Part shown: piece after piece, positions 1 through 64,000 of the stretch
Numbering within the stretch: position 1 is the first letter of the stretch
How the letters are laid out: each line of letters starts with the position of its first letter
Assembly: GCF_964204645.1 (NCBI RefSeq)
Contig: NC_134031.1
Location: 6,758,001 to 6,822,000 of the forward strand
Length of the DNA stretch: 64,000 bases
DNA from: Tubulanus polymorphus
Taxonomy: Eukaryota > Animalia > Nemertea
Direction: 5' to 3'
Notes under the pieces: generated by a model
What the model was told of the DNA's origin: nothing
Seen by the model: the letters and a program-made list of their open reading frames with translations, nothing else
Database searches by the model: none
Translations under genes and position numbers: made by a program

Positions 1-1451
1 TACTACAATTTCTAGTAATATTGAAAGCCTCTTTTCCATAGAGGGGTATCATGGGGAACTTAAGTGTTTGCACCCTCACTAGTAGGGCACATCATATACC
101 GGTAATCATAAGGGCACTCTGAAACAAAGCTCTCATCACAAAACATTACCTCATGTTTGGAAATACAGAGGACCAGCATATGAATTAAATCTTTTTTAGG
201 TATTTATTTCAAAATTTTCATTTTCCCATGAAATTTCAGGGCAAAGTGAAATTCTTCACGGGGTGCGCACCCCCTGCACCCTCCACTAGGATTCGCCCTT
301 GGTTTACTTGAATGAGGTATGAAAGATTGATTCTCAATTCATTTGGGCTAAAAATCGCCGTCCTCTGTATTTCTAGGTATAATCATCAGATTTAGGGTTA
401 ACAGTGATGACATGATTTTGTAAATGTTCTACTTGAACTCCACATGCCGCCTATGCGTAACGGTTATATTAGGCCTATGAGGTCCTGCTGATTGCAATTA
501 GCCTAAATCTTTCCACTTAATTACTAGATCTAATGCAATTCACCGATGCATGTAAACCTGTGCTTAATTTGAACTACAAGTTGATTCAATAGAAATCAAG
601 AGGAACTGTACATCAAACATGAATGGGAAATAAATGAGTCATTTTTGAAATCCATAGGGGTTACTAAACTACCGCGTGCACAAATCAAGTTTTAATCAGA
701 TTTCACAGTTTGACGTTAATAACTGTATACACCACTTGTGCATTTCATTTATCGACAAAACCGCCCCTAATATTGAAGAGCGGTAACCGATGAGGCTAAC
801 TCCGTGAAAACAACAGTCCATCAAACTTGAATTCATAGGCCTAAATGTTTTTGCGATTAATCACTTAAATTAACAGTCATTAAAAATCCTAAAATATAGG
901 CCTAGTTATCAATTTATCTAACAAATTTCAGTGCAGTGTAGGCCTACAGATTTTACATATTCCAATTTTTGAAGTACAGAAACCAATTAAGTTAACAAAC
1001 TTCATGAGAAAAACAGTCCATTAAATTTGAATTCATCAATAGTTTTCGATTAATCACAAATCAGATGTCAAATCTTATGTAACAATTATTCCAGAGCCAT
1101 GTCGATTTCCTGTATTCAAATAAAATCAGCCCATCATCATAGGTGTCCCCAGGAATTTTCATAGGGGGTTCGAATGAGCATCAATCCAGCATCCATGCAC
1201 AATATCGGGTGTTTGGTGGGCCTCCACCAAAAAACTCTTTGAAAATTGGAGGCTTTAAAGTAAAGACGTTTTCCAGGCTCTAAAGGAATCATTTAGAGAT
1301 ATCAGACTAGTCAAATTGACAAGAAATATCTTGGACATTGATTACGTAGTAACTTGAGAAGTGAGCTATCTCGTAAAGGGGGTGCGTCCGCTACCTCCGC
1401 ACCCCCTGGCCTTGGCCTTGGGGACACCTATGATCATGAACCAAATTTATT

Positions 1452-1928
1452 AGGCCAAATAAAAAAAATTAGTTGTTTATCGTCCCCCGCCCGACCCTAC
1501 GAAAAATACCCGACCCAATTTTTTTTTTTTTATTGTGTTCTATTTTGGTTCCAATCGAAAATATTTGCCATAGCTACCATTCCATGTCGATTGTAGGACA
1601 GTATAGCAGGAAACAAAACGATTTATCGATCGACGAAGTGCCTTCGCTGAATAACAATATTCGGTTATGGAGCGTACACAGCGTGGATTTCCGGTTGTGG
1701 AGCATATTTCGATCGATTTTAAAAGTTAATAAAGTTCTATGAATTGAATTGTATTTGTATCGCTTGTGGCGCCACACTTCCAGTCGATGGAAAACATGCT
1801 TTATTTTATCAATCGTATATCATTTACAACACTCGATCTAAAATAAAAAATAAAAATAAAAACCTCCCGACCGACCCAAGCTTTTTGAAAAAAAGGATGA
1901 TAAACAACTAATTTTTTTTATTTGGCCT
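1452..1928. mobile_element. MITE with TIR AGGCCAAATAAAAAAAATTAGTTGTTT
   Basis: Near-perfect terminal inverted repeats at 1452 and 1928, non-coding interior. Confidence 0.7.
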
Positions 1929-2207
1929 TAAGATAATGAATGAATCCCGAACAAAAATTGATACTTCGTTACCTGGTTACTCATTTCTGCTGAGCTTAAA
2001 AATTGACCCAGCTGCCCGCCTTTATATACCCGAATCTATATACCCTACATTACTTTTATGAGATATAGGCCTGTGTGTACATTTTGGCACACCCTGTACA
2101 CTCTAACCTAACCCAGGTCTATTTCACCACATTCAAATAGAAATTACGAAATATCTACAATCTGTCATCACCTAAACTACAATGTATTACAAGCAGTTAG
2201 AACTTAC

Positions 2208-2312
2208 GAACTTATTCGGAGTAGTTGAATACTGATATTTCGATCCAAACTGTGTACAAATGCGAATTAAAGACGGAGAAATCAGCCGGCAGGAATTTTC
2301 GAAGGCAGCCAT
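2208..2312 (-). CDS. Probable first coding exon of a gene divergent from the ARF gene (MAAFENSCRLISPSLIRICTQFGSKYQYSTTPNKF), resembling a mitochondrial presequence
   Basis: ATG at 2312 and 35 open codons ending at a perfect GTAAGT donor (2207-2202); Ser/Arg-rich, acid-poor peptide. Downstream exons not resolved. Confidence 0.5.
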
Positions 2313-2777
2313 CGTTACTTTTATTTCCTCCAGATGGCAGCACTTCCTGGTTGTAATGGCCCGTTACGCCCGGCCGCACTCTGCCCCTTATTAAAACAAA
2401 CGCACTTCAGATATATGAATGGATAAAACAATTTTATACAAACTCATTTTATACTAATGCATTCTACTATTCATTGCGCGTATTTTTGATACCGGTTTTG
2501 GTTGCTAAGCCAGATCAGTCAGTGACGTCATCGTTTCCAACTCGCGCGTTGCGTGTTGACGGTTATAGCGAATGTGTCAACAGCGCCAACGTGGAACTCT
2601 AATAATATACGGCACGTCGACAAAGACGGCAAAATTATTGCCACGCTGGTCAAAACACGATTACATCCCAAACGAAATGTATATAAGCCTAACCTTATCC
2701 CAAAACAAGTCAAATACTGGCCAGATACGAAGCGCTACACTTCAATCCAGAGAATAAAATACTTCTTAGAATACAAA
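2313..2777. promoter_or_regulatory. Putative bidirectional promoter with CTCF-like (CTCCAGATGGCAGCA ~2327-2342), ETS-like (CACTTCCTG ~2341-2349) and CRE (TGACGTCA ~2523-2530) motifs
   Basis: Lies between two head-to-head ATGs (2312 on -, 2778 on +), is CpG-rich, and the motifs were read directly. Confidence 0.45.
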
Positions 2778-5150
<2,373 letters not shown>

Positions 5151-7259
5151 TCGAAGAACTTCCGATCTAGTCTGATTCAAAAATGTGATATTATGACTAT
5201 ACGATTCTGAGTGAGAATCTAGTTTCTTTGTTTATCTTAAGTTATGCTCCATTCCAAACTGTGATATATTAAATGACGTGATCAGAATTAATGTTACTTT
5301 ATATGACAACCAATGCCGGCGAGCCAGTTCACCAAGTATTTTGTTAAAACTAGACTAGAGCCGAATTATTGAACTTTCGCACCTGAGTGGAATTTGTTGT
5401 TCGATCATTTGATAAAAATGTAATGAATTCTTACCGATGATTGTATTATCCAATATCTATAACTACATCGCTCTGGTTTTTGTTTGGTTTTGGTTTCTCT
5501 GCCGAGAAGCTTTTTGGACAGCTAGCGTGGTTGCGATGCAAGGAAGCCATGTTCAAGGAAGCCGGTAGTTCCTTGATGAGTTCTTATACTTAATTTGTTT
5601 GTTATTTCTAATCAAATCTTTTTTAATGTCGTTTTTATACCTTGGAACTATACGTATTTTCGTGAAAATCTCAGTAATCAGGTACGATTTTGTAATATTC
5701 ATACATGAAATCATAATGCTGCAAAAATGTTATTAATATTTGAATGTATTTTGTCTGTACATATGTTTAACAATCGTAAAGTTTATATCATTTAATGCAA
5801 TAAATATCTCTGTATATAGTACGACGAATACTTCTATCTTATCTGAAAGTCTATGGTTTACCAGGTTTATCTAAAGAATACGCACGACTCATCGACGGGT
5901 TTTTCTAACGAATATCGTCTTTCACTCGTTTCTAATCACACAACCAACGGTTTTGGAACTGAACGGGTCGATTTTCGATTTTCCCGGGACAGTTTCATAT
6001 TGGTTCAACGGTGGATTTTTTAAAGGAATCAAACATTCATAATCGCAATCGTGTTCGCGAACGAAGAGAATTCGTGCCTTCCTCAATTTACTGAGTTCAA
6101 AAAGAAGGGAAATGAAGGTGAGATTCCCCAAAAAATATTTTTAATGACACTGAATGTTTTGCAAACGTATAACTCACACTGTGACCTGAGCAATAAGCGT
6201 CCGAGTATAGATATGTTTTCAGAATTCTATATATTATTGATTTTCAATTTAGAAGTTTGTAAATTGGTTGTCCAGAAAACCCACGCCTGTCACAACAGGC
6301 AATGAACCAGGGACAGAAAATGGGAACAGAGAATCCTTCGATGAAACCGAATTTAGCCGCGTTAAAGGACCCGTGGCCGGAGACCAAGAGATCGTTCACC
6401 CACCTATGATTAAGCAACGAGAAATGGCCGTTAGTAAAACACGTATATGAAAATATTTAAAAAAAAAGAAAAAACACTAGTTTTAATCACAGATCTCAAA
6501 TCAAATTTGAATCGAGTTCCGGTTTTTAATGTTTGATCGATATATTTTGAAATGATATCAACACTTTTCAATGTTACCATGCTAATTGCGTGCTTGGGTC
6601 ATCTCTTTTTACGTAAGTCATGTTTCATTTATGCAATAAAAGTTCTTAATGTTTGGTGTATCGGAATTGATACTATAATTGATAGTACATTAGCATTGTG
6701 CACTATCAGATACTCATCCATTTTTACGAACACCAAATTCCTAAAAGATCGAGTGTAGCCTATGAAATGGCTTTTTTTGTTTTTAACGATAGATAATGTT
6801 ACATAAATACGTAACAATAATCGTTCTTGAGAAATTCTTGCTGTATAATAACTGATCGATCACTTTCTTTTCTGTTTCTTCAAGGTCGAGCGGGTTGGAA
6901 ACGTTGGTGGCGAACCGATGAAGTCTTCGGAAACGGATGTCGGAGAACCGATCAAGGTTAGATAACTTCAAGTTCAAGTTTATTTCGCGGACAGCGAAAT
7001 ACGGGGCTTATATTATCACAATCACCATCTACTTTTAATTCAACCCCTGTCCCACAGACCAGATTGATAGCAACACATTGTTCTGAAGCTTAATAATAGT
7101 GTTAATACGAAGCATTTATGAAGTACATACTTATTATTGTGTAGTCCTTCCATATGACAAACCAACACCAAGGGTACCTTGTATGTTTCGTTGCGTCTTA
7201 TCAAATGCGTTTTTATCTCTTGTGAACTAATTTTTGCGATAACTTTCATTATTTTCAAG

Positions 7260-9059
7260 GTTGACGTTTTTGAACAAAAACAACGATTAACAAAAGATGA
7301 ATCAGAGAAGATATCTGTAATCGACGATACAATGATCGGCAGTCATCAAAAACGAACCAAGGGAACTGCTAAATTTGAAAGAACGATTCTACAAATAGAG
7401 TCACTGCCCGGTCGAAAACAAGTGCGCAACGATGCCGGCGGATACGTATGGCGAGTTGATAATTTGACGCGATTAAAGAGGTTTATCTCGCTCGGTTCGG
7501 AAAGCGCAGTATATTCCAAACACGCTGGCGGGTCATCGATGATGCTAGATGCAAACAGTAACGATCTGAACGACCAGAACGTTAACGCTTTGAGCTGCGC
7601 GCTGGAAGAGGGTCGCGGTTTGGAGGTTGTCCGTATTCTGAAAGCTTTTAGCGTCGGCGGCAGAACTGCTAAACAAGACAACATCTTATTTTGTTTGGCT
7701 TTTTGCGTAAAATGCGGAAACGCCCAAGTGAAGAAGACCGCGTACGAAGCTATGCCGGAAATATGCCGTATCCCGACACATTTATTCGTGTTTATCCGTG
7801 AGTGTCAGAAGTTGAGTCTGCTACAAACGACTAAGAAAGGCTGGGGACGGGCGCACCGCCGTGCCGTATGTAACTGGTATACTCAATACGCGGATGATCC
7901 GGCAAAGCTGGCGTTACATATTACCAAATATAAGAATCGCGCGGGGTGGTCGCACAGAGACGTCCTACGTCTGTGTCACGTGACACCTGAAACGGACGAG
8001 CTGAACGCGTTGTTTAGATACGTCACGCGCGGCCTCAACGAATGCGAAAGCATGATCCGAGAAAAAGAGTTCAGCGTGAATCCGAATTTCGAAGCGATGA
8101 TGGAGTTCTTGCGAGCGGTTGAGCGGGCGACGGTGTGCAGAACGGACGCGGAAGAAATCGAACTGATCGGTTTGATCCAACGATACCGACTCGTCCGGGA
8201 ACACGTGCCGACCGAAATGTTGAAATCCGCCGCGATTTGGCTGGCATTGCTAGAAGACATGCCTATGGAGGCTATGATTAGAAATGTTGGTCGGATGACG
8301 AGTATCGGCGCGCTGCGGCCTGGTAGCGAACAGGAAGCTCGCGTAGCGCACCGTCTTCGCGATGAACAGCGACTAAAAGACGCTTGCATCCACCCGTTCA
8401 AACTACTCGTCGCTTTCCTGATTTACAAACAGGGAAGAGGCGACAAAGGCAACTTGGAATGGGCTCCTTGTCCCAAAATATCCGACTCCCTGATGAATGC
8501 GTTCTATTCGGCGTTCGAATTCGTCGAACCGACCGGGAAACGGTTTTGTCTGGCAATGGACGTTAGCGGTTCGATGACCTGGTGTTCGATGATGGGCATA
8601 GACGGGTTGACGCCTAGAGTAGCCGCCAGTTGTATGATGATGGTCACCGCTAAACGCGAACGAAATCACGAAATTCTCGGATTCTCCGAAGATCTGGTCC
8701 CGATCGACATCAGCGCCGACGACGATCTACGAACGGTTACCCGTAAAGTATCGCGGATCAGAATGGGCTCGACGGATTGCGCGGCGCCGATCCTCTGGGC
8801 GACGACTAACAAGAAACAATTCGACGTGTTCGTAGTGTATACGGATTCGGAGACGGCTGTGGGACCGGTGCATCCCAGCGAAGCGCTGAAGAGGTACAGA
8901 CTCAAGTCCGGCCGCGATGCCAGGCTGATTGTCTGCGCGATGACCAGCAATGGTTTTACGCTCGCCGATCCGGAAGATAAAGGTATGCTCGATATGACCG
9001 GATTTGACACTGAAGCTCCGGGAATTATTCGAGATTTTTCTTGCGGCTACCTCGATTGA
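7260..9059 (+). CDS. RO60: Ro60/TROVE2 RNA-binding protein, main coding exon; likely upstream exons 6299-6429 and 6885-6956
   Basis: QVRNDAGGYVW, RLKRFISLGSE, GWGRAHRRAV, KYKNRAGWSHRDVLRLCH (TROVE) and vWA MIDAS DVSGSM, VVYTDSET, MLDMTGFD. Upstream exons are phase-compatible; true start codon uncertain. Confidence 0.93.
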   Translation, partial: VDVFEQKQRLTKDESEKISVIDDTMIGSHQKRTKGTAKFERTILQIESLPGRKQVRNDAGGYVWRVDNLTRLKRFISLGSESAVYSKHAGGSSMMLDANSNDLNDQNVNALSCALEEGRGLEVVRILKAFSVGGRTAKQDNILFCLAFCVKCGNAQVKKTAYEAMPEICRIPTHLFVFIRECQKLSLLQTTKKGWGRAHRRAVCNWYTQYADDPAKLALHITKYKNRAGWSHRDVLRLCHVTPETDELNALFRYVTRGLNECESMIREKEFSVNPNFEAMMEFLRAVERATVCRTDAEEIELIGLIQRYRLVREHVPTEMLKSAAIWLALLEDMPMEAMIRNVGRMTSIGALRPGSEQEARVAHRLRDEQRLKDACIHPFKLLVAFLIYKQGRGDKGNLEWAPCPKISDSLMNAFYSAFEFVEPTGKRFCLAMDVSGSMTWCSMMGIDGLTPRVAASCMMMVTAKRERNHEILGFSEDLVPIDISADDDLRTVTRKVSRIRMGSTDCAAPILWATTNKKQFDVFVVYTDSETAVGPVHPSEALKRYRLKSGRDARLIVCAMTSNGFTLADPEDKGMLDMTGFDTEAPGIIRDFSCGYLD

Positions 9060-9667
9060 AGAATATTTCATATGGCTGAGCTAAACACCAAGAGGACGCA
9101 GGGCATATTTCGAAAGGCTCTGATTATATATGAACATGTTTTATAGAATAAATAGTATATCTCTTATGGTATGATATTTCTTCCCGCCTTTTGGTCACTG
9201 GTATATAGTTGAAATTCTAAAAACAATCAGCTCTTTTAAAACACAACTGATTAGGCTAAAAAGATTGATTTAAGTCATGCTCAAGCTAAAAATAGCAAAC
9301 CCGGCAGCTATAGAAATGAACTGATTAGAAATTTTATTACAGTATACAAAAGTGACCCGGCCGCTTAGGAGAAACAAATTATCATTTCATTTAAGCCTTA
9401 TTTGGCTCAGTTGCCCGTCGGTATCTGCGGCGTCGCAGCCTGACACATAAGCCCACCCTAACTCTCGGTATACTAAAAATACGGATAAACGGTAATTAGA
9501 ACGCAATGAAAATGTATGTACTGCTGAAAGGGCTCTTTGAAAAATGTCAGCTATATTCAATGTATACTAAATTGTAATAATCGCCTGTAGAACTTAGATA
9601 AGTCAAAAGTCAAAACTCATCGGATAATCGAAGTTTATTCATCCAGATTATACATTCTATTTCTTGT

Positions 9668-11752
9668 TTACGTTTGTTTGTGGACATTTTTATCCTTACC
9701 CTTCAGTAATCGGCGCGGTTCCAATATTTTCACGTACGTTTTGTGGATGTATTTTTTCAACGGTAAGAGTCGACTGTCCGGCATTCTACCGAATAGGTAA
9801 ATGTAATCGGATAGCAACGGTATGAGTTTAGCGTTCAGTTGTTTTCTTAGATATACGCGTAATCGAAAAGGTATAGGAACAGGTGGTTCTTGGACCGGTG
9901 GTCCTATCATCTGTCTTGTCGTGCCTGCAGATCTGCCATTATTCGAATTAGTCGCGCGTTGGTTTGTATCAAAATGCAGTCGGCTCAATCTAGCTAATTC
10001 GGCAATTGCAGCCTGTGAAAGAGACATATTATGAAAAATGTGAAATATAATATCGTAGCAGCCAGAAAAGATTCTACAACAAATTGCCTCTGGTCGAAAC
10101 GAGCCGTTTATTCGTGCAACATACCAAGCCGTTTCTATAAAAAAATACAAATAACGAATGCTCTTAATGACAATCAGAAATAGCGTATAATGCAAAAGCT
10201 TCAATGTTCGGAATAATTTAATTCTTTAATATATTAGGAAAATGAGCCATTCATTTACGATGAATGTAAAGTGAATACAGTCGAAAATAGAAAACTAACA
10301 GAACGGTTGAGACACTAACCAAAACTATCAAGGAAAAAACAGTCACCAGCCACACGTCAGATCAGAAGACTCAATATCAACTGCCCGGACAATGACCGGA
10401 AGCACGACAAACAAATGCAACTTTAACCAAAGATAGCAGCGCAAATACAGTGAATAGGCGCCACAATCTGAATTCTAAAACTACTATCGAACTGGCTTTA
10501 AACAAGAGAAAAAATAATTTTACAGATTGAACAAATATAGTCGAATACCACACGCAGATTTACTTGAAGTAATGATATGGATTCGTAGAGTAGCCGTGTT
10601 AACCGGGTGAATACAACACGACAAGTAATACCTTATAGGTTAACTATTTTATATGACGCACGAGCCTCCGCTACTAATGTACAGTAGCTTCATCAGGTGA
10701 ATGGGTCACCTGATGAAGCTACTATATACAATAGTAGCGAAAGCTCGTGCGTCAAATAGAATAGTTAACCTATAAAGTACTACTCGCCTCGTTGTATTTA
10801 GTGATAGGGATATGTATGTAGACCTATTTTTGACGCTGTAAAAACCGTTACAATAATGTTTTTATATATTGGTAGCCGTATAACTCGCTTAATTCGGATC
10901 GGTTTTATTCAGATTTTCACTTATTTCGGACTATAATTCCAGCCCCCTCTAAGTTATTTCTATTCAACTGAGAGCGCATAATTCGGATTTCGTTTACTTC
11001 GGACAAAATTTTCCAGTTCCAGGTGATCTGAATTAAGTGAGTTCTACAGTATTACTTGCTATTTAAGGGGTACTTTCGATGTGCACTACGCCATCAAAAT
11101 TTGCGTTTAAAAATAATTGTAATTTCTCTAAGGCGTCAATAAACTTTCCAAGATATTTTTCTTTTCGCATAATGATCTGCGCTGAGGATCGTCATCTGAC
11201 ATCATCTTCAATGTCACTTTCAAATCAAACAAAAGCTTGAACTTAAAAGGTTTTCCTGATTTCATGTTAAAACATGAAATCATTTACGATTGATAAAAAG
11301 TTTTTGACGATTTTATGTCGAGTTATTATCTCAACAATGATTTAACGAAAAATGGAAATTTGAAATTATGTCGAGAATCTCGACATAAAATCGCCAAGAC
11401 TTAATTAATGATGTCCCCAGGAAATTCAGCCCTACGGAGCCCCGGAGGGGACAGTAACATTTTTTTGTAGGAACGAAAAGTGAATCATTTCGCTCGAACG
11501 AAAAAGATTTCGTTTCCACGAAAAGATTATTTCGTTCCCACGAAAAAATGAATACCTATTTCAGTCACCATGTCACTTCTGGGGCTCCGTATACAGCCCG
11601 CATTCATCCAGCGAAAAGCTATTTTTCATACACACATTTACCTCGATAGATTTAGGCGGCAATGCTGAGTTGGTGCGCGCAGTTCTTGCTTTCACCCGAT
11701 CTAGATTCATCGCATTGAACAACACGAAGAGGAAAAACGCGGCCAATTTCAT
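9668..11752 (-). CDS. Orphan secreted basic protein of ~151 aa; exons 11752-11642 and 10012-9668
   Basis: Signal-peptide-like MKLAAFFLFVLFNAMNLDRVKA; phase-0 donor GAG|GTAAAT joins acceptor TTTCACAG|GCT in frame with the long ORF ending at 9668. Confidence 0.55.
10610..10798. repeat. ~190-bp fold-back palindrome, probably inverted Penelope-like pLTR fragments
   Basis: Arms of ~90 bp are inverted around a short ATGGG spacer; contains a hammerhead core. Confidence 0.75.
10707..10749 (+). ncRNA. Minimal (Penelope-type) hammerhead ribozyme motif
   Basis: cac-CTGATGA-a-[gctactat...atagtagc stem II]-GAAA-GC-TC-gtg; palindromic AGCT replaces helix III; stem I is only 3 bp. Confidence 0.6.
10876..11050. 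mobile_element. Degenerate Tc1/mariner-like MITE
   Basis: Imperfect TIR (aactcgcttaattcggatc / gatctgaattaagtgagtt). Confidence 0.5.
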
Positions 11753-13658
11753 TCTGAAAAATTCACCGCAACAAATTCCCATGATACAAACATCTTCTTG
11801 ATATAACGTGGTAACGCAATGAATCGCGCGAGAGACAAATAGAATAAAAGGCCCACAATCACAGGATCTACACTTGAGTTACTCTTGAAAATGGTTTTTA
11901 GTGTAAAACCGAAAATTCGGGTTTTTGATAAATTTCAATAGTTTCGATTTATGAAAAAAAATTTCGATCCTGTGATCCTTTTATTCTAATAATCTTGATA
12001 TGCACCCGTTCCGCAGCTGTGAGTTATATATATATTTATTGGATGCTACTGTATAAATTATAATTAATCTCCTGTGGTGGCTGATTCGGGCCATAGTCAT
12101 TTTCTAAAACTCAATCTCAACCAATTTCATTTTCACATCACGAAAATCCACTTTTTCTATATTTTAACAGCTTTTGTTATCTCACAATAGGGAATTCTCT
12201 TCTTTTTTATTTCAATGATTGATTTTGATATGATTTGAATTTTGTCATTCTTGAGGGCAAACTCTCTACAACAGCCGTCGAGTCGCCTGATAATTCTCGA
12301 TAGACTGACTGGTTGCCCGTCGAAATTGGAGTGAAATTGGAGGCAACCGATCGTTTCTGGATTGTAATAAAGTTCACCCGTTTAAACCGACCACACCTGC
12401 CAGGAGTGAAAATTAATTTTTTTATTATAACGCCACATTAAAACGAACAGTTAGTTTGTCTTATCACGACGTTAAACTGGATTTGCCTGTGTGTAAAAAA
12501 ATGAATTAGTCGAGATCGAGTGCCCCTACATTTGTTTCAAATAATGGCCCAAATCACAATTCCACTTCCACTTATAAGGTTTGATAAGAGTAATAGAAAA
12601 ATGAAACGGATTCTATCCACTATACCTGCCACAAGCAGGAGCGCATCTAGGGGGATGTCAGAGTGTCCCCCCTCAAATTTGAAGTGCCCTAAAAAATGTC
12701 ACCCAAAATTTTTGGACCAAGGTTTTACCATCTATAATAATTTTTAATTTTTTCAACGCATGAAATGACCGAAAGCACCCCCTAAAATGTTGTAGAAGTC
12801 TCCGGAGTACGTGGTATTACGTAAAAAGTGCCCTTTTTTCTCATTGGACAAACCTCCCCCCCCCCACCCCCATGGAAAATCCTAGACAAAACATACATAC
12901 GGTACCTGTATTTTTTCAAATTTCGATTGACGTCCAGAGCTGTGATATCGCCTATACACGCGGTAGTTCACGTCTGTAAGTTAGACTCTATACGGGACTC
13001 ATTCCCTTTAAATCCTTTAAAAACTGGACATCGATCTTGTCAACGGGATTTCACATAAACGACGCTTAAGATAAGCTTCGATAATTCGCTCAGATATTCC
13101 AACTATCGTCGCTACCTACGCGCGTGTAGTCATTAGTATGAAATCCAATTTATTATTTTCTTCGCTCGAAATAACGATCATTTCGCGGGGCATTATCGTA
13201 TTTTTTTCTTTCGGTTTACAAATGATGATGCAACACCTGCGAACGATTATAGAATTGCCCACCGATGATGACGCACTTGTCTACGTCTGCCTCTCAAAAA
13301 TGTCTATGCGAAGGACGATGCACAATAAAGATTAAACTCGAACGTAGATTTTCGATTTAAATTCATCGGAATTTTTTATTGCATATGTCGTTAGTATAAG
13401 TGATAGTTATAATACACATCCGTCAATAACGTTAATGACCGTAATAAGCGGTTTCTGAGACGACGCGATGGTTGCTAATTCAAAAACCGTTTAAGAATTA
13501 AGCCGGATTATCGAATCCTTTCATACGCGAAGAGGAAAAAACTCGATATGATTTTGATCATCCTAATAGCAGTAATAATGATAAATGTAGTAAGAACGAT
13601 AGATTAAGCAAATCTACAAAGAACCCACTCGCCACAAGAAGTGAAGAAAACAGCTATA

Positions 13659-13835
13659 TAGTGGAACCTCGTTATAACGAACTCGAATACAACGATTCAT
13701 CGTTATATCACAAATACAGAATTTCATCCAGAGAAAGAAAATCTATTGAATTTCATATTGGATACATAACGAACTATCGGTTATAACGAACATGTTTGCT
13801 AGTCCCGTGAAGTTCGCCATAACGAGGTTCCACTG
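13659..13835. mobile_element. Tc1/mariner-type MITE
   Basis: TIR (t)AGTGGAACCTCGTTATAACGAACT / AGTTCGCCATAACGAGGTTCCACTG flanked by TA. Confidence 0.75.
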
Positions 13836-14602
13836 TATTGGATGTCCGTGGTGAACTGGCAAAGCCCTCGCCCCTCAACACAGCTGTTTTGCAGATTCGT
13901 TTTGCTCAACTTTAAAGGGGAGCTCGCCAAGAACCTATATGAGTGACCAGAATGGACACACGTCTTTCGTACTATTGGCCAAACACGACTACTGGGTTCC
14001 TCGTGACGTCACCAGTCTGTGGAATGGCTAAAAAAAATTGATACCTTGTTTCTCCTTTAGCGAAAAAGTTGATCTGACCGCCCGCCTATCTGCCCCGCGC
14101 ATTAATTTTTGTTTAAATGTGATCAATTTTACTGTAACAGACACCATAGAAATTAACTTATTAAAATATTATTGTATTTTACAAAAATGACCCGGCCGCT
14201 GCGGAGAAACAATATATCATTTTTGTTTAGCCTCATGATCATTGTTTTGTTGGTTGTAATGAGGTTATGATAACGATTCGAAAACTCTGTCATGATGAAT
14301 ACAATACAATTCCATATCATGGGTCAAGATATTCTCTCCAGCTAATGGATCAAACAGATAAGCGCAACACAATACAGGGAGCGCATTCCATCGATGGACA
14401 TCAGCCAATCAAAATACCGTGTACATTAAAGTCGAGCTGGAAATTGGCGCACGGGGTTAGTGTATCATTGCTATAGTTTTTCATTATTCACTTTCCTGCA
14501 CTACCCTAGATTCGGTCAGTTCGACTCCAGAATAGGTCAAAATAGTTCCATCGTGCAGGGTTTTCTTAGATGAGGGGAGTGGTTCGGTTTCAAATTGCCG
14601 CC

Positions 14603-14790
14603 AGAAACCTGATCGTCGACCATTTCTCGAGTCGACAATCGGCAATTGGCAATCAGAAACCTGATTGCCGATTGTCGACCTGCTCTCGAGTCGACAATCG
14701 GCAATCAAAAACCTGATTACCGATTGTCGACCTGTTTTCGAGTCAGAGCGACTATCAGGTTTCCGATTGCCGATTGTCGACTTGTCGAAA
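14603..14790. repeat. Tandem array of palindromic units (GTCGACAATCGGCAATCAGAAACCTGATTGCCGATTGTCGAC)
   Basis: About three self-complementary ~50-60-bp units read directly. Confidence 0.8.
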
Positions 14791-14986
14791 ATTACTTCAC
14801 GTGCCTTCACGTATTAATACTTTTCTCAGTGAAAATGTTGGACCCGCAGATCTACTTTTACCTGTTCTGGAGCCATTCGGTCAGGGAAGGCGATATCCGA
14901 TTTTAAATCCCTCAAACTGCTTCCTTATCGGCCTGCTTTCGTAAAGAAAATATATATCATGAAGAATTTTGGTCACTATAGGTTAA

Positions 14987-17761
14987 TCAGTCCCAAGAGA
15001 GAGATGAATAATTGCGAAATAGGAGAATAGTATCTTTTTCGGGCGTGACGTTAATTTCGGCCCAATCTTTCCATTCGATGTTAGGAGATGAACAGACGAT
15101 TCTGTCTCCTATCGTAAATGAATTTATACGCCACAATGCTACAACGTAATGCACTCTCGATCCTTGATAGGTAAAATACGGTTTCAATTCTACTTCGTTA
15201 CCGAATTTATAGTTGATTCTGATTTTAGGACGATGATCGAAAGGCCCCGTAAACAGACAGGCGATATTGATAGCGCCCCCTTTCTTGAAGTTCACATATT
15301 TTCTGCCGTCGTCGTTGCTTTTGACTTCGCCGTCCCAATAAAGTAGGGCGGCTCTTTCTGCACTGGCGTCGCGCTTGTCTTGTTTGTTGATGCGCGTCTC
15401 CGTGCATAGGTTACGATACAAACTTATCGATTTTCCTTTCGAGTTCGCGTAGGTTTGCGAATGCGCGAACGACAGACAGACGAAAAGCGGATTTCGACCG
15501 GTGAAAACTTGGTTGGTTAATCGCGCATTCATTTGGATCGATTTGCTAGCCGAATGTTTCGTCGAAATGCTCACGCTGTCGGAACACGACTTAACGCGGT
15601 TAGCGTACCAATCATAAACGTAGCACATTACCGACGCCTCTTTACCGAACATGAACTCGTTGGCCATGAAATTCAAGCCAGCTCTCGGGTCGAACGCCAT
15701 CGGCCTCGCTTTGGTCATTTCCGTATGCAAATTAGCATCCGGTTGTATCATCTTCAGTTCGACTTTGACATCGAGCGCAGTCATAGAACTCATATCCAGC
15801 GGGATGGGACTGGTGATGATTGGGGCGTTCACCGTATAGTTTCCCGGGTTCATACTACCCCAGGATATGTACAGTGTATGAAACCCCGGACAATAATCGT
15901 GCGGCACGGTTAGCGAAGCCGTATAACTGCTTTCTTCTTCGTCTAGAGTCACGGAAGTCGTGTTAATGCCCACAAAACACATTCCGTTTTCTCTGTATGA
16001 ATAACCGGTAATACCATTTTCTGAAATTCAGAAATGCTGGATAGCGATTGTTGTAGCTGTTTACGAGACTACAGTAGATTGAATTTCCCCCATCCTCCCC
16101 CGGCAGGGATTCGAACCAGATGGCGCGGTACGAAACCCTGCCACCGAGTGCGCAGCTACATGCGCGGCTTAGATGATGCCATTATTAGCCAATCAGAAAT
16201 ACCGTTTTATTTTAGCCCGGGTTTTCCCATTTATAGTTCTTCCGTGAAATGTGTCTCAGCGATTATACAACGAGCAATCTGATTGATGCCGCAAGTTTTC
16301 GCGCAGCAAAGCTGCGCATGTACCTGTGACAGGGTTCGTGTCGTGGCTGAGTGTAGGTATGCCATCAGGTTCGAATCCATGCGCTGCTGCCGAGGGAGGA
16401 TGAGTTTTCACCGAAAAACTCAGGACCGCTGCACGCGGTTTCACGGCATAAAATATGAAATTGAAATGATTCCTGACCAGTGACGTGTTTAACTTATACA
16501 TAGCAAAACCACAACCTTGATAAAGGTTCATTTTGAATTGCATTTTATGGATTAAAGACACTCTCGTTCCATGTATTTACCTGCAACATCGGTCTTACCT
16601 GTGAAATTCGGAGGATACACCGTACGTTGTGTTCGGTGAGTCCCATCAAATCTTGTGACGAATCCGAATATCGGTGTGTTGCATTTGAAACGTAGTTCTA
16701 GCTTTCCGGGTTCGCCAATTTCCTTATTCGCAACTTCTAGAATCACCATTTTGGGTGCGTCAGTGCATGACGACAACCGCCTTTCCTTCTAGAAATGAGT
16801 TAACGAAAACGGGCGCAGGGCCCAGTTGCACATGAGTCGTGACTAATTACGAAAGTGTTCTTAAATCTAAGCGACCGATCTTAACTTTGCTATATAACTA
16901 AGATGGACACGAATCTAACGAGAAAACTAACTTGAAAGTTTATTAACTAAGAGGGACACGAATCTAACGAGAAAATTAACTTGAAAGTTTATTGATGCCT
17001 TGAAAAATAACACGTGTATTGCTTTATATTGTCGACAAATAATATAAATCATAAAGGATCAATTGGTGTTTTTAATTTGAATATATCGATAATTGAATCG
17101 AATTGACCGGCAACCAGTCTAGCCCTATATATTGATGACGTAGTGCACATTCTCTCAGAAATAGTATTTCTAGCTCACTTTGCCGTTCGCCAAATATCTA
17201 AAGGCGCAGACACACGTTTGCACTACGTAAAGATCCTACAGCGCAGAATAATCAACAAATTGATAATTTTTCACGCAGCGCTAAGTACGCTCTGGTGTGC
17301 AGGGAAATTTGACCTTGACTCTCAACGAAGATGTAATAGGAACAGAAGAATTCAATTGATTAATTTGAGGAGTGTGACGGAAGGTCGCTTGCAATTGCTG
17401 AAGATATCTAATAGATATGGTCATAAGATGACTACACGCTTGCCTCAGCTCCCCTAACTGAGCGCATTTTCTAGTCCTGTGCGGTGTCTATTCTGCGCTA
17501 AATGCGTACGAACTTTGTGCAACGCAAAAGTACGTGTACGCAATATTTTGCTCGTTTGTCTTGACAGTGCAACTGGCCCGGATTTTGTCAAAAACCGACA
17601 CATATTTTGTTTAGCATGCGTAGGTATTCACCATGGATTCGAGAAATGAGAGGGGCTAACCGGCCGTAGGTACTTACCGCTAGTACGATGGCCAGAACCA
17701 GGACGAATATCACCAGACATCCCAACAACAATACAATCGAAATTAATTTCCGCCGATTCAT
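14987..17761 (-). CDS. Type II membrane (or signal-anchored) protein family, copy A, ~435 aa; exons 17761-17678, 16788-16599, 16020-14987
   Basis: Exon 1 MNRRKLISIVLLLGCLVIFVLVLAIVLA|GTAAGT; exon 2 PGKLELRFKC; intron phases 0 and 1 shared with copies B and C. Confidence 0.8.
16091..16402. mobile_element. MITE of the same family as 58933-59277, in opposite orientation, in intron 2 of copy A
   Basis: TIR CATCCTCCC.CGGCAGGGATTCGAACC; interior is the reverse complement of the 58.9-kb copy. Confidence 0.8.
16896..16993. repeat. Two-copy ~49-bp tandem duplication
   Basis: taactaag..ggacacgaatctaacgagaaaa.taacttgaaagtttat repeated twice. Confidence 0.75.
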
Positions 17762-18289
17762 CGTTTATCCAGAGACGGTGGTTAAATCAGAGAAAAAATC
17801 GAAGATATATCGGAATCATCATTTTGTAAATCCGATCCGTTAGGAAGCCTGGTGTCGTTAATGAATCAAGTATACAGCGAGGGACCACGATGTGGTACGT
17901 GCGTTGTGTCAGGAGTTATCCGAAAGATTTCATTGTTCAATAGAAATATTGATAAGACTGATTGAATTGACGCCAGTAGCACTTGTTCTTGGCATTTGTT
18001 CCATCCACTGAATATCGTAAACAAGATGTACAATATGCCGAATATAAAGGTCGTAAAGAAATTACTGCAACGTCTTTCGCTTGCATAAATAATTAAGAAG
18101 GAGTTTCCTGAGATATTTTAATGAGTAAGATTCTTTACGTGTGATGCTTGAAACAATGGTAACAAATCTGTCAATTTGTACACTCGACATGCATCGATCC
18201 TGGCACAGATTAGATAACTTTCTATCGAGTGACCTCGTGTTCATCGTTTTTCAGCAGTATCCCAACCAAATAATTTGGGTTATGGTAGC

Positions 18290-18880
18290 TTCATTCTTAC
18301 CACCAGTTTAACTCGTATCTTAACAATAATTCGAATACAGAGGCGTAATAAAACCGAAAGTATTTTCGAGCTTTAACTTGGATATCAAGATATCATTAAC
18401 TTCCCTTTCTACTTACTTCGTGATATTACGTTTACTGGGGCGTGGATTCTTCAAACCCTCCCCCGAGCATACATATTCAAACCAGGCTATTTATCGGGTG
18501 AACGAGGGAACCGTTACCCCTCCGTAACCCCTTCACCATACCGATTTCACAATCAAATCTGTTCCGCTCGCGGCAGGTGCGCGGTAGGTTTGTAAGGGAC
18601 ACCAACTCAAAAAATCAAACGATATCTACCAATCAAATAAATAACAGGGTCATCCCTATTTTAAAGTCAAGATCAGACCGCATCGTAAAATGTTGCGTTA
18701 TCATACGTACGAAGGTGTAAGTTTTCAATATGCTTTAGGATTCTTGGATACGAAATCAACCACGGTTGAGGACAGTCTGTTCACCTGATCGAGTACACTC
18801 GTGAAAGAGTGAGTGTAAGTCGTTGTTACGCATATAGAAAGGAACGAATTCTCAGAGTGACATGGTGTGGGGTAAGACTT
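18290..18880 (+). pseudogene. Relic of exon 3 of the membrane-protein family, interrupted by a short repeat (~18510-18670, also seen at ~61360-61465)
   Basis: gtttactggggcgt and cgtacgaaggtgt..ttt.a.ta.gctttaggattct.ggatacgaaatc match copies B and C, with indels. Confidence 0.7.
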
Positions 18881-19320
18881 TTATCAATATCTTAAAAACC
18901 GCGAATTTCAGAAGTATGCGAAGCCGGATGACTTCGTGAAAGAAAAGTTTCAAATTTATAAATTGCAACCTAATTGACTATAGCATGCAACGGGTTTCCG
19001 ATGGGCCACCAAACTAATCGTGAATATCTCCATTTTAGCAAAGGTTATACCACCGGCCTTGCTTTAACAATATTTCGAAATAAGGAATAGATACATATAT
19101 GTACAGTTGCGGCATAAAACCCTTTAGTTTCTTCGACCATATTAATTTACCAAGTACCAACTTCCCTTTCAACTTACCACTGTGTCATTATGCACCGCAT
19201 GATATGCTGCGTATTTAGATAATTGTATTAATTACTAAAATGTATTTCATTCCCTTCAGCTTCCCGTCTACCGAATGACGTGTTCTTGCGCCGAATTCGT
19301 ACGCAATTTGAATTTTGATA

Positions 19321-21659
19321 ATGGTTATCAGAAGAAATTTGGTGGCTGTAGTGTTATCAGTTGCGTTTTGTACGTTTGTCTTTGTTCTAGTGATGGCTAT
19401 AGTTTTGTCGGTAAGTAAGTTGTTCATTCGAAATATTGAATAATGCGATTCGGAAGATACTTAACTCGAGTTTCAACCAGGTTTCAACCAGTCAACTTTC
19501 TCCAGACTCCATCAGCTTGTCATTATACTCCAGCACCGCTGAGTACATTTCATGTTGACTTTTTTTTCAGAAACAATCAAACAAACTGTGCTCTCTTGAC
19601 ATGTCCAGTGAGATGGTTTTAGAAGTGACAAACAAACAAATTGGAGATCCTGCAAAACTAGAGCTACGCTTCAAATGCGAAACTGAAATATTTGGATACG
19701 TTACAAAGCAGCATATGGGTGGAAATGTGACTTCAATAATATCTTACCCGCCAAATCACGAAGGTATTAACAATGATTATATTACCTCGATTCACTTGAT
19801 CCATATAATAGTGAAAATACTTTTGAAAAATATGTAACTCTAATATTAAGGCTAAAAGTGATACCTTGTTTCTATTAATCGGCCGGTTAATCTTTTAAAC
19901 GGCCGGTTAATCTTTTAAACCGCAATGAAATTTCTAATCAGTTCATTGCTGCCGGGTCTGTTGTAGTTTACTTGATCGTGATTTTTAGTAAAAAGTGAGG
20001 TACAGGATATGCGTCCGGTCGGGTCAACTTTAAAGCTCAGCAGAAATGAGAAACGTATCAGTTTTTCAGCCTTTAATAATCGATACGATAGCGAGTAAAG
20101 AAGTTTCCAGTTTCTAGGCACCATTTTGTGGCGGTCCCTCGAGGTCCCCATTGTTGCGATAATTTGCGCTCATTTTTAAAACATAAGTTTAGATTGAATA
20201 TCATATAGTTCTGCAGTCCCTTGCTCGACGAAATTGATTTTTACACCATTTTAAAGGAAATGAAATGCAGATATTTGCTGGCGATTCTTGGAATTTTTGA
20301 ACGCAACAATTGAGAACAGTGACGATATGAAACCAAGGACCGCATATCTTAACTGCGCGTAAAAGAAATCGCAATATTTATAAATTTTAAAACATCTAAG
20401 TATCTCTTAAAGCTATAATTCCAATTTTTACAGAGGTTAAAGAGGGTTATTTGCAGTTTGAGCCTGCGTTGAATTTTTTTGAATATCTTTCCTCACTACT
20501 GATCTGTATCCGCTTGAGTTTGAGATTACGCGCAAAAGGGGTCTCCCACTGCGGACCGTCATTTCAATGATCATTCAATGTAGTATCAATTATTTAATGT
20601 CATTTTGTTTGCCAATATGTAGAAGTTCTACGTAATTTTACAGGTAATAACGGTGTATCGGGATATATGAACCGTCGGAATGGGCAATGCGTCGTTGGAC
20701 TAAAAACATCATCCGTAAAACCCGAGGATAAAACAAACACTATGGCATATGTAGTATCGTTAGAACCGTTTCGAAAATCTTGTCCCGGCTTTCATAACGT
20801 GGTCGTCAAAGTTCTGGGTAAATTAAAGCCCGGAAACTATACGATCACTGTCCCAAATCTCACCAGCGATATTCCGTTCGACATCAGCTCTCACGCATCA
20901 TTTAACGTCACTACTGAAATGGCTTCTGAAGCGGGTGGTAATTTGCATACGGAAACAGCCGACGACGTCTCGTCCTTTGACCCTAGAGCCAACTTCGCGA
21001 ATACCGAAAAGGAATACGCGATCGGTAGCGATGAAATATCGTGCAATCGCTATAACTGGTATACCCACCGCGTACGATCCTGTTTCGATAACCTGGACGT
21101 GTCTTCGGAGATGAAGAACCCCGACACGATAATAGTTAACTCACGAATCAATAATGATTTCAAGGGTATCTATCCGCTGATGATTTGTTTAACGTTCAAG
21201 AATCCGCAAAAATATAAAAATGTGGATACCGATGTAACTGCAAGTCGTACAACGTGTATGGAAACGAAGACGAATTTGGCTGGCAGATATGGGCGTCGGT
21301 CTAGTGTCGTTTACTGGGGCGTAGTGTCATTTACCCATCCCGGGACTCATATAAAATTCAAACCGGGCGATTTGATAAATATCGGATGTTTATACACGGG
21401 AACTGAGACCCACCCTCCAAAAGTCAGACTTCATCGTAAATATGGCGAGATAACTGAAATTCCGTTGTATCTATCGTACGAAGGTGTCAGTTTTCAGTAC
21501 GCTTTAGGATTCTGGGATACGAAATCGATAACGGTCGGGGACCGTCTCGTCTGCTCGAATGATGAAGTATACATAAAAGAGTGGGTCGAATTCGTTGTAA
21601 CACCTGAAAAAGAACAAATTCTCTTATTCGATGATTATAGACCGATGATGTGGGGTTAG
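19321..21659 (+). CDS. Type II membrane protein family, copy B, 432 aa; exons 19321-19410, 19571-19763, 20644-21659
   Basis: Basic N-terminus plus hydrophobic anchor; GT-AG introns; high similarity to copy C. Confidence 0.85.
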
Positions 21660-21756
21660 ACTTTCATCGATATCAATAATAAAAAATATGAATTGTGTAA
21701 AAACGGAAAATGTAAAAATATCTACGTGTACGTGAAGATGAGACTAATTCTTCGAG

Positions 21757-21990
21757 CGAGTGTGCATGAGTGGCTAGAGCGTTCGACTCTGGGAAGACAG
21801 GTCATAGGTTCGAGCCCAGTACACGACGGTAGTGTCCCGGGCAAGACACTCGACCTCATGGCCTCTCTTCACCCAGGAATAAATGGGTGCCTGATCTGAA
21901 AGATAAATACTGGACGCCTAGCAGCTGCTCGGATGTTACTTCTCCCCAGGGAGAGATGACTGATAAATGGTTAGCTAGAGTTATAGTCTG
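21757..21990 (+). mobile_element. tRNA-derived SINE with a CORE-like domain
   Basis: A-box-like GAGTGGCTAGAGCG, B-box GGTTCGAGCCC, then gtgtcc.gggcaagacact...cacccagg..taaatggg. Confidence 0.7.
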
Positions 21991-22586
21991 CGGGCAGTAA
22001 ATATTAATTCAATCGAAAACGCAGCGACATACGATTGCAAAATACAATCCATTTCGCTACTTATATCTCACATATGAACTATTGTTGCGTGTGCAAGAAA
22101 ATTTAACTGGTATCGAGTCCGACATATTAAATATAATGAGCCATCGATGTTAAGAAAACGGTTACAAACAGGACAAATGGCTTCGTATTTTTGTACTAAA
22201 TTCCATCGACTTTTTATCTCGAATTTTTATCTCATACATACGAATGTATCAACTGCAACCCATCAAACTCGCGCGAGCAGCTCCCGGTGGCACAATTTTG
22301 CGATACTCCGACAAAATGGGAAGGAAAAATACTGGGGTGAAATATAAACACGACCTTATTCACTACAATGAGCAGTTATTAAGTGTGCACTTCCCTTTAT
22401 GTTACATTATGAACTTGTCATATCGGTAATTAGAGGCCAAATTGTATTCAAGTTGATTGGGTAATTACTAGTATACGAATTTCCTCGCGCTTCAAGGCTA
22501 GTTCGACTTAAATTTTAGCATCGTTGTCTGTCCATAAATGACGGATGCTTTTGCGCACTATTGATCAGTCAATTTGAATTTCAAGA

Positions 22587-24474
22587 ATGATTAGTAGACG
22601 AAAATGCATGGTTTTAGTACTAGCGTTAGTGTCTTGTGCGCTTGTCTTGGTTCTGGTGGTGTCTTCAGTTTTGTCGGTAAGTAACGTACATATTCCCACT
22701 TTGAATATCTAAGAAACTGATAGATTTTTGGAAGTACAGGATCGAACATGATTAACATTAGGTTCGAACAGTTGTCCTTAATTCCACCAAGACCAAAACA
22801 TGATGAAATTTTTTGTATAAAAATTACATGATATAGCCATACGCCAACAAGGCAGAAAACCCGTTATCGCTGCATACAAAATAGCGATAATGTGTTTTCT
22901 GCCTAGTTGGCGTAAACACCTAGAATTAGTTGATTTACAAGGCAATTTACAGTTTTTTCGGTAAATAACGTACAATGTATTTTTTCACAGAAACAGTCAA
23001 GCAATCTCTGCTCTGCTGAGATGCCCAGCAAAATGTTTTTGGAAATAGCGAACAGACAAGTTGGGCAACCTGGAAAACTCGAACTACGCTTTAAGTGCGA
23101 TACAAACATATTCGGATTTTTGTCCAAGCAGTATGTGGAAGGAAATTCGACTTCGATTAGATCGTACCCACCGAATCACGAAGGTACAGGATACAACACT
23201 TAATAATATTCACCGAGCTCAATTCAACTGTATTGTTTTTGAGGCGGTGAAAGGTTCAACTGAAAAATTAATTTAATCGTATAAAACTTAATCTAAAAAT
23301 TATGCATTAGAATGAACCTAACATCGCCGTCGTGTTTTTCCGCTATATGACAAAAAAACAGTATGCTCGTCGTCTGTTCCATTAGTAAATCAATTAGGAA
23401 TAGTCTAATTTATATTCTAAATAGTTGAAAATCTTCATCAAGATTAACACTTTTACAGATGAAAACGGTGTATCGGGTTATATGGACCGTCGAAATGGAC
23501 AATGCGTCGTCGGGCTCAAAACACGATCTGTGAAGCCCGAAGATAGAAAAGCGGCAATGACATATGTTGTATCTATTGAACCGTACAAGAAATCTTGTTC
23601 CGGGATTCACTACGTGATCATTTATATTACGGGTAAATTAAAACCCGGAAACTATACGATCACTGTCCCAAATCTCATCAGCGATATTCCATTCGACATC
23701 AGCTCTCGCGCATCATTTAACGTCACTGCTGAAATGGCTTTTGAACCGGGTGATGATTTGCATACGGAAACAGCCGAAGGCGTTTCGTCCATTGATCCGA
23801 GTGACACTTTCGCGAGTACCGAAAAGGAATACGCGATCGGTAGCGATGAAATATCGTGTAACCGATATAACTGGTATACCCACCGTATAGGATCCTGTTT
23901 TGATAATTTGGTCGTGTCATCGAAGTTAAAGAAACCCGGTACGATAATAGTTAACTCACGAATCAATAATAATTTCACGGGTCCCGATCCGCTGATGATT
24001 TGTTTAACATTTAGAAATCCACAAAACAAAATAGCCGTCCCCGTTGGTATATTTGCAAGTCGTATAGCCTGTATGGAAACAAAAACTAATTTGCCTCACG
24101 GACATACGCCCAAGTCCAACGTCCTATACTGGGGCGAAGTATCATATACCAATCCCGGGCCACATATCAAATTTAAACCGGGCGATTTGATCAATATCGG
24201 ATGTGTATACACTGGAACAGAGACCCATCCTCCAAAAGTTGGACTGCAGCGCAAAAATGGCGCGTTAACCGAAATACCGTTGTATTTATCGTACGAAGGT
24301 GTCGGTTTTCAGTACGCTTTAGGATTCTGGGATACGAAATCGATCACGCTCGGGGACCGTCTCGTCTGCTCGAATGATCAAACGCATATGAACGCGTCGG
24401 CGGAAGTCGTGATTACAAGGCAAAATGAATATATTCTTCTAATCGATGATTACAGGCCGATGGTGCCGGGTTAG
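22587..24474 (+). CDS. Type II membrane protein family, copy C, 432 aa; exons 22587-22676, 22991-23183, 23459-24474
   Basis: Same exon lengths (90/193/1016 nt) and phases as copy B; conserved Cys pattern. Confidence 0.85.
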
Positions 24475-25919
24475 ATTGTCTCAACTTCCGAAAAACTATT
24501 TATTTCAAGTGTTTCCGTTATTGTCAATATTTGCAGTAAATTCCACAGCTAAATGCCATAGCTTACTTGTTGAAAGTGGTGGATGGACTAGGCCACTAAC
24601 CCTACATAAAGACCGTCGCTGTACTCCGTGTCAGACTAACTCCAAATTGGGGATGAATCTCGCATGCTCTACTGTGCTGTACGCGATTAAATCTTTCTGC
24701 TCCCCACATAGAATATTTCAGAAAATTCTAGTACTAACTAGTCCACAAAAGATCAGGGAAATATGTCATTAGGATGTTTAGCTAAAGGAAGTGTTTTTTT
24801 TTTGTTGAGTAACGACGAACTTAATATTTATGTATTTTAGCCGTATGCCAGATTACGTATTAACATTACTCTTAACGTTATGAAAGTAGTTTGTGATTTT
24901 TTCAATGAATAAAAATCAAATATCGCGATATTCTAGACGATTATATGCATTGAGTCGCAAAATTAAGCAATCCAGGAATATTGAGAATTGCGATTGATTC
25001 TTTGGTAACGTACATCAAAAAGCGAAGTATTTACAAACTTACCAAAATATACATTGTGTAAAAAAGGTTAAATATCTAACATTCATACGATTAAAAATAA
25101 GACTGATTCTTTGGTGACATAAAAAACAAACCTTTTCGCAAGTTATATGTCGCATATGAACTTTTTTCATGGGAACAAGACTCAGTGCGAGAGAAATTGC
25201 AAATTTACGGTTACCAACTGGTATCGAGCCGGGCACGTTGAATATCATGAGCCACCGAGGTATAGAAACAGTTACCATCAGGCTTCGTGTTTTCTTTTTT
25301 ACTAAATTCCATCGCCTTTTATCTCCAATTTTACCTTAAAAACGTGAATGTATCAATTGCACCCGGTGGCACACGTTTACAATATTTCGACAAATAGAAA
25401 GCTAAAATACTGGGGCAAAATATAACCCAAAAATTGTATATTCGACCTTTCACTACAATGAGAAGTTATCAATCTGTCTATTGCATTATGAAATGAACTT
25501 CCATTCTTATTACATACCGGATTCATATCGGTAATTAGAGGCTAAATTATATTCTACCAGATTGAATAATTACAAATGCATTTACCGGTATATGAAGTAC
25601 CTCGCGTTTTGGGTTATTCGACCTTTATTTCAACATGGTCCTCTACCAATTAATGACGGATGATTATGCGCAATATTGATCAGTCAATTTATAATATAAT
25701 AATAATATAATAAGTTTATTTCTTCACTAAAGAGATACAATACAGAAATACAGTCATCACTATTACATAAAAGAAAAGTTACAGAAAGTACTTCTACACT
25801 GTAAAGCGTAGTAAAGAAAAAGGACAAAAAGGGACCCCAAAGGGGGGTTTTTTAATGAAAAAAGCCTAATGCCCTGGCGGAATGGATGGACATGATGTTA
25901 AACACAAGTATGATAAGTA

Positions 25920-28800
25920 TTAATACAATCCTATTATATGTCTTTTCAAATTCCGCTTGAATATATCGATGTTGGATGCTTGCTGAAGTTCAGTTGGAAG
26001 AGAATTCCAGACTCTAATACAATTAATGTTAGGAGAAAACATCCTGATATTGGTTCTGTAATAAGGTAAACGAAATTGATTAGAGTTACGGGTGTTGTGG
26101 GAATGAAGATCAGAAATACGAATTAAACTATTGGACAATTTGACAGGCAGCAACACATGGACAGATTTATACATCAGTACAGAATTTTGGAACACATTGA
26201 TGTCTTGAAGTTTGAGTTGATACGACTTTTTGAACAGTGGAGTAGTGTGTTCTAGAAAATTTACCCCACTAGCAATGCGAATAGCGCGTTTTTGAAGCAA
26301 AATAAGGGGTCGTAACCTAGTTACATAATTAGATGCCCAGACGATATTACAGTACTGTAGATACGGAAGGATGAAACCGTTGAATAACTTGATGAGCGCG
26401 GATCTAGGAAAAATACGTCGTGCTTTTCTTAATACACCAATATTTCTGCTAACAATAGAGCACAGCTTGTTTATGTGGGAGTTCCATGTTAGGCTGTCGT
26501 CAATTATTACACCAAGGAATTTTGTTTCTCTGTTTCTAGTTATTGAAACATTACCCATTACAAGGTCGATATCATCAAGAATATTGATTTTTTTATGGAA
26601 AAGCATATAATTCGTTTTCAACAGATTAGCAGATAGCCTATTGGAGTTTAGCCAGTTAAACAGTTTAGTGAGCTCAACATTAGTATTTGATTGCAGTATA
26701 TTCAGATCGGAATGAGAGTTAATGGCAGTCGTATCGTCAGCAAATAGTAAAAAGTTTAAATTACAAGAATAAACGATGTCATTAACAAACAAAATGAATA
26801 GCAAGGGCCCTAAGATGGAACCCTGAGGTACCCCTATAGGAATGGGACTGACATCAGATAAATAGTTCTTGAACGACACTTGCTGTAAGCGGTTAGTGAG
26901 GTAGGATTTGAACCATGAATGAGCAACCCCTCGAATTCCGTAACTATACAACTTGTCTAATAATATAGAATGATCAATAGTGTCAAATGCTTTTTTTAAA
27001 TCAAGCATGATACTAACAGTAAATTTTCCATTATCTAGATTCTCAGTGATGTAATTAGTAAATGCGATTAAAGCATGTGACGTGGAGAGACCTTTTCGAA
27101 AACCGAATTGGTTACATCAATAAAAGAAGATAACCTGTTGCTAACAGCTTTTTCAAAAAGTTTTGAAAATGCTGGTAAAAGTGAAATGGGGCGGTAATTA
27201 GACACATTATTTATAACACCGGATTTATAAACAGGGACTACCCTAGCCATTTTGATACCCGATGGGACAATACCAGTAACAAATGAATTGTTAATTACAT
27301 GCATTAACGGTTTGCAAATATGCTCGATAGACTGTTTAAAAATAAACATAGGGATTTCATCCCATCCAGATGAAGTTTTGCCTATAAACTGTGAAACAAT
27401 GTCATGAATTTCTATTTCAGTAACCGGAAACATAAAGAAATTATCAGATATGTTAGTTACATGTGATTCCCTATTGGGTTCTGGTTGCGGTATATCGCTA
27501 GCAATAGAGGAGCCTATAGTACTAAAATAATCATTAAATAGATTAGCAATAGCTTTACAATTATTTATAACAGTACCAGAGGAGTCTAATAAGGCAGATG
27601 GTAATTTTGGAGGGCCCTTCAAGGCTAAGGTCTTTTTAATGACGTTCCATGTATCCTTTACCTTGGATTTAGAAAAATCAATGCAAGAAGCGTAATACGA
27701 ACGCTCTGCGAATCTGAGTAAGTGTTTAAGCTTATTATTATATATAGTATACTCAGATTTATCGTCAGAGTTACGAGATTTCAAATACTTTTTATAGAGG
27801 GAATTCTTACGTTTAATCGATATAAGAAGCCCTGGAGTTAGCCACTTATGGTTATTTTCCTTATTTCGAGCCGAGGGTTGTTCACACAATTTGAGGGGAA
27901 AGAAATGATCGAATAATTCTTTGTACATAGATAAAAACACGGTATATGAAGACTCAGGATTAGGGTCACCAAGCACTGGATCCCAGTCAGTTTTTGAAAG
28001 CGCATCACAAAATAATAAAATAGATTTTTTAGGATAATGGCGCCTGAAAAAAGAGTCTCTAGTGGGTTGACAGGTAGTAATATCAGAAAATACGAAAACA
28101 GGCAAATGATCTGAAATGTCAAAGGTGAGTAAACCCGGTACATGTTTACTCAATGGTATGTCATTTGTGAAAATATTATCTATGACTGACTGAGAGTTTT
28201 TAGTTATTCGAGTGGGTTTATCATTTAGCGGTAGAAATGATAAGGAGCACATAGAATCAAAGAAATGTTGTACTCGGGAGTCTTCGTTATAGTCAAGGAG
28301 GTTTATATTGAAGTCACCCAGTATATAAAATTTACGATTACTAATCAAAGGCCAGGATTCAAGTTTATCAATAAATGATTGGTTAAAAGAGTTGATATCA
28401 GGACCCGTCCTGTATACAACGCCTACAACTACATTCTTAATTTCAATGAATAAAGATTCATATACATTATTACAAACACATAAATCTGTAAGGATTTTAT
28501 ATTGAATGTTATTCTTTATATACAAACAGACACCACCACCATTGCTAAATGATCGGCTTTGAAATTCACAGTTATATCCGTCAAGGTGATATAGCGCATT
28601 ATTGTTGTCATTTAACTTAGTCCACGTTTCAGTCACTGCTATAATATCGAATACATGACTTATAGATTTTAAGTTACTTTTTAATTGACTAAAGTTTTTA
28701 TTAAGACTGCGAGAGTTAATATGAATTAAACTAAACTTTCGATTAATAGGGAGGAACTTTTCGTTGAAGTCAGCAGAGCAAAAGTACTGACTAGAAGAAC
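25920..28800 (-). pseudogene. LINE ORF2 (AP endonuclease + reverse transcriptase) with a frameshift near 27115
   Basis: VTETW, GDFN, IDNIF, SDHLP (APE); NYRPISLL, then NQFGFRKG in a shifted frame, LDLKKAFD, GVPQGSILGP, FADDT (RT). Confidence 0.9.
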
Positions 28801-28845
28801 AAGAAAATTCGGTATCTTCAGAAGTATCAAGTGCTATTTTTTTTT

Positions 28846-29640
28846 TTATTTAATACTGGCTTTTTTTACAGACTGGCTTACGCTGGGCGAGGGCGTAGAC
28901 CTGTCACTACGATTTCGTTTTTTGCCTGATTTCGCAGGAGTCACAAACGTGTCACCATCATCCTCTCTGGTGATTGATGATAAAAAGTTATCAAGAAGGG
29001 CGTTTTTTCCGCTACGACAAATATGGATACCCGAACTATCCGACATCGCGTAATACTGCTCGAGTACGGTGCCCTGTGGCTTGAAGACGCGGTTATTATC
29101 AATGAATGGTATTCCTTGTTGTTCGCATAGTCGCATAGTGTACGAATTTACAGAGTTAATTACTTCGTTAATTTCATTTGATTTACTGCTATTTCCTCTC
29201 TTTGGGAGTATCGACGACACATGAATTTTAGCGTTTCGGAAGCGTTCCATTGTTTTAGCGATCGAGGTTGAGGTATTGACCTTCACCGAGTCGGGATCCT
29301 TTTTGTGCCTGTTTACATCGCACGTACCCAAATGGATAATTACGGTATCGATCTTGTCAGGGTCTAGGACTGGTTCGCATAGCGATATCAGGTGTTTCTC
29401 AAAGTTTTCAAAACCTCCACCAGGTGCACAGACGACATGGAAATCCTCACCAAACTGGATGTCTCTGATATTGGAGTCTCCGATTACTATTTTAGTTTTT
29501 TCTACATTTTCTATAGCAGGTTGCCTTTCAGTTTCAGTCATGTTGTCAGGTAACAAAATATTCGGATTTTCCGGGGGATTATGATCTGAACTATCGATCA
29601 GCACGGGGCAGTCGCGCTTGATGTGCTCGACTGAACCGCA
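28846..29640 (-). CDS. LINE ORF1 C-terminal part: half zinc knuckle (CGSVEHIKRDC) plus SGNH/GDSL esterase domain
   Basis: IGDSN, APGG, HLGTCD and SGIH blocks; the knuckle is read in frame upstream of the annotated ORF start. Confidence 0.8.
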   Translation of the reverse strand, partial: CGSVEHIKRDCPVLIDSSDHNPPENPNILLPDNMTETERQPAIENVEKTKIVIGDSNIRDIQFGEDFHVVCAPGGGFENFEKHLISLCEPVLDPDKIDTVIIHLGTCDVNRHKKDPDSVKVNTSTSIAKTMERFRNAKIHVSSILPKRGNSSKSNEINEVINSVNSYTMRLCEQQGIPFIDNNRVFKPQGTVLEQYYAMSDSSGIHICRSGKNALLDNFLSSITREDDGDTFVTPAKSGKKRNRSDRSTPSPSVSQSVKKASIK

Positions 29641-29642
29641 GG

Positions 29643-30110
29643 ATGATTAGTCAACGGGATGATTAGTCAACGAAAAGGGTATTCGATGCGAAAGAAAAGA
29701 CTGATAAATATTAGATTCGAACAGTTGCTTTTAATTCCACCAGGGTTTCAAAACATGATGGAATTGGCTTTATAAGAATAATATAATAAATATAGCTGTA
29801 AAGCAGCGATAACGGGTTTCTGCCCTGTTGATGTAAATGCCTTAAATCCGTTAATGAAATATGGCTAATTATGCATTAGTTTTGTTGGTAAGTACGTAAC
29901 ATACGATGTACTATTTTCACAGAAACAATCAAGCAATCTCTGCTCTGCTGAGATGCCCAGCAAAATGTTTTTGGAAATGGCGATCAGACAAGTTGGGCAA
30001 CCTGGAAAACTCGAACTACGCTATAGGTGCGATACAAACGTATTCGGATTTTTGTCGATGTGGCATTAAGATGGAAATTCGATCGAATCTTACCCACCAA
30101 CTCACGAAGG
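29643..30110 (+). pseudogene. Membrane-protein family copy D, disrupted (exon 1 mostly deleted, exon 2 at ~29923-30109 frameshifted, exon 3 missing)
   Basis: atgattagtcaacgaaaa matches the copy C start; exon 2 is near-identical to 22991-23183; upstream 25050-25690 matches 22070-22575. Confidence 0.8.
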
Positions 30111-31080
30111 TAATCTAGTTAAGGATACAAAGGTTATAATATTAACTGAGCTCAATTCAACTATGTCATCTTAATTTTTCCCTTCGTTCTCCCATTTTTT
30201 TTTTGGAAAAAATTCACACACCAAGTAATCGAACAACTATTATTCCCACGCGAAGACTGTCGCCGCACTCTGTCAGAATAACCCCGAATTGAGGATGAAT
30301 CTCGCAGGCTCCACTGTGCCGTACGCGATAAAGAAGCGATATAAATCCCTCCATTAAAATTCACAGATCTGTCGAGTACTAGCTTCCGCAAGAACGATTG
30401 AATATCTCATCAGGATACTTAGCGAAATAAAACGGCTTTTTATTTACGAGTGGCGAAGAATTTCACATTTTTGTACTATTTAGCCCATCCGTCATATTAT
30501 CATACTTGATAGTAGATTGATTGTATTTTATGGATTTCATACAAGTTATTGTTATATTTTGATAATAAAGATTGAATATACATATACATTCTATAGTAAG
30601 TGATTTTCGACGTTTTATAACTCGGAAAAACTACTTTTCACAGTTAAGACTGATTCTATTTATTCCGAGTTTGCAAACCAATAAAAAGCTAGTTATCTCA
30701 GTTAAAAAGGATCGATCCCGAAGGACGCATCTGTAATATGCATTGTGTCACACAATAAAGCGATCCGTGAATGTAAAATGTGGAGAATTAAGATTGATTC
30801 TTTCATAACGTATACCAAGAAACGAAGTATACATAACCCTTTTTCCGATTTATATTTCACACAATACAAAAATAAATTTCTTTTATATCGGTTCTATTAT
30901 TATAGGAAATCAGTGTGTTTACGCGAATCGTTGTAAAGGCTTTGTTCAAACGGAATTCGTAATGTCAATTAGTGCTGTAAAAATTCTAGAATTGATATAG
31001 ATGTTTATACATAAATAATTGACACTTCTGAAAACTGAAATCATTTAACAACAGCGAGCCACTAAGTCACGTGTTATAGA

Positions 31081-31968
31081 ATGAATTCAGCGTCCAGAAT
31101 TGGAAGGCCTTATTTCTCTTCAATTAGCATGAAGGGAATGGACCAAATGCCATCGAGGTTCCGGACGTTCTTCATAGCAGCTACGTTGATAATTTTCGCA
31201 TTTGGATTCTTTGGTAACGTATCGAGTTGCGTCGTAACTACGAGCAAGCGTTTCGTGTCTTTATCGTTCGCTAACTACCTGACAGCGTTGGCGATATTCG
31301 ACATGTGGTGTTTGACGGCCAGGACCTGGTTGCCCGTGATACGTTTACTTTCTAAATCATTCAAAATGTTACAAATAAAACTGTCGGATGTCGGTTGTTT
31401 GCATGAATCGACGTTTTTGATATTTAGTCGCATGAGTTCGTTATTGATCACGATCGTAGCTGTTGAGCGGTTGATGGTGGTCATGTTTCCGTTCACAGCT
31501 CGATTTATATGTAAACCGAAGTTCGCACGATTAGTAATGTCGATAGCGTTCGTTTTAGCTTTTGCATCTTCTATTCCACAAGGAATGTTATTTCTACGAT
31601 ATTCAACAGAAAACAGCTGTCATTATTCTAGCGTAGAACACCAACGTTACATTTTCAACGCTGTGATTCCGAGCCAGTTTTATTTGTTACTTACTTTGGT
31701 TTCCGTTTCGAATATTCTCATCATAGCTAAGCTTTATCGACAAAAAGATTTCGGTTCCGGCAGATCTAAAGCGGCCAAAAACAGACAAACGAATATCATG
31801 TTAGTTACCGTCACAGTAGTTTCCATTGTTACGACACTTCCGTCTACATTTACCGTAATGATAAAACTTCCGGTTGCCTTGAACTATAAATCAATAGCAA
31901 TTTCGTGGCTATTTTTGAATTTTAACTACAGCATAAACTTTTACATTTACATTATGCTTGGGAAATAG
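31081..31968 (+). CDS. Single-exon rhodopsin-like (class A) GPCR; TAG stop falls within the expected helix 8
   Basis: GN in TM1, LAIFD, VER (DRY-like), NFYIY in TM7; seven hydrophobic segments. Confidence 0.88.
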   Translation: MNSASRIGRPYFSSISMKGMDQMPSRFRTFFIAATLIIFAFGFFGNVSSCVVTTSKRFVSLSFANYLTALAIFDMWCLTARTWLPVIRLLSKSFKMLQIKLSDVGCLHESTFLIFSRMSSLLITIVAVERLMVVMFPFTARFICKPKFARLVMSIAFVLAFASSIPQGMLFLRYSTENSCHYSSVEHQRYIFNAVIPSQFYLLLTLVSVSNILIIAKLYRQKDFGSGRSKAAKNRQTNIMLVTVTVVSIVTTLPSTFTVMIKLPVALNYKSIAISWLFLNFNYSINFYIYIMLGK

Positions 31969-32219
31969 TTTCGAACGACATTTTTTCATTTTTTCAAAAC
32001 TTCATGATTCACAAGACGTTCACATCCAAAACCGATGTGTTACGGTACGAAATTGCACAGGGTAACCATTCTGAATATTGTTTTCACTCGCAAATTAGAA
32101 TGGACCGGGAAAATCCCCGAGTGGACAATAAATATCTAAGGATATAACAGTCTAACAGCTAAATCAACTGCACCAATATGCTGCCAGATTGAGTTGTGCT
32201 CAATAGCAAATAATGTAGC

Positions 32220-32622
32220 AGTAATAGGGGTTTAGTTGTTTCATACCAAAGGTCGAAAGGTCGAGCCCGAGAAATTTTCCAAAATGTTAAAATAACAACA
32301 ATTTCTACTTGAATTAGTCGCGTACACTCCTAATTCAAGTAGAAATTATTATTATTTTAACATTTGGAAAATTTATCAACCTCAACCTTTCAACCTTTGA
32401 TATGAAACAACTAAACCCCTATTACTCTTAAAATATTCATATATATATGAATAAAATATAAATCATTGAACTTCTAAAATCAATTTTAATAAAAAATATA
32501 GTATTAAAATGGAAGCAAATAAGTACTACTGCCCAACATGTAATATCGATATAGATAAATCCCAAAAAGCAAGACACAATAAAACTAAAACACATTTAGA
32601 AAATAAATTGAAACTAGAATAT
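32220..32622 (+). repeat. Left TIR (403 bp); first 207 nt form an internal hairpin; includes the first 38 codons of pPolB
   Basis: Reverse complement of 49984-50386; the only mismatch I noticed is at 32614. Confidence 0.95.
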
Positions 32623-35600
32623 GAAGATGATATATTAGAAAATAAATTAGAAGAATTAAAGGATGAAAAAGAAACATACAAATGTGATACATGTAATCAA
32701 TCATTCAGTGATAAAAGATATTATAAAGAACATTTAAAATCTATAAGTCATATTAGAAATAAGAATAATGATATTTTAGGTGAAGATTATTTTGATAATG
32801 ATAACGATAAGAAACAGAAGACAATTAAAAGAATAAAAAATAAATTAAACAATAAAAGACCATACATGGAAGATGTAAGAAATTATATTAATTCATTAGA
32901 TAATAAAAAAGATATAGAGATAACCGAAGCATTTAAAAGTGATATTGGTCCAGCAGCTATCGAGTTTAAATTTCATAAAGGTAAAACATTAGAAGAAAAT
33001 AAAAAACATTTAGAAAATATGAAAGAAATAATAAAAATAATTACAAACGTAGAATACCCAAAAATTAGTATATCAGTTAAAGTAAAGTTTATAAAATCTG
33101 AAGATAAACCAATATATAATATAAATTCTCATTCACAACATATTATATCTAAACAACATATAGATGATAAATTAGATAAATGTTATAATGAAATAAAAAC
33201 TAAAATAGAAGAGAAATATTTTGAAGGATCTGGTTTAATATTTGATGAGATAATATTTATAACTTTACATGTTTATAACACAAAATATAATAAGTTAACT
33301 AAATCAAAACCAATTGATGAAAATAATTTATCATATTATAAAGATGATAGTATAAATGGAACAAGTTATATTAAACTACCATTTAAAACTAATGGTGTAA
33401 TAAATATACAAAATGAAGATGATAAATGTTTTCTATGGGCTATAATAAGTTGTTTACATCCAACAGAAGATATTACACATAGTTTTAGATTAACTCATTA
33501 TAAACCATTTGAAAATAATTATAAGATAGATAAGTATCCTGTTAGAATTAAAAACATCCCAAAAATAGAAAGAGATAATAATATAAAGATAAATGTATTT
33601 GATTTAATCAAATTACCAAATACAAAAGGAAATAATATTAAACATTATACATTAGAACCTTTATACCTATCAAAAGATTATGATTCAAATGATGTTATAG
33701 ATATACTATATTATGAGAATCATTACATGTGGATTAAACAAATCGATTTATTTTTTAAATCAGAAAATGATTTTGATAATAAAATATATCTATGTAGAAA
33801 ATGTTTACATAAATTCAGAACTGAAGGTGCATTATTAAATCATAAACAACTATGTGATAATCATGATTATTGTAAATTAGTTTTACCAAATGAAAAAGAT
33901 AAAATATTAGAATTCAAAAAATATGATTACAAAAATAAAGTACCATTTGTAATATATGGAGATTTTGAATCATTAAATAAAGAATTAACAGATAAAGATA
34001 GAAAAGATATATATTATAAAAGAAAGAAATTAAATTCTAATGAAAATGATTATTCAGATGAACCACCAATAACAAATACTATTAAAAAGATTCATCAATC
34101 AGCTGCAGCTTTCGGGTTATATATTCAATCTGATTATCCAGAACTAATTGAAAGTGAATATTATGATTATAGAAATGAAAATGTTATAAATCATTTTTGT
34201 GACTTATTAATTGAATATGAAATAAGATTTAGTAAATTATTGAATACAAATATAGAAATTATAATGACAGAAGAAGATAAAGAAGGATTTGAGTTTGCAG
34301 ATAAATGTTATTATTGTAATCAAGTATTCTATTCATCTGATAAAAAAGTAAGAGACCATGATCATTTGAATGGAAAGTTTAGAGGCGCTGCGCATGAGAA
34401 TTGTAACTTACAAGCTAAGAAAATTAACTTTGTACCAGTTATATTTCATAATCTATCAGGATATGATGCACATTTATTTATCAAACAGTTATGTCATAAA
34501 ATAGAAGAAATCAATAATGAAATAGAAATATTAAATTCAAATAGATCAAAAGATAAAATACCAACTTATAAATTTAGAATGTTAGCTAAAACATCTGAGA
34601 ATTATATATCTTTCCAATTTGGATGCTTAAGATTTATAGATTCATATAGATTTTTAAATAGTTCATTAGATAACTTATCAAAATCATTAGTTGATGATGA
34701 ATTAAAGATATTAAAAGAATATTACCCAAATAATGATGATTTTCAATTAATGAGATATAAAGGCGCAATTCCATATTCATTTTATAAATCACATAATGAT
34801 TTCAATATAACTGAATTATTGAAAGAACAATTCTATGATGAATTAAAAAATGAATATGTTAAAGATGAAGTCTATAATAGAACATTAAATATTTGGAATC
34901 ATTTCAAAATAGAAAATCATGGGCAATTAGTAGATTTATATTTAAAATCAGATGTATTATTATTAACCGATATATTCGAAAGGTTTAGAGATGTAAACCT
35001 AAAATATTTTAACATTGATCCTTGTCATTGTTATTCATCACCAGGTTTAACATGGGATTGTGGATTAAAATTTACAGATATAAAAATGGATTTGTTAACA
35101 AATATAGATCAATTACTATTATTTGAAAAATCTATAAGAGGAGGTGTTTCAGGTGTATTGGGTGATAGATATTTCAATGTAAATGATAATCCTGGATATA
35201 AATTATTATACATAGATGCAAATAATCTTTATGGTTGGGCAATGATGGAACCACAACCTTATGGGATGTTTGAAATAACTGAAGTTTTACAAATTGATAA
35301 ATTTGATTGGAAGAAAAGAATTCTAGATATTGCAGATGATTCAGATACTGGTTACTTCTTTGTTGTAGACTTGGAATATCCTGAACATATTAAATTTAAA
35401 TCTAGAAATCTAGCATACTGCCCAGAACATAAAACTGTAACTCATGAAGAATTATCAAATTATCAAAAAAGAATTAAACCCGATAATCATATTCATACTG
35501 AAAAGTTAATGGTAACTCAAGAAGATAAATATAATTATGTAGTGCATTATAGAATGTTGAAGTTTTATTTGAGACAAGGAATGATATTAAAAAAAGTACA

Positions 35601-36540
35601 TAGATATATTTCATTCAGTCAATCTAAATGGTTAGAAAAATATATAGATTTTAATACTACACAGAGAACTGAAGCTAAAACTGATTTCGAGAAAGATTTC
35701 TTCAAACTAATGAATAATGCATTCTATGGTAAGACTTGTGAAAACATAAGAAATAGAAATGATATTGAGTTAGTTAGTAATGGTAAAAGGATAAGGCATT
35801 TACAATCATATCCTAAGTTTATAGGTAACAGAATATTTGATGAAAATTTAGCAGCAGTTAAAATGAGGAGAACTTCTATGAAGTTCAATAAACCTATTTA
35901 TGTTGGTGCATCGGTTTTAGAATTATCAAAGTTATTAATGTATAAATTTTACTATAACATATTACAACCTCATTTTGGAGAAAAACACATAGAAATTCTA
36001 TACTTTGATACCGACAGTTACATATTAAAGATAAAAACTGATAACATAACAGATGATTTAAAAACATTAAAACACCATTTTGATTTTAGTAACTATCCTA
36101 AAGATCATGAATTGTTTAGCAATGATAATAAAAAAGTTCCTGGGAAGTTTAAGGATGAATTAGGTGGTGAAGAAATGATAGAGTTCATCGGTATTAGATC
36201 TAAAATGTATTCATATAAAACTAAAACTCATGAAGCTAAAAAGTTAAAAGGAATTACCAAAAGCGTTGTTGAAAAGAATATTCATTTTAAAGATTACATC
36301 AATTGTATATTTAATGAAGAAGTTAGAAAACATAAGATGAAATGTTTAAGATCTGAAGATCATGAAATGTATATTGAAGAGATAGAGAAGATAAGTTTGA
36401 ATCCATTTGATGATAAAAGATATATTTTAGATGATGGAATCCACACAGTCGCCTATGGCTGCAATTTAGATGAATATATAAAATTCAAAAGAGAAGAAAC
36501 AAAAGAAAATGAGATTATGAAAAGGATTCTAACGTGTTAA
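32509..36540 (+). CDS. polB: Protein-primed family B DNA polymerase with N-terminal zinc fingers and an endonuclease VII-like insert
   Basis: YGDFES, FHNLSGYDAH (exonuclease), DHDHLNGKFRGAAHENCN, YIDANNLYG, KLMNNAFYGK, YFDTDS. Confidence 0.96.
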   Translation: MEANKYYCPTCNIDIDKSQKARHNKTKTHLENKLKLEYEDDILENKLEELKDEKETYKCDTCNQSFSDKRYYKEHLKSISHIRNKNNDILGEDYFDNDNDKKQKTIKRIKNKLNNKRPYMEDVRNYINSLDNKKDIEITEAFKSDIGPAAIEFKFHKGKTLEENKKHLENMKEIIKIITNVEYPKISISVKVKFIKSEDKPIYNINSHSQHIISKQHIDDKLDKCYNEIKTKIEEKYFEGSGLIFDEIIFITLHVYNTKYNKLTKSKPIDENNLSYYKDDSINGTSYIKLPFKTNGVINIQNEDDKCFLWAIISCLHPTEDITHSFRLTHYKPFENNYKIDKYPVRIKNIPKIERDNNIKINVFDLIKLPNTKGNNIKHYTLEPLYLSKDYDSNDVIDILYYENHYMWIKQIDLFFKSENDFDNKIYLCRKCLHKFRTEGALLNHKQLCDNHDYCKLVLPNEKDKILEFKKYDYKNKVPFVIYGDFESLNKELTDKDRKDIYYKRKKLNSNENDYSDEPPITNTIKKIHQSAAAFGLYIQSDYPELIESEYYDYRNENVINHFCDLLIEYEIRFSKLLNTNIEIIMTEEDKEGFEFADKCYYCNQVFYSSDKKVRDHDHLNGKFRGAAHENCNLQAKKINFVPVIFHNLSGYDAHLFIKQLCHKIEEINNEIEILNSNRSKDKIPTYKFRMLAKTSENYISFQFGCLRFIDSYRFLNSSLDNLSKSLVDDELKILKEYYPNNDDFQLMRYKGAIPYSFYKSHNDFNITELLKEQFYDELKNEYVKDEVYNRTLNIWNHFKIENHGQLVDLYLKSDVLLLTDIFERFRDVNLKYFNIDPCHCYSSPGLTWDCGLKFTDIKMDLLTNIDQLLLFEKSIRGGVSGVLGDRYFNVNDNPGYKLLYIDANNLYGWAMMEPQPYGMFEITEVLQIDKFDWKKRILDIADDSDTGYFFVVDLEYPEHIKFKSRNLAYCPEHKTVTHEELSNYQKRIKPDNHIHTEKLMVTQEDKYNYVVHYRMLKFYLRQGMILKKVHRYISFSQSKWLEKYIDFNTTQRTEAKTDFEKDFFKLMNNAFYGKTCENIRNRNDIELVSNGKRIRHLQSYPKFIGNRIFDENLAAVKMRRTSMKFNKPIYVGASVLELSKLLMYKFYYNILQPHFGEKHIEILYFDTDSYILKIKTDNITDDLKTLKHHFDFSNYPKDHELFSNDNKKVPGKFKDELGGEEMIEFIGIRSKMYSYKTKTHEAKKLKGITKSVVEKNIHFKDYINCIFNEEVRKHKMKCLRSEDHEMYIEEIEKISLNPFDDKRYILDDGIHTVAYGCNLDEYIKFKREETKENEIMKRILTC

Positions 36541-36568
36541 TCAATTTCAATAAAAATTTGTATAATAA

Positions 36569-36910
36569 ATGGAGAGTAAACAAGTACACAGTGAATTCTT
36601 AGATAGAATTAAAGATACTTCAAGCGTCAAATCTGTAGATTATAAATTTAAAAAACTAACTGAGTTAACAATTCACAAGAAATATTTAATTACTAACATT
36701 GAAACAATTACTAATAAATATGGAGATAAATTAGTTATACACTTAGAATATGAAGGATTAAAAGGAAATACATATAAATTCAGAACATATTTACCTGATA
36801 GATTTCATAGATTATCAAGTGAAGATTTAGAAGAATTATGTTCTGGAGATTTCTATTTCATATATAAAGGTAAGAATGAAAAAGGGCACCACGATATTGA
36901 TTTTGAATGA
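36569..36910 (+). CDS. Small hypothetical protein, possibly an OB-fold ssDNA-binding protein
   Basis: Intact ORF directly after polB; beta-rich pattern (KYGDKLVIHL, TYLPDRF). Function inferred. Confidence 0.6.
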   Translation: MESKQVHSEFLDRIKDTSSVKSVDYKFKKLTELTIHKKYLITNIETITNKYGDKLVIHLEYEGLKGNTYKFRTYLPDRFHRLSSEDLEELCSGDFYFIYKGKNEKGHHDIDFE

Positions 36911-36925
36911 AAATATGTAAAATAA

Positions 36926-37681
36926 ATGGTGGAATTAAAAGAATACAGAATATTTGTTGATTCTAGAAAACTTACAAATTATAAATCACATAATTTACTA
37001 GTTCAATTAGATAGAGAATTTAAGAATTGTGTTGATTTAAAATTAGTTAATATAAGTTTATGTAATTCTTTTTACAATGTATCGGATAAAACTTTTGAAC
37101 ATAGAGGGTTTATGATTTATATGAGAAATAAAGATAAATGGTTTCATATATTTTTAAAACCAGGATTATATAATTTAGAATCATTAGCGCAGGAAATTAA
37201 TAGAAGAGCTCGGTTGAAAATCGGGGGCACTTCTGTATTTGAAATTAAGTTTAATAAAATTGATAGTACTAATAAAATAAGAATAAAGATATCTAATGAA
37301 CAACATAAATTTATGGTAAACAAACCACTGGCTAAAATGTTAGGAATTAAACCGCTTACAGTTACTGGAAACGCAGAAGGCAGCTCAAATATAATACCTT
37401 TTACACACTTTTATATTTATTGCAATTTAATCGAGCCTACAAAAACTTTCGAAGCAACTAAAGAAACAATTTGTAGTTCTAGTATACTAAATATTTTACC
37501 GCTAAAAAATGTTAAACAATTTGGAACTCAAATAAATTATAATTTAACAGAATGTGATTTTAAACCATGCATTCCTAAATTTAATAATTTTAAATTAGAA
37601 ATAAGAAATCATAATGGATACTTAATTGATTTAAATAACTTTCCTGTAATTTATGAATTAGTTATAAGATGTAAAGAGTAA
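36926..37681 (+). CDS. Minor capsid (penton) protein, single jelly roll
   Basis: Polinton penton-like motifs IFVDS, PGLYNLESLAQEIN, YIYCNLIE, ILNILP, LEIRNHNGYLIDLNN. Confidence 0.75.
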   Translation: MVELKEYRIFVDSRKLTNYKSHNLLVQLDREFKNCVDLKLVNISLCNSFYNVSDKTFEHRGFMIYMRNKDKWFHIFLKPGLYNLESLAQEINRRARLKIGGTSVFEIKFNKIDSTNKIRIKISNEQHKFMVNKPLAKMLGIKPLTVTGNAEGSSNIIPFTHFYIYCNLIEPTKTFEATKETICSSSILNILPLKNVKQFGTQINYNLTECDFKPCIPKFNNFKLEIRNHNGYLIDLNNFPVIYELVIRCKE

Positions 37682-37697
37682 TTTTTTTGATATATAA

Positions 37698-38057
37698 ATG
37701 AATATAACTGTTGGACCGAGTATATGTTTTGGATTTGATTTTAAACGTGAGAAAGAAATGAAATTTAACATTAATGATGTAATAACACATATCAAAAATA
37801 TTACATTTTCTAATGAAACAACATTTGAGTATGAAACAACAATAGATAAAGAAACTTTAAATGTAGAAAAGATTACTAATTTAATTAGAGAATCTTTAAG
37901 ATTTTATGAATTAGATGAAGATTTTATCATCGATGATATTAAAAAAATAATAATTGAAATATATGATAATCATAAAACTAGTAATGAAATAAATGTTGAA
38001 ATAATCATCACTAAGTTAACTAAATATTTTGATGATAGTAATTTTTTTGATAAATAA
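37698..38057 (+). CDS. Hypothetical acidic protein
   Basis: Intact ORF in the element's gene array with a T7-N6-TAAATG start. Confidence 0.65.
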   Translation: MNITVGPSICFGFDFKREKEMKFNINDVITHIKNITFSNETTFEYETTIDKETLNVEKITNLIRESLRFYELDEDFIIDDIKKIIIEIYDNHKTSNEINVEIIITKLTKYFDDSNFFDK

Positions 38058-38279
38058 ATGAGTGATAATAAGTGGATAATAACTGGATTATATAATGGCG
38101 CATTACTATCAGTTGGAACTGTTGGTTATTCAATGGTATTAAAAAAAGTATTCAAAATGGGAAGTGTTAATGTTGATAGATTTGATATAAATGATATTCT
38201 AAAATTAACATTAGCAGTTACTTTATCTAATTTAACTATTGATTATTTGGAAAAACAAAAATATATTCCTCCTATATAA
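38058..38279 (+). CDS. Small predicted membrane protein
   Basis: Two hydrophobic segments; T7-N6-TAAATG start. Confidence 0.7.
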   Translation: MSDNKWIITGLYNGALLSVGTVGYSMVLKKVFKMGSVNVDRFDINDILKLTLAVTLSNLTIDYLEKQKYIPPI

Positions 38280-38303
38280 ATACATAATTTTTTTGCTAAA
38301 TAA

Positions 38304-38729
38304 ATGGCTTCTGCAATTATAACTATTATAGGATCGGCAATTGTTAACGCTTTAGCATTTACTGGTGGTGGTTATATATTTAAACATATTGATAAAAATA
38401 GTTCATTAGGAGAACAAAGAAGACATAACTTAGCGTTAGAGAAATACAATAAAGCTGCAGAAGAATATAGAGAAAAGAGGCAAAACTATATGGATTACAT
38501 CAATAAAGAATTATATGATCAGAAGATTTCACATAGAGATTTTCAATCAGTTGATGATGCAATGAGTTTATATAACGCAGTAACAAATAAAGAAAAATTA
38601 CATCTATACAAACCTAAATTATCAGATTATTATACCCCAAGTAAAGAACAACAGAAATATGAAATAATTTGGATTTTAGGTGGAACTGTTATTGTTATAT
38701 TTGTTGCTTATAAGTTTACTAATGAGTAA
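38304..38729 (+). CDS. Predicted membrane protein (N-terminal hydrophobic/Gly segment, helical core, C-terminal TM)
   Basis: MASAIITIIGSAIVNALAFTGGG ... IIWILGGTVIVIFVAY. Confidence 0.75.
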   Translation: MASAIITIIGSAIVNALAFTGGGYIFKHIDKNSSLGEQRRHNLALEKYNKAAEEYREKRQNYMDYINKELYDQKISHRDFQSVDDAMSLYNAVTNKEKLHLYKPKLSDYYTPSKEQQKYEIIWILGGTVIVIFVAYKFTNE

Positions 38730-38747
38730 TTTTTTTTTGCTAAATAA

Positions 38748-39182
38748 ATGGAAGATAAAGTTGATAGTATTGATATTATTCCTCATGATATAAATAAAAC
38801 TAAATTAAAAACATATTTAGAAAAACAAATATTAGAATTTGAAAGTGACTTAAAAGTTAAAAAGAAAAAATATCTAAAAAGTAAAATTATATATTATTTG
38901 ATTATAAGTGGTTCGGTTACAATTAGTTCTGTAATAACATTTTTAGCAATATTCAGCCCATTAACACCTTTAGCTATATCAATTGGTGTGTTAGGATTAA
39001 GTTCAAGTGTTTTAACTGGTATAAGTTCAAAATTAAATATAAAAAGTAATAAAGTAAAAATTAAAACTAATATAAAAGAAATTAATAAATTAAAGAATAC
39101 ACTAGATTATATAATAAGTTTAAATGGTCATATAACAGTTGAAGAACAAGATAAATTATTAAAAGAATTAATAAATTATTAA
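38748..39182 (+). CDS. Two-TM protein flanked by coiled coils
   Basis: IIYYLIISGSVTISSVITFLAIF and LAISIGVLGLSSSVLTGI. Confidence 0.75.
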   Translation: MEDKVDSIDIIPHDINKTKLKTYLEKQILEFESDLKVKKKKYLKSKIIYYLIISGSVTISSVITFLAIFSPLTPLAISIGVLGLSSSVLTGISSKLNIKSNKVKIKTNIKEINKLKNTLDYIISLNGHITVEEQDKLLKELINY

Positions 39183-39199
39183 TTTTTTTAATTATATAA

Positions 39200-40588
39200 A
39201 TGGTAGATAGTTTTCCAAAAGCTTTCCGATATAATAAATCAATTAAATATAATATTCCAGCAATAGATTTTAATAAAGATATTACATATAGAAATGAAGT
39301 TTTAGATTCATTAATTGATTTATATATTTATGTTACTGAAACTAATAATTTTAATGCAAAGATGGAAAATATATTTCATGTATATTTAATTAATTTTAAA
39401 AAATTGAAAGATGAAAAACAATGGTTATTAAAATCTAATATGAAGTATTGGCAGAATCAATTAAATTTTGCTGTTTATTGTGCAACAACAGGTTGTGGAA
39501 TTAGTTGGAATGATCATTTGAATAATTCTAAATATAAACTAATTCAAAGTTTATTTAGATTTCATACATACTTTCAAATCAGAATAATATTAAATGAATT
39601 AGAGTGCGCTTTACCAGGATCTAGGTATTTTAAAGAATTAGATAATAATATTAATTTATCAAAGTTTTATAAAATTTGTAATGAATTTAATATAGATATA
39701 AATAATTCTGATTTTAGAACAAAAATTGGAACAATAAGATCACTTCCTTGCCCTAAAAAGATTGCAGAATATTGCGCACTTCCCATACCATCTAATAGCT
39801 TTTATAATATCTATAATAATAAATTAGGTTATGGTAAAATTGAAACAAAGGATTTAGAAACATTAAATTTCAATAAATTACCGAAATTTTATGATAATTT
39901 AAAACAAGAAAACAATAATGGTTGGGTTTATTTTATTTTAGAAAATAGTGAAGGTTTTACTAAATCAGGTATACAAAGAATAAATCAATCTATTAGAACT
40001 TATTTGATATGTATTTTAGGTGCGCAAGTTGAAACAAGATCACCAATAATTGGAAATTTGAATACATCATTTGATACACAAAAACAATTTAAAGTTTTAT
40101 TTGAAGATTCAATTCATAATGATAAAAATAGATCGATTCCAGAAAACATTATAAGATATCAAAATTATTTAGATAAATCTCATGTAAGACTTAATTATTG
40201 TATAGGCCCTAATCTATTAATTATTTCTAATGATTTAGTATTGAAGATGGGAAATATAATTGGTTATAATAATCTAATTAAAACTGCAACAATAAATAAT
40301 TCATTTGGATTAAATGATATAAATAAAAAGATTATTACTGCTCCAAAATTAATGGAGGGTGAAAAAAATAAAAAACACATTCAATCAACAGAAACTAAAA
40401 CTAATAATATTAAATTGGTTAATGATTCTAAAATAAAAGATTACAATACATCAGAAAATATTAAAACTGATAAAATTCAACATGATATAATTAAACTAAA
40501 TGATGATAATAAATCCCATGAAAATACTAAATTAGCTATAACTTGTATAGGAATTGTAATCGGAGGAATATTATATTTTAAATTTTAA
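39200..40588 (+). CDS. Uncharacterised 462-aa protein with a C-terminal TM anchor
   Basis: Long intact ORF; terminal LAITCIGIVIGGILYF. Confidence 0.8.
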   Translation: MVDSFPKAFRYNKSIKYNIPAIDFNKDITYRNEVLDSLIDLYIYVTETNNFNAKMENIFHVYLINFKKLKDEKQWLLKSNMKYWQNQLNFAVYCATTGCGISWNDHLNNSKYKLIQSLFRFHTYFQIRIILNELECALPGSRYFKELDNNINLSKFYKICNEFNIDINNSDFRTKIGTIRSLPCPKKIAEYCALPIPSNSFYNIYNNKLGYGKIETKDLETLNFNKLPKFYDNLKQENNNGWVYFILENSEGFTKSGIQRINQSIRTYLICILGAQVETRSPIIGNLNTSFDTQKQFKVLFEDSIHNDKNRSIPENIIRYQNYLDKSHVRLNYCIGPNLLIISNDLVLKMGNIIGYNNLIKTATINNSFGLNDINKKIITAPKLMEGEKNKKHIQSTETKTNNIKLVNDSKIKDYNTSENIKTDKIQHDIIKLNDDNKSHENTKLAITCIGIVIGGILYFKF

Positions 40589-40604
40589 TTTTTTTATTAT
40601 GTAA

Positions 40605-42074
40605 ATGGAAGTAGAAGGTGGAGAAGATTATGAAATGGGAGAAATGGGAAATAATAATGAAGGATATATTGATGATGAACCACAACCAGATTTTAATGAA
40701 ACTAATATTGATAATGATGATGAATCAGCATATAATTCTAATTTAGCAGATAGTGGTTCTAAAGGTCAATCAACAGATGAATTTGATAGAAGAACTAGAT
40801 CGAGAATAAATCCTGAAAATGAAAATCCAGATTTAGTAAAACAAAATTTAGAATATAATGAATATATTTATAATTTCAAACCTATATTTGAAAAATCTGG
40901 ATATAATATCAATGCTAGAGGCGCCAGACTTTTAGTACAAGAATTAAAATCTTTAGATGGTGAATATTATTATCATTTGAAAGATGATTATTATATTGAT
41001 ATCTCTTATAAAAAACAAAACAAAATATTAGCAGAATCAACTTTGCTTAAGTCTGACTCATTACTATCTAGAATTAAAAGAATAAGAAATAGTAATGAAA
41101 TAGAAGATGTAACACAAGAAGAAATTATTAAAAATGAAAGAGTATTTAAACAAAGAATTAATGAATTATTTGAAACAATCGATAATAATTTAGAAACAGA
41201 AACAACTTCTGAACAGAATATAACTTCCAAAACTAGTAAACTTAAATCAAATAAAGTTCCAATTGAAAAACTTTTACCGAATGGGTTACTTGATGCAACA
41301 GATCAAGAATTAGAAGATTTAGATATATTTTCTGATAAAGCAATTAGAGAAATTATTAGTATAAGACTTGCATCTGATAAAATTTCGCATGATAAAAGTA
41401 TAAGAGATTTTAAAATTAGAACTTTAGAAAAAGAATTAACTGATAAAAATAAAGAAATAGAACAACTAAAATTAGATAGAGATAATAAAGTTATTGAAGA
41501 AATTGAATTTAAAAAAAGAAATGCATATTTAGAAAAAGAAATTGATGATTTAGAATATAACATAGAATTACAAAAAGAAGAAATTAAATTATTATTAAAA
41601 TCATATGATTATAATATTAATAGATTAAAAGTTATTTTTAAAGATTTGTTGATTAAACCAAATTCTGAAATATCATTAAAAGACAGAATAAAGTTATTAT
41701 TTAAATTAGAAGGAATAACAATTCTTTCAATTCTAACAGCTGTAACTATGTTATTTACAACAATTGGTTTAGCAATATCAAATGCTTTGAAATCTACTCC
41801 TACTCCAAATAAACCAGATAAACCTCCAGGTAATAATTCTATACAAGATAAAGTAAAGGATGGTTTAAAGAAATTAGCAAAATATTTATGGGAACTATCA
41901 AAGAAATCTGCTGCAGCATTGCCAGGAGTTATTGCTTCAATTGTTGGTTTTATATTGAAATCTGCAGGAAACATTATTAACTTTGCTGCTGAACATATTA
42001 TTTTATTTTTAATTACAGTTGTAAGTGCTATTATTTTTGGTTTAGTAAATATGATATCAAAAAATATCAAGTAA
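40605..42074 (+). CDS. Acidic N-terminus, long coiled coil and multi-TM C-terminus (489 aa)
   Basis: Heptad-rich middle region; about three hydrophobic segments at the C-terminus. Confidence 0.8.
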   Translation: MEVEGGEDYEMGEMGNNNEGYIDDEPQPDFNETNIDNDDESAYNSNLADSGSKGQSTDEFDRRTRSRINPENENPDLVKQNLEYNEYIYNFKPIFEKSGYNINARGARLLVQELKSLDGEYYYHLKDDYYIDISYKKQNKILAESTLLKSDSLLSRIKRIRNSNEIEDVTQEEIIKNERVFKQRINELFETIDNNLETETTSEQNITSKTSKLKSNKVPIEKLLPNGLLDATDQELEDLDIFSDKAIREIISIRLASDKISHDKSIRDFKIRTLEKELTDKNKEIEQLKLDRDNKVIEEIEFKKRNAYLEKEIDDLEYNIELQKEEIKLLLKSYDYNINRLKVIFKDLLIKPNSEISLKDRIKLLFKLEGITILSILTAVTMLFTTIGLAISNALKSTPTPNKPDKPPGNNSIQDKVKDGLKKLAKYLWELSKKSAAALPGVIASIVGFILKSAGNIINFAAEHIILFLITVVSAIIFGLVNMISKNIK

Positions 42075-42115
42075 ACCATGATAAAAAATAAATAATTAAT
42101 TTTTTTGTTAAATAA

Positions 42116-43363
42116 ATGAGTGGGAGTTATATAAGTCCTTCGAAGATTTCTAGAATATCTAATGCTATTAAAGCAGAAAGATCACATCATATAATTACTC
42201 ATAACCCTTCAAATATTAATCCCGATGAAACTTTATATGTTAGAATCCCTCGATTAACACAAAATACTTTTTATGTTCCAAATAGTATTTATTTATCAGC
42301 CGATATAAAAGTAATCGGTAATAATAATAATTATGTTGTCGATAATGTTGGAAGATATTTGATTAAAAAATTAATAATAAAGATTGGACCAGAAACAGTT
42401 TTCTCATTAGATGATTATAATTTATTTATGCATTATAAAGATTTATGGTTAACTAAAGAAAATAGAAATAATATGATATTTCAAGGAATTCAATCAGAAA
42501 ACCAAAATAAATTAAGATCAGAAGCTAATAGCGCAATATTAACTAATGATGTAGATAAATTGATAAAAAGTATATATGGAAGCAAATATAAAATTCCATT
42601 AGACTTTGAATTGATAAATAATAATGCACCTTTATATAAATACGCAATTCAAGAAGATATTATATTTGAGATAACATTTGCTCCTGTAAATGAAATCGTA
42701 ATATCTAGCGTTAATAAAGATATGAGTTATAAATTATCGAATATATGTTTAGAATATGATACAGTAACTGATGAAAATATTTCAAGTATAATTCAAACTC
42801 AATACAATCAAGGATTTTCATTATTATATGATTATATTGATAAATTTAAAACTGTAACTATTAATGCAAATGATGAAATAATTAATGAGAATATTAACTT
42901 CCCTAGAAGATCTATTAAAGGTATATTAATATTTTTTACCATTGGAACGTATACTAATGGCGCAATAAATGTTGATAATTATTATAATCCTGAAATAACA
43001 AAAGTAGAAATAACTATCGAAGGAATAGCAAATAAAATATTTTGTCAAGGAATGAGAATGATTGATCAATGGGTAGAAATTAAAAAACATTTTATGAATG
43101 AAAAAGTAAAATCATTTGAAAATTGTAACATTAATCAAATTGATTATTATACCGGTAATAAATATGCATTATGGTTAGATTTTAGAACAACTGAGGATAA
43201 TTCATTACATGGTTCTGGAAAAAAACTACAAAATACAAAAGATGGAATACAATTATTCATGACAAAGAAAAAGGGAATCAAAAATTTTAAAATGCATATT
43301 TATATTATATCTGACGCACAATTAAATATTGTAAATTCACAATTAGATAGTGTTATGTATTAA
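42116..43363 (+). CDS. Probable major capsid protein (double jelly roll)
   Basis: 415 aa, beta-strand-rich alternating pattern, size and context typical of Polinton MCPs; not confirmed by profile search. Confidence 0.75.
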   Translation: MSGSYISPSKISRISNAIKAERSHHIITHNPSNINPDETLYVRIPRLTQNTFYVPNSIYLSADIKVIGNNNNYVVDNVGRYLIKKLIIKIGPETVFSLDDYNLFMHYKDLWLTKENRNNMIFQGIQSENQNKLRSEANSAILTNDVDKLIKSIYGSKYKIPLDFELINNNAPLYKYAIQEDIIFEITFAPVNEIVISSVNKDMSYKLSNICLEYDTVTDENISSIIQTQYNQGFSLLYDYIDKFKTVTINANDEIINENINFPRRSIKGILIFFTIGTYTNGAINVDNYYNPEITKVEITIEGIANKIFCQGMRMIDQWVEIKKHFMNEKVKSFENCNINQIDYYTGNKYALWLDFRTTEDNSLHGSGKKLQNTKDGIQLFMTKKKGIKNFKMHIYIISDAQLNIVNSQLDSVMY

Positions 43364-43395
43364 AATTTTAACTTTAATAAAAAATCTTATATTAA

Positions 43396-44468
43396 ATGGA
43401 AGGTGGAATATATGAAATACAAACTCCAAGTGAAATGATATCAGATATATATTATATATTACCTTATGATGAATACAGTAAGTATTTTGGAGATTACTTT
43501 AATCAATTCAAATATAGAATAAGTAAAATAGATAAGAATATTGAAACAAAAATAGTGATAATATTGAACCTAAAATAGAAGATAATATTGAACCTAAAAT
43601 AGAAGATAAGAATGATATTGAATATAAAATAGAAGATAATATTGAATCTAAAATAGAAGATAATGTTATACCTTCTACATCGAATTATGATAAGATTGAA
43701 CCTGATATCAAAACCAAAAAGATAAATGAAAAATCAAATGTTCAACCAAAAGATAACATCAGATGTATGTATTGTGAAGAAGATTTTGATAATTATAATG
43801 ATTATTTATTACACATCAAAAAAGATGAACATATTTTACAATTAGTAAAAACATATGCCAATATATATAAAGATAAATGCAAAGAGGATCAGAATTATTG
43901 TGCCTTCTGTAATGAATGTATAACAAAGGCTAATTGGGCAAAACATTATAAATTAAAAACAAAAGGTGGAAATGATTCAGCCCATGCAATACAAGTATTT
44001 AAATCTTGGTGTGAAAAATGTAAAGAATATGTAATATATGATAAACAATTGAATCATAAATACTCAATTAAACATATTGGTACAGATAATGTAATAGAAA
44101 ATCCAACAGTTATAAATCCAAAATTTAATAATAAGAATATATTAGATTATCGGTGGTATAGAAAAACATTTATAGATTATTTATTGAGTAATGATATAGT
44201 TACCATATTGAAAAAGTTAGATAACTTTAAACCAAATGTAACTTATGCAATGAACTTATTTGAACTTAAATATGATGATTTTAGAGAATTTTTAAATAAA
44301 CATTCATCTAAAACTGAAATCGAAAATTATATTCCAAAAATATTTTCAAGAAAAACATTCAATAAATATAAACTCGAGAATCATTTAGGACCTATACCAA
44401 TGAAAATGCAAAGGAATTTATGGTTAGAATACAATAAGCTTAAAGAAAAATATGAAAATGAAAATTAA
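43396..44468 (+). pseudogene. Zinc-finger protein with KIEDNIEP repeats, split by a 1-nt frameshift at ~43556
   Basis: One repeat unit reads aaaatagtgataat versus aaaatagaagataat elsewhere; the shifted frame is open through RCMYC...H...H into the 43767 ORF. Confidence 0.75.
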
Positions 44469-44855
44469 AAATATTATAGAATTCACTGTATATTGATGGA
44501 TGAATGGATGAGTTGGAAGAGTTGGATGAGTTGGATGAGTGGAAGAGTGGATGAGTATAATAATATATATATTTTACTTTTTAACACATAAATTGGAAGA
44601 ATAGTATGAGTATAAATATAATATTTATATTCTTTATTAAATTTAACACAATATATATATATTATTAAAATAATATTTAAATATAGTATAAAATTGATAA
44701 AATAACTTCAAATCAAACTCTTACTGTTTTAAAAATAAAAAACATATGTAAATTATATATTATTACACTCATCCATTCATCCACTCATCCAATTCATCCA
44801 ATTCATCCAATTCATCCACTCATCCATTAGTATACAGTGAATTCTATAATATTTT
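44468..44855. repeat. Long inverted repeat (~105-bp arms containing TGGATGAG/A units) between the convergent gene blocks
   Basis: aaaatattatagaattcactgtata at the left and tatacagtgaattctataatatttt at the right. Confidence 0.85.
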
Positions 44856-44866
44856 GAATTAGGATT

Positions 44867-45478
44867 TTATTTTATAAATTTATATTCATATGGAAATTGT
44901 AATCTCATAAGTAATTTGGAACCTTTATTATTCTTTAATTTATTCATATATTCATCATGTAATTCAGGAGGTATAATTTGATTTTCTTCCAATGATTGTT
45001 GCATAGATTTTTTATCTTTGTTATAAAATAAAACTAGAAATCTTATATTCTCTCTAAAATCTTTCACAATTGAATTATATTTCTGATTTAAAACCCATGT
45101 TGTTATCCCAAAATGTCTACCAGAGAAAGCTAAATAACATAACTCACTTTCTCTAATTTTAGAATCATGTAAATTTGCGCAATCATCAATAATAAATAAT
45201 GTATTTGATCCTTTATAAGTATCAATTGCTATTTTAATACAATTATCTAAATTTTCTTTTACTGTTTTAGAATCTAATATAATAAACTTTTTTATCTTAA
45301 CTATATCTCTATTATATGTTTTATTCATTTCATAAGTTGGGCAGAATAATATTATATTATCGAAATGATTCTGATAAATAGTTTCTAATAAATCTAATAT
45401 GAAGTGTGTTTTACCACAATTTGTAACTCCAGTTATTAACATATTATGTGGTTCAAATATAAACAAATCTTTATTCAT
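44867..45478 (-). CDS. A32/FtsK-like DNA packaging ATPase
   Basis: Walker A GVTNCGKT, Walker B FIIDD, arginine finger GRH, downstream NQ sensor. Confidence 0.92.
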   Translation of the reverse strand: MNKDLFIFEPHNMLITGVTNCGKTHFILDLLETIYQNHFDNIILFCPTYEMNKTYNRDIVKIKKFIILDSKTVKENLDNCIKIAIDTYKGSNTLFIIDDCANLHDSKIRESELCYLAFSGRHFGITTWVLNQKYNSIVKDFRENIRFLVLFYNKDKKSMQQSLEENQIIPPELHDEYMNKLKNNKGSKLLMRLQFPYEYKFIK

Positions 45479-46559
45479 TTATTCTTTTAATTTTACTAGA
45501 TAAAATCCATTCATTAAATTTATCATCATATCCTTTATATTTCACCAAAGAATACTTTTTTCCTTTAAGAGTTTTTGTTTTCAATACTTTTTCTATTTTG
45601 TATTCTATTTCATCTGGATTTGGTACAAGTGATAATTCTTGTTCATAGAAATAACCTAATATTTCTTCATCTTTTAGATCTTCTAATTTATAAACAAATG
45701 GTTTAGTTAATATTATCTTTTTAATTTTAAATATTTCTTCAGTAAAATTAGGGGTATAACCTTTATAAAATGTTTTTCGATATTTAGAAATTCTAACATG
45801 TTGTCCTATTTTAAATTTAGGTTCTCCAAAATCATGTGTAACAAATGCTCCATATAAATTATTCCAAACTATTTCTGAATTTTCTTCTTTTCTAGCTTGT
45901 ATAGGTTTCATATTTATAGAACTATGTTTAGAATTATTATAACCTTTAACTAAATCATCTAACACATCGATATATTTATATGTTTCATTAGCGGTGAAAT
46001 ATTTCCACATTCTAGTTTTCAATGTTTTATTAAATCTTTCTATAACAGATGCTTTTTTATCTGAATGTGTTGAAAAATATTCTACATCGTTATCAGATAA
46101 TAGTTTTTTGAAATGTTTGTTATAAAATTCTTTACCTTCATCAAATTGTATTTTATCTGGAATAGCTTCTTTAAATATTAATTTGAAAGAATTTGTAACT
46201 TCTATACCAGTTTTATTTTTAATCGGGATACTCCATGCGTATCTACTGAATATATCTATAACATTTAGTATCCAAAAATATCCTTTGTTGTATTCTTCTA
46301 AGTTTTTCATGTCAATTAAATCTGCTTGCCATTGTTGATCAATATATGAAACCATTACTTTTCTTGTTAAATATTTTTTATCCATCTTTTTATGAATTTG
46401 ATATGTGGGTTGATTTTGTAACCATGATTTTAATTCACTATATTTTATTTTTTCTTTATCAGATTTAATTTTATCCCATAATTCTGAAACACTTGAATAT
46501 GAAACTTCACTTTCTGGGTTATAATATAAATCTCTTAAATATTGTTCTTTTTTCATCAT
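45471..46559 (-). CDS. Retroviral-like DDE integrase with C-terminal chromodomain
   Basis: WQADLIDM, IDIFSRYAW, FDEGKEF, ERFNKTLK; chromodomain YKIEKVL...VKYKGYDDKFNEW. Confidence 0.95.
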   Translation of the reverse strand: MMKKEQYLRDLYYNPESEVSYSSVSELWDKIKSDKEKIKYSELKSWLQNQPTYQIHKKMDKKYLTRKVMVSYIDQQWQADLIDMKNLEEYNKGYFWILNVIDIFSRYAWSIPIKNKTGIEVTNSFKLIFKEAIPDKIQFDEGKEFYNKHFKKLLSDNDVEYFSTHSDKKASVIERFNKTLKTRMWKYFTANETYKYIDVLDDLVKGYNNSKHSSINMKPIQARKEENSEIVWNNLYGAFVTHDFGEPKFKIGQHVRISKYRKTFYKGYTPNFTEEIFKIKKIILTKPFVYKLEDLKDEEILGYFYEQELSLVPNPDEIEYKIEKVLKTKTLKGKKYSLVKYKGYDDKFNEWILSSKIKRINE

Positions 46560-46562
46560 ATT

Positions 46563-46946
46563 TTAATCCATTAATAATATTTTAGATTTATTTTCATTTG
46601 ACTTATTTTCTGGTATGATAGGTTTATTGTCATTGGAATCATCTTTATCGTAAGATTTGAATTTTGATTTATATATTACACCGGATAATATAATAACTGT
46701 TACTAATCCAATTGTAATATATAATTTATAATTACTTCCAACATTATAAGAATTAGATGGATTATTATTTGAATCAATACCACCGTGTGGGTGCTGTACG
46801 GCACCATCAGATAAAGTCTGTGATTCATTTATATCAGTTAATTTCTTTTTCTTAGCTTTTTTTAATTCTGAAGATCTTTTACCTAATTCTCTTGCCCATT
46901 TAATTTGTTTATCGGATCTAGCCTTTTTCTTAACTCCATCACTCAT
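46563..46946 (-). CDS. Basic N-terminal, single-TM protein
   Basis: Lys/Arg-rich start; LYITIGLVTVIILSGVIY; TAAATG start overlapping the upstream ORF. Confidence 0.7.
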   Translation of the reverse strand: MSDGVKKKARSDKQIKWARELGKRSSELKKAKKKKLTDINESQTLSDGAVQHPHGGIDSNNNPSNSYNVGSNYKLYITIGLVTVIILSGVIYKSKFKSYDKDDSNDNKPIIPENKSNENKSKILLMD

Positions 46947-47547
46947 TTATTTTAGTTAATTTTTGTTCTGATTCATTTTCTGTTTCGACGTTTGGTTGTA
47001 GTACAGCGTCATCTGTTTCGTTCTTACCTGATTTATATTCCATAGGTTTGATGTTCGAAAATGTAATGACACCAGTAGAAATCAATGTCATAACCGATCC
47101 TAATTGAAATGAAGCATAACCGACCCATTTTTGTAATTCAGTCATAACTAAATAGTCATTTTTCAAATCATTATATAATTTATTTTCATCATCAATTGGT
47201 ATTAACTGGTTACATAATTTTGAATAACATTTGACAATACCATCTGAAACAGAATCATTTATTCTAGCTAATCGAGCTTCTTCATAAATCTTAAAATATT
47301 TTATTACTTTATCGGGTTTCATAGCATCTAATTCTTGAAAAGTAATGATTCTATTTAAAAACTCATTAGTTTTTCCACCGGCAATCAATAGTTCTATATG
47401 GTGCTTACAATATAAATTGTATTCATAATCTATATTGTTATTAACTTGAATAGAATTAGAAACAACTGTATCTTTATTATCACTAATACCTAAATCATCT
47501 AATGTATTTTCAATATCAATACTATTCTTATTAGATTTCTTTGACAT
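46939..47547 (-). CDS. Hypothetical protein with a C-proximal hydrophobic segment
   Basis: Intact 202-aa ORF; T-run then TAAATG start. Confidence 0.7.
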   Translation of the reverse strand: MSKKSNKNSIDIENTLDDLGISDNKDTVVSNSIQVNNNIDYEYNLYCKHHIELLIAGGKTNEFLNRIITFQELDAMKPDKVIKYFKIYEEARLARINDSVSDGIVKCYSKLCNQLIPIDDENKLYNDLKNDYLVMTELQKWVGYASFQLGSVMTLISTGVITFSNIKPMEYKSGKNETDDAVLQPNVETENESEQKLTKINE

Positions 47548-47967
47548 TTATATTAGAGTAAAAAAGCAAAAAAAATATTATAAGTATTCTTCAAATGATA
47601 CTAGTATCTCTTTAGGTTAATACTAAATTGATTAGGTTAGTTAAAGTTAAAGAATTTCTATTCAAATCTATTCAAAATCTATTCAATCTAATGTCAATTA
47701 GAATTACCAAAAGAAAATATTAAAAATATAACAGAATTCACTAGCTAGTTGAAGTTATTGTTTTTTTATTATATTTTATTTAAATTAGGATTTAGATTAT
47801 CTCACTACTATTGTCTATCTATTAGGAGCAGTAATTATAACTGTCCAGATAAGTCATTTCGGATCCTCGATATCAAATCCTCAACTGAAAATAAATTCAA
47901 AGAAACGACTGGTGGAATTACTATTTCATAAACACATATATTTATTATGTAAATTTTAGCGATCGAT

Positions 47968-48220
47968 AATAGAACAATGGAGAACAATAGAAATGCGGTC
48001 CAATCGGACCGGTTATTGCGCAATACACGGTTATATTTTTATTCTAACAACGATCAATAATAGAACAATGGAGAACAATAGAAATGCGGTCCAATCGGAC
48101 CGGTTATTGCGCAATACTTAGTTAACAGTAAACAATCAATACAGAACAATGGAGAACAATAGAAATGCGGTCCAATCGGACCGGTTATTGCGCAATACTT
48201 AGTTAACAGTAAACAATACA
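47968..48220. repeat. Three direct repeats of a ~57-bp core containing two palindromes
   Basis: agaacaatggagaacaatagaaatgcGGTCCaatcGGACCggtTATTGCGCAATAc at 47971, 48062 and 48143. Confidence 0.9.
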
Positions 48221-48285
48221 ATATTAAAACAGATATATACAACATTTTTTGATATCTATATTACAAAGACCTTCAGTGTTATAAT

Positions 48286-48753
48286 TTATAATTTTGTCCA
48301 GAATTCTTTAATTACTGGATTGTTTCCAATCATTTCTTCAATTTCTGGTAAATGTCTTACTACTTCACTAAATGCTAATCCTAATATTTTGAATTTTTCA
48401 TATTTTATTAATCTACCTACTCTTCTCAGTTTTCTTTCAAAACCGGCACTGATATCTCCACTCATTTTCTTAGTTTTCGATTATTTGAGTCCCAACAGCA
48501 ATTTAAGTCGCGTTGCTGGTAATTTTGGTAATTGTAGTTCGCGCGGTAATTGTTTATTATGTATTACATCACTCAGAGTTTTCACCATTTCTTGATGATA
48601 GTCCAAATGTTCTTATAATTTTTGTGAAGTTTGTTCGTCAATTACGAGAGTTTTATCCTCCATTTCTATTGATTCCTGAGTTTCACTATCTATCGTTTCT
48701 GGTTCCTCATACGTTGGTTGGCTTAGAATTTCTGGTCGATCTTTGTGTTCCAT
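48286..48753 (-). pseudogene. ~155-codon element gene with two in-frame TAA stops
   Basis: Starts TAAAATG GAA CAC; one frame runs to TAA at 48286 with internal TAAs near 48613 and 48481. Confidence 0.6.
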
Positions 48754-49101
48754 TTTAATCTAAAAGATATCGTGAAATTGAATTACTATACTTAAATATG
48801 TTTAAAGGTTTCCCTACTTCATAATAACTACAAAAAACGGTACTTACATTTAGATTTAGAACTGTAAACTGTGTTTTGAGAGAGAATATCCAATACGTAC
48901 TATGTATGTGAATGTTGATTTCTAACTGCCGACGTGGCGCACGTTCGACCAAACTAATTACTTCTGCACAGATGTTCTTTATGATGAAGTTAATTAATTC
49001 TTTAGAATTGAAAACAAGATATATTTGGCAACATATGTTTTAGTAGTAAGCAAAAGCTATGTATTATATACATACAAAGCTCAAATAGAATTGCCAGCTT
49101 T

Positions 49102-49767
49102 CTAACCACTGATCAAAACCTCAGAATGCGGTTGATTCTGTGAAATACTATTCCATAATTCAACAAATGTCTTTGCTTTATCCAGTTGATCTAAATATAA
49201 CTGTATATCTAGTTTATTAGATTTAATTATGTTTTCTTTCTTTTCAAGAGGCCTTAAATTTCCCCAACCCCAAATAAGTTTTTTATTGTATTCATCATTC
49301 ATGTTAAATTTAGAAATCGGCAACACATGATCAATATGAAAGTATTCACCGTAATTATCTATATTCATTTTATCATCGAATTGATATATAATCCATGATT
49401 TGAGAAATTCACCTGAACAACCCAATAAATTAGATAATGTTTCTGAATGTGTTTCTTTGTTGAATAATTGTGTTAATCTAGATCTTAAACACTGTTTCAA
49501 TCTAAAATTAAGATCTGTTTGATATCTTTCTCTCATATATTCTGCCATATAATAATTATAATGTTCTATATTATCTTCTCGGTATTGTTTGGTGTATAGT
49601 TTAAAACAAGTTTTACAGCAATATTGAAAACCATCTTTGCTAATCTTACGCTTACTAAATTCTGTTAATGATTTATCTAATTCACATTTAGAACACTTCT
49701 TGTAGTATATGTTTATAACGCCAGTGTTATTTGTAATATTTATAGTTTGTGGTTGTTCTGGTTCCAT
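49102..49767 (-). CDS. HNH endonuclease with N-terminal Cys4 zinc-binding motif (type common in large DNA viruses and phages)
   Basis: CSKC...CKTC; HIDHVLP...WGNLRPLEKKENIIK. Confidence 0.85.
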   Translation of the reverse strand: MEPEQPQTINITNNTGVINIYYKKCSKCELDKSLTEFSKRKISKDGFQYCCKTCFKLYTKQYREDNIEHYNYYMAEYMRERYQTDLNFRLKQCLRSRLTQLFNKETHSETLSNLLGCSGEFLKSWIIYQFDDKMNIDNYGEYFHIDHVLPISKFNMNDEYNKKLIWGWGNLRPLEKKENIIKSNKLDIQLYLDQLDKAKTFVELWNSISQNQPHSEVLISG

Positions 49768-49845
49768 TTATTATATGTATTTTTTACTAAATTGGTTAAT
49801 AATTTTAGAATCCTCTTCCATTTCTTCGACCAACATCATCCTTTT

Positions 49846-50097
49846 TCATTCTTCGTTGCTTTTGATAAGTTGTTTCGATTCCTTGATATCAAATTCCTCA
49901 ACGTATTGTTCATTATTTGGATCATTATTCCATAATTCAATAAATTTCTTTGCTTTTGTTAAATGTTCTGAATATAACTGTAAATATTCTAATTTCAATT
50001 TATTTTCTAAATGTGTTTTAGTTTTATTGTGTCTTGCTTTTTGGGATTTATCTATATCGATATTACATGTTGGGCAGTAGTACTTATTTGCTTCCAT
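49846..50097 (-). CDS. Chimeric ORF: pPolB N-terminal zinc finger (from the TIR) fused to an HNH-like C-terminal tail
   Basis: First 38 aa identical to pPolB; LQLYSEHLTKAKKFIELWN resembles IQLYLDQLDKAKTFVELWN of the neighbouring HNH. Confidence 0.7.
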   Translation of the reverse strand: MEANKYYCPTCNIDIDKSQKARHNKTKTHLENKLKLEYLQLYSEHLTKAKKFIELWNNDPNNEQYVEEFDIKESKQLIKSNEE

Positions 50098-50386
50098 TTT
50101 AATACTATATTTTTTATTAAAATTGATTTTAGAAGTTCAATGATTTATATTTTATTCATATATATATGAATATTTTAAGAGTAATAGGGGTTTAGTTGTT
50201 TCATATCAAAGGTTGAAAGGTTGAGGTTGATAAATTTTCCAAATGTTAAAATAATAATAATTTCTACTTGAATTAGGAGTGTACGCGACTAATTCAAGTA
50301 GAAATTGTTGTTATTTTAACATTTTGGAAAATTTCTCGGGCTCGACCTTTCGACCTTTGGTATGAAACAACTAAACCCCTATTACT
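49984..50386 (-). repeat. Right TIR (403 bp)
   Basis: Inverted copy of 32220-32622. Confidence 0.95.
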
Positions 50387-50504
50387 TGTAGCAAATCTTT
50401 TTACTACTTGTTGAAGACCATGTTTCTCCCCACATGAGATTGAAACGCCTGTGCAAAATATACACTGAGCTTATGTCGACTCATACCTTTTTTAGTTTTA
50501 ACGA

Positions 50505-50970
50505 GAAAATGGAAAATACAAATTGGCTTCCGGTGACCTTGACCTTTGACCTACAGGACACAGAATGTAATCAGTTATCCACATTGATTGGCGCAACCCA
50601 TATATCACATACTTCTCACCTAGATATATCAAACCATATTTGAGTTGGGGCCCAGAAATGGAAAATGCAAGAAGACTTTCTGTGACATTGACTCTTGACC
50701 TACCGGATCCAAAATCTAATCAGTTACTCACAGTCTCTAGGTCAAGCCGTTTCTCTAACTCTCAAATCTAAATCTGAAATCGTATTTGAGTTAGAGCCCG
50801 CCGCAAATGTTAAGTACAAAATGGGTTCCTGTGACCTTGACCTTTGACCTACAGGACCTTAGCCACATCTTGTGCAATACCATATGTTGAAAGTTAGGAC
50901 AATCTTTATGACGGTTTGCTAGGGCACGGAAACCACTGCGGACAGACGGACGGACGACGAAGTGAAAGCC
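50505..50970. repeat. Interspersed repeat with three GTGACCTTGACCTTTGACC subunits and a GGAC microsatellite (Helitron/HINE-like)
   Basis: Subunits at ~50533, ~50682 and ~50832; ggacagacggacggac at ~50941. Confidence 0.55.
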
Positions 50971-51784
50971 GGGTACGTAACGACTGTGTTTTTATGAGGA
51001 CATCTGTTGTACCAAAAATACATAAAAACGTCAGTTTTTTTTCATTTTTCCCATCATTTGAACAAAATTCATCACAATTTTCACTCCATTTTTTCTGCAG
51101 TTTTATATGGAAACCTCAAATGATGAAGACGTGTCTAATTTCATTTTTTTCTGTCCCCTTCCATCTTAAAACGCCTATTGTAAAATTTTGTTATCTTTAT
51201 TTTTTCCCTTCACCAAGCATATTTTTTTCATGTAAAAATTCGTACTCCAAGTGATTAAAAAAAGGCGAACCCCACGTGTCAGAATAACCAAATTGGGATG
51301 AATACCACGCTCTACTGCGCTGTAGGCGATACTACTCAACAAGAAATGTCCTGCTCCCCACATACAATATTTCAGAAAATCCCTTCATCCAAATTCACAG
51401 ATCTGATGAATACTAGCCCCACAAGACCAGGGAAATATCTCATTAGTTTTAGTTTAGCGAGAGGAAGCGGTTTTTTGTTGTATAACAATGAATTCGTCGT
51501 TATTATCATTCTTAAGGTTATGAACGTCATACAAGTAATTGTTTTATTTCGATGAATGAATATCAAATATCATGCTCTAGAAGATAAAATGCATTGTATC
51601 GCAAAATTAATCAATCTGTGAAAGTGAAATATCGAGAATTACGATTGATCGTTTTGTAATGTACATAAAAATTGAAGCATACATCCTTTTTTTATGGTTG
51701 TTGTCTGCTGTCACAGAAAACGAGTAATGTACATAAATGCAGAGTGTTATGGTGGGCGATAACTACCAAAACATAGCATTACTT

Positions 51785-51940
51785 TGAAAGATGGTGAAAA
51801 GATGATGAAAAGATGATGAAAATATAGTGAAAAGATGATGAAAAGATAGTGAAAAAATGAAAAGATAGTGAAATGATGATAAAAAGATGCAACGATGGAA
51901 AGGTGAAACAATGAAAAGGTTAAACGATGATAAGGTGAAC
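51785..51940. repeat. Degenerate (GATGATGAAAA)n simple repeat
   Basis: Read directly. Confidence 0.8.
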
Positions 51941-52249
51941 AGAGGTGGTCTTTAGGGAGTGAGTAGTATTGCGTTTTTCTACAAGACACGAAACTAGGTG
52001 ACAGACAACGGAGCCAACCTCACAATCGTTTTGGTTTAAAGATAAAAGAAAAAGAAAATTTTGCTCGGTAGAAAGGTTGAGAAAATTGGAGAACGATGCG
52101 AGTGCGCTAAATGACGGTAGCCGGGCATCGGGTCGTAGATGTCTTATAAAGGCCAGGCCTATTGCGGCGCTCACAGCAATTTATCACAAACCTCATCTAG
52201 AACGGAAAGTTTTACTTTTCATATCAACGGACTTGTCTTTCTGAATTTC

Positions 52250-52700
52250 TCATTTGTCACACAATATACAATAAAAATTTACTGAAGAATCAATTATAGA
52301 AAATGCGATAGAGATTTGCCTAAAACCAACGGTGATATTAATGCGGAAACCAACAAGACACGCCTGCAAACGGCCGACAAAACCAAAATCTTCACAAATA
52401 ATAAACACTAAAACTACGGATAAAACCATCCTTAAACTCCTCATTTCCCTTTTAGACGATTCATTATTTACACCGAGATTTGAACGTCGAGAAACCCGAC
52501 GGTAAAATATCACCGAAATAAGAATTGAATTGATGGAAACTATAATGCACATTGGAATCGTTACAGTTAGGTGCAGGAATAAAAACTTTGCCGAAAATTG
52601 GTAGATCCATTATCCAATGTCAATACGGATCCGCCTGGTACGCCAAGTTATACATGGCCAAGAGTCCGGACATTTCAGGAATCCAAGATGGTCTGTGGGT
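52250..52700 (-). pseudogene. GPCR relic (TM5-TM7); a second related fragment at ~55690-55885
   Basis: SLRMVLSVVLVFIICE and SSVNFY motifs with frame disruptions; cttcacaaataataaaca shared by both fragments. Confidence 0.65.
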
Positions 52701-52793
52701 AAAAACTGACCAAAATGTCCCAAAAACCAAGCAATTAAATAAACAACATTTTGAGATGAACTTTATGGGAATTTTACGAGATTTTAGTACCGG

Positions 52794-53045
52794 TAACCCT
52801 AGTGTTGGCCTGGTGAAACACAGAAACCCTAGTGTTGGCCTGGTGAATAAACGCAGTACCCCTAGTGTTGGCCTGCTGAATAAACGTAAATACCCTAGTT
52901 GGCCTGGTGAATTAACGCAGTAACCCTGGAGTTGGCCTGGTGAATAAACGTGAGAAACCCGAGTTCGAGTCTCAGACGAGAAAGCTTTAGTGTTTCGCCT
53001 CAGTCATTTTTAAGTTTTACTGGTATCCAAGAGGCATGTTGGGTT
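52794..53045. repeat. Minisatellite (ACCCTAGTGTTGGCCTGGTGAATAAACG-like) with unique tail; second copy at 55345-55570
   Basis: About five ~30-bp units; flanking sequence shared between the two copies. Confidence 0.8.
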
Positions 53046-53390
53046 GAGTCTCGTCGTCGGATGTCACTGTCCTGTTGAGCTAGCACGAAATAAAGGAAGT
53101 AACATATATGTACATAAAGAGTGCAAAGTTGTATGAAGTGAATCGAACTTGAACCTTCAGTTGGCGAATAAAAAAGATGAATATCTCGAGATTGCGGGGA
53201 ATATTTTTGCAACTTTTCAAAAAAGAATTCCCGCCACCTATCAGATTTGGGCATTTCAACTAGTTCGCCATCTAGCGGATGATTAGGTCAGTAGATCAGT
53301 CACGTCTGAGGTGACGTTACCGATACCTCGAGGTTTACATCGTCACGCCCGTCGTGGCCACGCCGGTGAGTGGGTTCTGAAATCGTGTGA

Positions 53391-54341
53391 TTATTTGACT
53401 GAATTTTTACAGCAGATTTTCATACAAAAATATTCACGAATTTCTCGTCCCAATAAAAGATATATGTAGAAATTTACCATATAGTTACACATAGCAATTT
53501 GAGTGAAAATGGCCAATAGAAAATCCCCCTTTTCCGGCGAGATAGGAAATAATACGGTAATTGTATTTGGAAGTGTAAAAATTGCAAATGCGAGTGAAAC
53601 TGTTACAAGCATTACTGTTGTACGATTTGATTTTGTAGTTTTCTGATCAGACAAGACCATTTTTGAGCCTCTGAATAACTGAACTATGATCATAGAATTT
53701 GATAGAATTATCAAAGTTAATGGTATAACATGAATGAGGATGACAACTATGGTAAAATACGTTATTTTGTCACTTAATTTATAGTAACATCCAAATGACC
53801 GGTCGGTGAACTTTATTGACAAGCTAGGTGTCAGATATAGAACTAGTGCATTCATTGCAGTAATTATGAATATAGCAGACCTAGCGAATCTCGGTGTACA
53901 TATCAAACGAGATGTGAACGGGAAGAGCACAACTGCCGCACGTTCTAGAGATATTGCTACTATCAACCACGAACTCTTGCTAGCTGCTAGTACCATTACA
54001 AACTCGTAGATTTGACAGCTGATAACTGAAAACATAATGAATATAGGACCATCTTTAACGTGCATGAGAACAGACTGTAAAACGGGCATCAGCGTATAAT
54101 TGATGCAGTACATAGTATCGCTGAGAGACAAAACGATGAGATAGTTAGCGTATGACAGGCTGCGGAATCGACGACTGATCATTATCAGGAAAGTAGCTAA
54201 GTTTCCGAAGACTCCTAACAGGAACACGCCAGGCAAAATGACCAGTGACACGGTACGGTAGATTCCTGACCTGTTCACCACAGACATGAGAACGATGTTA
54301 CCAAGATAAGCCCGACCGACTTGAATCTGAGTTGAATTCAT
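53391..54341 (-). CDS. Single-exon rhodopsin-like GPCR
   Basis: GN, LSLSD, LER, NFYIY motifs; 7 TM; 316 aa. Confidence 0.92.
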   Translation of the reverse strand: MNSTQIQVGRAYLGNIVLMSVVNRSGIYRTVSLVILPGVFLLGVFGNLATFLIMISRRFRSLSYANYLIVLSLSDTMYCINYTLMPVLQSVLMHVKDGPIFIMFSVISCQIYEFVMVLAASKSSWLIVAISLERAAVVLFPFTSRLICTPRFARSAIFIITAMNALVLYLTPSLSIKFTDRSFGCYYKLSDKITYFTIVVILIHVIPLTLIILSNSMIIVQLFRGSKMVLSDQKTTKSNRTTVMLVTVSLAFAIFTLPNTITVLFPISPEKGDFLLAIFTQIAMCNYMVNFYIYLLLGREIREYFCMKICCKNSVK

Positions 54342-57300
54342 GATTTTTGAAGATCAAATAAGAATTGTGCTGACTGTCTCAGAGTGTACTGACTGTCTGA
54401 GAATGTGCTAGAACTGACTATATCTTCTCGCTTTGGACTCTTTAACTCATTACTACAGCTACAATTCATTTATGAAATTTGCTGTTAGCATCAAATTGAG
54501 AATCAATTCTCAGAAATCTCACATTATTTACTCAGATTTGTGAAAGATAATTATTGTGTAAAATAAAGATGAAACTAAATTAAATATCAATAGTCATCAG
54601 TGATGAAAAATAAGACAAAACATCTGAACAGGTTTGAAATTGTCTATCAGTTCAATCATGAACGTATAAACTAGCTGTAGTTAGCGGGGGCTTTCGACCT
54701 GATGAATAATGCACTGACTTTAATGCATTCTGACTCTAAAACATCGCCATGCTACAGTTAGTAATATTTCCGGTCAGTAGAAAAACGACCAGTGTACAAT
54801 TTCACGAACACGTCTGCGCTAAAAAGTGGTTAAATTTGAATTGTTTGGCCTCGCTGAAAACATGCCTCATTCTATTTTTTGAGAGACTATGAATTTTTAC
54901 TGGTTCAAGAGGATTTGTTTTGATAAGTTTGGAGGAAAAGATGATCGAGCAAAGAGAAAACTCAGTTTTAGAGAGTTATGCTGAAGAAAAATCCCGTCGC
55001 GTAATCCGACTCGAACCTAATACGCAGACGACTTATAGTTTAATATATATTGAGAAAAAAAGATATCTGAAACGTGATTTTTAGAGGTAACCCCCGAGCC
55101 AACCGATATGGAAAATTCCGGCATTGTCGGACATTAAACTATTTTGAAATAATTTCATGTCCGAAAATCAAATTATATTGAAAACCAAATCAAATTATTA
55201 ACCGTATTTTAAAGCTATGGAGACAAAATCACCATATGTTAGATCCTTACAGCACTGGGTTCAAATTGAGCAAATTGAGATTTTCAACAACTAAATTCTG
55301 ATAATGGCAATTCTTTTTTTTTCAATTCCGTTAAAAGTGTCTTAGTACCCTAGTGTGGCCTGGTGAAACGCAGAAACCCTAGTATTGGCCTGCTGAATAA
55401 ACGTAAAATACCCTAGTATTGGCCTGGTGAATTAACGCCGTAACCTTTGAGTTGGCCTGGTGAATAAACGTGAGAAACCCGAGTTCGAGTCTCAGACGAG
55501 AAAGCTTTAGTGTTTCGCCACTTTCGTCATTTTTAAGGTTTACTGGTATCCAAGAGGCGTGTTGGGTTGCTTTTGTGTATTGCTGCTGGGAAAACTTGAA
55601 GTTGAGTTCTTTAATTTATATTTCTGTACCTTTTTTGCATTTGAGATATTTCCTTTCGTATGGATTGAATACTAGGTTCCTTGCGATATTGACTTCTTGG
55701 ACTTAGCGTTAGCACTAAGCGCGATAGGTTCCGTAGTTGAACCTGAAGCGATGGATTTAATCTCTAATGAAATTCATCATTTAACGACAAATTCTCTTTC
55801 TGTATGGTAATAAATGATGTCTTTTATTCTGTGTAATTCTTACAGTTTTCGAGCGAAGAAACCTTCACAAATAATAAACAACAAGATCCCCAGGGGCACG
55901 AAAAGGCTAGCCTGTATCAATCGTTCGTGAATGATACAATGAATTTTGTCAAAAGTACACATTCGGCTTCTATGTAATTTACACAGTACAATCATTTACA
56001 CAGACATACAGAACCAATAACTTCAAATTTCGTTTTTCCCCCATCTAAAGCTTATCAAGATACTCGTCTTCGACCGCATTTGTCTTACAAATCAAACAGG
56101 TCCCATCTTCAACCTGTATTCTACAATTGACTTTATCAATACATGTGTCATGTTGATTATTGTTTAGTAGTATTCTATAAATTTAGCTTTATGAATTACT
56201 TCATAATTGTGCCATAATTGCACTAAAAATTTGACATCCAATGAATTTCATAAACCAATAGGTTGATTTTCTCAGATATCAATGAAAAATCTAGCTAGTT
56301 TTCCCACAAATATTAGATTAGATTAGATTAAACTTTCATTCTCCTGACTATGATAGTATAAGGAGGTTCATACACATGTATATATAACAAAATATCAAAA
56401 CATACAATAAGAAATAGTATATAGATATAGTGTATAGATAGATATAAATACTATCGCAGTTATTCAAAGGAATCAATAATTACGTGCTTTTCATTTACAA
56501 TAAATAGGCTGTAAAGAGAATCAATTAATATATGTTTACAATGATTAGTCTAGCAAAAACAAACAAATAACATCAACAGTTTCTAGTTACAAAGCAAAAT
56601 TTGAATCAATGATATGTACAGATATATGTAACCAAGTAGCCTAGCCCGTTTTGAAATGACTTGGACGTTAAAGGACAAGTATCATCAATGGAGGTTCATA
56701 CAAACTATCATCAGTGAGGATATAACATTCGCACTAGTTTCAAATTTTAATCAATTTATATATCACACTTGGACAAGAATCGTATAAGGTGATGTTTTAA
56801 ATCACCATCAGTGGTATTTACCAAAGCCTTGTATTTCAGAACATTTGGCGAACGTCAGAGAAAAGAGGGAATGTGTAACTTGCGTTCTTTTCGTAATGAA
56901 TTGCATCCAATTCCATGTTTTACACGTATTACGTGTAAAACATGGAATTCATGACCTAGTTCTGCTATACCACATTTATTGCAAGATTTATCAAAATTGT
57001 CATGTGTATACCGATCTACTTCTACAGGCAGCGTATGGTTATTTGAACAAAACTTTAGCAGTAATCTTATACTTTTATGCAGGAGTGCTATCAGATATTT
57101 TTCTTGTATTTTGGCGCCAACTATATTGTGCTGCTACGCTGTCTGTGGTCGAACATGAACTCAGTTATTTTACGTTCGACATGTGTAAAAACAGGATTTC
57201 TCCGATAATATTCAAATCATCTAATTTTATTTTTTCCATCGAATACCCGGTAATTAATTTGTCTTTTCGGTCACTTGCATCCAGAAAACCCGTTATCGCT

Positions 57301-57528
57301 GCTTTGCAGCTATTTTTATTATTTCTTTTCCTCTTTCCAGTCATAAAATCTATCTCCTATCACATTTGAAAACTACTCGGGAACCCACCTATCAGTTTTG
57401 GGGCATTTTAACTAGTTCGCCATCTAGCGGATGATTAGGTCAATAGGTCAGTCACGTCTGAGGTCTCGAGGTTTACATCGTCACACCCCACGTGGCCACG
57501 CCGGTGAGTGGGTTCTGAAATCGTGTGA

Positions 57529-58479
57529 TTATTTGATTGAATTTTTACAGCAGATTTTCATACAAAAATATTCACGAATTTCTCGTCCCAGTAAAAGATA
57601 TATGTAGAAATTTACCACATAGTTACACATAGCAATTTGAGTGAAAATGGCCAATAGAAAATCCGTCTGTTCCGGCGAGATAGGAAAGAATACGGTAATT
57701 GTATTTGGAAGTGTAAAAATCGCAAATGCGAGTGAAACTGTTACAAGCATAACTGTTGTACGTTTTGATTTAGTAGTTTTCTGATCAGACGAAACCATTT
57801 TTGAGCCTCTGAATAACTGAACTATTATCATAGAATTTGATAGAATTATCAAAGTTAATGGTATAACATGAATGAGGACGACAACTATGGTAAAATACGT
57901 TATTTTGTCACTTAATTTATAGTAACATCCGAATGACCGGTCGGTGAACTTTATCGACAAGCCAGGTGTCAGATATAGAACTAGTGCATTCATTGCAGTA
58001 ATTATGAATATAGCAAATTTAGCGAATCTCGGTGTACATATCAAACGAGATGTGAACGGGAAGAGCACAACTGCCGCACGTTCTAGAGATATTGCTACTA
58101 TCAACCACGAACTCTTGCTAGCTGCTAGTACCATTATAAACTCGTAGATTTGACAGCTGATAACTGAAAATATCATGAATATAGGACCATCTTGAACGTG
58201 CATGAGAACAGACTGTAAAACGGGCATCAGCGTATAATTGATGCAGTACATAGTATCGCTGAGAGACAAAACGATGAGATAGTTAGCGTAAGATAGACTG
58301 CGGAATCGACGACTTATCATTATCAGGAAAGTAGCTATATTTCCGAAGACTCCTAACAGGAACACGGTAGGCAAAATGACCAGTGACACGGTACGGTAGA
58401 TTCCTGACCTGTTCACCACAGACATGAGAACGATGTTACTAAGATAAGCCCGACCGATTTGAATTCGAGTTGAATTCAT
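57529..58479 (-). CDS. Single-exon rhodopsin-like GPCR, recent duplicate of 53391-54341
   Basis: Same length, few substitutions; flanks also duplicated (~53235-54870 vs ~57385-59365). Confidence 0.92.
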   Translation of the reverse strand: MNSTRIQIGRAYLSNIVLMSVVNRSGIYRTVSLVILPTVFLLGVFGNIATFLIMISRRFRSLSYANYLIVLSLSDTMYCINYTLMPVLQSVLMHVQDGPIFMIFSVISCQIYEFIMVLAASKSSWLIVAISLERAAVVLFPFTSRLICTPRFAKFAIFIITAMNALVLYLTPGLSIKFTDRSFGCYYKLSDKITYFTIVVVLIHVIPLTLIILSNSMIIVQLFRGSKMVSSDQKTTKSKRTTVMLVTVSLAFAIFTLPNTITVFFPISPEQTDFLLAIFTQIAMCNYVVNFYIYLLLGREIREYFCMKICCKNSIK

Positions 58480-58932
58480 GATTCATGATGAGAGGAAAAT
58501 GTACTGACTGTCTCAGAGTGTACCGACTGTCTCAGAGTGTACTGACTGTCTGAGAATGTAATAGAACTGTCTTCTCGCGTATTGGAATATCAATTTAACT
58601 TTATCAATAAGGAATCATTAAACGCTATGCTATCATAAAATTGAAATTGAAAATCAATTCACAGAAATCTTACATGATTTACTCTGATTTGCGAAAGATA
58701 ATTATTGTGTAGAATATAGATGAAACTAAAGTAAATATCAATAGTCATCAATGGTCAAAAATATAGACAAAACATCTGAACAGGTTTGAAATTGTCTATC
58801 AGTTCAATCATGAACGTATAAACTAGCTGTAGTTAGCGGGGGCTTTCGACCTGGTGAATAATGCACTGACTCGTGTTTTCTGACTACAAAACATCGCCAC
58901 ATACTACCGTTAGCTATATGTTCGGTCAGTAG

Positions 58933-59277
58933 CATCCTCCCTCGGCAGGGATTCGAACCTGATGGCTTCGCTACACTCAGCTACGGCACGAACCCCTGCC
59001 ACACGAGACCGAGTGCGCAGGTACATGCGCAGCTTTGCCGCGCAAAAACTTGCGACACCAATCAGATTGCTCGTTGTGTAATTGCTGAGGTAAATTTCAC
59101 GGAAGAACTATAAATGGGAAAACCCGTGCTGAAATAAAACGGGATATCTGATTGCCTAATAATGACATCATCTAAGCTGCGCGTATAGCTGCGCACTGAT
59201 TAGTGTGGCAGTGTGGCAGGGTTTCGTACCGTGGCAACTCGATGCCATCAGGTTCGAATCCCTACCGTGGAAGGATG
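58933..59277. mobile_element. MITE with 9-bp TSD (Mutator-like)
   Basis: TSD GGTCAGTAG at 58924-58932 and 59278-59286; empty site in the paralogous segment at ~54772. Confidence 0.9.
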
Positions 59278-61639
59278 GGTCAGTAGAAAAACGACCATTG
59301 TCCGATTTCACAAACATGTCTGCGCTAAAATTGGTTATTGAATTTTTGGCCTCGCTGAAAACACGATATAAACCAATAGAAACTAAAGAAACTTCATAAT
59401 TTCACATACAACGACAACATATCGTATGTATTTTGTCAAATGAATAACAAGTAATTGCAAGTATTTGCTCGTCATTGCTCAACGACAACTCAACTTTGTA
59501 TCCAAACTCGTAGCCCTTTATACCGGTAAGTTCGAATCCCAGTAAAATGAAAAAAAAATGAATGACAAGGAGACATAACGACACCCACCCGAACAGTTTT
59601 TTTTTAATTTTTATAAACCAAGAACTAATTTCAGGTTTTTTTACTGGGTCGCTAAGCCTAAGATCTTCGGCCGAAAATGACGTATCTTTTTTTACCTAAC
59701 CCAATACTGCAGTTTGCGCGCGTATGAACGGTAGAAACGGCCGTTAGAAATCCATCAATGGAAAATGGTGTTCCCAAAAACCCATTCCAAAGTCGGTCCG
59801 GAATTATGCTAAAATGTAGGTGGGTGTATTATTTCGAGCCATACCATGAAACAACCATTTCCATAGCCCTTCACTGAGAACATGCGTGCAGATAATGATT
59901 GCGTACTGTAGACAATATAGATTAGCCTACAGTGTGCCATCTCCGATTAATCAGTACTTTGTAGCCTATACTGCCCAGCAGGGGCGCATCGAAGCTATAT
60001 TCCACTGTATTGCAGAATATAGTCAGAAAAATATGGATAACATATTTTCTAGAAGTACCTAATCTAACAGGTCTAGGATGCTTTTAAATAAGTGAAAAGA
60101 GTCATTATCAAAATTTTTCTTGGGGAGGAACCCCAAAGCACCCTTGATGAACTTTGCCGCAGGCATATCATTGAGCAATAATTTTTGAGAATATAGTCAA
60201 ATTCACCGGTTGGATCCGCCGCTGCTAGTTACCGCTATTTTCTAAGCAAAATGATACCCAGGATGGCTTTAGGCTGACGTGATAAATCTTAGCAATGACT
60301 GTCCAACTGATCCCTGAACATTGGATGCAAACGCTACTCATATTCTGGTTTCACGATTTCTGAGTGAATCAAACTGGTCGTCGAATCTTGAATCATGAAT
60401 ATGGAAATGGATAAACAGTTCTTTTTTTCAATCTGAGCCTACATGTAACTAATAAACGCTCTCAAATTTCTGTTAATTCACTAATAGAAGACAACTCAGT
60501 AATATTTTAAATGCGTACATGCGTATTTCGATACTGCCATTTTGTGATTTCATTGTATATTAATTCAGATGTAGTAAACGACACAAGTTGCATTTGTGTA
60601 AACAGGGAACACTCGTAAATAACATGTTCAGTAAATACAGCTAAATTGATAGCTACCAACAGGAAATTAAACTTGCCAGGGTTTCTAAAATGATTTTCTA
60701 TTAATTAAGAAGAGTGGTGCGTTGTTAATGTTGAAATTATCTTCGCGTATAGTATCTAATATGGAAGAACATCATGTTATTTTCGATCTCGAAATAGGGA
60801 TTGTCCCTGTTATTTATTTAATCGGTAGATTTCATTTGATTTGTTTTGATTTAGTGTCCCTCACAAACCCACCACACCTGCCGGGAGCTCTTGAGTCAAA
60901 ATTGGTTCAACCTGTTAACTTAGAGTCAAAATTCAGCTCCGGGTTCGGGTATTGGGGAATACAGCTTATTCCCGACTTAGTTTAGTTGTGAATGTTTAAT
61001 TGCAGTATGTTGCAACGTACGCCTGTGTATCATCAATTGATGAATGTAAAATCCCACAATTTTTGAACGACTAAACAGTTTAATTAAAATACTCGGATGG
61101 TTCCTGACACTCTTTTTCGGTCTAATGATCATTTTTGCCTGAAGAAAGGTGGTAGAATCCATCCGAAATATTTCGAGTATCTTAAACTTTTTAGTCGTTC
61201 GACAATTGTGGGATTTTACATTTATTGTTACATCACGAATATTGTGATCCTATTCATTATCAATTAATTGTTGGCATGTGTCTGCTGTAAAATCTCGTAC
61301 CTCCAGCGAAATTCTACAACACGTTCGTTTTTAATGATTCGTGATTCGGAATCCGACACAACGCTAATCGGGGTGTGGTGGGTTCGTAAGGGACACGAAA
61401 CTAAAAAATCGTACGAAATCTACCAATAAATAGATAACAGGGTCAATCCCTATTCTAAGATCAAAAAGAAATGTGTTAGATTTTTTCGTGCGACTTACCA
61501 GTTCCATGCACGTATACGTTTTTTTGGAGCCGCCTTCCCCATCATACTCGGCGCAATATTTTCGTAGTTCAAACTCGTATATCGTATTATTTCTACGCTG
61601 TTTGGCTTTTTGGGAAATAATGTTTTTGATGTTGTGCAG

Positions 61640-61725
61640 AATGCAAGGAATGCAAGGGCCATCTGTAATTTACTAGCATTTGAGGAATCATCTAATTTGT
61701 TCCTGTACTGTATTGTAAACCATGG
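61640..61725 (+). pseudogene. Possible GPCR TM7 relic
   Basis: ICNLLAFEESSNLFLYCIVN resembles the N..SS.NF.LYC TM7 motif. Confidence 0.3.
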
Positions 61726-63369
61726 TGGAATTACCCGTGGAACCCGCGCCGACATATTGTTTCCAATGAGATCTCGTAAAATTCCTATAAATTTCCCCTC
61801 GAAATGTGCGATGTGTTTATTTCATTGCTCGTTTTTTTGTAGACATTTTTGTCACGTTTTTCACGAGCAATGTAGACTATATTGACCATTGCCGGTACCA
61901 CGGAATTAACGTACGTATTCTAGTAAAGATAATTTCAAAAAATGGACAAAATATTTTTCACATCGATCTTTATTGAAATGACCCATATATTTCCGTCGTA
62001 AACAGCTCGGTGTGACTGATGAATCTTCTAGAAGGGAAATGAGGATTTTAAGGATGATTTCATTTGTAGTATTTTTTGTCTATTATTCGCGAACTCTTTG
62101 GTTTTGTGGGTCGTTATGGAGATACGTCTCGCAAGTCGTTCATTGGCATTTTCTATAACCGATTCTTCCGATTTAGCATTTTTCTGTCAAATTCTGGGAC
62201 TCGAACTCGCTTGATGTAATAGCTGGGGTAAGCACTTCTTACTTTAGCTAGGATGATCGACCGCTCTACACAGAAACAATTCTGAGATATTAGCCATGAA
62301 AATTGGGATTCGATACGCAAGCACCAAAGTGCCCTACCGGGATGCCTAACTCTTTACTACCGAATGGCTCATGATAGAATATATTTTCTACGATTTTAAT
62401 GTATCAGTCTATCGTTATAATGACATGGGAAATTAAAAAGCCCTACCAATAACTCCGATTTTTAAAGATGTCACTAAAGTAAAGCAATTTTTGAAATAAA
62501 TTACCTTACAAATACAATGCTTGCATACTAATTATACAGCAGTGTTCTAGAATATCTTCTGGAATTGTTTACTCGAAGAAATCAAACGCCAATCCACCAT
62601 AGTCCTCCATTTTGTCAAGATGTCGCCAATGGGAATTGATTTTTAGTCGTACATGTATCAATTAAGAATTTATTTAACATATTATTAGATTTAAAAGACA
62701 CGCATGAACACAAGGATTTCAATATTTATCAACATTTCGATAGTGAAAATCATAATTTTACAACATCGATATACAAAAAAAAACAATTAATTATCAATAT
62801 TAGAAAACAAGATGACATTGAATTAATTCGAATTAACTTGATTAATTTCACAGTGAAAGCATTCAACTTTCTTGCATTATCATACTCGTTTGAATTGAAT
62901 GAATTTGAATAGCTTGGTAAGCCTTTATTTCAGTATTACCCTTGGTTCCACAGTTGATAGTTAGAGTTAACTCCCGAGTTAATCAGATCATTTTCGATGT
63001 TTCAACTCATAAGTCAAACTTAACTCAGAACCGTGGAACTGGATCAGCCTGATATATGTATCACAGTAATTTATCATTCAGCTTTTAGCGTTCTTATCAC
63101 TCGCTTGATATTCAAATTTCTTAATTAGCAAATGGACATGACACTCGATTCCGACACTCACTCGGCAAGATGCGAAAAGTATTCAGTTGTTACACGAGCT
63201 AAGTATGATGTAGTTTAAAATTGCTCTGATAGATATAGTAACATGAAAAAAAAATTAATAAGCTACAATCGGTCTTTCGTTTGCTTATGAAATGTTACGA
63301 CACTCTTGAGATAATGGGGTGGTTCCCGCAGTGCTACTGTGGCAATCGATGATTCCACGTATGGCAGTC

Positions 63370-63500
63370 GAGGATCCGCCAGGTTCGCGAGTAGATAGTT
63401 GGTCGTCCGCGTTCGAATCATATCTGTATGACATTTTCTCCGAAATGAATCAATTATTAAAGAAAACAATACCGATATTCGAGTAGAAGAATGAAAGTAT
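63370..63500 (-). pseudogene. Possible GPCR TM1-TM2 relic or exon
   Basis: MIRTRTTNYLLANLA matches the ICL1-TM2 motif of class A GPCRs. Confidence 0.4.
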
Positions 63501-64000
63501 TGTAAATTTTGTTGAAACATATGGAGTCTAAAAATCCAGTTCAAAATTCGTTGAAAATGAACTTATTTCAACTACGGACGACCAACTGTTTGTCACGCCA
63601 TCAGGTGGGATTGCTGGTTATGCGGGTTCTCATTGCGTGTGTATAAGGCGCTGTGAATAAACCTGAAATGCTGTTTTACTTTTCGTGTAAATTCATATTC
63701 ACGAATCATCTTTTGATCGTCGCAACGCGGCAAAACGACATTGTTTTTGTTTCTGGGTCGGATGCTGTTTGTCGGCGCCCGTATCGTCGATTTCTTTATG
63801 TTTGATGCGAGGAGAGTCTGTACTACCCGTACTTTTATCGGGGCTCGAACCCCGATCGGGGGATTCGCCGCGGTGACTGCGTAATGACGACAGAGGTATC
63901 TTCATACCGTCTCGAATTGCCGTCGTAGTGGCGACCCCTACCGACCCTACTACCGAACCAAGAGCGGTGCCGACCTTTCCGACTTTGCTGCCAACTTTAA

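Follow-up and report, generated by a model that had tools for sequence, protein, structure and literature searches.

A capsid-encoding Polinton integrated within the 64-kb window analysed here (64,000 nucleotides of Tubulanus polymorphus DNA) is best explained as a satellite, likely transcribed not by the nuclear polymerase of its host but by a cytoplasmic RNA polymerase that a co-infecting poxvirus, or a close pox-like relative, supplies. The likeness of its gene starts to poxvirus post-replicative promoters, which a preliminary description of this DNA had proposed, holds in fine detail: TAAAT lies over the ATG, a T core precedes it, and the tenth base upstream is T.

The element measures 18,167 bp (32220-50386), wider than the 32480..50130 assigned earlier, and is bounded by 403-nt terminal repeats and a 6-bp target duplication (Table 1). 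Its base composition is 76% AT. Polintons/Mavericks are defined in the accessible text of PMC11296320 by polB, an integrase of the rve type and terminal inverted repeats. We found terminal inverted repeats with target duplication, a protein-primed-type polB, an rve integrase, an A32-like ATPase and a capsid fold, the last of which was confirmed by modeling. The left terminal repeat contains the polB promoter and the first polB codons. The 207-nt end palindrome folds as DNA at -73 kcal/mol (z -18), a value matched by 0 of 200 shuffles. Unrelated inverted repeats occupy the position just past the ATPase gene in the related loci L001, L002, L003 and L005. The 83-aa ORF at 50097, first listed as a gene of its own, is a chimeric stub.

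Table 1. Features of the integrated Polinton, in coordinates of the window.
Feature	Position	Strand	Remarks
Left target-site duplication TGTAGC	32214..32219	.	identical hexamer at 50387-50392
Left terminal inverted repeat, 403 nt	32220..32622	+	one mismatch vs 49984-50386
Imperfect palindrome, 207 nt, extreme end of element; also present at right end	32220..32426	+	
polB (1343 aa), family B DNA polymerase of protein-primed type	32509..36540	+	A-run TAAAATG start; catalytic motifs in place
113-aa protein	36569..36910	+	A-run TAAATG
251-aa protein	36926..37681	+	TAAATG with weak A-run; conserved in relatives
119-aa protein	37698..38057	+	T7-N6-TAAATG
73-aa conserved small protein	38058..38279	+	T7-N6-TAAATG; T-run within upstream gene; 18 homologues in loci
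141-aa conserved protein, two hydrophobic segments	38304..38729	+	T7-N6-TAAATG
144-aa protein, two hydrophobic segments	38748..39182	+	T9-N6-TAAATG
Family-wide protein of 462 aa with helical core and hydrophobic tail at the C terminus	39200..40588	+	T7-N7-TAAATG
489-aa coiled-coil protein, several C-terminal hydrophobic segments	40605..42074	+	T7-N6-TAAATG
Capsid gene	42116..43363	+	T7-N6-TAAATG; model pLDDT 88.7
Variable zinc-finger-like gene, broken	43396..44468	+	A-run TAAATG; two pieces, different frames
Long inverted repeat between two convergent gene blocks, just beyond ATPase stop	44455..44868	.	115-nt arms, z -17
A32-like packaging ATPase	44867..45478	-	Pox_A32 (PF04665) E 1.6e-12; TAAATG inside integrase reading frame
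Retroviral-type integrase with chromodomain	45471..46559	-	start TAAAATATG; rve (PF00665) E 6.8e-9, Chromo E 7.6e-5
127-aa protein, one hydrophobic segment	46563..46946	-	TAAATG within upstream gene
202-aa family-wide protein	46939..47547	-	T-rich TAAATG
Broken gene	48286..48753	-	start TAAAATG, interrupted further on by stops in frame; three stop-free pieces, all in one frame
HNH / endonuclease VII-like gene	49102..49767	-	phrog_1035 E 3e-19; A-run TAAATG
83-aa stub	49846..50097	-	repeat-borne polB start fused to HNH-gene-like tail; direct repeat D19, 72%
Right terminal inverted repeat	49984..50386	-	pairs with 32220..32622

The polB product has N-terminal zinc fingers and an internal endonuclease VII-like domain; PF03175 and PF02945 are carried by relatives, and PF03175 occurs in some of the 2891 relatives found at E <= 1e-50. 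The capsid model (42116) matches PBCV-1 and iridovirus capsids with a Foldseek E of 5e-17, and the mavirus capsid falls below them in the Foldseek ranking. Within the block earlier called capsid/membrane, the capsid fold stands for 42116 alone and hydrophobic segments for 38304, 38748, 39200 and 40605; the genes at 37698 and 38058 have neither. The structure model of the 462-aa protein matched no known fold (best Z 3.8). The 113-aa protein is possibly a single-stranded DNA-binding protein, a lead given by phi29 SSB clusters at a score of 0.84. From its motifs, the 36926-37681 product is a candidate minor capsid protein; its PDB search was blank and it had no named Pfam match. The integrase has its acidic triad motifs.

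The zinc-finger-like gene at 43396 is broken by a frame change inside its own tandem repeats, whereas in L001, L002 and L005 related genes that are intact come after the capsid gene. The broken gene at 48286..48753 has no Pfam match. A homologue search with the HNH gene returned seven proteins, none indicating a donor virus, and PDB sequence searches with six further queries were blank or gave chance matches. Searches of Pfam, PHROGs and PDB found no RNA polymerase, TBP, TFIIB or transcription factor among the element ORFs; to the extent that these searches are sensitive, and also by ORF size, the earlier claim that the element lacks an RNA polymerase is borne out. A divergent transcription factor could be hidden among the ORFs that have no known fold. 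No protease family was matched by any element ORF or by the 34 proteins of relatives that were scanned, in a search that a very divergent protease would escape.

All start-motif coordinates listed in the preliminary description agree with the sequence. The 18 gene starts comprise 14 TAAATG, 3 TAAAATG and the TAAAATATG of the integrase; the count leaves out the motif-less ATGs at 43767 and 48465, which lie inside the two broken genes, and any ORF overlapping a longer gene of the opposite strand. The starts at 32509 and 50097 share a single promoter, present twice because it lies in the terminal repeats, which leaves 17 independent starts; 14 of these have TAAATG and 2 more TAAAATG. Of the 699 ATGs elsewhere in the element, 39 follow TAA (5.6%), a background at which the probability of at least 14 of 17 is 1.6e-15. 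As described before, the motif can overlap the upstream coding sequence: it does so at 45478 and 46946, and at 38058 the T-run overlaps. Host starts with the motif numbered 0 of the 3 checked.

The sequences upstream of the motif are likewise confined to starts. On both strands of the whole window, T7-N6-TAAATG has six matches, every one at a gene start, and T7-N6/7-TAAAT has seven, all of them gene starts, with 0 in 46 kb of host DNA. In these seven promoters the T7 runs cover bases 7-13 upstream, with a gap of 6 or 7. The pattern A5-N8-10-TAAA(A)TG has six matches, all at starts. TAAAA variants are confined to starts outside the T-run class, and AATAA stands at -18 to -14 before polB, 36569 and 43396. 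Early poxvirus (0/17), mimivirus early, CroV TCTA and TATA motifs occur before element starts at background level. The baculovirus motif DTAAG was present in 8 of 17 100-nt windows (against 0.25), but its distance was not fixed, and it was not taken up.

The vaccinia promoter classes used for comparison were taken from a review (PMC11980589). As summarized there and in PMC5294985, late promoters place TAAAT(G) across the start codon, preceded at 5-7 bp by a T core, and conserve a T at the tenth upstream base, whereas intermediate promoters lack the tenth-base T and are followed by TG only sometimes; the latter comprise an AT-rich core at -26 to -13, a 12-bp spacer and a TAAA initiator (also PMC12917281). 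The element shares with the late form described in these sources the TAAAT(G) over the start codon, the T core with its 5-7 bp spacer and the tenth-base T, and it may share with the intermediate form an A-rich core about 12 bp from TAAA. By eye, the AATAA register before polB, 36569 and 43396 equals that of the vaccinia G8R promoter as depicted in PMC12917281. The positions upstream of these three genes and the HNH gene fit an intermediate promoter, with a core that lacks a consensus and a class that is unstable among orthologues; the A class is weakly diagnostic because the vaccinia intermediate core itself has no consensus. The element differs from vaccinia in that its DNA polymerase gene bears a promoter of post-replicative type, the early consensus being found at 0/17 starts.

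The TAAATG start is a lineage-specific trait. Strict TAA|ATG starts make up 50/61 and 19/21 in two related groups (together 69/82, at 20-44% GC), compared with 0/23, 1/56, 1/84 and 3/131 in four other groups. The group with 1/56 consists of equally AT-rich relatives that retain A at -3. This position is T in 85-95% of the motif groups and A in 43-80% of the motif-less groups. At 34% GC the relatives split by lineage (19/21 vs 1/56), and members at 40-44% GC retain the motif. With TAAA variants included, TAAAT(G) heads 94 of 102 starts in the window and 18 loci, and the tenth base upstream is T in 67 of these 94, compared with 29% of 157 non-start TAAATG sequences. In back-to-back gene pairs of relatives, 15-30 nt separate ATGs that each carry TAAATG, and there is therefore little room for 5′ UTRs. 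Sister lineages have TATA a few bases before the ATG at 15/23 starts, compared with 5%; one of them carries a VLTF3-like late factor gene. To judge from sequence, this TATA signal hints at helper switching. The capsid tree is a quick tree in which the placement of L054 and L069 may suffer from long branches.

In vaccinia, the U5NU stop signal works on early genes. Its DNA counterpart, TTTTTNT, is seen 3 times in the coding DNA of the element where 13.2 are expected (reversed control, 11 vs 14.5) and 9 times in that of the closest relatives where 24.7 are expected (control, 23 vs 31.8), compared with 28 vs 34.4 in AT-rich relatives that lack the motif. The avoidance extends to the virion genes of the element, which is a difference from vaccinia, and to those of the closest relatives (5 vs 15.0). 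General homopolymer avoidance explains part of the depletion, because long A-runs are depleted too. Among members at 30-44% GC the control was also depleted in one test (5 vs 13.7), so the avoidance is not specific there, and it is absent in the second TAAATG group (7 vs 8.5). A class-specific depletion in the window (1 vs 8.5 in non-T genes, 2 vs 3.0 in T genes) was not repeated in relatives and was dropped. From avoidance of U5NU on the coding strand, poxvirus-type transcription appears to gain a second line of support. AATAAA shows no depletion in 14.8 kb of element coding DNA (72 vs 71.7 expected), a test that cannot separate nucleus from cytoplasm because most motif-less relatives show no depletion either. 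Splice-donor counts did not separate the groups.

Transcription in two waves had also been proposed. The element itself shows a clean split between T-run and A-run promoters, which its closest relatives mostly preserve, but the split is weak across the clade, where the tenth-base T is found at 39/47 virion genes and 28/47 remaining genes (p = 0.022). Promoter class shifts among some orthologues: in L007 and L012 an A-run precedes the capsid gene, and T-runs are found at the HNH genes of relatives. A true two-step cascade, with late factors acting on T-tract promoters and intermediate factors on A-tract promoters, would be a tentative reading, one that we lean slightly against.

Could the motif simply reflect AT-rich drift and host Kozak context? 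An element of 76% AT invites that reading, but the probability of 1.6e-15, the host starts and above all the contrast between lineages at 34% GC refute it, leaving it scarcely any probability; the signal is real and conserved in relatives. A role in translation, through stop-start coupling or re-initiation on polycistronic messages, is suggested by the tight packing of the genes and by 38058, where the upstream gene ends in the TAA of the motif. This is highly improbable, as a stop overlap occurs at only 1 of the 14 TAAATG starts, both genes of divergent pairs are headed by the motif where no upstream gene exists, and the T-run keeps its spacing to the ATG (6 or 7 nt) while its offset to the stop codon of the upstream gene ranges between -15 and +26.

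Transcription by host polymerase II in the nucleus, using an initiator of the element's own and perhaps an element-encoded factor, would make the poxvirus likeness a convergence on an AT-rich initiator. The element does integrate into the nuclear genome, coral polintovirus expression is seen in ordinary transcriptomes (PMC11131425), and no function is assigned to the ORFs of 462, 202, 119 and about 300 aa. We nevertheless regard this as unlikely. No ORF matches TBP, TFIIB or similar; a T at -3 and an in-frame stop right before the ATG form a poor context for a scanned message; the 72 AATAAA hexamers are undepleted; a TATA box precedes only 2/17 starts, which is background; and neither the tenth-base T nor TTTTTNT avoidance is predicted. 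Nuclear expression also fragments AT-rich cytoplasmic yeast genes, according to the available text of PMC6211774. That source likewise describes, for the yeast pGKL genes, a TAAAN initiator, poly(A) leaders and RNA stem-loop ends, and the element and four close relatives have a long inverted repeat past the ATPase gene. The same slippage initiator could be served in the cytoplasm by the polymerase of a pGKL-type non-viral linear element or of a distant large virus. Such a source is very unlikely, because the pGKL upstream element ATNTGA (20-40 nt upstream) precedes 0/17 starts (background 0.08), because the initiator here, with TAAAT running into ATG and a T tract whose centre is the tenth base upstream, has the vaccinia late form, and because the late initiator of ASFV is TATA, with AT leaders added (10.1101/847343).

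Under the preferred reading, a pox-type helper, the polymerase would initiate within the AAA and slip, so that a 5′ poly(A) leader replaces the 5′ UTR and the poor -3 T is removed from the message. Late factors would read the T-tract promoters of the capsid and membrane genes, and intermediate factors the A-tract promoters of the polymerase, the possible SSB and accessory genes. Transcripts of the preceding gene may also terminate at the T-runs that follow stop codons. Through its integrase the element would be able, like mavirus, to persist in the host genome from one helper infection to the next. That the element harms its helper and benefits its host seems rather unlikely at present. The helper polymerase would be cytoplasmic and the integrated copy is nuclear, which we counted against this reading. 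Viral contigs scanned with the capsid, 462-aa protein, polymerase and integrase yielded no relative. A scan of such contigs for the T-class motif gave mostly chance matches; among the stretches listed (at least 120), none had the motif at all neighbouring starts, and no candidate helper emerged. According to the ICTV abstract, poxviruses are recorded only from insects and vertebrates.

Poxvirus-associated Polinton-like viruses of insects are already known. AHEV_PLV1, AHEV_PLV2, CBEV_PLV1 and Ca_PLV1 were found in entomopoxvirus occlusion bodies (Barth et al. 2024, PMC11296320), and they too are small, encode a capsid, have terminal repeats and are proposed to be poxvirus hyperparasites. As described there, they are about 12 kb, have a cysteine protease and lack an rve integrase, whereas the present element has 18 kb, an rve integrase, several membrane proteins and no detected protease, and only its promoter grammar ties it to poxviruses. 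Neither "promoter" nor "transcription" occurs in the main text of that paper, nor "promoter" in its supplement as accessible. Mavirus and CroV share promoters, and the available text of PMC8547959 indicates that mavirus and endogenous Cafeteria elements resemble our element in rve integration, the lack of an RNA polymerase and one short motif before genes; types of mavirus-like elements differ in motif, which is taken there as pointing to different helpers. According to the same source, mavirus has a protist host, the CroV TCTA motif, a capsid of virophage lineage and reactivation shown by experiment, whereas our element resides in an animal, uses TAAATG and is known from sequence alone.

Polintons/Mavericks and adintoviruses have in common with the element terminal repeats, target duplication, pPolB, rve integrase, A32-like ATPase and double jelly-roll capsid, as far as PMC11161782 and PMC8502044 describe them; the element departs from them in having no detected Ulp1/adenain protease, family-wide membrane proteins and long terminal hairpins. 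The word "promoter" is absent from PMC8502044 and PMC11131425. Yeast pGKL1/2, as portrayed in PMC6211774, are likewise linear and AT-rich with terminal repeats, pPolB, compact overlapping genes and a TAAAN initiator, but they have their own polymerase, need ATNTGA upstream and lack capsid and integrase. No paper that describes TAAAT promoters in a Polinton came to light, and "polinton", "TAAAT" and "vaccinia" occurred together only in PMC6211774 (subscription journals and bioRxiv supplements lay outside both searches).

A broader proposal, possible but doubtful, is that a protease-less, membrane-protein-rich family of animal Polintons comprises satellites of cytoplasmic large DNA viruses that have switched helpers, two lineages being pox-wired through TAAATG and their sisters carrying an asfarvirus-like TATA. 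In that case the promoters would point to pox-like viruses still to be discovered in invertebrates other than insects, and the integrated copies would give animals an antiviral reserve that can be induced. The question addressed is by what means animal Polintons, which lack an RNA polymerase, come to be transcribed and whether a helper is required. A poxvirus promoter code shared throughout a lineage allows this to be tested directly with the best-studied viral transcription system, and it predicts pox-like viruses in invertebrates that have no such record. It also suggests that, for any Polinton, the likely helper could be read from the bases before its start codons. Should these elements curb their helpers, a defence by virophages, as known from protists, would extend to animals.

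The anatomy of the element is established. This Polinton (18,167 bp, window positions 32220-50386) has a GC content of 24%, and the surrounding host DNA varies from 30% to 54% GC per kb. The insertion is recent, as its 403-nt terminal inverted repeats carry a single mismatch, its ends read AGT...ACT, and a TGTAGC target duplication is present. Its genes encode a family B polymerase of 1343 aa, an rve integrase with a chromodomain, an A32-like ATPase, and a major capsid protein. Modelled with pLDDT 88.7, the capsid protein hits double jelly-roll capsids at E 5e-17. The set is completed by an HNH gene, a likely minor capsid protein, a possible SSB gene, and several proteins that recur across the family and have hydrophobic segments; two accessory genes, at 43396 and 48753, are broken. 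None of the element ORFs matched a protease, an RNA polymerase subunit, TBP, or a late factor in Pfam, PHROGs, and PDB searches. At the sensitivity of these searches, the preliminary description of an endogenous Polinton encoding no RNA polymerase is upheld, and the element is a Polinton as defined by polB, integrase, and terminal repeats. Adintovirus identity was rejected since no protease was found, and the virophage label is not applied. The host is an animal, probably an invertebrate. Its flanking DNA holds a LINE encoding an endonuclease and a reverse transcriptase, rhodopsin-type GPCR genes that lack introns and lie to either side of the insertion, and a long uninterrupted ORF that presumably resembles Ro60/TROVE.

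Coordinates of features in the window and in related element loci (L numbers)
Feature	Sequence	Positions	Remark
Compact two-way promoter	L009	365-402	
Compact two-way promoter	L010	2012-2049	
Compact two-way promoter	L011	783-822	
Compact two-way promoter	L034	6442-6479	
Compact two-way promoter	L072	2471-2495	
Long inverted repeat just past ATPase stop	window	44455-44868	
Long inverted repeat just past ATPase stop	L001	3720-3837	
Long inverted repeat just past ATPase stop	L002	3092-3177	
Long inverted repeat just past ATPase stop	L003	9173-9340	
Long inverted repeat just past ATPase stop	L005	3163-3275	
Imperfect hairpin, 207 nt	window	32220-32426, 50180-50386	opens each element end
Short tandem repeats	window	43533-43700	in variable gene, where its frame changes; assembly error possible
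75-81-nt repeat, three copies	window	47971-48217	internal palindrome; non-coding right arm
Deoxynucleoside kinase gene	L003	10340-10981	PF01712, E 1.7e-31
Weak Pox_VLTF3 match	L054	5082-5576	E 3.6e-5, 24 bits (cut-off 25)
Host long ORF, LINE, GPCR genes	window	7158-9059, 25920-29646, 31081-31968, 53391-54341	

The start motif and its spacing are equally firm. Among 17 independent starts, 14 have TAAATG, two have TAAAATG, and the integrase has TAAAATATG; for comparison, TAA precedes 39 of the 699 remaining ATGs (P = 1.6e-15). Every start listed in the preliminary description was confirmed, as was its T-run spacing: T7-N6/7-TAAAT occurs seven times in the whole window and A5-N8-10-TAAA(A)TG six times, always at a gene start. 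The gap between T-run and downstream ATG motif is constant (6 or 7), and the offset from the upstream stop varies from -15 to +26.

In vaccinia late promoters, 5-7 bp are reported to separate a T core from the downstream TAAAT(G/A) (PMC5294985), with T conserved at the tenth base upstream; intermediate promoters are described as without that T, A-rich further up, and ending in TG only sometimes (PMC11980589). The vaccinia polymerase reportedly reads TAAA directly, with no consensus given for the intermediate core (PMC12917281), and slippage on TAAA yields poly(A) leaders in vaccinia and yeast pGKL elements (PMC6211774). In the window and 18 related loci, the motif or TAAA variants head 94/102 starts. 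T occupies the tenth base at 39/47 virion-gene starts versus 28/47 other starts (p = 0.022), and at 29% of 157 non-start TAAATG sites. The pGKL upstream element and the early poxvirus, mimivirus, and CroV motifs are only at background level before element starts.

Relatives of the capsid protein number 917. A profile scan of metagenome contigs gave 171 loci, of which the best 80 were kept and joined by three from genome contigs; 71 of these 83 were scored, omitting seven near-duplicates and five short or unplaced loci. In a quick tree built from 77 capsid rows, the window lies in a 16-row clade (SH-aLRT 99) nested in a 23-row clade (100); L057, L064, and L068 are absent from the tree and were grouped by similarity. 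The lineage restriction is established: strict TAA|ATG is found at 50/61 starts in the window's clade and 19/21 in a second group (L034, L072, L077, L069), versus 0/23 in sister lineages, 1/56 in AT-rich distant relatives, and 1/84 and 3/131 in GC-rich groups. Position -3 is T in 85-95% of both TAAATG groups and mostly A elsewhere.

Several other features of these relatives were recorded. In the sister lineages (L054, L015, L057, L053), TATA lies ≤22 nt from the ATG at 15 of the 23 starts (control 5%), which resembles the ASFV late initiator with a short 5′ UTR; ASFV and pacmanvirus are reported to use TATA (10.1101/847343) and TATATA (PMC11788076). Neither the window nor any other locus has a homologue of the Pox_VLTF3-like gene of L054. 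L082, a distant relative placed outside the TAAATG lineages in the tree, has TAAAATG at 3/3 starts. The kinase gene of L003, a close relative of the window, has a T7-N6-TAAATG promoter, and the same strand carries no gene immediately before it. Among relatives of the capsid and polymerase, the closest are on short contigs only (<17 kb), and those of ∼40% identity are often on long host contigs; the window's lineage may seldom integrate, or its assembly may be poor. A draft genome supplies one relative of the capsid under a Bartonella label, probably host carry-over.

AT composition and Kozak context are ruled out as sources of the motif because TAA|ATG and the -3 base differ by lineage, even between the second TAAATG group and the AT-rich relatives of equal GC content (34%). 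Stop-start coupling was rejected since the motif heads both genes of divergent pairs. There the ATGs are only 15-30 nt apart, so little space is left for 5′ UTRs; in these compact promoters a single A/T tract serves both directions. The main rival, in which host polymerase II acts with an element-encoded factor, we judge improbable. We consider it probable that the element relies on a pox-type helper.

TTTTTNT (U5NU in RNA) is the poxvirus termination signal. Relative to synonymous shuffles of the coding strand, it occurs 3 times versus 13.2 expected in the window (reversed control, 11 versus 14.5), 9 versus 24.7 in the closest relatives (control, 23 versus 31.8), and 28 versus 34.4 in AT-rich relatives without TAAATG. 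Long A-runs are likewise depleted, in members of 30-44% GC the reversed control of this test is as low as TTTTTNT, and no effect is seen in the second TAAATG group. The signal is avoided as strongly in virion genes as in replication genes, unlike in vaccinia. This coding-strand avoidance suggests that T-runs may act as terminators as well as promoter cores. In the window, AATAAA shows no depletion (72 versus 71.7 expected), and it does not separate the groups.

Poxviruses and ASFV have hairpin ends with mismatches. The terminal hairpins recall these ends and are odd in a protein-primed replicon; the inner end of each repeats the element terminus in reverse, in the same orientation at both ends. 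The inverted repeat past the ATPase stop is present in all five closest elements extending that far, with unrelated sequences, and is possibly a terminator or read-through barrier.

If a pox-type helper is involved, its cytoplasmic polymerase, supplied in trans, would transcribe the element and initiate within AAA, yielding a poly(A) leader. Particle genes would use late-type promoters and replication genes intermediate-type ones. Intermediate and late machinery can act on naked DNA and early machinery cannot, which would account for the polymerase gene having a promoter of post-replicative type. The tenth-base difference weakly supports the two waves proposed earlier; a true two-step cascade is conceivable but somewhat doubtful.

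Polinton-like viruses are reported in entomopoxvirus occlusion bodies (PMC11296320), where term searches of main text and supplement returned no promoter analysis; no paper describing TAAAT promoters for a Polinton came up in the literature searches. Marine sediments have yielded basal egovirus-like polymerases, which show that poxviruses have relatives beyond the known ones (10.1101/2024.03.23.586382), and nothing links these polymerases to the element. Further background is in PMC11161782, PMC8502044, PMC11131425, PMC7728225, and 10.1101/2025.04.19.649669.

Mavirus is described as silent until CroV infection (PMC8547959; 10.1101/2025.10.09.676808). An antiviral role for the element is rather unlikely. 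The promoter code is real, conserved, and specific, and it most probably indicates a pox-type helper, between whose infections the integrase would hold the element in the germline, as in mavirus.

Follow-up and report, generated by a model that had tools for sequence, protein, structure and literature searches.

The 64,000-nt stretch analysed here (the window), from contig NC_134031.1 of the nemertean Tubulanus polymorphus, consists of host DNA with GPCR, Ro60 and LINE pieces around an AT-rich insert of 18,167 nt (32220-50386; ~20-30% GC against ~37% GC in the host). This insert is an intact Maverick/Polinton provirus (table 1). Its TIRs have AGT..ACT (AG..CT) ends and are identical to each other over their first 394 nt, and the same 6-bp TSD, TGTAGC, stands on both sides. 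The model of its DJR major capsid protein (pLDDT 93.7) matches PBCV-1/mavirus MCP. Neither Pfam nor PHROG gave a match naming a minor capsid protein or a maturation protease among the ORFs scanned, and the designation of 36926-37681 as a minor capsid candidate is only a guess.

Table 1. Features of the Maverick insert and its borders, in positions of the window.
Feature	Position	Strand	Remarks
TSD, left, 6 bp	32214..32219	+	TGTAGC
Left TIR, 403 nt	32220..32622	+	contains the hairpin and the pPolB gene start
Outer arm, 98 nt	32220-32317	+	C-type letters; proposed working terminus; first 26 bp mismatch-free
Loop, 12 nt	32318-32329	+	
Inner arm, 97 nt	32330-32426	+	T-type letters; inverted copy of the terminus, ending in a second ...CT end
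Protein-primed DNA polymerase B (pPolB), 1343 aa	32509..36540	+	domain layout in the text
Predicted terminal-protein domain, aa ~136-256	32914..33276	+	Ser241 in the loop between second helix and last strand
Major capsid protein region	42116..43363	+	PBCV-1, iridovirus and mavirus MCP fold matches, E to 3.5e-17
A32-type packaging ATPase	44867..45478	-	Pox_A32, E 1.6e-12
rve integrase with chromodomain	45471..46559	-	PF00665 above cut-off
Stand-alone EndoVII/HNH-like nuclease	49102..49767	-	adjoins the right TIR
Right TIR	49984..50386	-	includes the right-end hairpin
Right-end hairpin	50180-50386	-	inner arm 50180-50276, loop 50277-50288, outer arm 50289-50386
TSD, right, 6 bp	50387..50392	+	TGTAGC

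Several other features of the window were recorded. The right TIR includes the pPolB start and so yields an 83-aa ORF (49846-50097, minus strand) that has the first zinc finger in common with the polymerase and then continues in unrelated sequence. An internal inverted repeat with 115-nt arms (44455-44569 / 44754-44868; 88%, 184-nt spacer), made of GGATGA-type units, sits exactly where the two gene blocks converge and is a possible two-way terminator; it has no strand bias of the 3′/5′ kind seen at the termini. The long non-coding part of the element holds three 75-nt direct repeats (47971-48217), each with a small GC-rich palindrome. Five ORFs of a consecutive block (37683-42118) share a motif at the start codon, which it overlaps: a T-run and then TAAATG (6 matches in the window against 0.24 expected). 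We take it to resemble a poxvirus-type late promoter. The host DNA has a fold-back element of its own, ~135 nt long with a perfect apex (10637-10771). In run X1, a 1146-nt contig tracks the left flank (31900-32220) up to 32220 and then departs from the window sequence; it is likely an empty site, and the insertion may be polymorphic.

The polymerase is laid out as zinc fingers, terminal-protein domain, vOTU, exonuclease with an EndoVII-like insertion (aa 597-635) and polymerase motifs, and its best fold matches were adintovirus and MELD PolB. In the part of PMC11071308 available to us, the linking Ser/Tyr is placed between the second helix and the last strand of the terminal-protein domain, and the vOTU is named as Cys/His. 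Ser241 falls in that expected loop in a model of residues 1-600 (mean pLDDT 78, pTM 0.38), and Ser241, Cys307 and His405 are each found in 48 of 49 aligned homologues. Since the serine and the vOTU dyad are retained in the expected fold, protein priming is predicted to be intact and the hairpin described below to be an addition to it. As far as modelling goes, this is the protein-primed PolB with terminal-protein and vOTU domains expected of a Maverick, and the same residues tell against a loss of protein priming in this element.

The sequence-only reading had described the start of each TIR as a hairpin of 207 nt, mirrored at the other end of the element, and all of its counts were reproduced. 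The two arms differ by nine substitutions, seven of which have C in the outer and T in the inner arm (32246, 32254, 32262, 32267, 32268, 32296 and 32299), and by one 1-nt indel (at 32281); the remaining two substitutions, C/G (32266) and G/T (32271), are mismatches on either strand. The terminal 16-mer was found four times in the window, as had been claimed, against 0.62 expected. We also found that the seven C/T sites form G-T pairs on the strand with its 3′ end at that terminus and C-A on the opposite one, again in agreement with that reading, and the DNA fold suggested as a check gave -84.5 kcal/mol for the 3′-end strand against -72.9 for the other. Both folds are far better than chance (z of about -21 and -22), none of 200 shuffles reaching the value of either strand. 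In the predicted fold the 3′ CT end lies flush on the inner arm, as in a parvovirus-type terminal hairpin. Duplex arms are far more stable (-118 and -108 per arm) than arm-to-arm pairing (-87 and -76), indicating that the fold needs a single-stranded state.

The mismatches have a clear polarity. Transitions affect 7 of 14 outer-arm C but 0 of 19 outer-arm G (Fisher p 0.0008; 0.019 when CpGs are left out). The C/T sites are located in repeated units, that is, GGTYGA-type units and an AAY triplet run, and the seven wobbles perhaps represent only three or four independent events for that reason; with so few events, the strand bias alone is not significant (p 0.125-0.25). Moreover, the G of every wobble belongs to the outer arm on the 3′ strand. 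Selection for wobbles would accept G in either arm, and alone it fails to explain why G is always in the outer one.

Raw reads of run X6, of which about 12 in 100 were read, allowed a look at sister copies; depth in them is a rough guide only. The pPolB start was ~105x deeper than the flank, suggesting a large Maverick family of roughly 100 copies. At 32220, 492 reads exit the element into dissimilar sequence with low agreement, as is expected from many insertion sites. Covariation between the arms, which the sequence-only reading had proposed to look for together with flip/flop isomers, was found, while an equal class of such isomers was not (see below). Among the 40 variant rows listed of 71 (17 in the outer arm, 22 in the inner arm and one in the loop), a complementary partner variant accompanied 11 of the 13 outer-arm rows at paired sites, transversions included (32288/32359, 32305/32342 and 32308/32339). 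The two rows that had no partner were both at 32258, and the other four listed outer-arm rows are mismatches of the window read as pairs. These tables give support rather than proof, since they are unphased and reads from palindromic sequence may be assigned to the incorrect arm.

Joints within single X6 reads tell of changes in length. Forty-nine reads jump from 32264 to 32385; the letters that occur most often at this joint (14 and 9 reads) give a perfect stem of 11 bp with a 10-nt loop resembling that of the window, showing that both arms were shortened together. At other joints (53 and 54 reads) the apex was lost. A further 395 and 338 reads depart from the window sequence on either side of the loop, and their loose ends look complementary by eye, pointing to a longer hairpin form. 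Other copies have a near-identical loop on top of another stem, and additional sequence at the loop is present in many copies.

The mismatches themselves are partly fixed in the family. In the same reads, C>T at 32246 appeared in just 190 of 1333 reads, positions 32254, 32392 and 32400 had no row among the 40 listed, and the pairing state at 32384 was found in 171 of 503 reads. The pairs 32296/32351 and 32299/32348 are polymorphic, with shares as expected if T:A, G-T-type and C:G states coexist, the wobble state making up at least 30% and 18%, respectively. The pair 32230/32416 is a counter-case, with shares (0.21 vs 0.36) that, at face value, place the wobbles on the other strand. Run X5 contained only distant fragments.

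Relatives were sought among 114 pPolB loci (L006-L119) obtained by scans with the pPolB alignment. Only L032 and L115 had a long hairpin with a Maverick-type end, and L034 a partial one, a count that gives no frequency because most contigs stop before a recognisable end. L032 (78% pPolB identity) has a complete terminal hairpin of 257 nt. Its outer arm agrees with that of the window in 63 of 85 aligned columns, and 16 of the 22 columns that differ are paired in both elements (phased). The counterparts of 32246 and 32262 are again C/T mismatches. The L032 stem has three C/T and five non-wobble substitutions and no G/A, T/C or A/G. Its two strands fold alike (-69.4/-69.5; arms only -59.4/-59.9). 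In L034 (77%) the contig begins inside the hairpin and the inner arm keeps T-type units. The contig of L036 (63%) has the outer C-type motif and no inner arm, so the hairpin may be dispensable; this subterminal motif occupies the outer position in the window, L032 and L036.

In L115, which is much more distant (35%), a hairpin of 129 nt begins with AGTAGT at a GC step, ~870 nt ahead of the pPolB match; we infer this to be a true element end. Its terminal stem has one C/T; the whole fold gives -42.2 vs -33.3 and the arms only -28.3 vs -26.6, a strand difference of just 1.7 kcal/mol for the arms. The strand energy bias is therefore not general among relatives. Over the three elements, all 11 arm-to-arm transitions are C/T; counting non-homologous sites alone leaves 9, again all C/T (p 0.004 if they are independent). 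Relatives that lacked the hairpin, or had random mismatches, had been named beforehand as evidence against the sequence-only reading; L032 and L115 do not behave in this way, while the L036 contig has no inner arm.

Other candidates were rejected as hairpin ends: L102 is a tandem repeat with a short palindrome, L047, L072 and L011 are weak, and L016, L037, L024, L010, L015, L025 and L018 have palindromes with no tie to an end. L107 begins with an end-like motif, a putative end, and has no inner copy. In viral_contigs, direct pPolB, integrase-profile and motif scans gave no close relative, and five matches to the terminal 16-mer were taken as probable chance; PDB sequence searches gave nothing useful. 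Some of these loci are peculiar in other ways. L032 has a third copy of the terminal 16-mer just upstream of its pPolB gene (~950). Gene order varies among close relatives, with an EndoVII/HNH homologue directly after pPolB and a 113-aa gene before it in L032-L034. A 184-nt palindrome of L016 (4657-4840), between its integrase and pPolB genes and with end-like motifs facing inwards, is possibly a junction of ends. The Maverick pPolB contigs L107-L119 were binned into prokaryotic MAGs, evidently as eukaryotic or viral contamination.

The data show that the palindrome is actively maintained with a fixed polarity. Selection on a single-stranded fold, as proposed from the sequence alone, stands in part: the fold is kept in sister copies and in a diverged relative, with transitions that pair on the 3′-end strand, but L032 does so with no energy bias. 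From this we infer a fold-back function of the hairpin. In the reading that we prefer, and to which we give an even chance, the ends of an intact, high-copy animal Maverick include the 207-nt palindrome as a conserved component, likely serving as a 3′-strand fold-back end that guards or rebuilds the terminus, replication still being predicted to be protein-primed.

Under this fold-back reading, the 3′ end would first be made single-stranded by excision, strand displacement or resection and would fold flush onto the inner arm. The inner arm could then act as a template that restores a frayed tip, and such copying would carry changes from arm to arm, which would explain substitutions and deletions present in both arms. 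Copying of this kind would also erase the mismatches it passes, and their persistence therefore needs a third assumption. The outer arm would be obliged to preserve its C-type subterminal motif for recognition by integrase or polymerase. The inner copy would meanwhile drift to A+T, and the changes retained in it would be solely those compatible with pairing on the 3′ strand (C to T, resulting in G-T). A fixed outer arm and a drifting inner copy would account for the one-way C/T polarity. Additionally, the drifted inner pseudo-end may be a poorer substrate, and cruciform extrusion may be weakened in the integrated duplex.

A different explanation, which we consider rather unlikely, is that the palindrome is a by-product with no function: an old fold-back accident would have doubled the tip, followed by conversion between arms and by A+T drift or CpG loss in the inner copy. 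Deletions in both arms and changes at the apex are typical of palindrome instability, L032 lacks the strand energy bias and L036 the inner arm. All three CpGs of the outer arm are among the C/T sites and are lost in the inner arm, where no CpG is left, and CpG is depleted in the element interior (o/e 0.59). Nevertheless, host flanks are not CpG-depleted (o/e 1.31 and 1.09), and four of the seven C/T sites are not CpG, in line with the earlier remark that deamination alone is insufficient. Plain drift or CpG decay should affect both strands, contrary to the absence of G/A changes beside C/T in half of the outer C, and symmetric conversion should erase the mismatch sites common to the window and L032. 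Long palindromes are normally lost from duplex DNA; this one is nonetheless present in the family, in L032 and probably in L115. Accidental annealing was named as an alternative in the available text of a preprint on Halocafeteria elements (10.64898/2026.07.28.741278).

It is also unlikely that the folded 3′ end acts as a snap-back primer, an option named in the sequence-only reading, and starts copying of the whole genome, with a nuclease (the integrase or an EndoVII-like domain) resolving the closed end. The 3′-OH would indeed lie flush on a template that continues into the element, and EndoVII-like domains occur both in pPolB and as a separate gene. T4 EndoVII cuts mismatches and junctions. 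Its role in end processing is speculative, because many pPolB homologues carry the domain; their loci are devoid of such a hairpin where seen. The same priming model is drawn for protist virophages and PLVs in the accessible part of 10.64898/2026.07.28.741278. Here, the terminal-protein serine and the vOTU dyad are intact, and no HUH/Rep nickase turned up when 15 ORFs of the element, all but seven that are shorter or overlap others, were compared with Pfam.

Parvovirus flip/flop isomers arise from terminal resolution, and some parvovirus ends keep one form. Among the rows and joints listed for X6, we found no equal flip/flop class: positions 32254, 32392 and 32400 had no large variant row, no loose-end row stood at 32426 among the six largest (the smallest had 364 reads, against 492 at 32220), and none of the 15 joints listed per query linked the tip to the interior on opposite strands. 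Depth across 32426 falls only from ~1380 to ~1260, so flop ends and solo hairpins together would account for roughly a quarter of ends at most. Solo 207-nt mini-elements were absent from the window and not evident in these reads, a minority up to that same share being possible. No pile-up of molecule ends was listed in X6, a result that says little on free genomes. Together with the retained linking Ser and vOTU Cys/His, the lack of an equal flip/flop class tells against the sequence-only suggestion of a parvovirus- or poxvirus-like end in the place of protein priming.

Quite improbable, in our view, is an RNA hairpin, in which an outward transcript from a TIR promoter would run through the inner and then the outer arm along the 3′-end strand, acting as a G-U-rich source of small RNA, a decoy or a terminator. 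G-U pairs are cheap in RNA (-139.0 kcal/mol for the 3′-end strand vs -108.8 for the other), and the inner arm is the immediate outer neighbour of the AT-rich stretch that precedes the pPolB start. Against this, the borders of the palindrome coincide with the DNA terminus at single-base precision and present the integrase end a second time, features superfluous for a function as RNA; deletions in both arms indicate a DNA process, and Rfam gave no match for the hairpin. A poxvirus-type covalently closed telomere with functional mismatches, such as those that serve packaging in vaccinia according to the portion of PMC8956199 available, is hardly credible: the hairpin is imperfect, AT-rich and retains its mismatches, but each end of the integrated copy has both arms in duplex, with AG..CT ends and a 6-bp TSD, no equal flip/flop class appears among the rows listed and the protein-priming residues are intact.

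The fold-back reading has to be set against known systems. Animal Mavericks/Polintons (adintoviruses) agree with our element in length (15-25 kb), ~400-nt TIRs, AG..CT ends and 6-bp TSD, as well as in pPolB, rve integrase, ATPase and DJR capsid, including a nuclease insertion in pPolB as in pPolB2 (PMC8097293, PMC8502044, 10.1101/2023.08.22.554363, as far as these texts were available). According to the last of these, pPolB2 carries HNH or VSR insertions; set beside the pPolB2/Beta-adintovirus group, a divergent PolB clade in which an insertion of HNH type is frequent, our pPolB has the EndoVII-like insertion and no PF03175 match of its own. Unlike in these elements, the TIR here has at its start an imperfect 207-nt palindrome, formed by the tip and its own copy. 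Neither hairpin nor palindrome appears in the available main texts of the three papers, and PMC11296320, in its accessible part, mentions hairpins only for poxvirus ends. Literature searches listed no publication on such ends in animal Mavericks; older descriptions or RepBase entries may note them.

The closest parallels come from protists. Terminal palindromes occur in Halocafeteria virophages and in PLV subtype 4, mostly elements with no pPolB, and hairpin priming was proposed for them in the available text of 10.64898/2026.07.28.741278. As here, the palindrome is inside the TIR, next to the TSD, in elements with an rve integrase, and a hairpin role is envisaged. In contrast to those elements, whose palindrome measures 52 nt in the example given and which are mostly non-pPolB and live in a protist host, the palindromes described here measure 129-257 nt and belong to an animal element and an intact pPolB with terminal protein. 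Changes in both arms and conserved one-way mismatches are not mentioned in the part of the preprint available, and its supplements may describe mismatches. The idea of a hairpin end is thus partly anticipated in print, and the palindrome is a real conserved feature and a new variant among Maverick ends.

Parvovirus/AAV and poxvirus telomeres likewise have a terminal imperfect hairpin, a flush 3′ end and retained mismatches (for poxvirus, see the accessible part of PMC8956199). The Maverick differs from them in that no equal flip/flop class was seen in the X6 reads, where a minority up to roughly a quarter is possible, no Rep/HUH or RuvC-like resolvase was found among the ORFs scanned, the terminal-protein domain is intact and the element integrates with both arms in duplex. 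Streptomyces telomeres appear nearer in logic, and a Streptomyces-like fold-back end is our best reading by analogy. In these linear, protein-primed replicons, the 3′ single strand folds back, and fold-back extension repairs truncated 3′ telomere overhangs beside protein priming (PMC5449611, as available). Streptomyces has several short palindromes, an internal origin and Tap/Tpg (available part of PMC5449611), whereas our element has one long palindrome and an integrase, and encodes a family B polymerase with fused terminal protein in the place of Tpg/Tap and an internal origin.

Our element adds an animal example, in which the machinery for protein priming is intact, to the terminal palindromes of non-pPolB elements in protists. 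To our knowledge, the excision, replication and end-keeping of Mavericks have never been shown, and the standard model assumes pairing of the two TIRs with each other. A hairpin in each TIR, with natural short and long forms and with mismatches on one strand, offers a concrete handle on the single-stranded intermediate. As a tentative and somewhat doubtful extension of the fold-back reading, the terminus could be a lopsided telomere that arose in one lineage of animal Mavericks, in which a working outer end and a disabled inner copy pair only on the 3′ strand, by conserved G-T wobbles, and are used by the terminal-protein polymerase, perhaps with the EndoVII-like nuclease, to rebuild the ends. 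If this is true, a single eukaryotic virus that integrates would combine priming by protein with upkeep of its ends by fold-back.

Follow-up and report, generated by a model that had tools for sequence, protein, structure and literature searches.

Within the window, the whole 64,000-nt stretch of Tubulanus polymorphus DNA analysed here, lies an 18.2-kb Polinton with a set of seven genes (o73, o141, o144, o462, o489, o127 and o202) that, on comparison with related loci, is kept with the capsid and ATPase genes. This set, on the best reading, more likely than not gives the particle of the Polinton lineage, a particle that we infer from the genes, a lipid membrane, which may be either an inner membrane or a budded envelope, both being compatible with the genes. 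The set appears to belong to a lineage of animal Polintons that is widespread and has no maturation protease.

The Polinton is an intact and recent insertion, with terminal inverted repeats (TIRs) that are 100% identical to each other, the same 6-bp target site duplication (TSD) at both ends, and an empty insertion site in another sample (run X1). Its TIRs and 6-bp TSD, a pPolB (family B motifs only) together with an rve integrase, and an A32-type packaging ATPase place it among the Polintons/Mavericks in the broad sense. Its features are as follows.

32220..32622, plus strand: left TIR, 403 nt, starting AGTAATAG; TSD TGTAGC just before it (32214-32219)
32509..36540, plus strand: 1343-aa ORF with family B polymerase motifs in its sequence; Endonuclease_7 at E 1.6e-4
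36926..37681, plus strand: presumed penton (minor capsid protein), 251 aa; weak matches to DUF5901 (E 4.5e-4) and PBCV-1 P1v1 (E 0.21)
37698..38057, plus strand: o119, acidic non-hydrophobic ORF of 119 aa between penton and block; T-run/TAAATG motif on its ATG
38058..38279, plus strand: o73, 73 aa (Buck's Nispumem); small, two-helix, moderately hydrophobic, TM marginal
38304..38729, plus strand: o141, 141 aa (Buck's Fus); Gly/Ala-rich hydrophobic N-terminus, charged helical middle, C-terminal TM
38748..39182, plus strand: o144, 144 aa; SLATT-like two-TM hairpin, SLATT matches under cut-off
39200..40588, plus strand: o462, 462 aa (Buck's Titinmem); folded domain of ~385 aa, disordered linker, C-terminal tail anchor
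40605..42074, plus strand: o489, 489 aa (Buck's Cah); coiled-coil hairpin and three hydrophobic helices
42116..43363, plus strand: predicted MCP, 415 aa; Pfam Capsid_N in homologues; named Hexon in the Buck 2024 supplement
44867..45478, minus strand: A32-type packaging ATPase; Pox_A32 E 1.6e-12, 47.9 bits against a cut-off of 22.8
45471..46559, minus strand: integrase, rve plus chromodomain; rve above the Pfam cut-off
46563..46946, minus strand: o127, 127 aa (Buck's Lardeb); basic N-terminal part and one TM segment
46939..47547, minus strand: o202, 202 aa (Buck's Ayleven); conserved helical protein, T-run/TAAATG motif on its ATG
49984..50386, minus strand: right TIR; TSD TGTAGC right after it (50387-50392)

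The motifs of the 1343-aa ORF are presumably those of a family B polymerase; the ORF gives no PolB match in Pfam. The MCP may be of the double jelly-roll type and the penton of the single jelly-roll type. Of the 18 MCP homologues aligned, 13 match Capsid_N, at a lowest E of 2.3e-4, and the Tubulanus copy itself does not; Meld23486 'Hexonrif', considered as a relative of the MCP, appeared unrelated on comparison by eye. Scans of IMG/VR with the MCP, the MCP alignment and the o462 alignment returned zero matches. Neither an adenain maturation protease, which is present in 74% of Polintons (PMC4028283), nor a phospholipase was found among the Polinton ORFs and 47 unassigned ORFs (125 aa or more) from 15 long loci. 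The o60/o233 region holds variable cargo genes and has poor read coverage; the membrane-gene block is covered at the level of the MCP.

The first-pass annotation had described five membrane-protein genes as a block running from penton to MCP. The MCP does follow directly, but o119 separates the penton (homologues in 51 of 83 loci) from the block, and the contiguous order of the five genes is, from the compared sequences, a local rearrangement: the seven-gene set to which they belong is retained in relatives despite altered gene order. Conservation in relatives, by contrast, was borne out, the genes travelling with the capsid and ATPase genes in the synteny check. The 83 loci were collected through o462 as bait, and any element pairing the same MCP with no module would have escaped this collection. 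Among the 19 loci with both MCP and ATPase, o489 is present in 19, o202 in 16, o144 and o73 in 14 each, and o141 in 11, o462 being the bait, and all five block genes occur together in 9. Across all loci, o73 is found in 16, o202 in 21, o144 homologues in 37 and o119 homologues in only 2. Positional counterparts of o127 (at least 12 such ORFs) sit between o202 and o73 in relatives, and two loci, L009 and L016, retain the gene set with an SF1 helicase replicase instead of pPolB. Relative to locus L002, which also encodes a deoxynucleoside kinase, dN/dS is 0.07 for o73, 0.19, 0.31 and 0.26 for further block genes, and 0.27 for the MCP, suggesting that block genes in the range 0.07-0.31 are under purifying selection resembling that on the MCP; the values for o489 (0.68) and o127 (0.74) are higher. 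Distances of the genes correlate with those of the MCP at 0.59-0.84, which shows shared descent only, because the integrase also correlates with the MCP (0.51).

Transmembrane segments were called by Kyte-Doolittle hydropathy in a 19-mer window, and homologues were compared with a 17-mer window at a threshold of 1.6, which only 3 of 21 MCPs and 1 of 18 ATPases reach. The five ORFs of 73, 141, 144, 462 and 489 aa are real and four of them have conserved hydrophobic helices, o73 being marginal (maximum 1.16; at least 1.6 in 3 of 16 homologues). Two further ORFs at 46563-47547 had also been called hydrophobic, which applies to o127 (1.95) and weakly to o202 (1.34), some homologues of the latter having an N-terminal TM. 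In o141, two hydrophobic segments (2.0 and 2.0) form ends that are kept in 115 and 114 of 120 homologues, with invariant residues at the N-terminus and nearly no tail beyond the C-terminal TM; this linear layout fits, from sequence alone, that of a class I-like fusion subunit (fusion peptide, trimeric coiled coil, C-terminal TM), and o141 is a candidate fusion/entry protein. Two segments (2.15 and 1.74) are present in o144, which has SLATT matches of E 2.9e-4 to 0.034, the best having 20.7 bits against a cut-off of 55, and SLATT_fungal is matched by 3 of 21 members. The single hydrophobic segment of o462 is C-terminal (1.75), and the tail anchor is kept in 98 of 120 homologues. An acidic disordered N-terminus, a small alpha/beta domain and a long coiled-coil hairpin make up o489 together with three hydrophobic helices (2.19, 1.76 and 2.65; all three kept in 30 of 35 homologues) placed around an amphipathic helix of cationic character, for which 29 homologues give a mean moment of 0.58 and a net charge of +4.3; this protein is a candidate penetration protein. 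The earlier proposal of o489 and o141 for penetration or fusion agrees with their layouts of coiled coil, hydrophobic helices and anchor, but not with any fusogen homology.

The structural models of o462 and o489 are both mainly helical, and fold searches with them gave no match to host-derived proteins. For o462, Foldseek found nothing at E<=0.001 in BFVD or PDB, VIA gave a best Z of 3.7 on short helices only, and Atlas returned nothing usable; its modelled ~385-aa domain is without structural match, which does not by itself prove a new fold. The o489 model likewise had no BFVD match at E<=0.001, and its VIA matches (Z 10-12.8) all lie on the coiled coil at 241-359, the best being generic coiled coils; IpaB was level with unrelated coiled coils, and homology to this translocon is not claimed. 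A class III gB-type fusogen was rejected for both proteins, as the models are mainly helical and hydropathy gives neither of them, nor o144, an N-terminal hydrophobic segment. The Reticulon match (E 0.29) and the one to orbivirus VP5 (E 0.5) were discarded as noise, and the poxvirus A11 homology suggested for o202 by the name Ayleven has no such match in Pfam. Against known virion membrane proteins and fusogens, the module proteins gave no match in Pfam, in PDB sequences or, for o462 and o489, in folds. Of the first-pass suggestion of an inner-membrane or entry module, conservation and hydrophobicity stand, whereas no known inner-membrane or fusion protein is matched and budding is equally compatible.

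Budding enters through o144. In 21 dereplicated N-termini of its relatives, which share ancestry and are not independent events, P[ST]AP occurs in 12 and YPx1-3[LI] in 18, compared with 0.3 and 1.3 after shuffling. Both are late-domain motifs, for TSG101 and ALIX, respectively (PMC10159163). Most of the distant o144 homologues carry them, proteins whose orthology to o144 is judged from an iterated profile and an identity of 18-28%, and they are absent from o144 of Tubulanus and of L002. The ESCRT-type motifs of these relatives fit budding as much as an inner membrane. They would also fit a naked icosahedral capsid, in which o489, o141 and o73 would be lytic entry proteins carried inside (compare adenovirus protein VI) and o144, o462 and o127 non-structural exit proteins providing at most a temporary vesicle coat: late domains serve quasi-enveloped exit as well, hepatitis A virus being a non-enveloped virus with a late-domain protein (PMC10159163). 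Adintoviruses have already been described with membrane-active accessory genes (PMC8502044), Buck puts the o489 orthologue down as a capsid-surface coiled coil (Cah), and the amphipathic helix of o489 suits a lytic role. However, a membrane-free capsid could hardly accommodate the six or seven hydrophobic proteins that are conserved, all of them with the MCP-type motif and two of them ending in a true anchor, and no protease was found to free a lytic peptide; we consider the naked capsid somewhat improbable.

That motif, T(6+)-N4-12-TAAATG, occurs at 8 sites in the Polinton, where 0.73 are expected (200 local shuffles), and all 8 lie on the ATG of o119, o73, o141, o144, o462, o489, MCP and o202, confirming that the five block ORFs share the upstream motif of the MCP. 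With a spacer of 6 nt at 6 of the 8 sites, it resembles in sequence poxvirus late promoters, the architecture of which is comparable (PMC5294985). It is limited to AT-rich relatives: in the 5 loci below 30% GC, 11 of the 23 genes have it, against 0 of 198 in the 78 loci above. The motif and its spacing might suggest that the proteins act within the cell, remodelling host or helper membranes into a compartment for replication or assembly or boarding those of a poxvirus-like helper, and have no place in the Polinton's own particle; the GC content of 24% against 38% in the flanks, the kinase gene of L002 and the PLVs associated with entomopoxviruses (PMC11296320) point the same way. We regard this as quite unlikely, since the membrane genes are general whereas the motif is confined to AT-rich relatives, and no helper virus has been identified. 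Depletion of TTTTTNT (3 vs 12) was dropped as a helper signal, as it is confounded by depletion of A-runs (62 vs 94). A role of these genes as mere cargo, toxic or antiviral (SLATT- or holin-like pores, abortive infection) and unrelated to particle assembly, is very improbable: the weak SLATT matches of o144 and the defence or lysis roles suggested for polisuvirus SLATT and holin-like genes in a preprint (bioRxiv 10.64898/2026.10.13.758929) cover one gene in seven, and these genes, always linked to capsid genes and covered like the MCP, differ from the variable o60/o233 cargo.

In the lipid-containing particle that we favour, the block genes and the MCP would be expressed late and together. 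The tail-anchored o462, with its large cytosol-side domain, and o127, with its basic head and TM, would join a host-derived membrane to capsid and DNA; the two-TM hairpin of o144 would, in most relatives, recruit TSG101 or ALIX through P[ST]AP/YPxL for cutting or sealing of the membrane; o489, by its coiled coil and hydrophobic and amphipathic helices, and o141, by its hydrophobic peptide, helical rod and anchor, may breach or fuse the target membrane at entry; and o73 and o202 could be small membrane-shaping or assembly factors. Missing late-domain motifs together with poxvirus-late-like promoters suggest helper dependence in the AT-rich sub-clade, and its reliance on a cytoplasmic large DNA virus is put forward tentatively, as a possibility that leans towards the doubtful. 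The fuller scenario of a lineage of membrane viruses in which the seven-protein module replaces protease maturation and host ESCRT is used, with the AT-rich sub-clade parasitising a poxvirus-like virus for late transcription and membranes, we consider unlikely.

In inner-membrane double jelly-roll viruses (tectiviruses, PM2, NCLDV and poxviruses), several small membrane proteins adjoin the capsid genes. The Tubulanus Polinton has in common with such viruses an NCLDV-type capsid N-domain (matched in its MCP homologues), the A32 ATPase and the poxvirus-late-like motif, but no recognisable homologue of their membrane proteins. For nematode Mavericks, Widen et al. (bioRxiv 10.1101/2022.07.12.499685) already propose an enveloped state; the MFUS-1 of these elements is a single 866-aa gB-like glycoprotein with a signal peptide, whereas the hydrophobic proteins of the Tubulanus Polinton are several, small and poor in Cys, and lack an ectodomain of that kind. 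Membrane-active accessory genes are likewise already proposed for adintoviruses and Maverick-Polinton groups 1 and 2, with SLATT on the Hydra and Stylophora maps (Starrett 2021, PMC8502044; bioRxiv 10.64898/2026.06.19.733378); these share pPolB, an rve-chromo integrase, the A32 ATPase, capsid genes and TIRs with the Tubulanus Polinton, which is without the adenain of adintoviruses and group 1 and the PLA2X of adintoviruses. Octocoral, hydrozoan and bivalve ATPases fall outside the main Maverick groups, and a Maverick-Polinton virion has never been observed (Bellas and Sommaruga 2026, bioRxiv 10.64898/2026.06.19.733378). The seven-gene set itself is already deposited, uninterpreted, in the Buck 2024 supplement (PMC11071296). 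In its File3, Meldvirus sus6842 (BK066732) and refMeld LC027333 (abalone) have the same genes by shared motifs, judged by eye (Slatt, Penton, Titinmem, Cah, Hexon, PacK, Integrase, Fus, Ayleven and Lardeb), the gene adjoining Titinmem being the one named Penton; Nispumem is listed for Meld6842 only, and Adenain is missing from both protein lists, of 13 and 16 entries. They differ in one or two 'Glycot' genes and in gene order. By the supplement's own statement the names are arbitrary and say nothing about function, and the main text is silent on these genes and genomes; the passages covered do not treat a membrane module, late-domain motif or promoter. In the literature searched, mostly open-access and with large supplements partly covered, no description was found of the membrane module, its late-domain motifs or the pox-like promoter in animal Polintons.

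The membrane module would imply a particle unlike the adenovirus-like model, and it names the proteins to be sought. The lineage concerned is large, with 2313 o141 homologues and 488 MCP clusters (E<=1e-30), and o462 offers a 385-aa domain without known fold. The poxvirus-like promoters would hint at an as yet undescribed helper virus. If true, the lineage would stand, as a step that contains a membrane, between ancestors of the tectivirus type and the large DNA viruses.

The five ORFs at 38058-42074, designated o73, o141, o144, o462, and o489 after their lengths in amino acids, had been proposed to form a block of membrane-protein genes between the penton and major capsid protein (MCP) genes, and re-reading the ORFs from the sequence reproduced these coordinates and lengths exactly. 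Relatives were collected with the o462 alignment as bait, giving 83 loci (the 80 best among 356 confirmed loci from metagenomes, plus 3 from the genome collection), a census to which elements lacking the gene set are invisible. Among these loci, mostly short contigs, o489 occurs in 61, penton in 51, o144 and MCP in 37 each, the ATPase and o202 in 21 each, o73 in 16, and o141 in 14. In the 19 loci with both MCP and ATPase, o489 is present in 19, o202 in 16, o144 and o73 in 14 each, and o141 in 11, and nine loci carry all five genes. The commonest order is o144-penton (reverse), o462, o489 (reverse), MCP, ATPase, o202, an o127-like ORF, o73, o141, and integrase. The window departs from this order, which makes its five-gene block a local feature; the unit is a seven-gene set that includes the ORFs at 46563-47547 (o127 and o202). 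Thus, the genes of the proposed block are conserved among relatives, but only the closest relative, L002, has them in the complete contiguous order, which L001 and L003 share in part. Overall, the gene set is real, conserved, and wider than the first-pass annotation could see.

Simple NG86 estimates of dN/dS against L002, made on very AT-rich DNA, are 0.07 for o73, 0.19 for o141, 0.31 for o144, 0.26 for o462, and 0.68 for o489, compared with 0.27 for MCP. Distance correlations with MCP of 0.59-0.84 carry no meaning that sets them apart from the 0.51 of the integrase, and they indicate shared descent only. Homologues P0125, P0338, and P0353 and loci L081-L083 are recorded under the names of bacterial MAGs (Sulfurimonas, Thiodiazotropha, Anaerolineae); they are probably contigs of eukaryotic origin that were binned into MAGs.

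The element also encodes PolB (1343 aa), an rve integrase with a chromodomain, and a Pox_A32-type ATPase. The 415-aa ORF is identified as the predicted MCP by Capsid_N matches in 13 of 18 homologues; the penton is the more weakly assigned, putative partner. No adenain protease candidate was found among the element ORFs, and protease and phospholipase families gave no matches among 47 unassigned ORFs of at least 125 aa in 15 long loci. Two loci keep the gene set and carry an SF1 helicase, within ORFs at L009:9970-13404 and L016:9279-12458 (-) that stand in place of the pPolB of other members; the replicase has thus been exchanged while the capsid-membrane module stayed constant. L002 (GC 20%) has a deoxynucleoside kinase at 10343-10981 (-) (Pfam dNK, E 1.7e-31). 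At L032:2128-3438 (-), penton and the SLATT-like gene are read as one 436-aa ORF, which could reflect either decay of this copy or a genuine fusion. Five loci (L008, L009, L010, L013, L069) have an extra ORF of 175-313 aa between the SLATT-like gene and penton that is absent from the window element; it has a weak C1q match in L069 and is perhaps a fibre.

Hydrophobic segments, claimed for all five block ORFs, are present in four; o73 peaks at a hydropathy of 1.16, and only 3 of 16 family members reach 1.6. For o462 (147 homologues), a C-terminal anchor occurs in 98 of 120 among those listed, and the AlphaFold model (pLDDT 80), in which a disordered linker joins a mostly helical domain to a terminal helix, had no match in fold searches. 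In o489 (34 homologues), three hydrophobic segments, present in 30 of 35 sequences, surround a cationic amphipathic helix and are preceded by a long coiled-coil hairpin; the model is poorer (pLDDT 66, pTM 0.38), and sequence and fold searches returned generic coiled coils as the sole matches. This layout recalls pore-forming translocators rather than a glycoprotein fusogen. The hydrophobic N-terminus of o141 (2313 homologues) has G10, A12, N15, F19, and G21 invariant over 118 sequences, which would be unusual for a plain signal peptide; its C-terminal hydrophobic segment is followed by a median of 4 residues, and Cys is nearly absent, a layout that fits a candidate minimal fusion subunit. Finally, o144 is a two-TM hairpin with SLATT matches below threshold. 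The N-terminus is intact in 27 homologues; of the 21 left after reduction at 80% similarity, P[ST]AP occurs in 12 and YPx1-3[LI] in 18, compared with shuffled expectations of 0.3 and 1.3. Both are known as late-domain motifs, for TSG101 and ALIX (accessible text of PMC10159163). In the window and in L002, the protein is shorter and neither motif is present.

The motif said to be common to the five ORFs and MCP holds up, with 8 matches in the element compared with 0.73 expected, all on start codons (o119, the five block ORFs, MCP, and o202). The spacer from T-run to TAAATG is 6 nt at 6 of the 8 sites, the same layout as that described for poxvirus late promoters (accessible text of PMC5294985). 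Since 4 of the 8 sites contain AATAAA and each block T-run closely trails the preceding stop codon, a 3'-end signal is also possible. The motif occurs in 11 of 23 genes in 5 loci below 30% GC, whereas none of 198 genes in 78 GC-richer loci has it. A second, A-rich motif (TTyAaTAAAAA, about 10-14 nt before ATG), its pattern derived from its own five sites without a chance control, precedes other genes, the two classes suggesting an early/late split.

Sites of the second upstream motif
Upstream of 32509: PolB
Upstream of 36569: o113
Upstream of 43396: o60
Upstream of 49767: o221
Upstream of 50097: o83

The element (32220-50386; 18,167 nt) has a GC content of 24%, compared with 38% in its flanks, whose genes encode GPCRs and a LINE-type reverse transcriptase, and its terminal inverted repeats (TIRs) are perfect over 403 nt.

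Insertion-site and flanking features
32214-32219: left target-site duplication, TGTAGC
50387-50392: right target-site duplication, TGTAGC
31081-31968: single-exon rhodopsin-type GPCR gene, scanned, flanking the element
53391-54341: single-exon rhodopsin-type GPCR gene, scanned, flanking the element
57529-58479: putative third flanking single-exon rhodopsin-type GPCR gene, equal in length to the one at 53391-54341

A 1146-nt contig from sequencing run X1 matches 31628-32220 and 50387-50946 and so spans the empty site; the insertion is therefore recent and polymorphic. In about 12% of run X7, which bears the same species label, raw-read depth is 3-8 in the left flank, 145-1008 in the block, and 31-66 in the o60/o233 region; this reflects a many-copy family or extra-chromosomal DNA, inseparable here, and the block is generally present in the copies. 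Each TIR opens with a long imperfect, hairpin-capable palindrome (32220-32437 and 50180-50386), inside which reads from other copies diverge, with loose ends near 32289-32325 and 50340. The TIR extends over the promoter and opening codons of PolB, so the right end repeats the PolB N-terminus as an 83-aa ORF at 49846-50097 (-). At 44455-44868, where the o233 and ATPase genes converge, there is an inverted repeat of 115 nt with short repeats of the GGATGA type, and tandem repeats lie upstream of o202 at 47960-48210; either is a possible origin or terminator.

Several reports touch on related genes. In the accessible parts of these sources, PLA2X, GasderminX, and Cupiennin are membrane-active genes of adenain-bearing adintoviruses, and SLATT is drawn on two cnidarian maps (Starrett 2021, PMC8502044); an enveloped state with a gB-like fusogen is proposed for nematode Mavericks (Widen 2022 preprint); outlying invertebrate ATPases (Bellas and Sommaruga 2026) and SLATT/holin genes (bioRxiv 2026.10.13.758929) are mentioned. 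Two genomes deposited with Buck 2024 (PMC11071296), matched by eye via shared motifs, carry the same gene set under arbitrary names, undiscussed in the accessible text, so the set is already recorded as sequence. In the literature searched, where subscription journals and some supplements are barely covered, no paper handles these genes as a module.

From these genes we infer a membrane-containing virion. Hydropathy places no N-terminal hydrophobic segment in o462, o489, or o144, which fits their insertion into a membrane from the cytosolic side. Membrane proteins of inner-membrane viruses are inserted from that side. The late-domain motifs of o144 homologues could serve budding or the sealing of an open membrane, and the sequences are compatible with an inner membrane and with budding alike. 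The same proteins could instead provide lytic entry and exit for a naked capsid, which is possible but doubtful; that they remodel intracellular or helper membranes is unlikely, and defence cargo is a most improbable role for the hydrophobic genes. Overall, we lean modestly toward a lipid-containing particle that this element would make without protease maturation.
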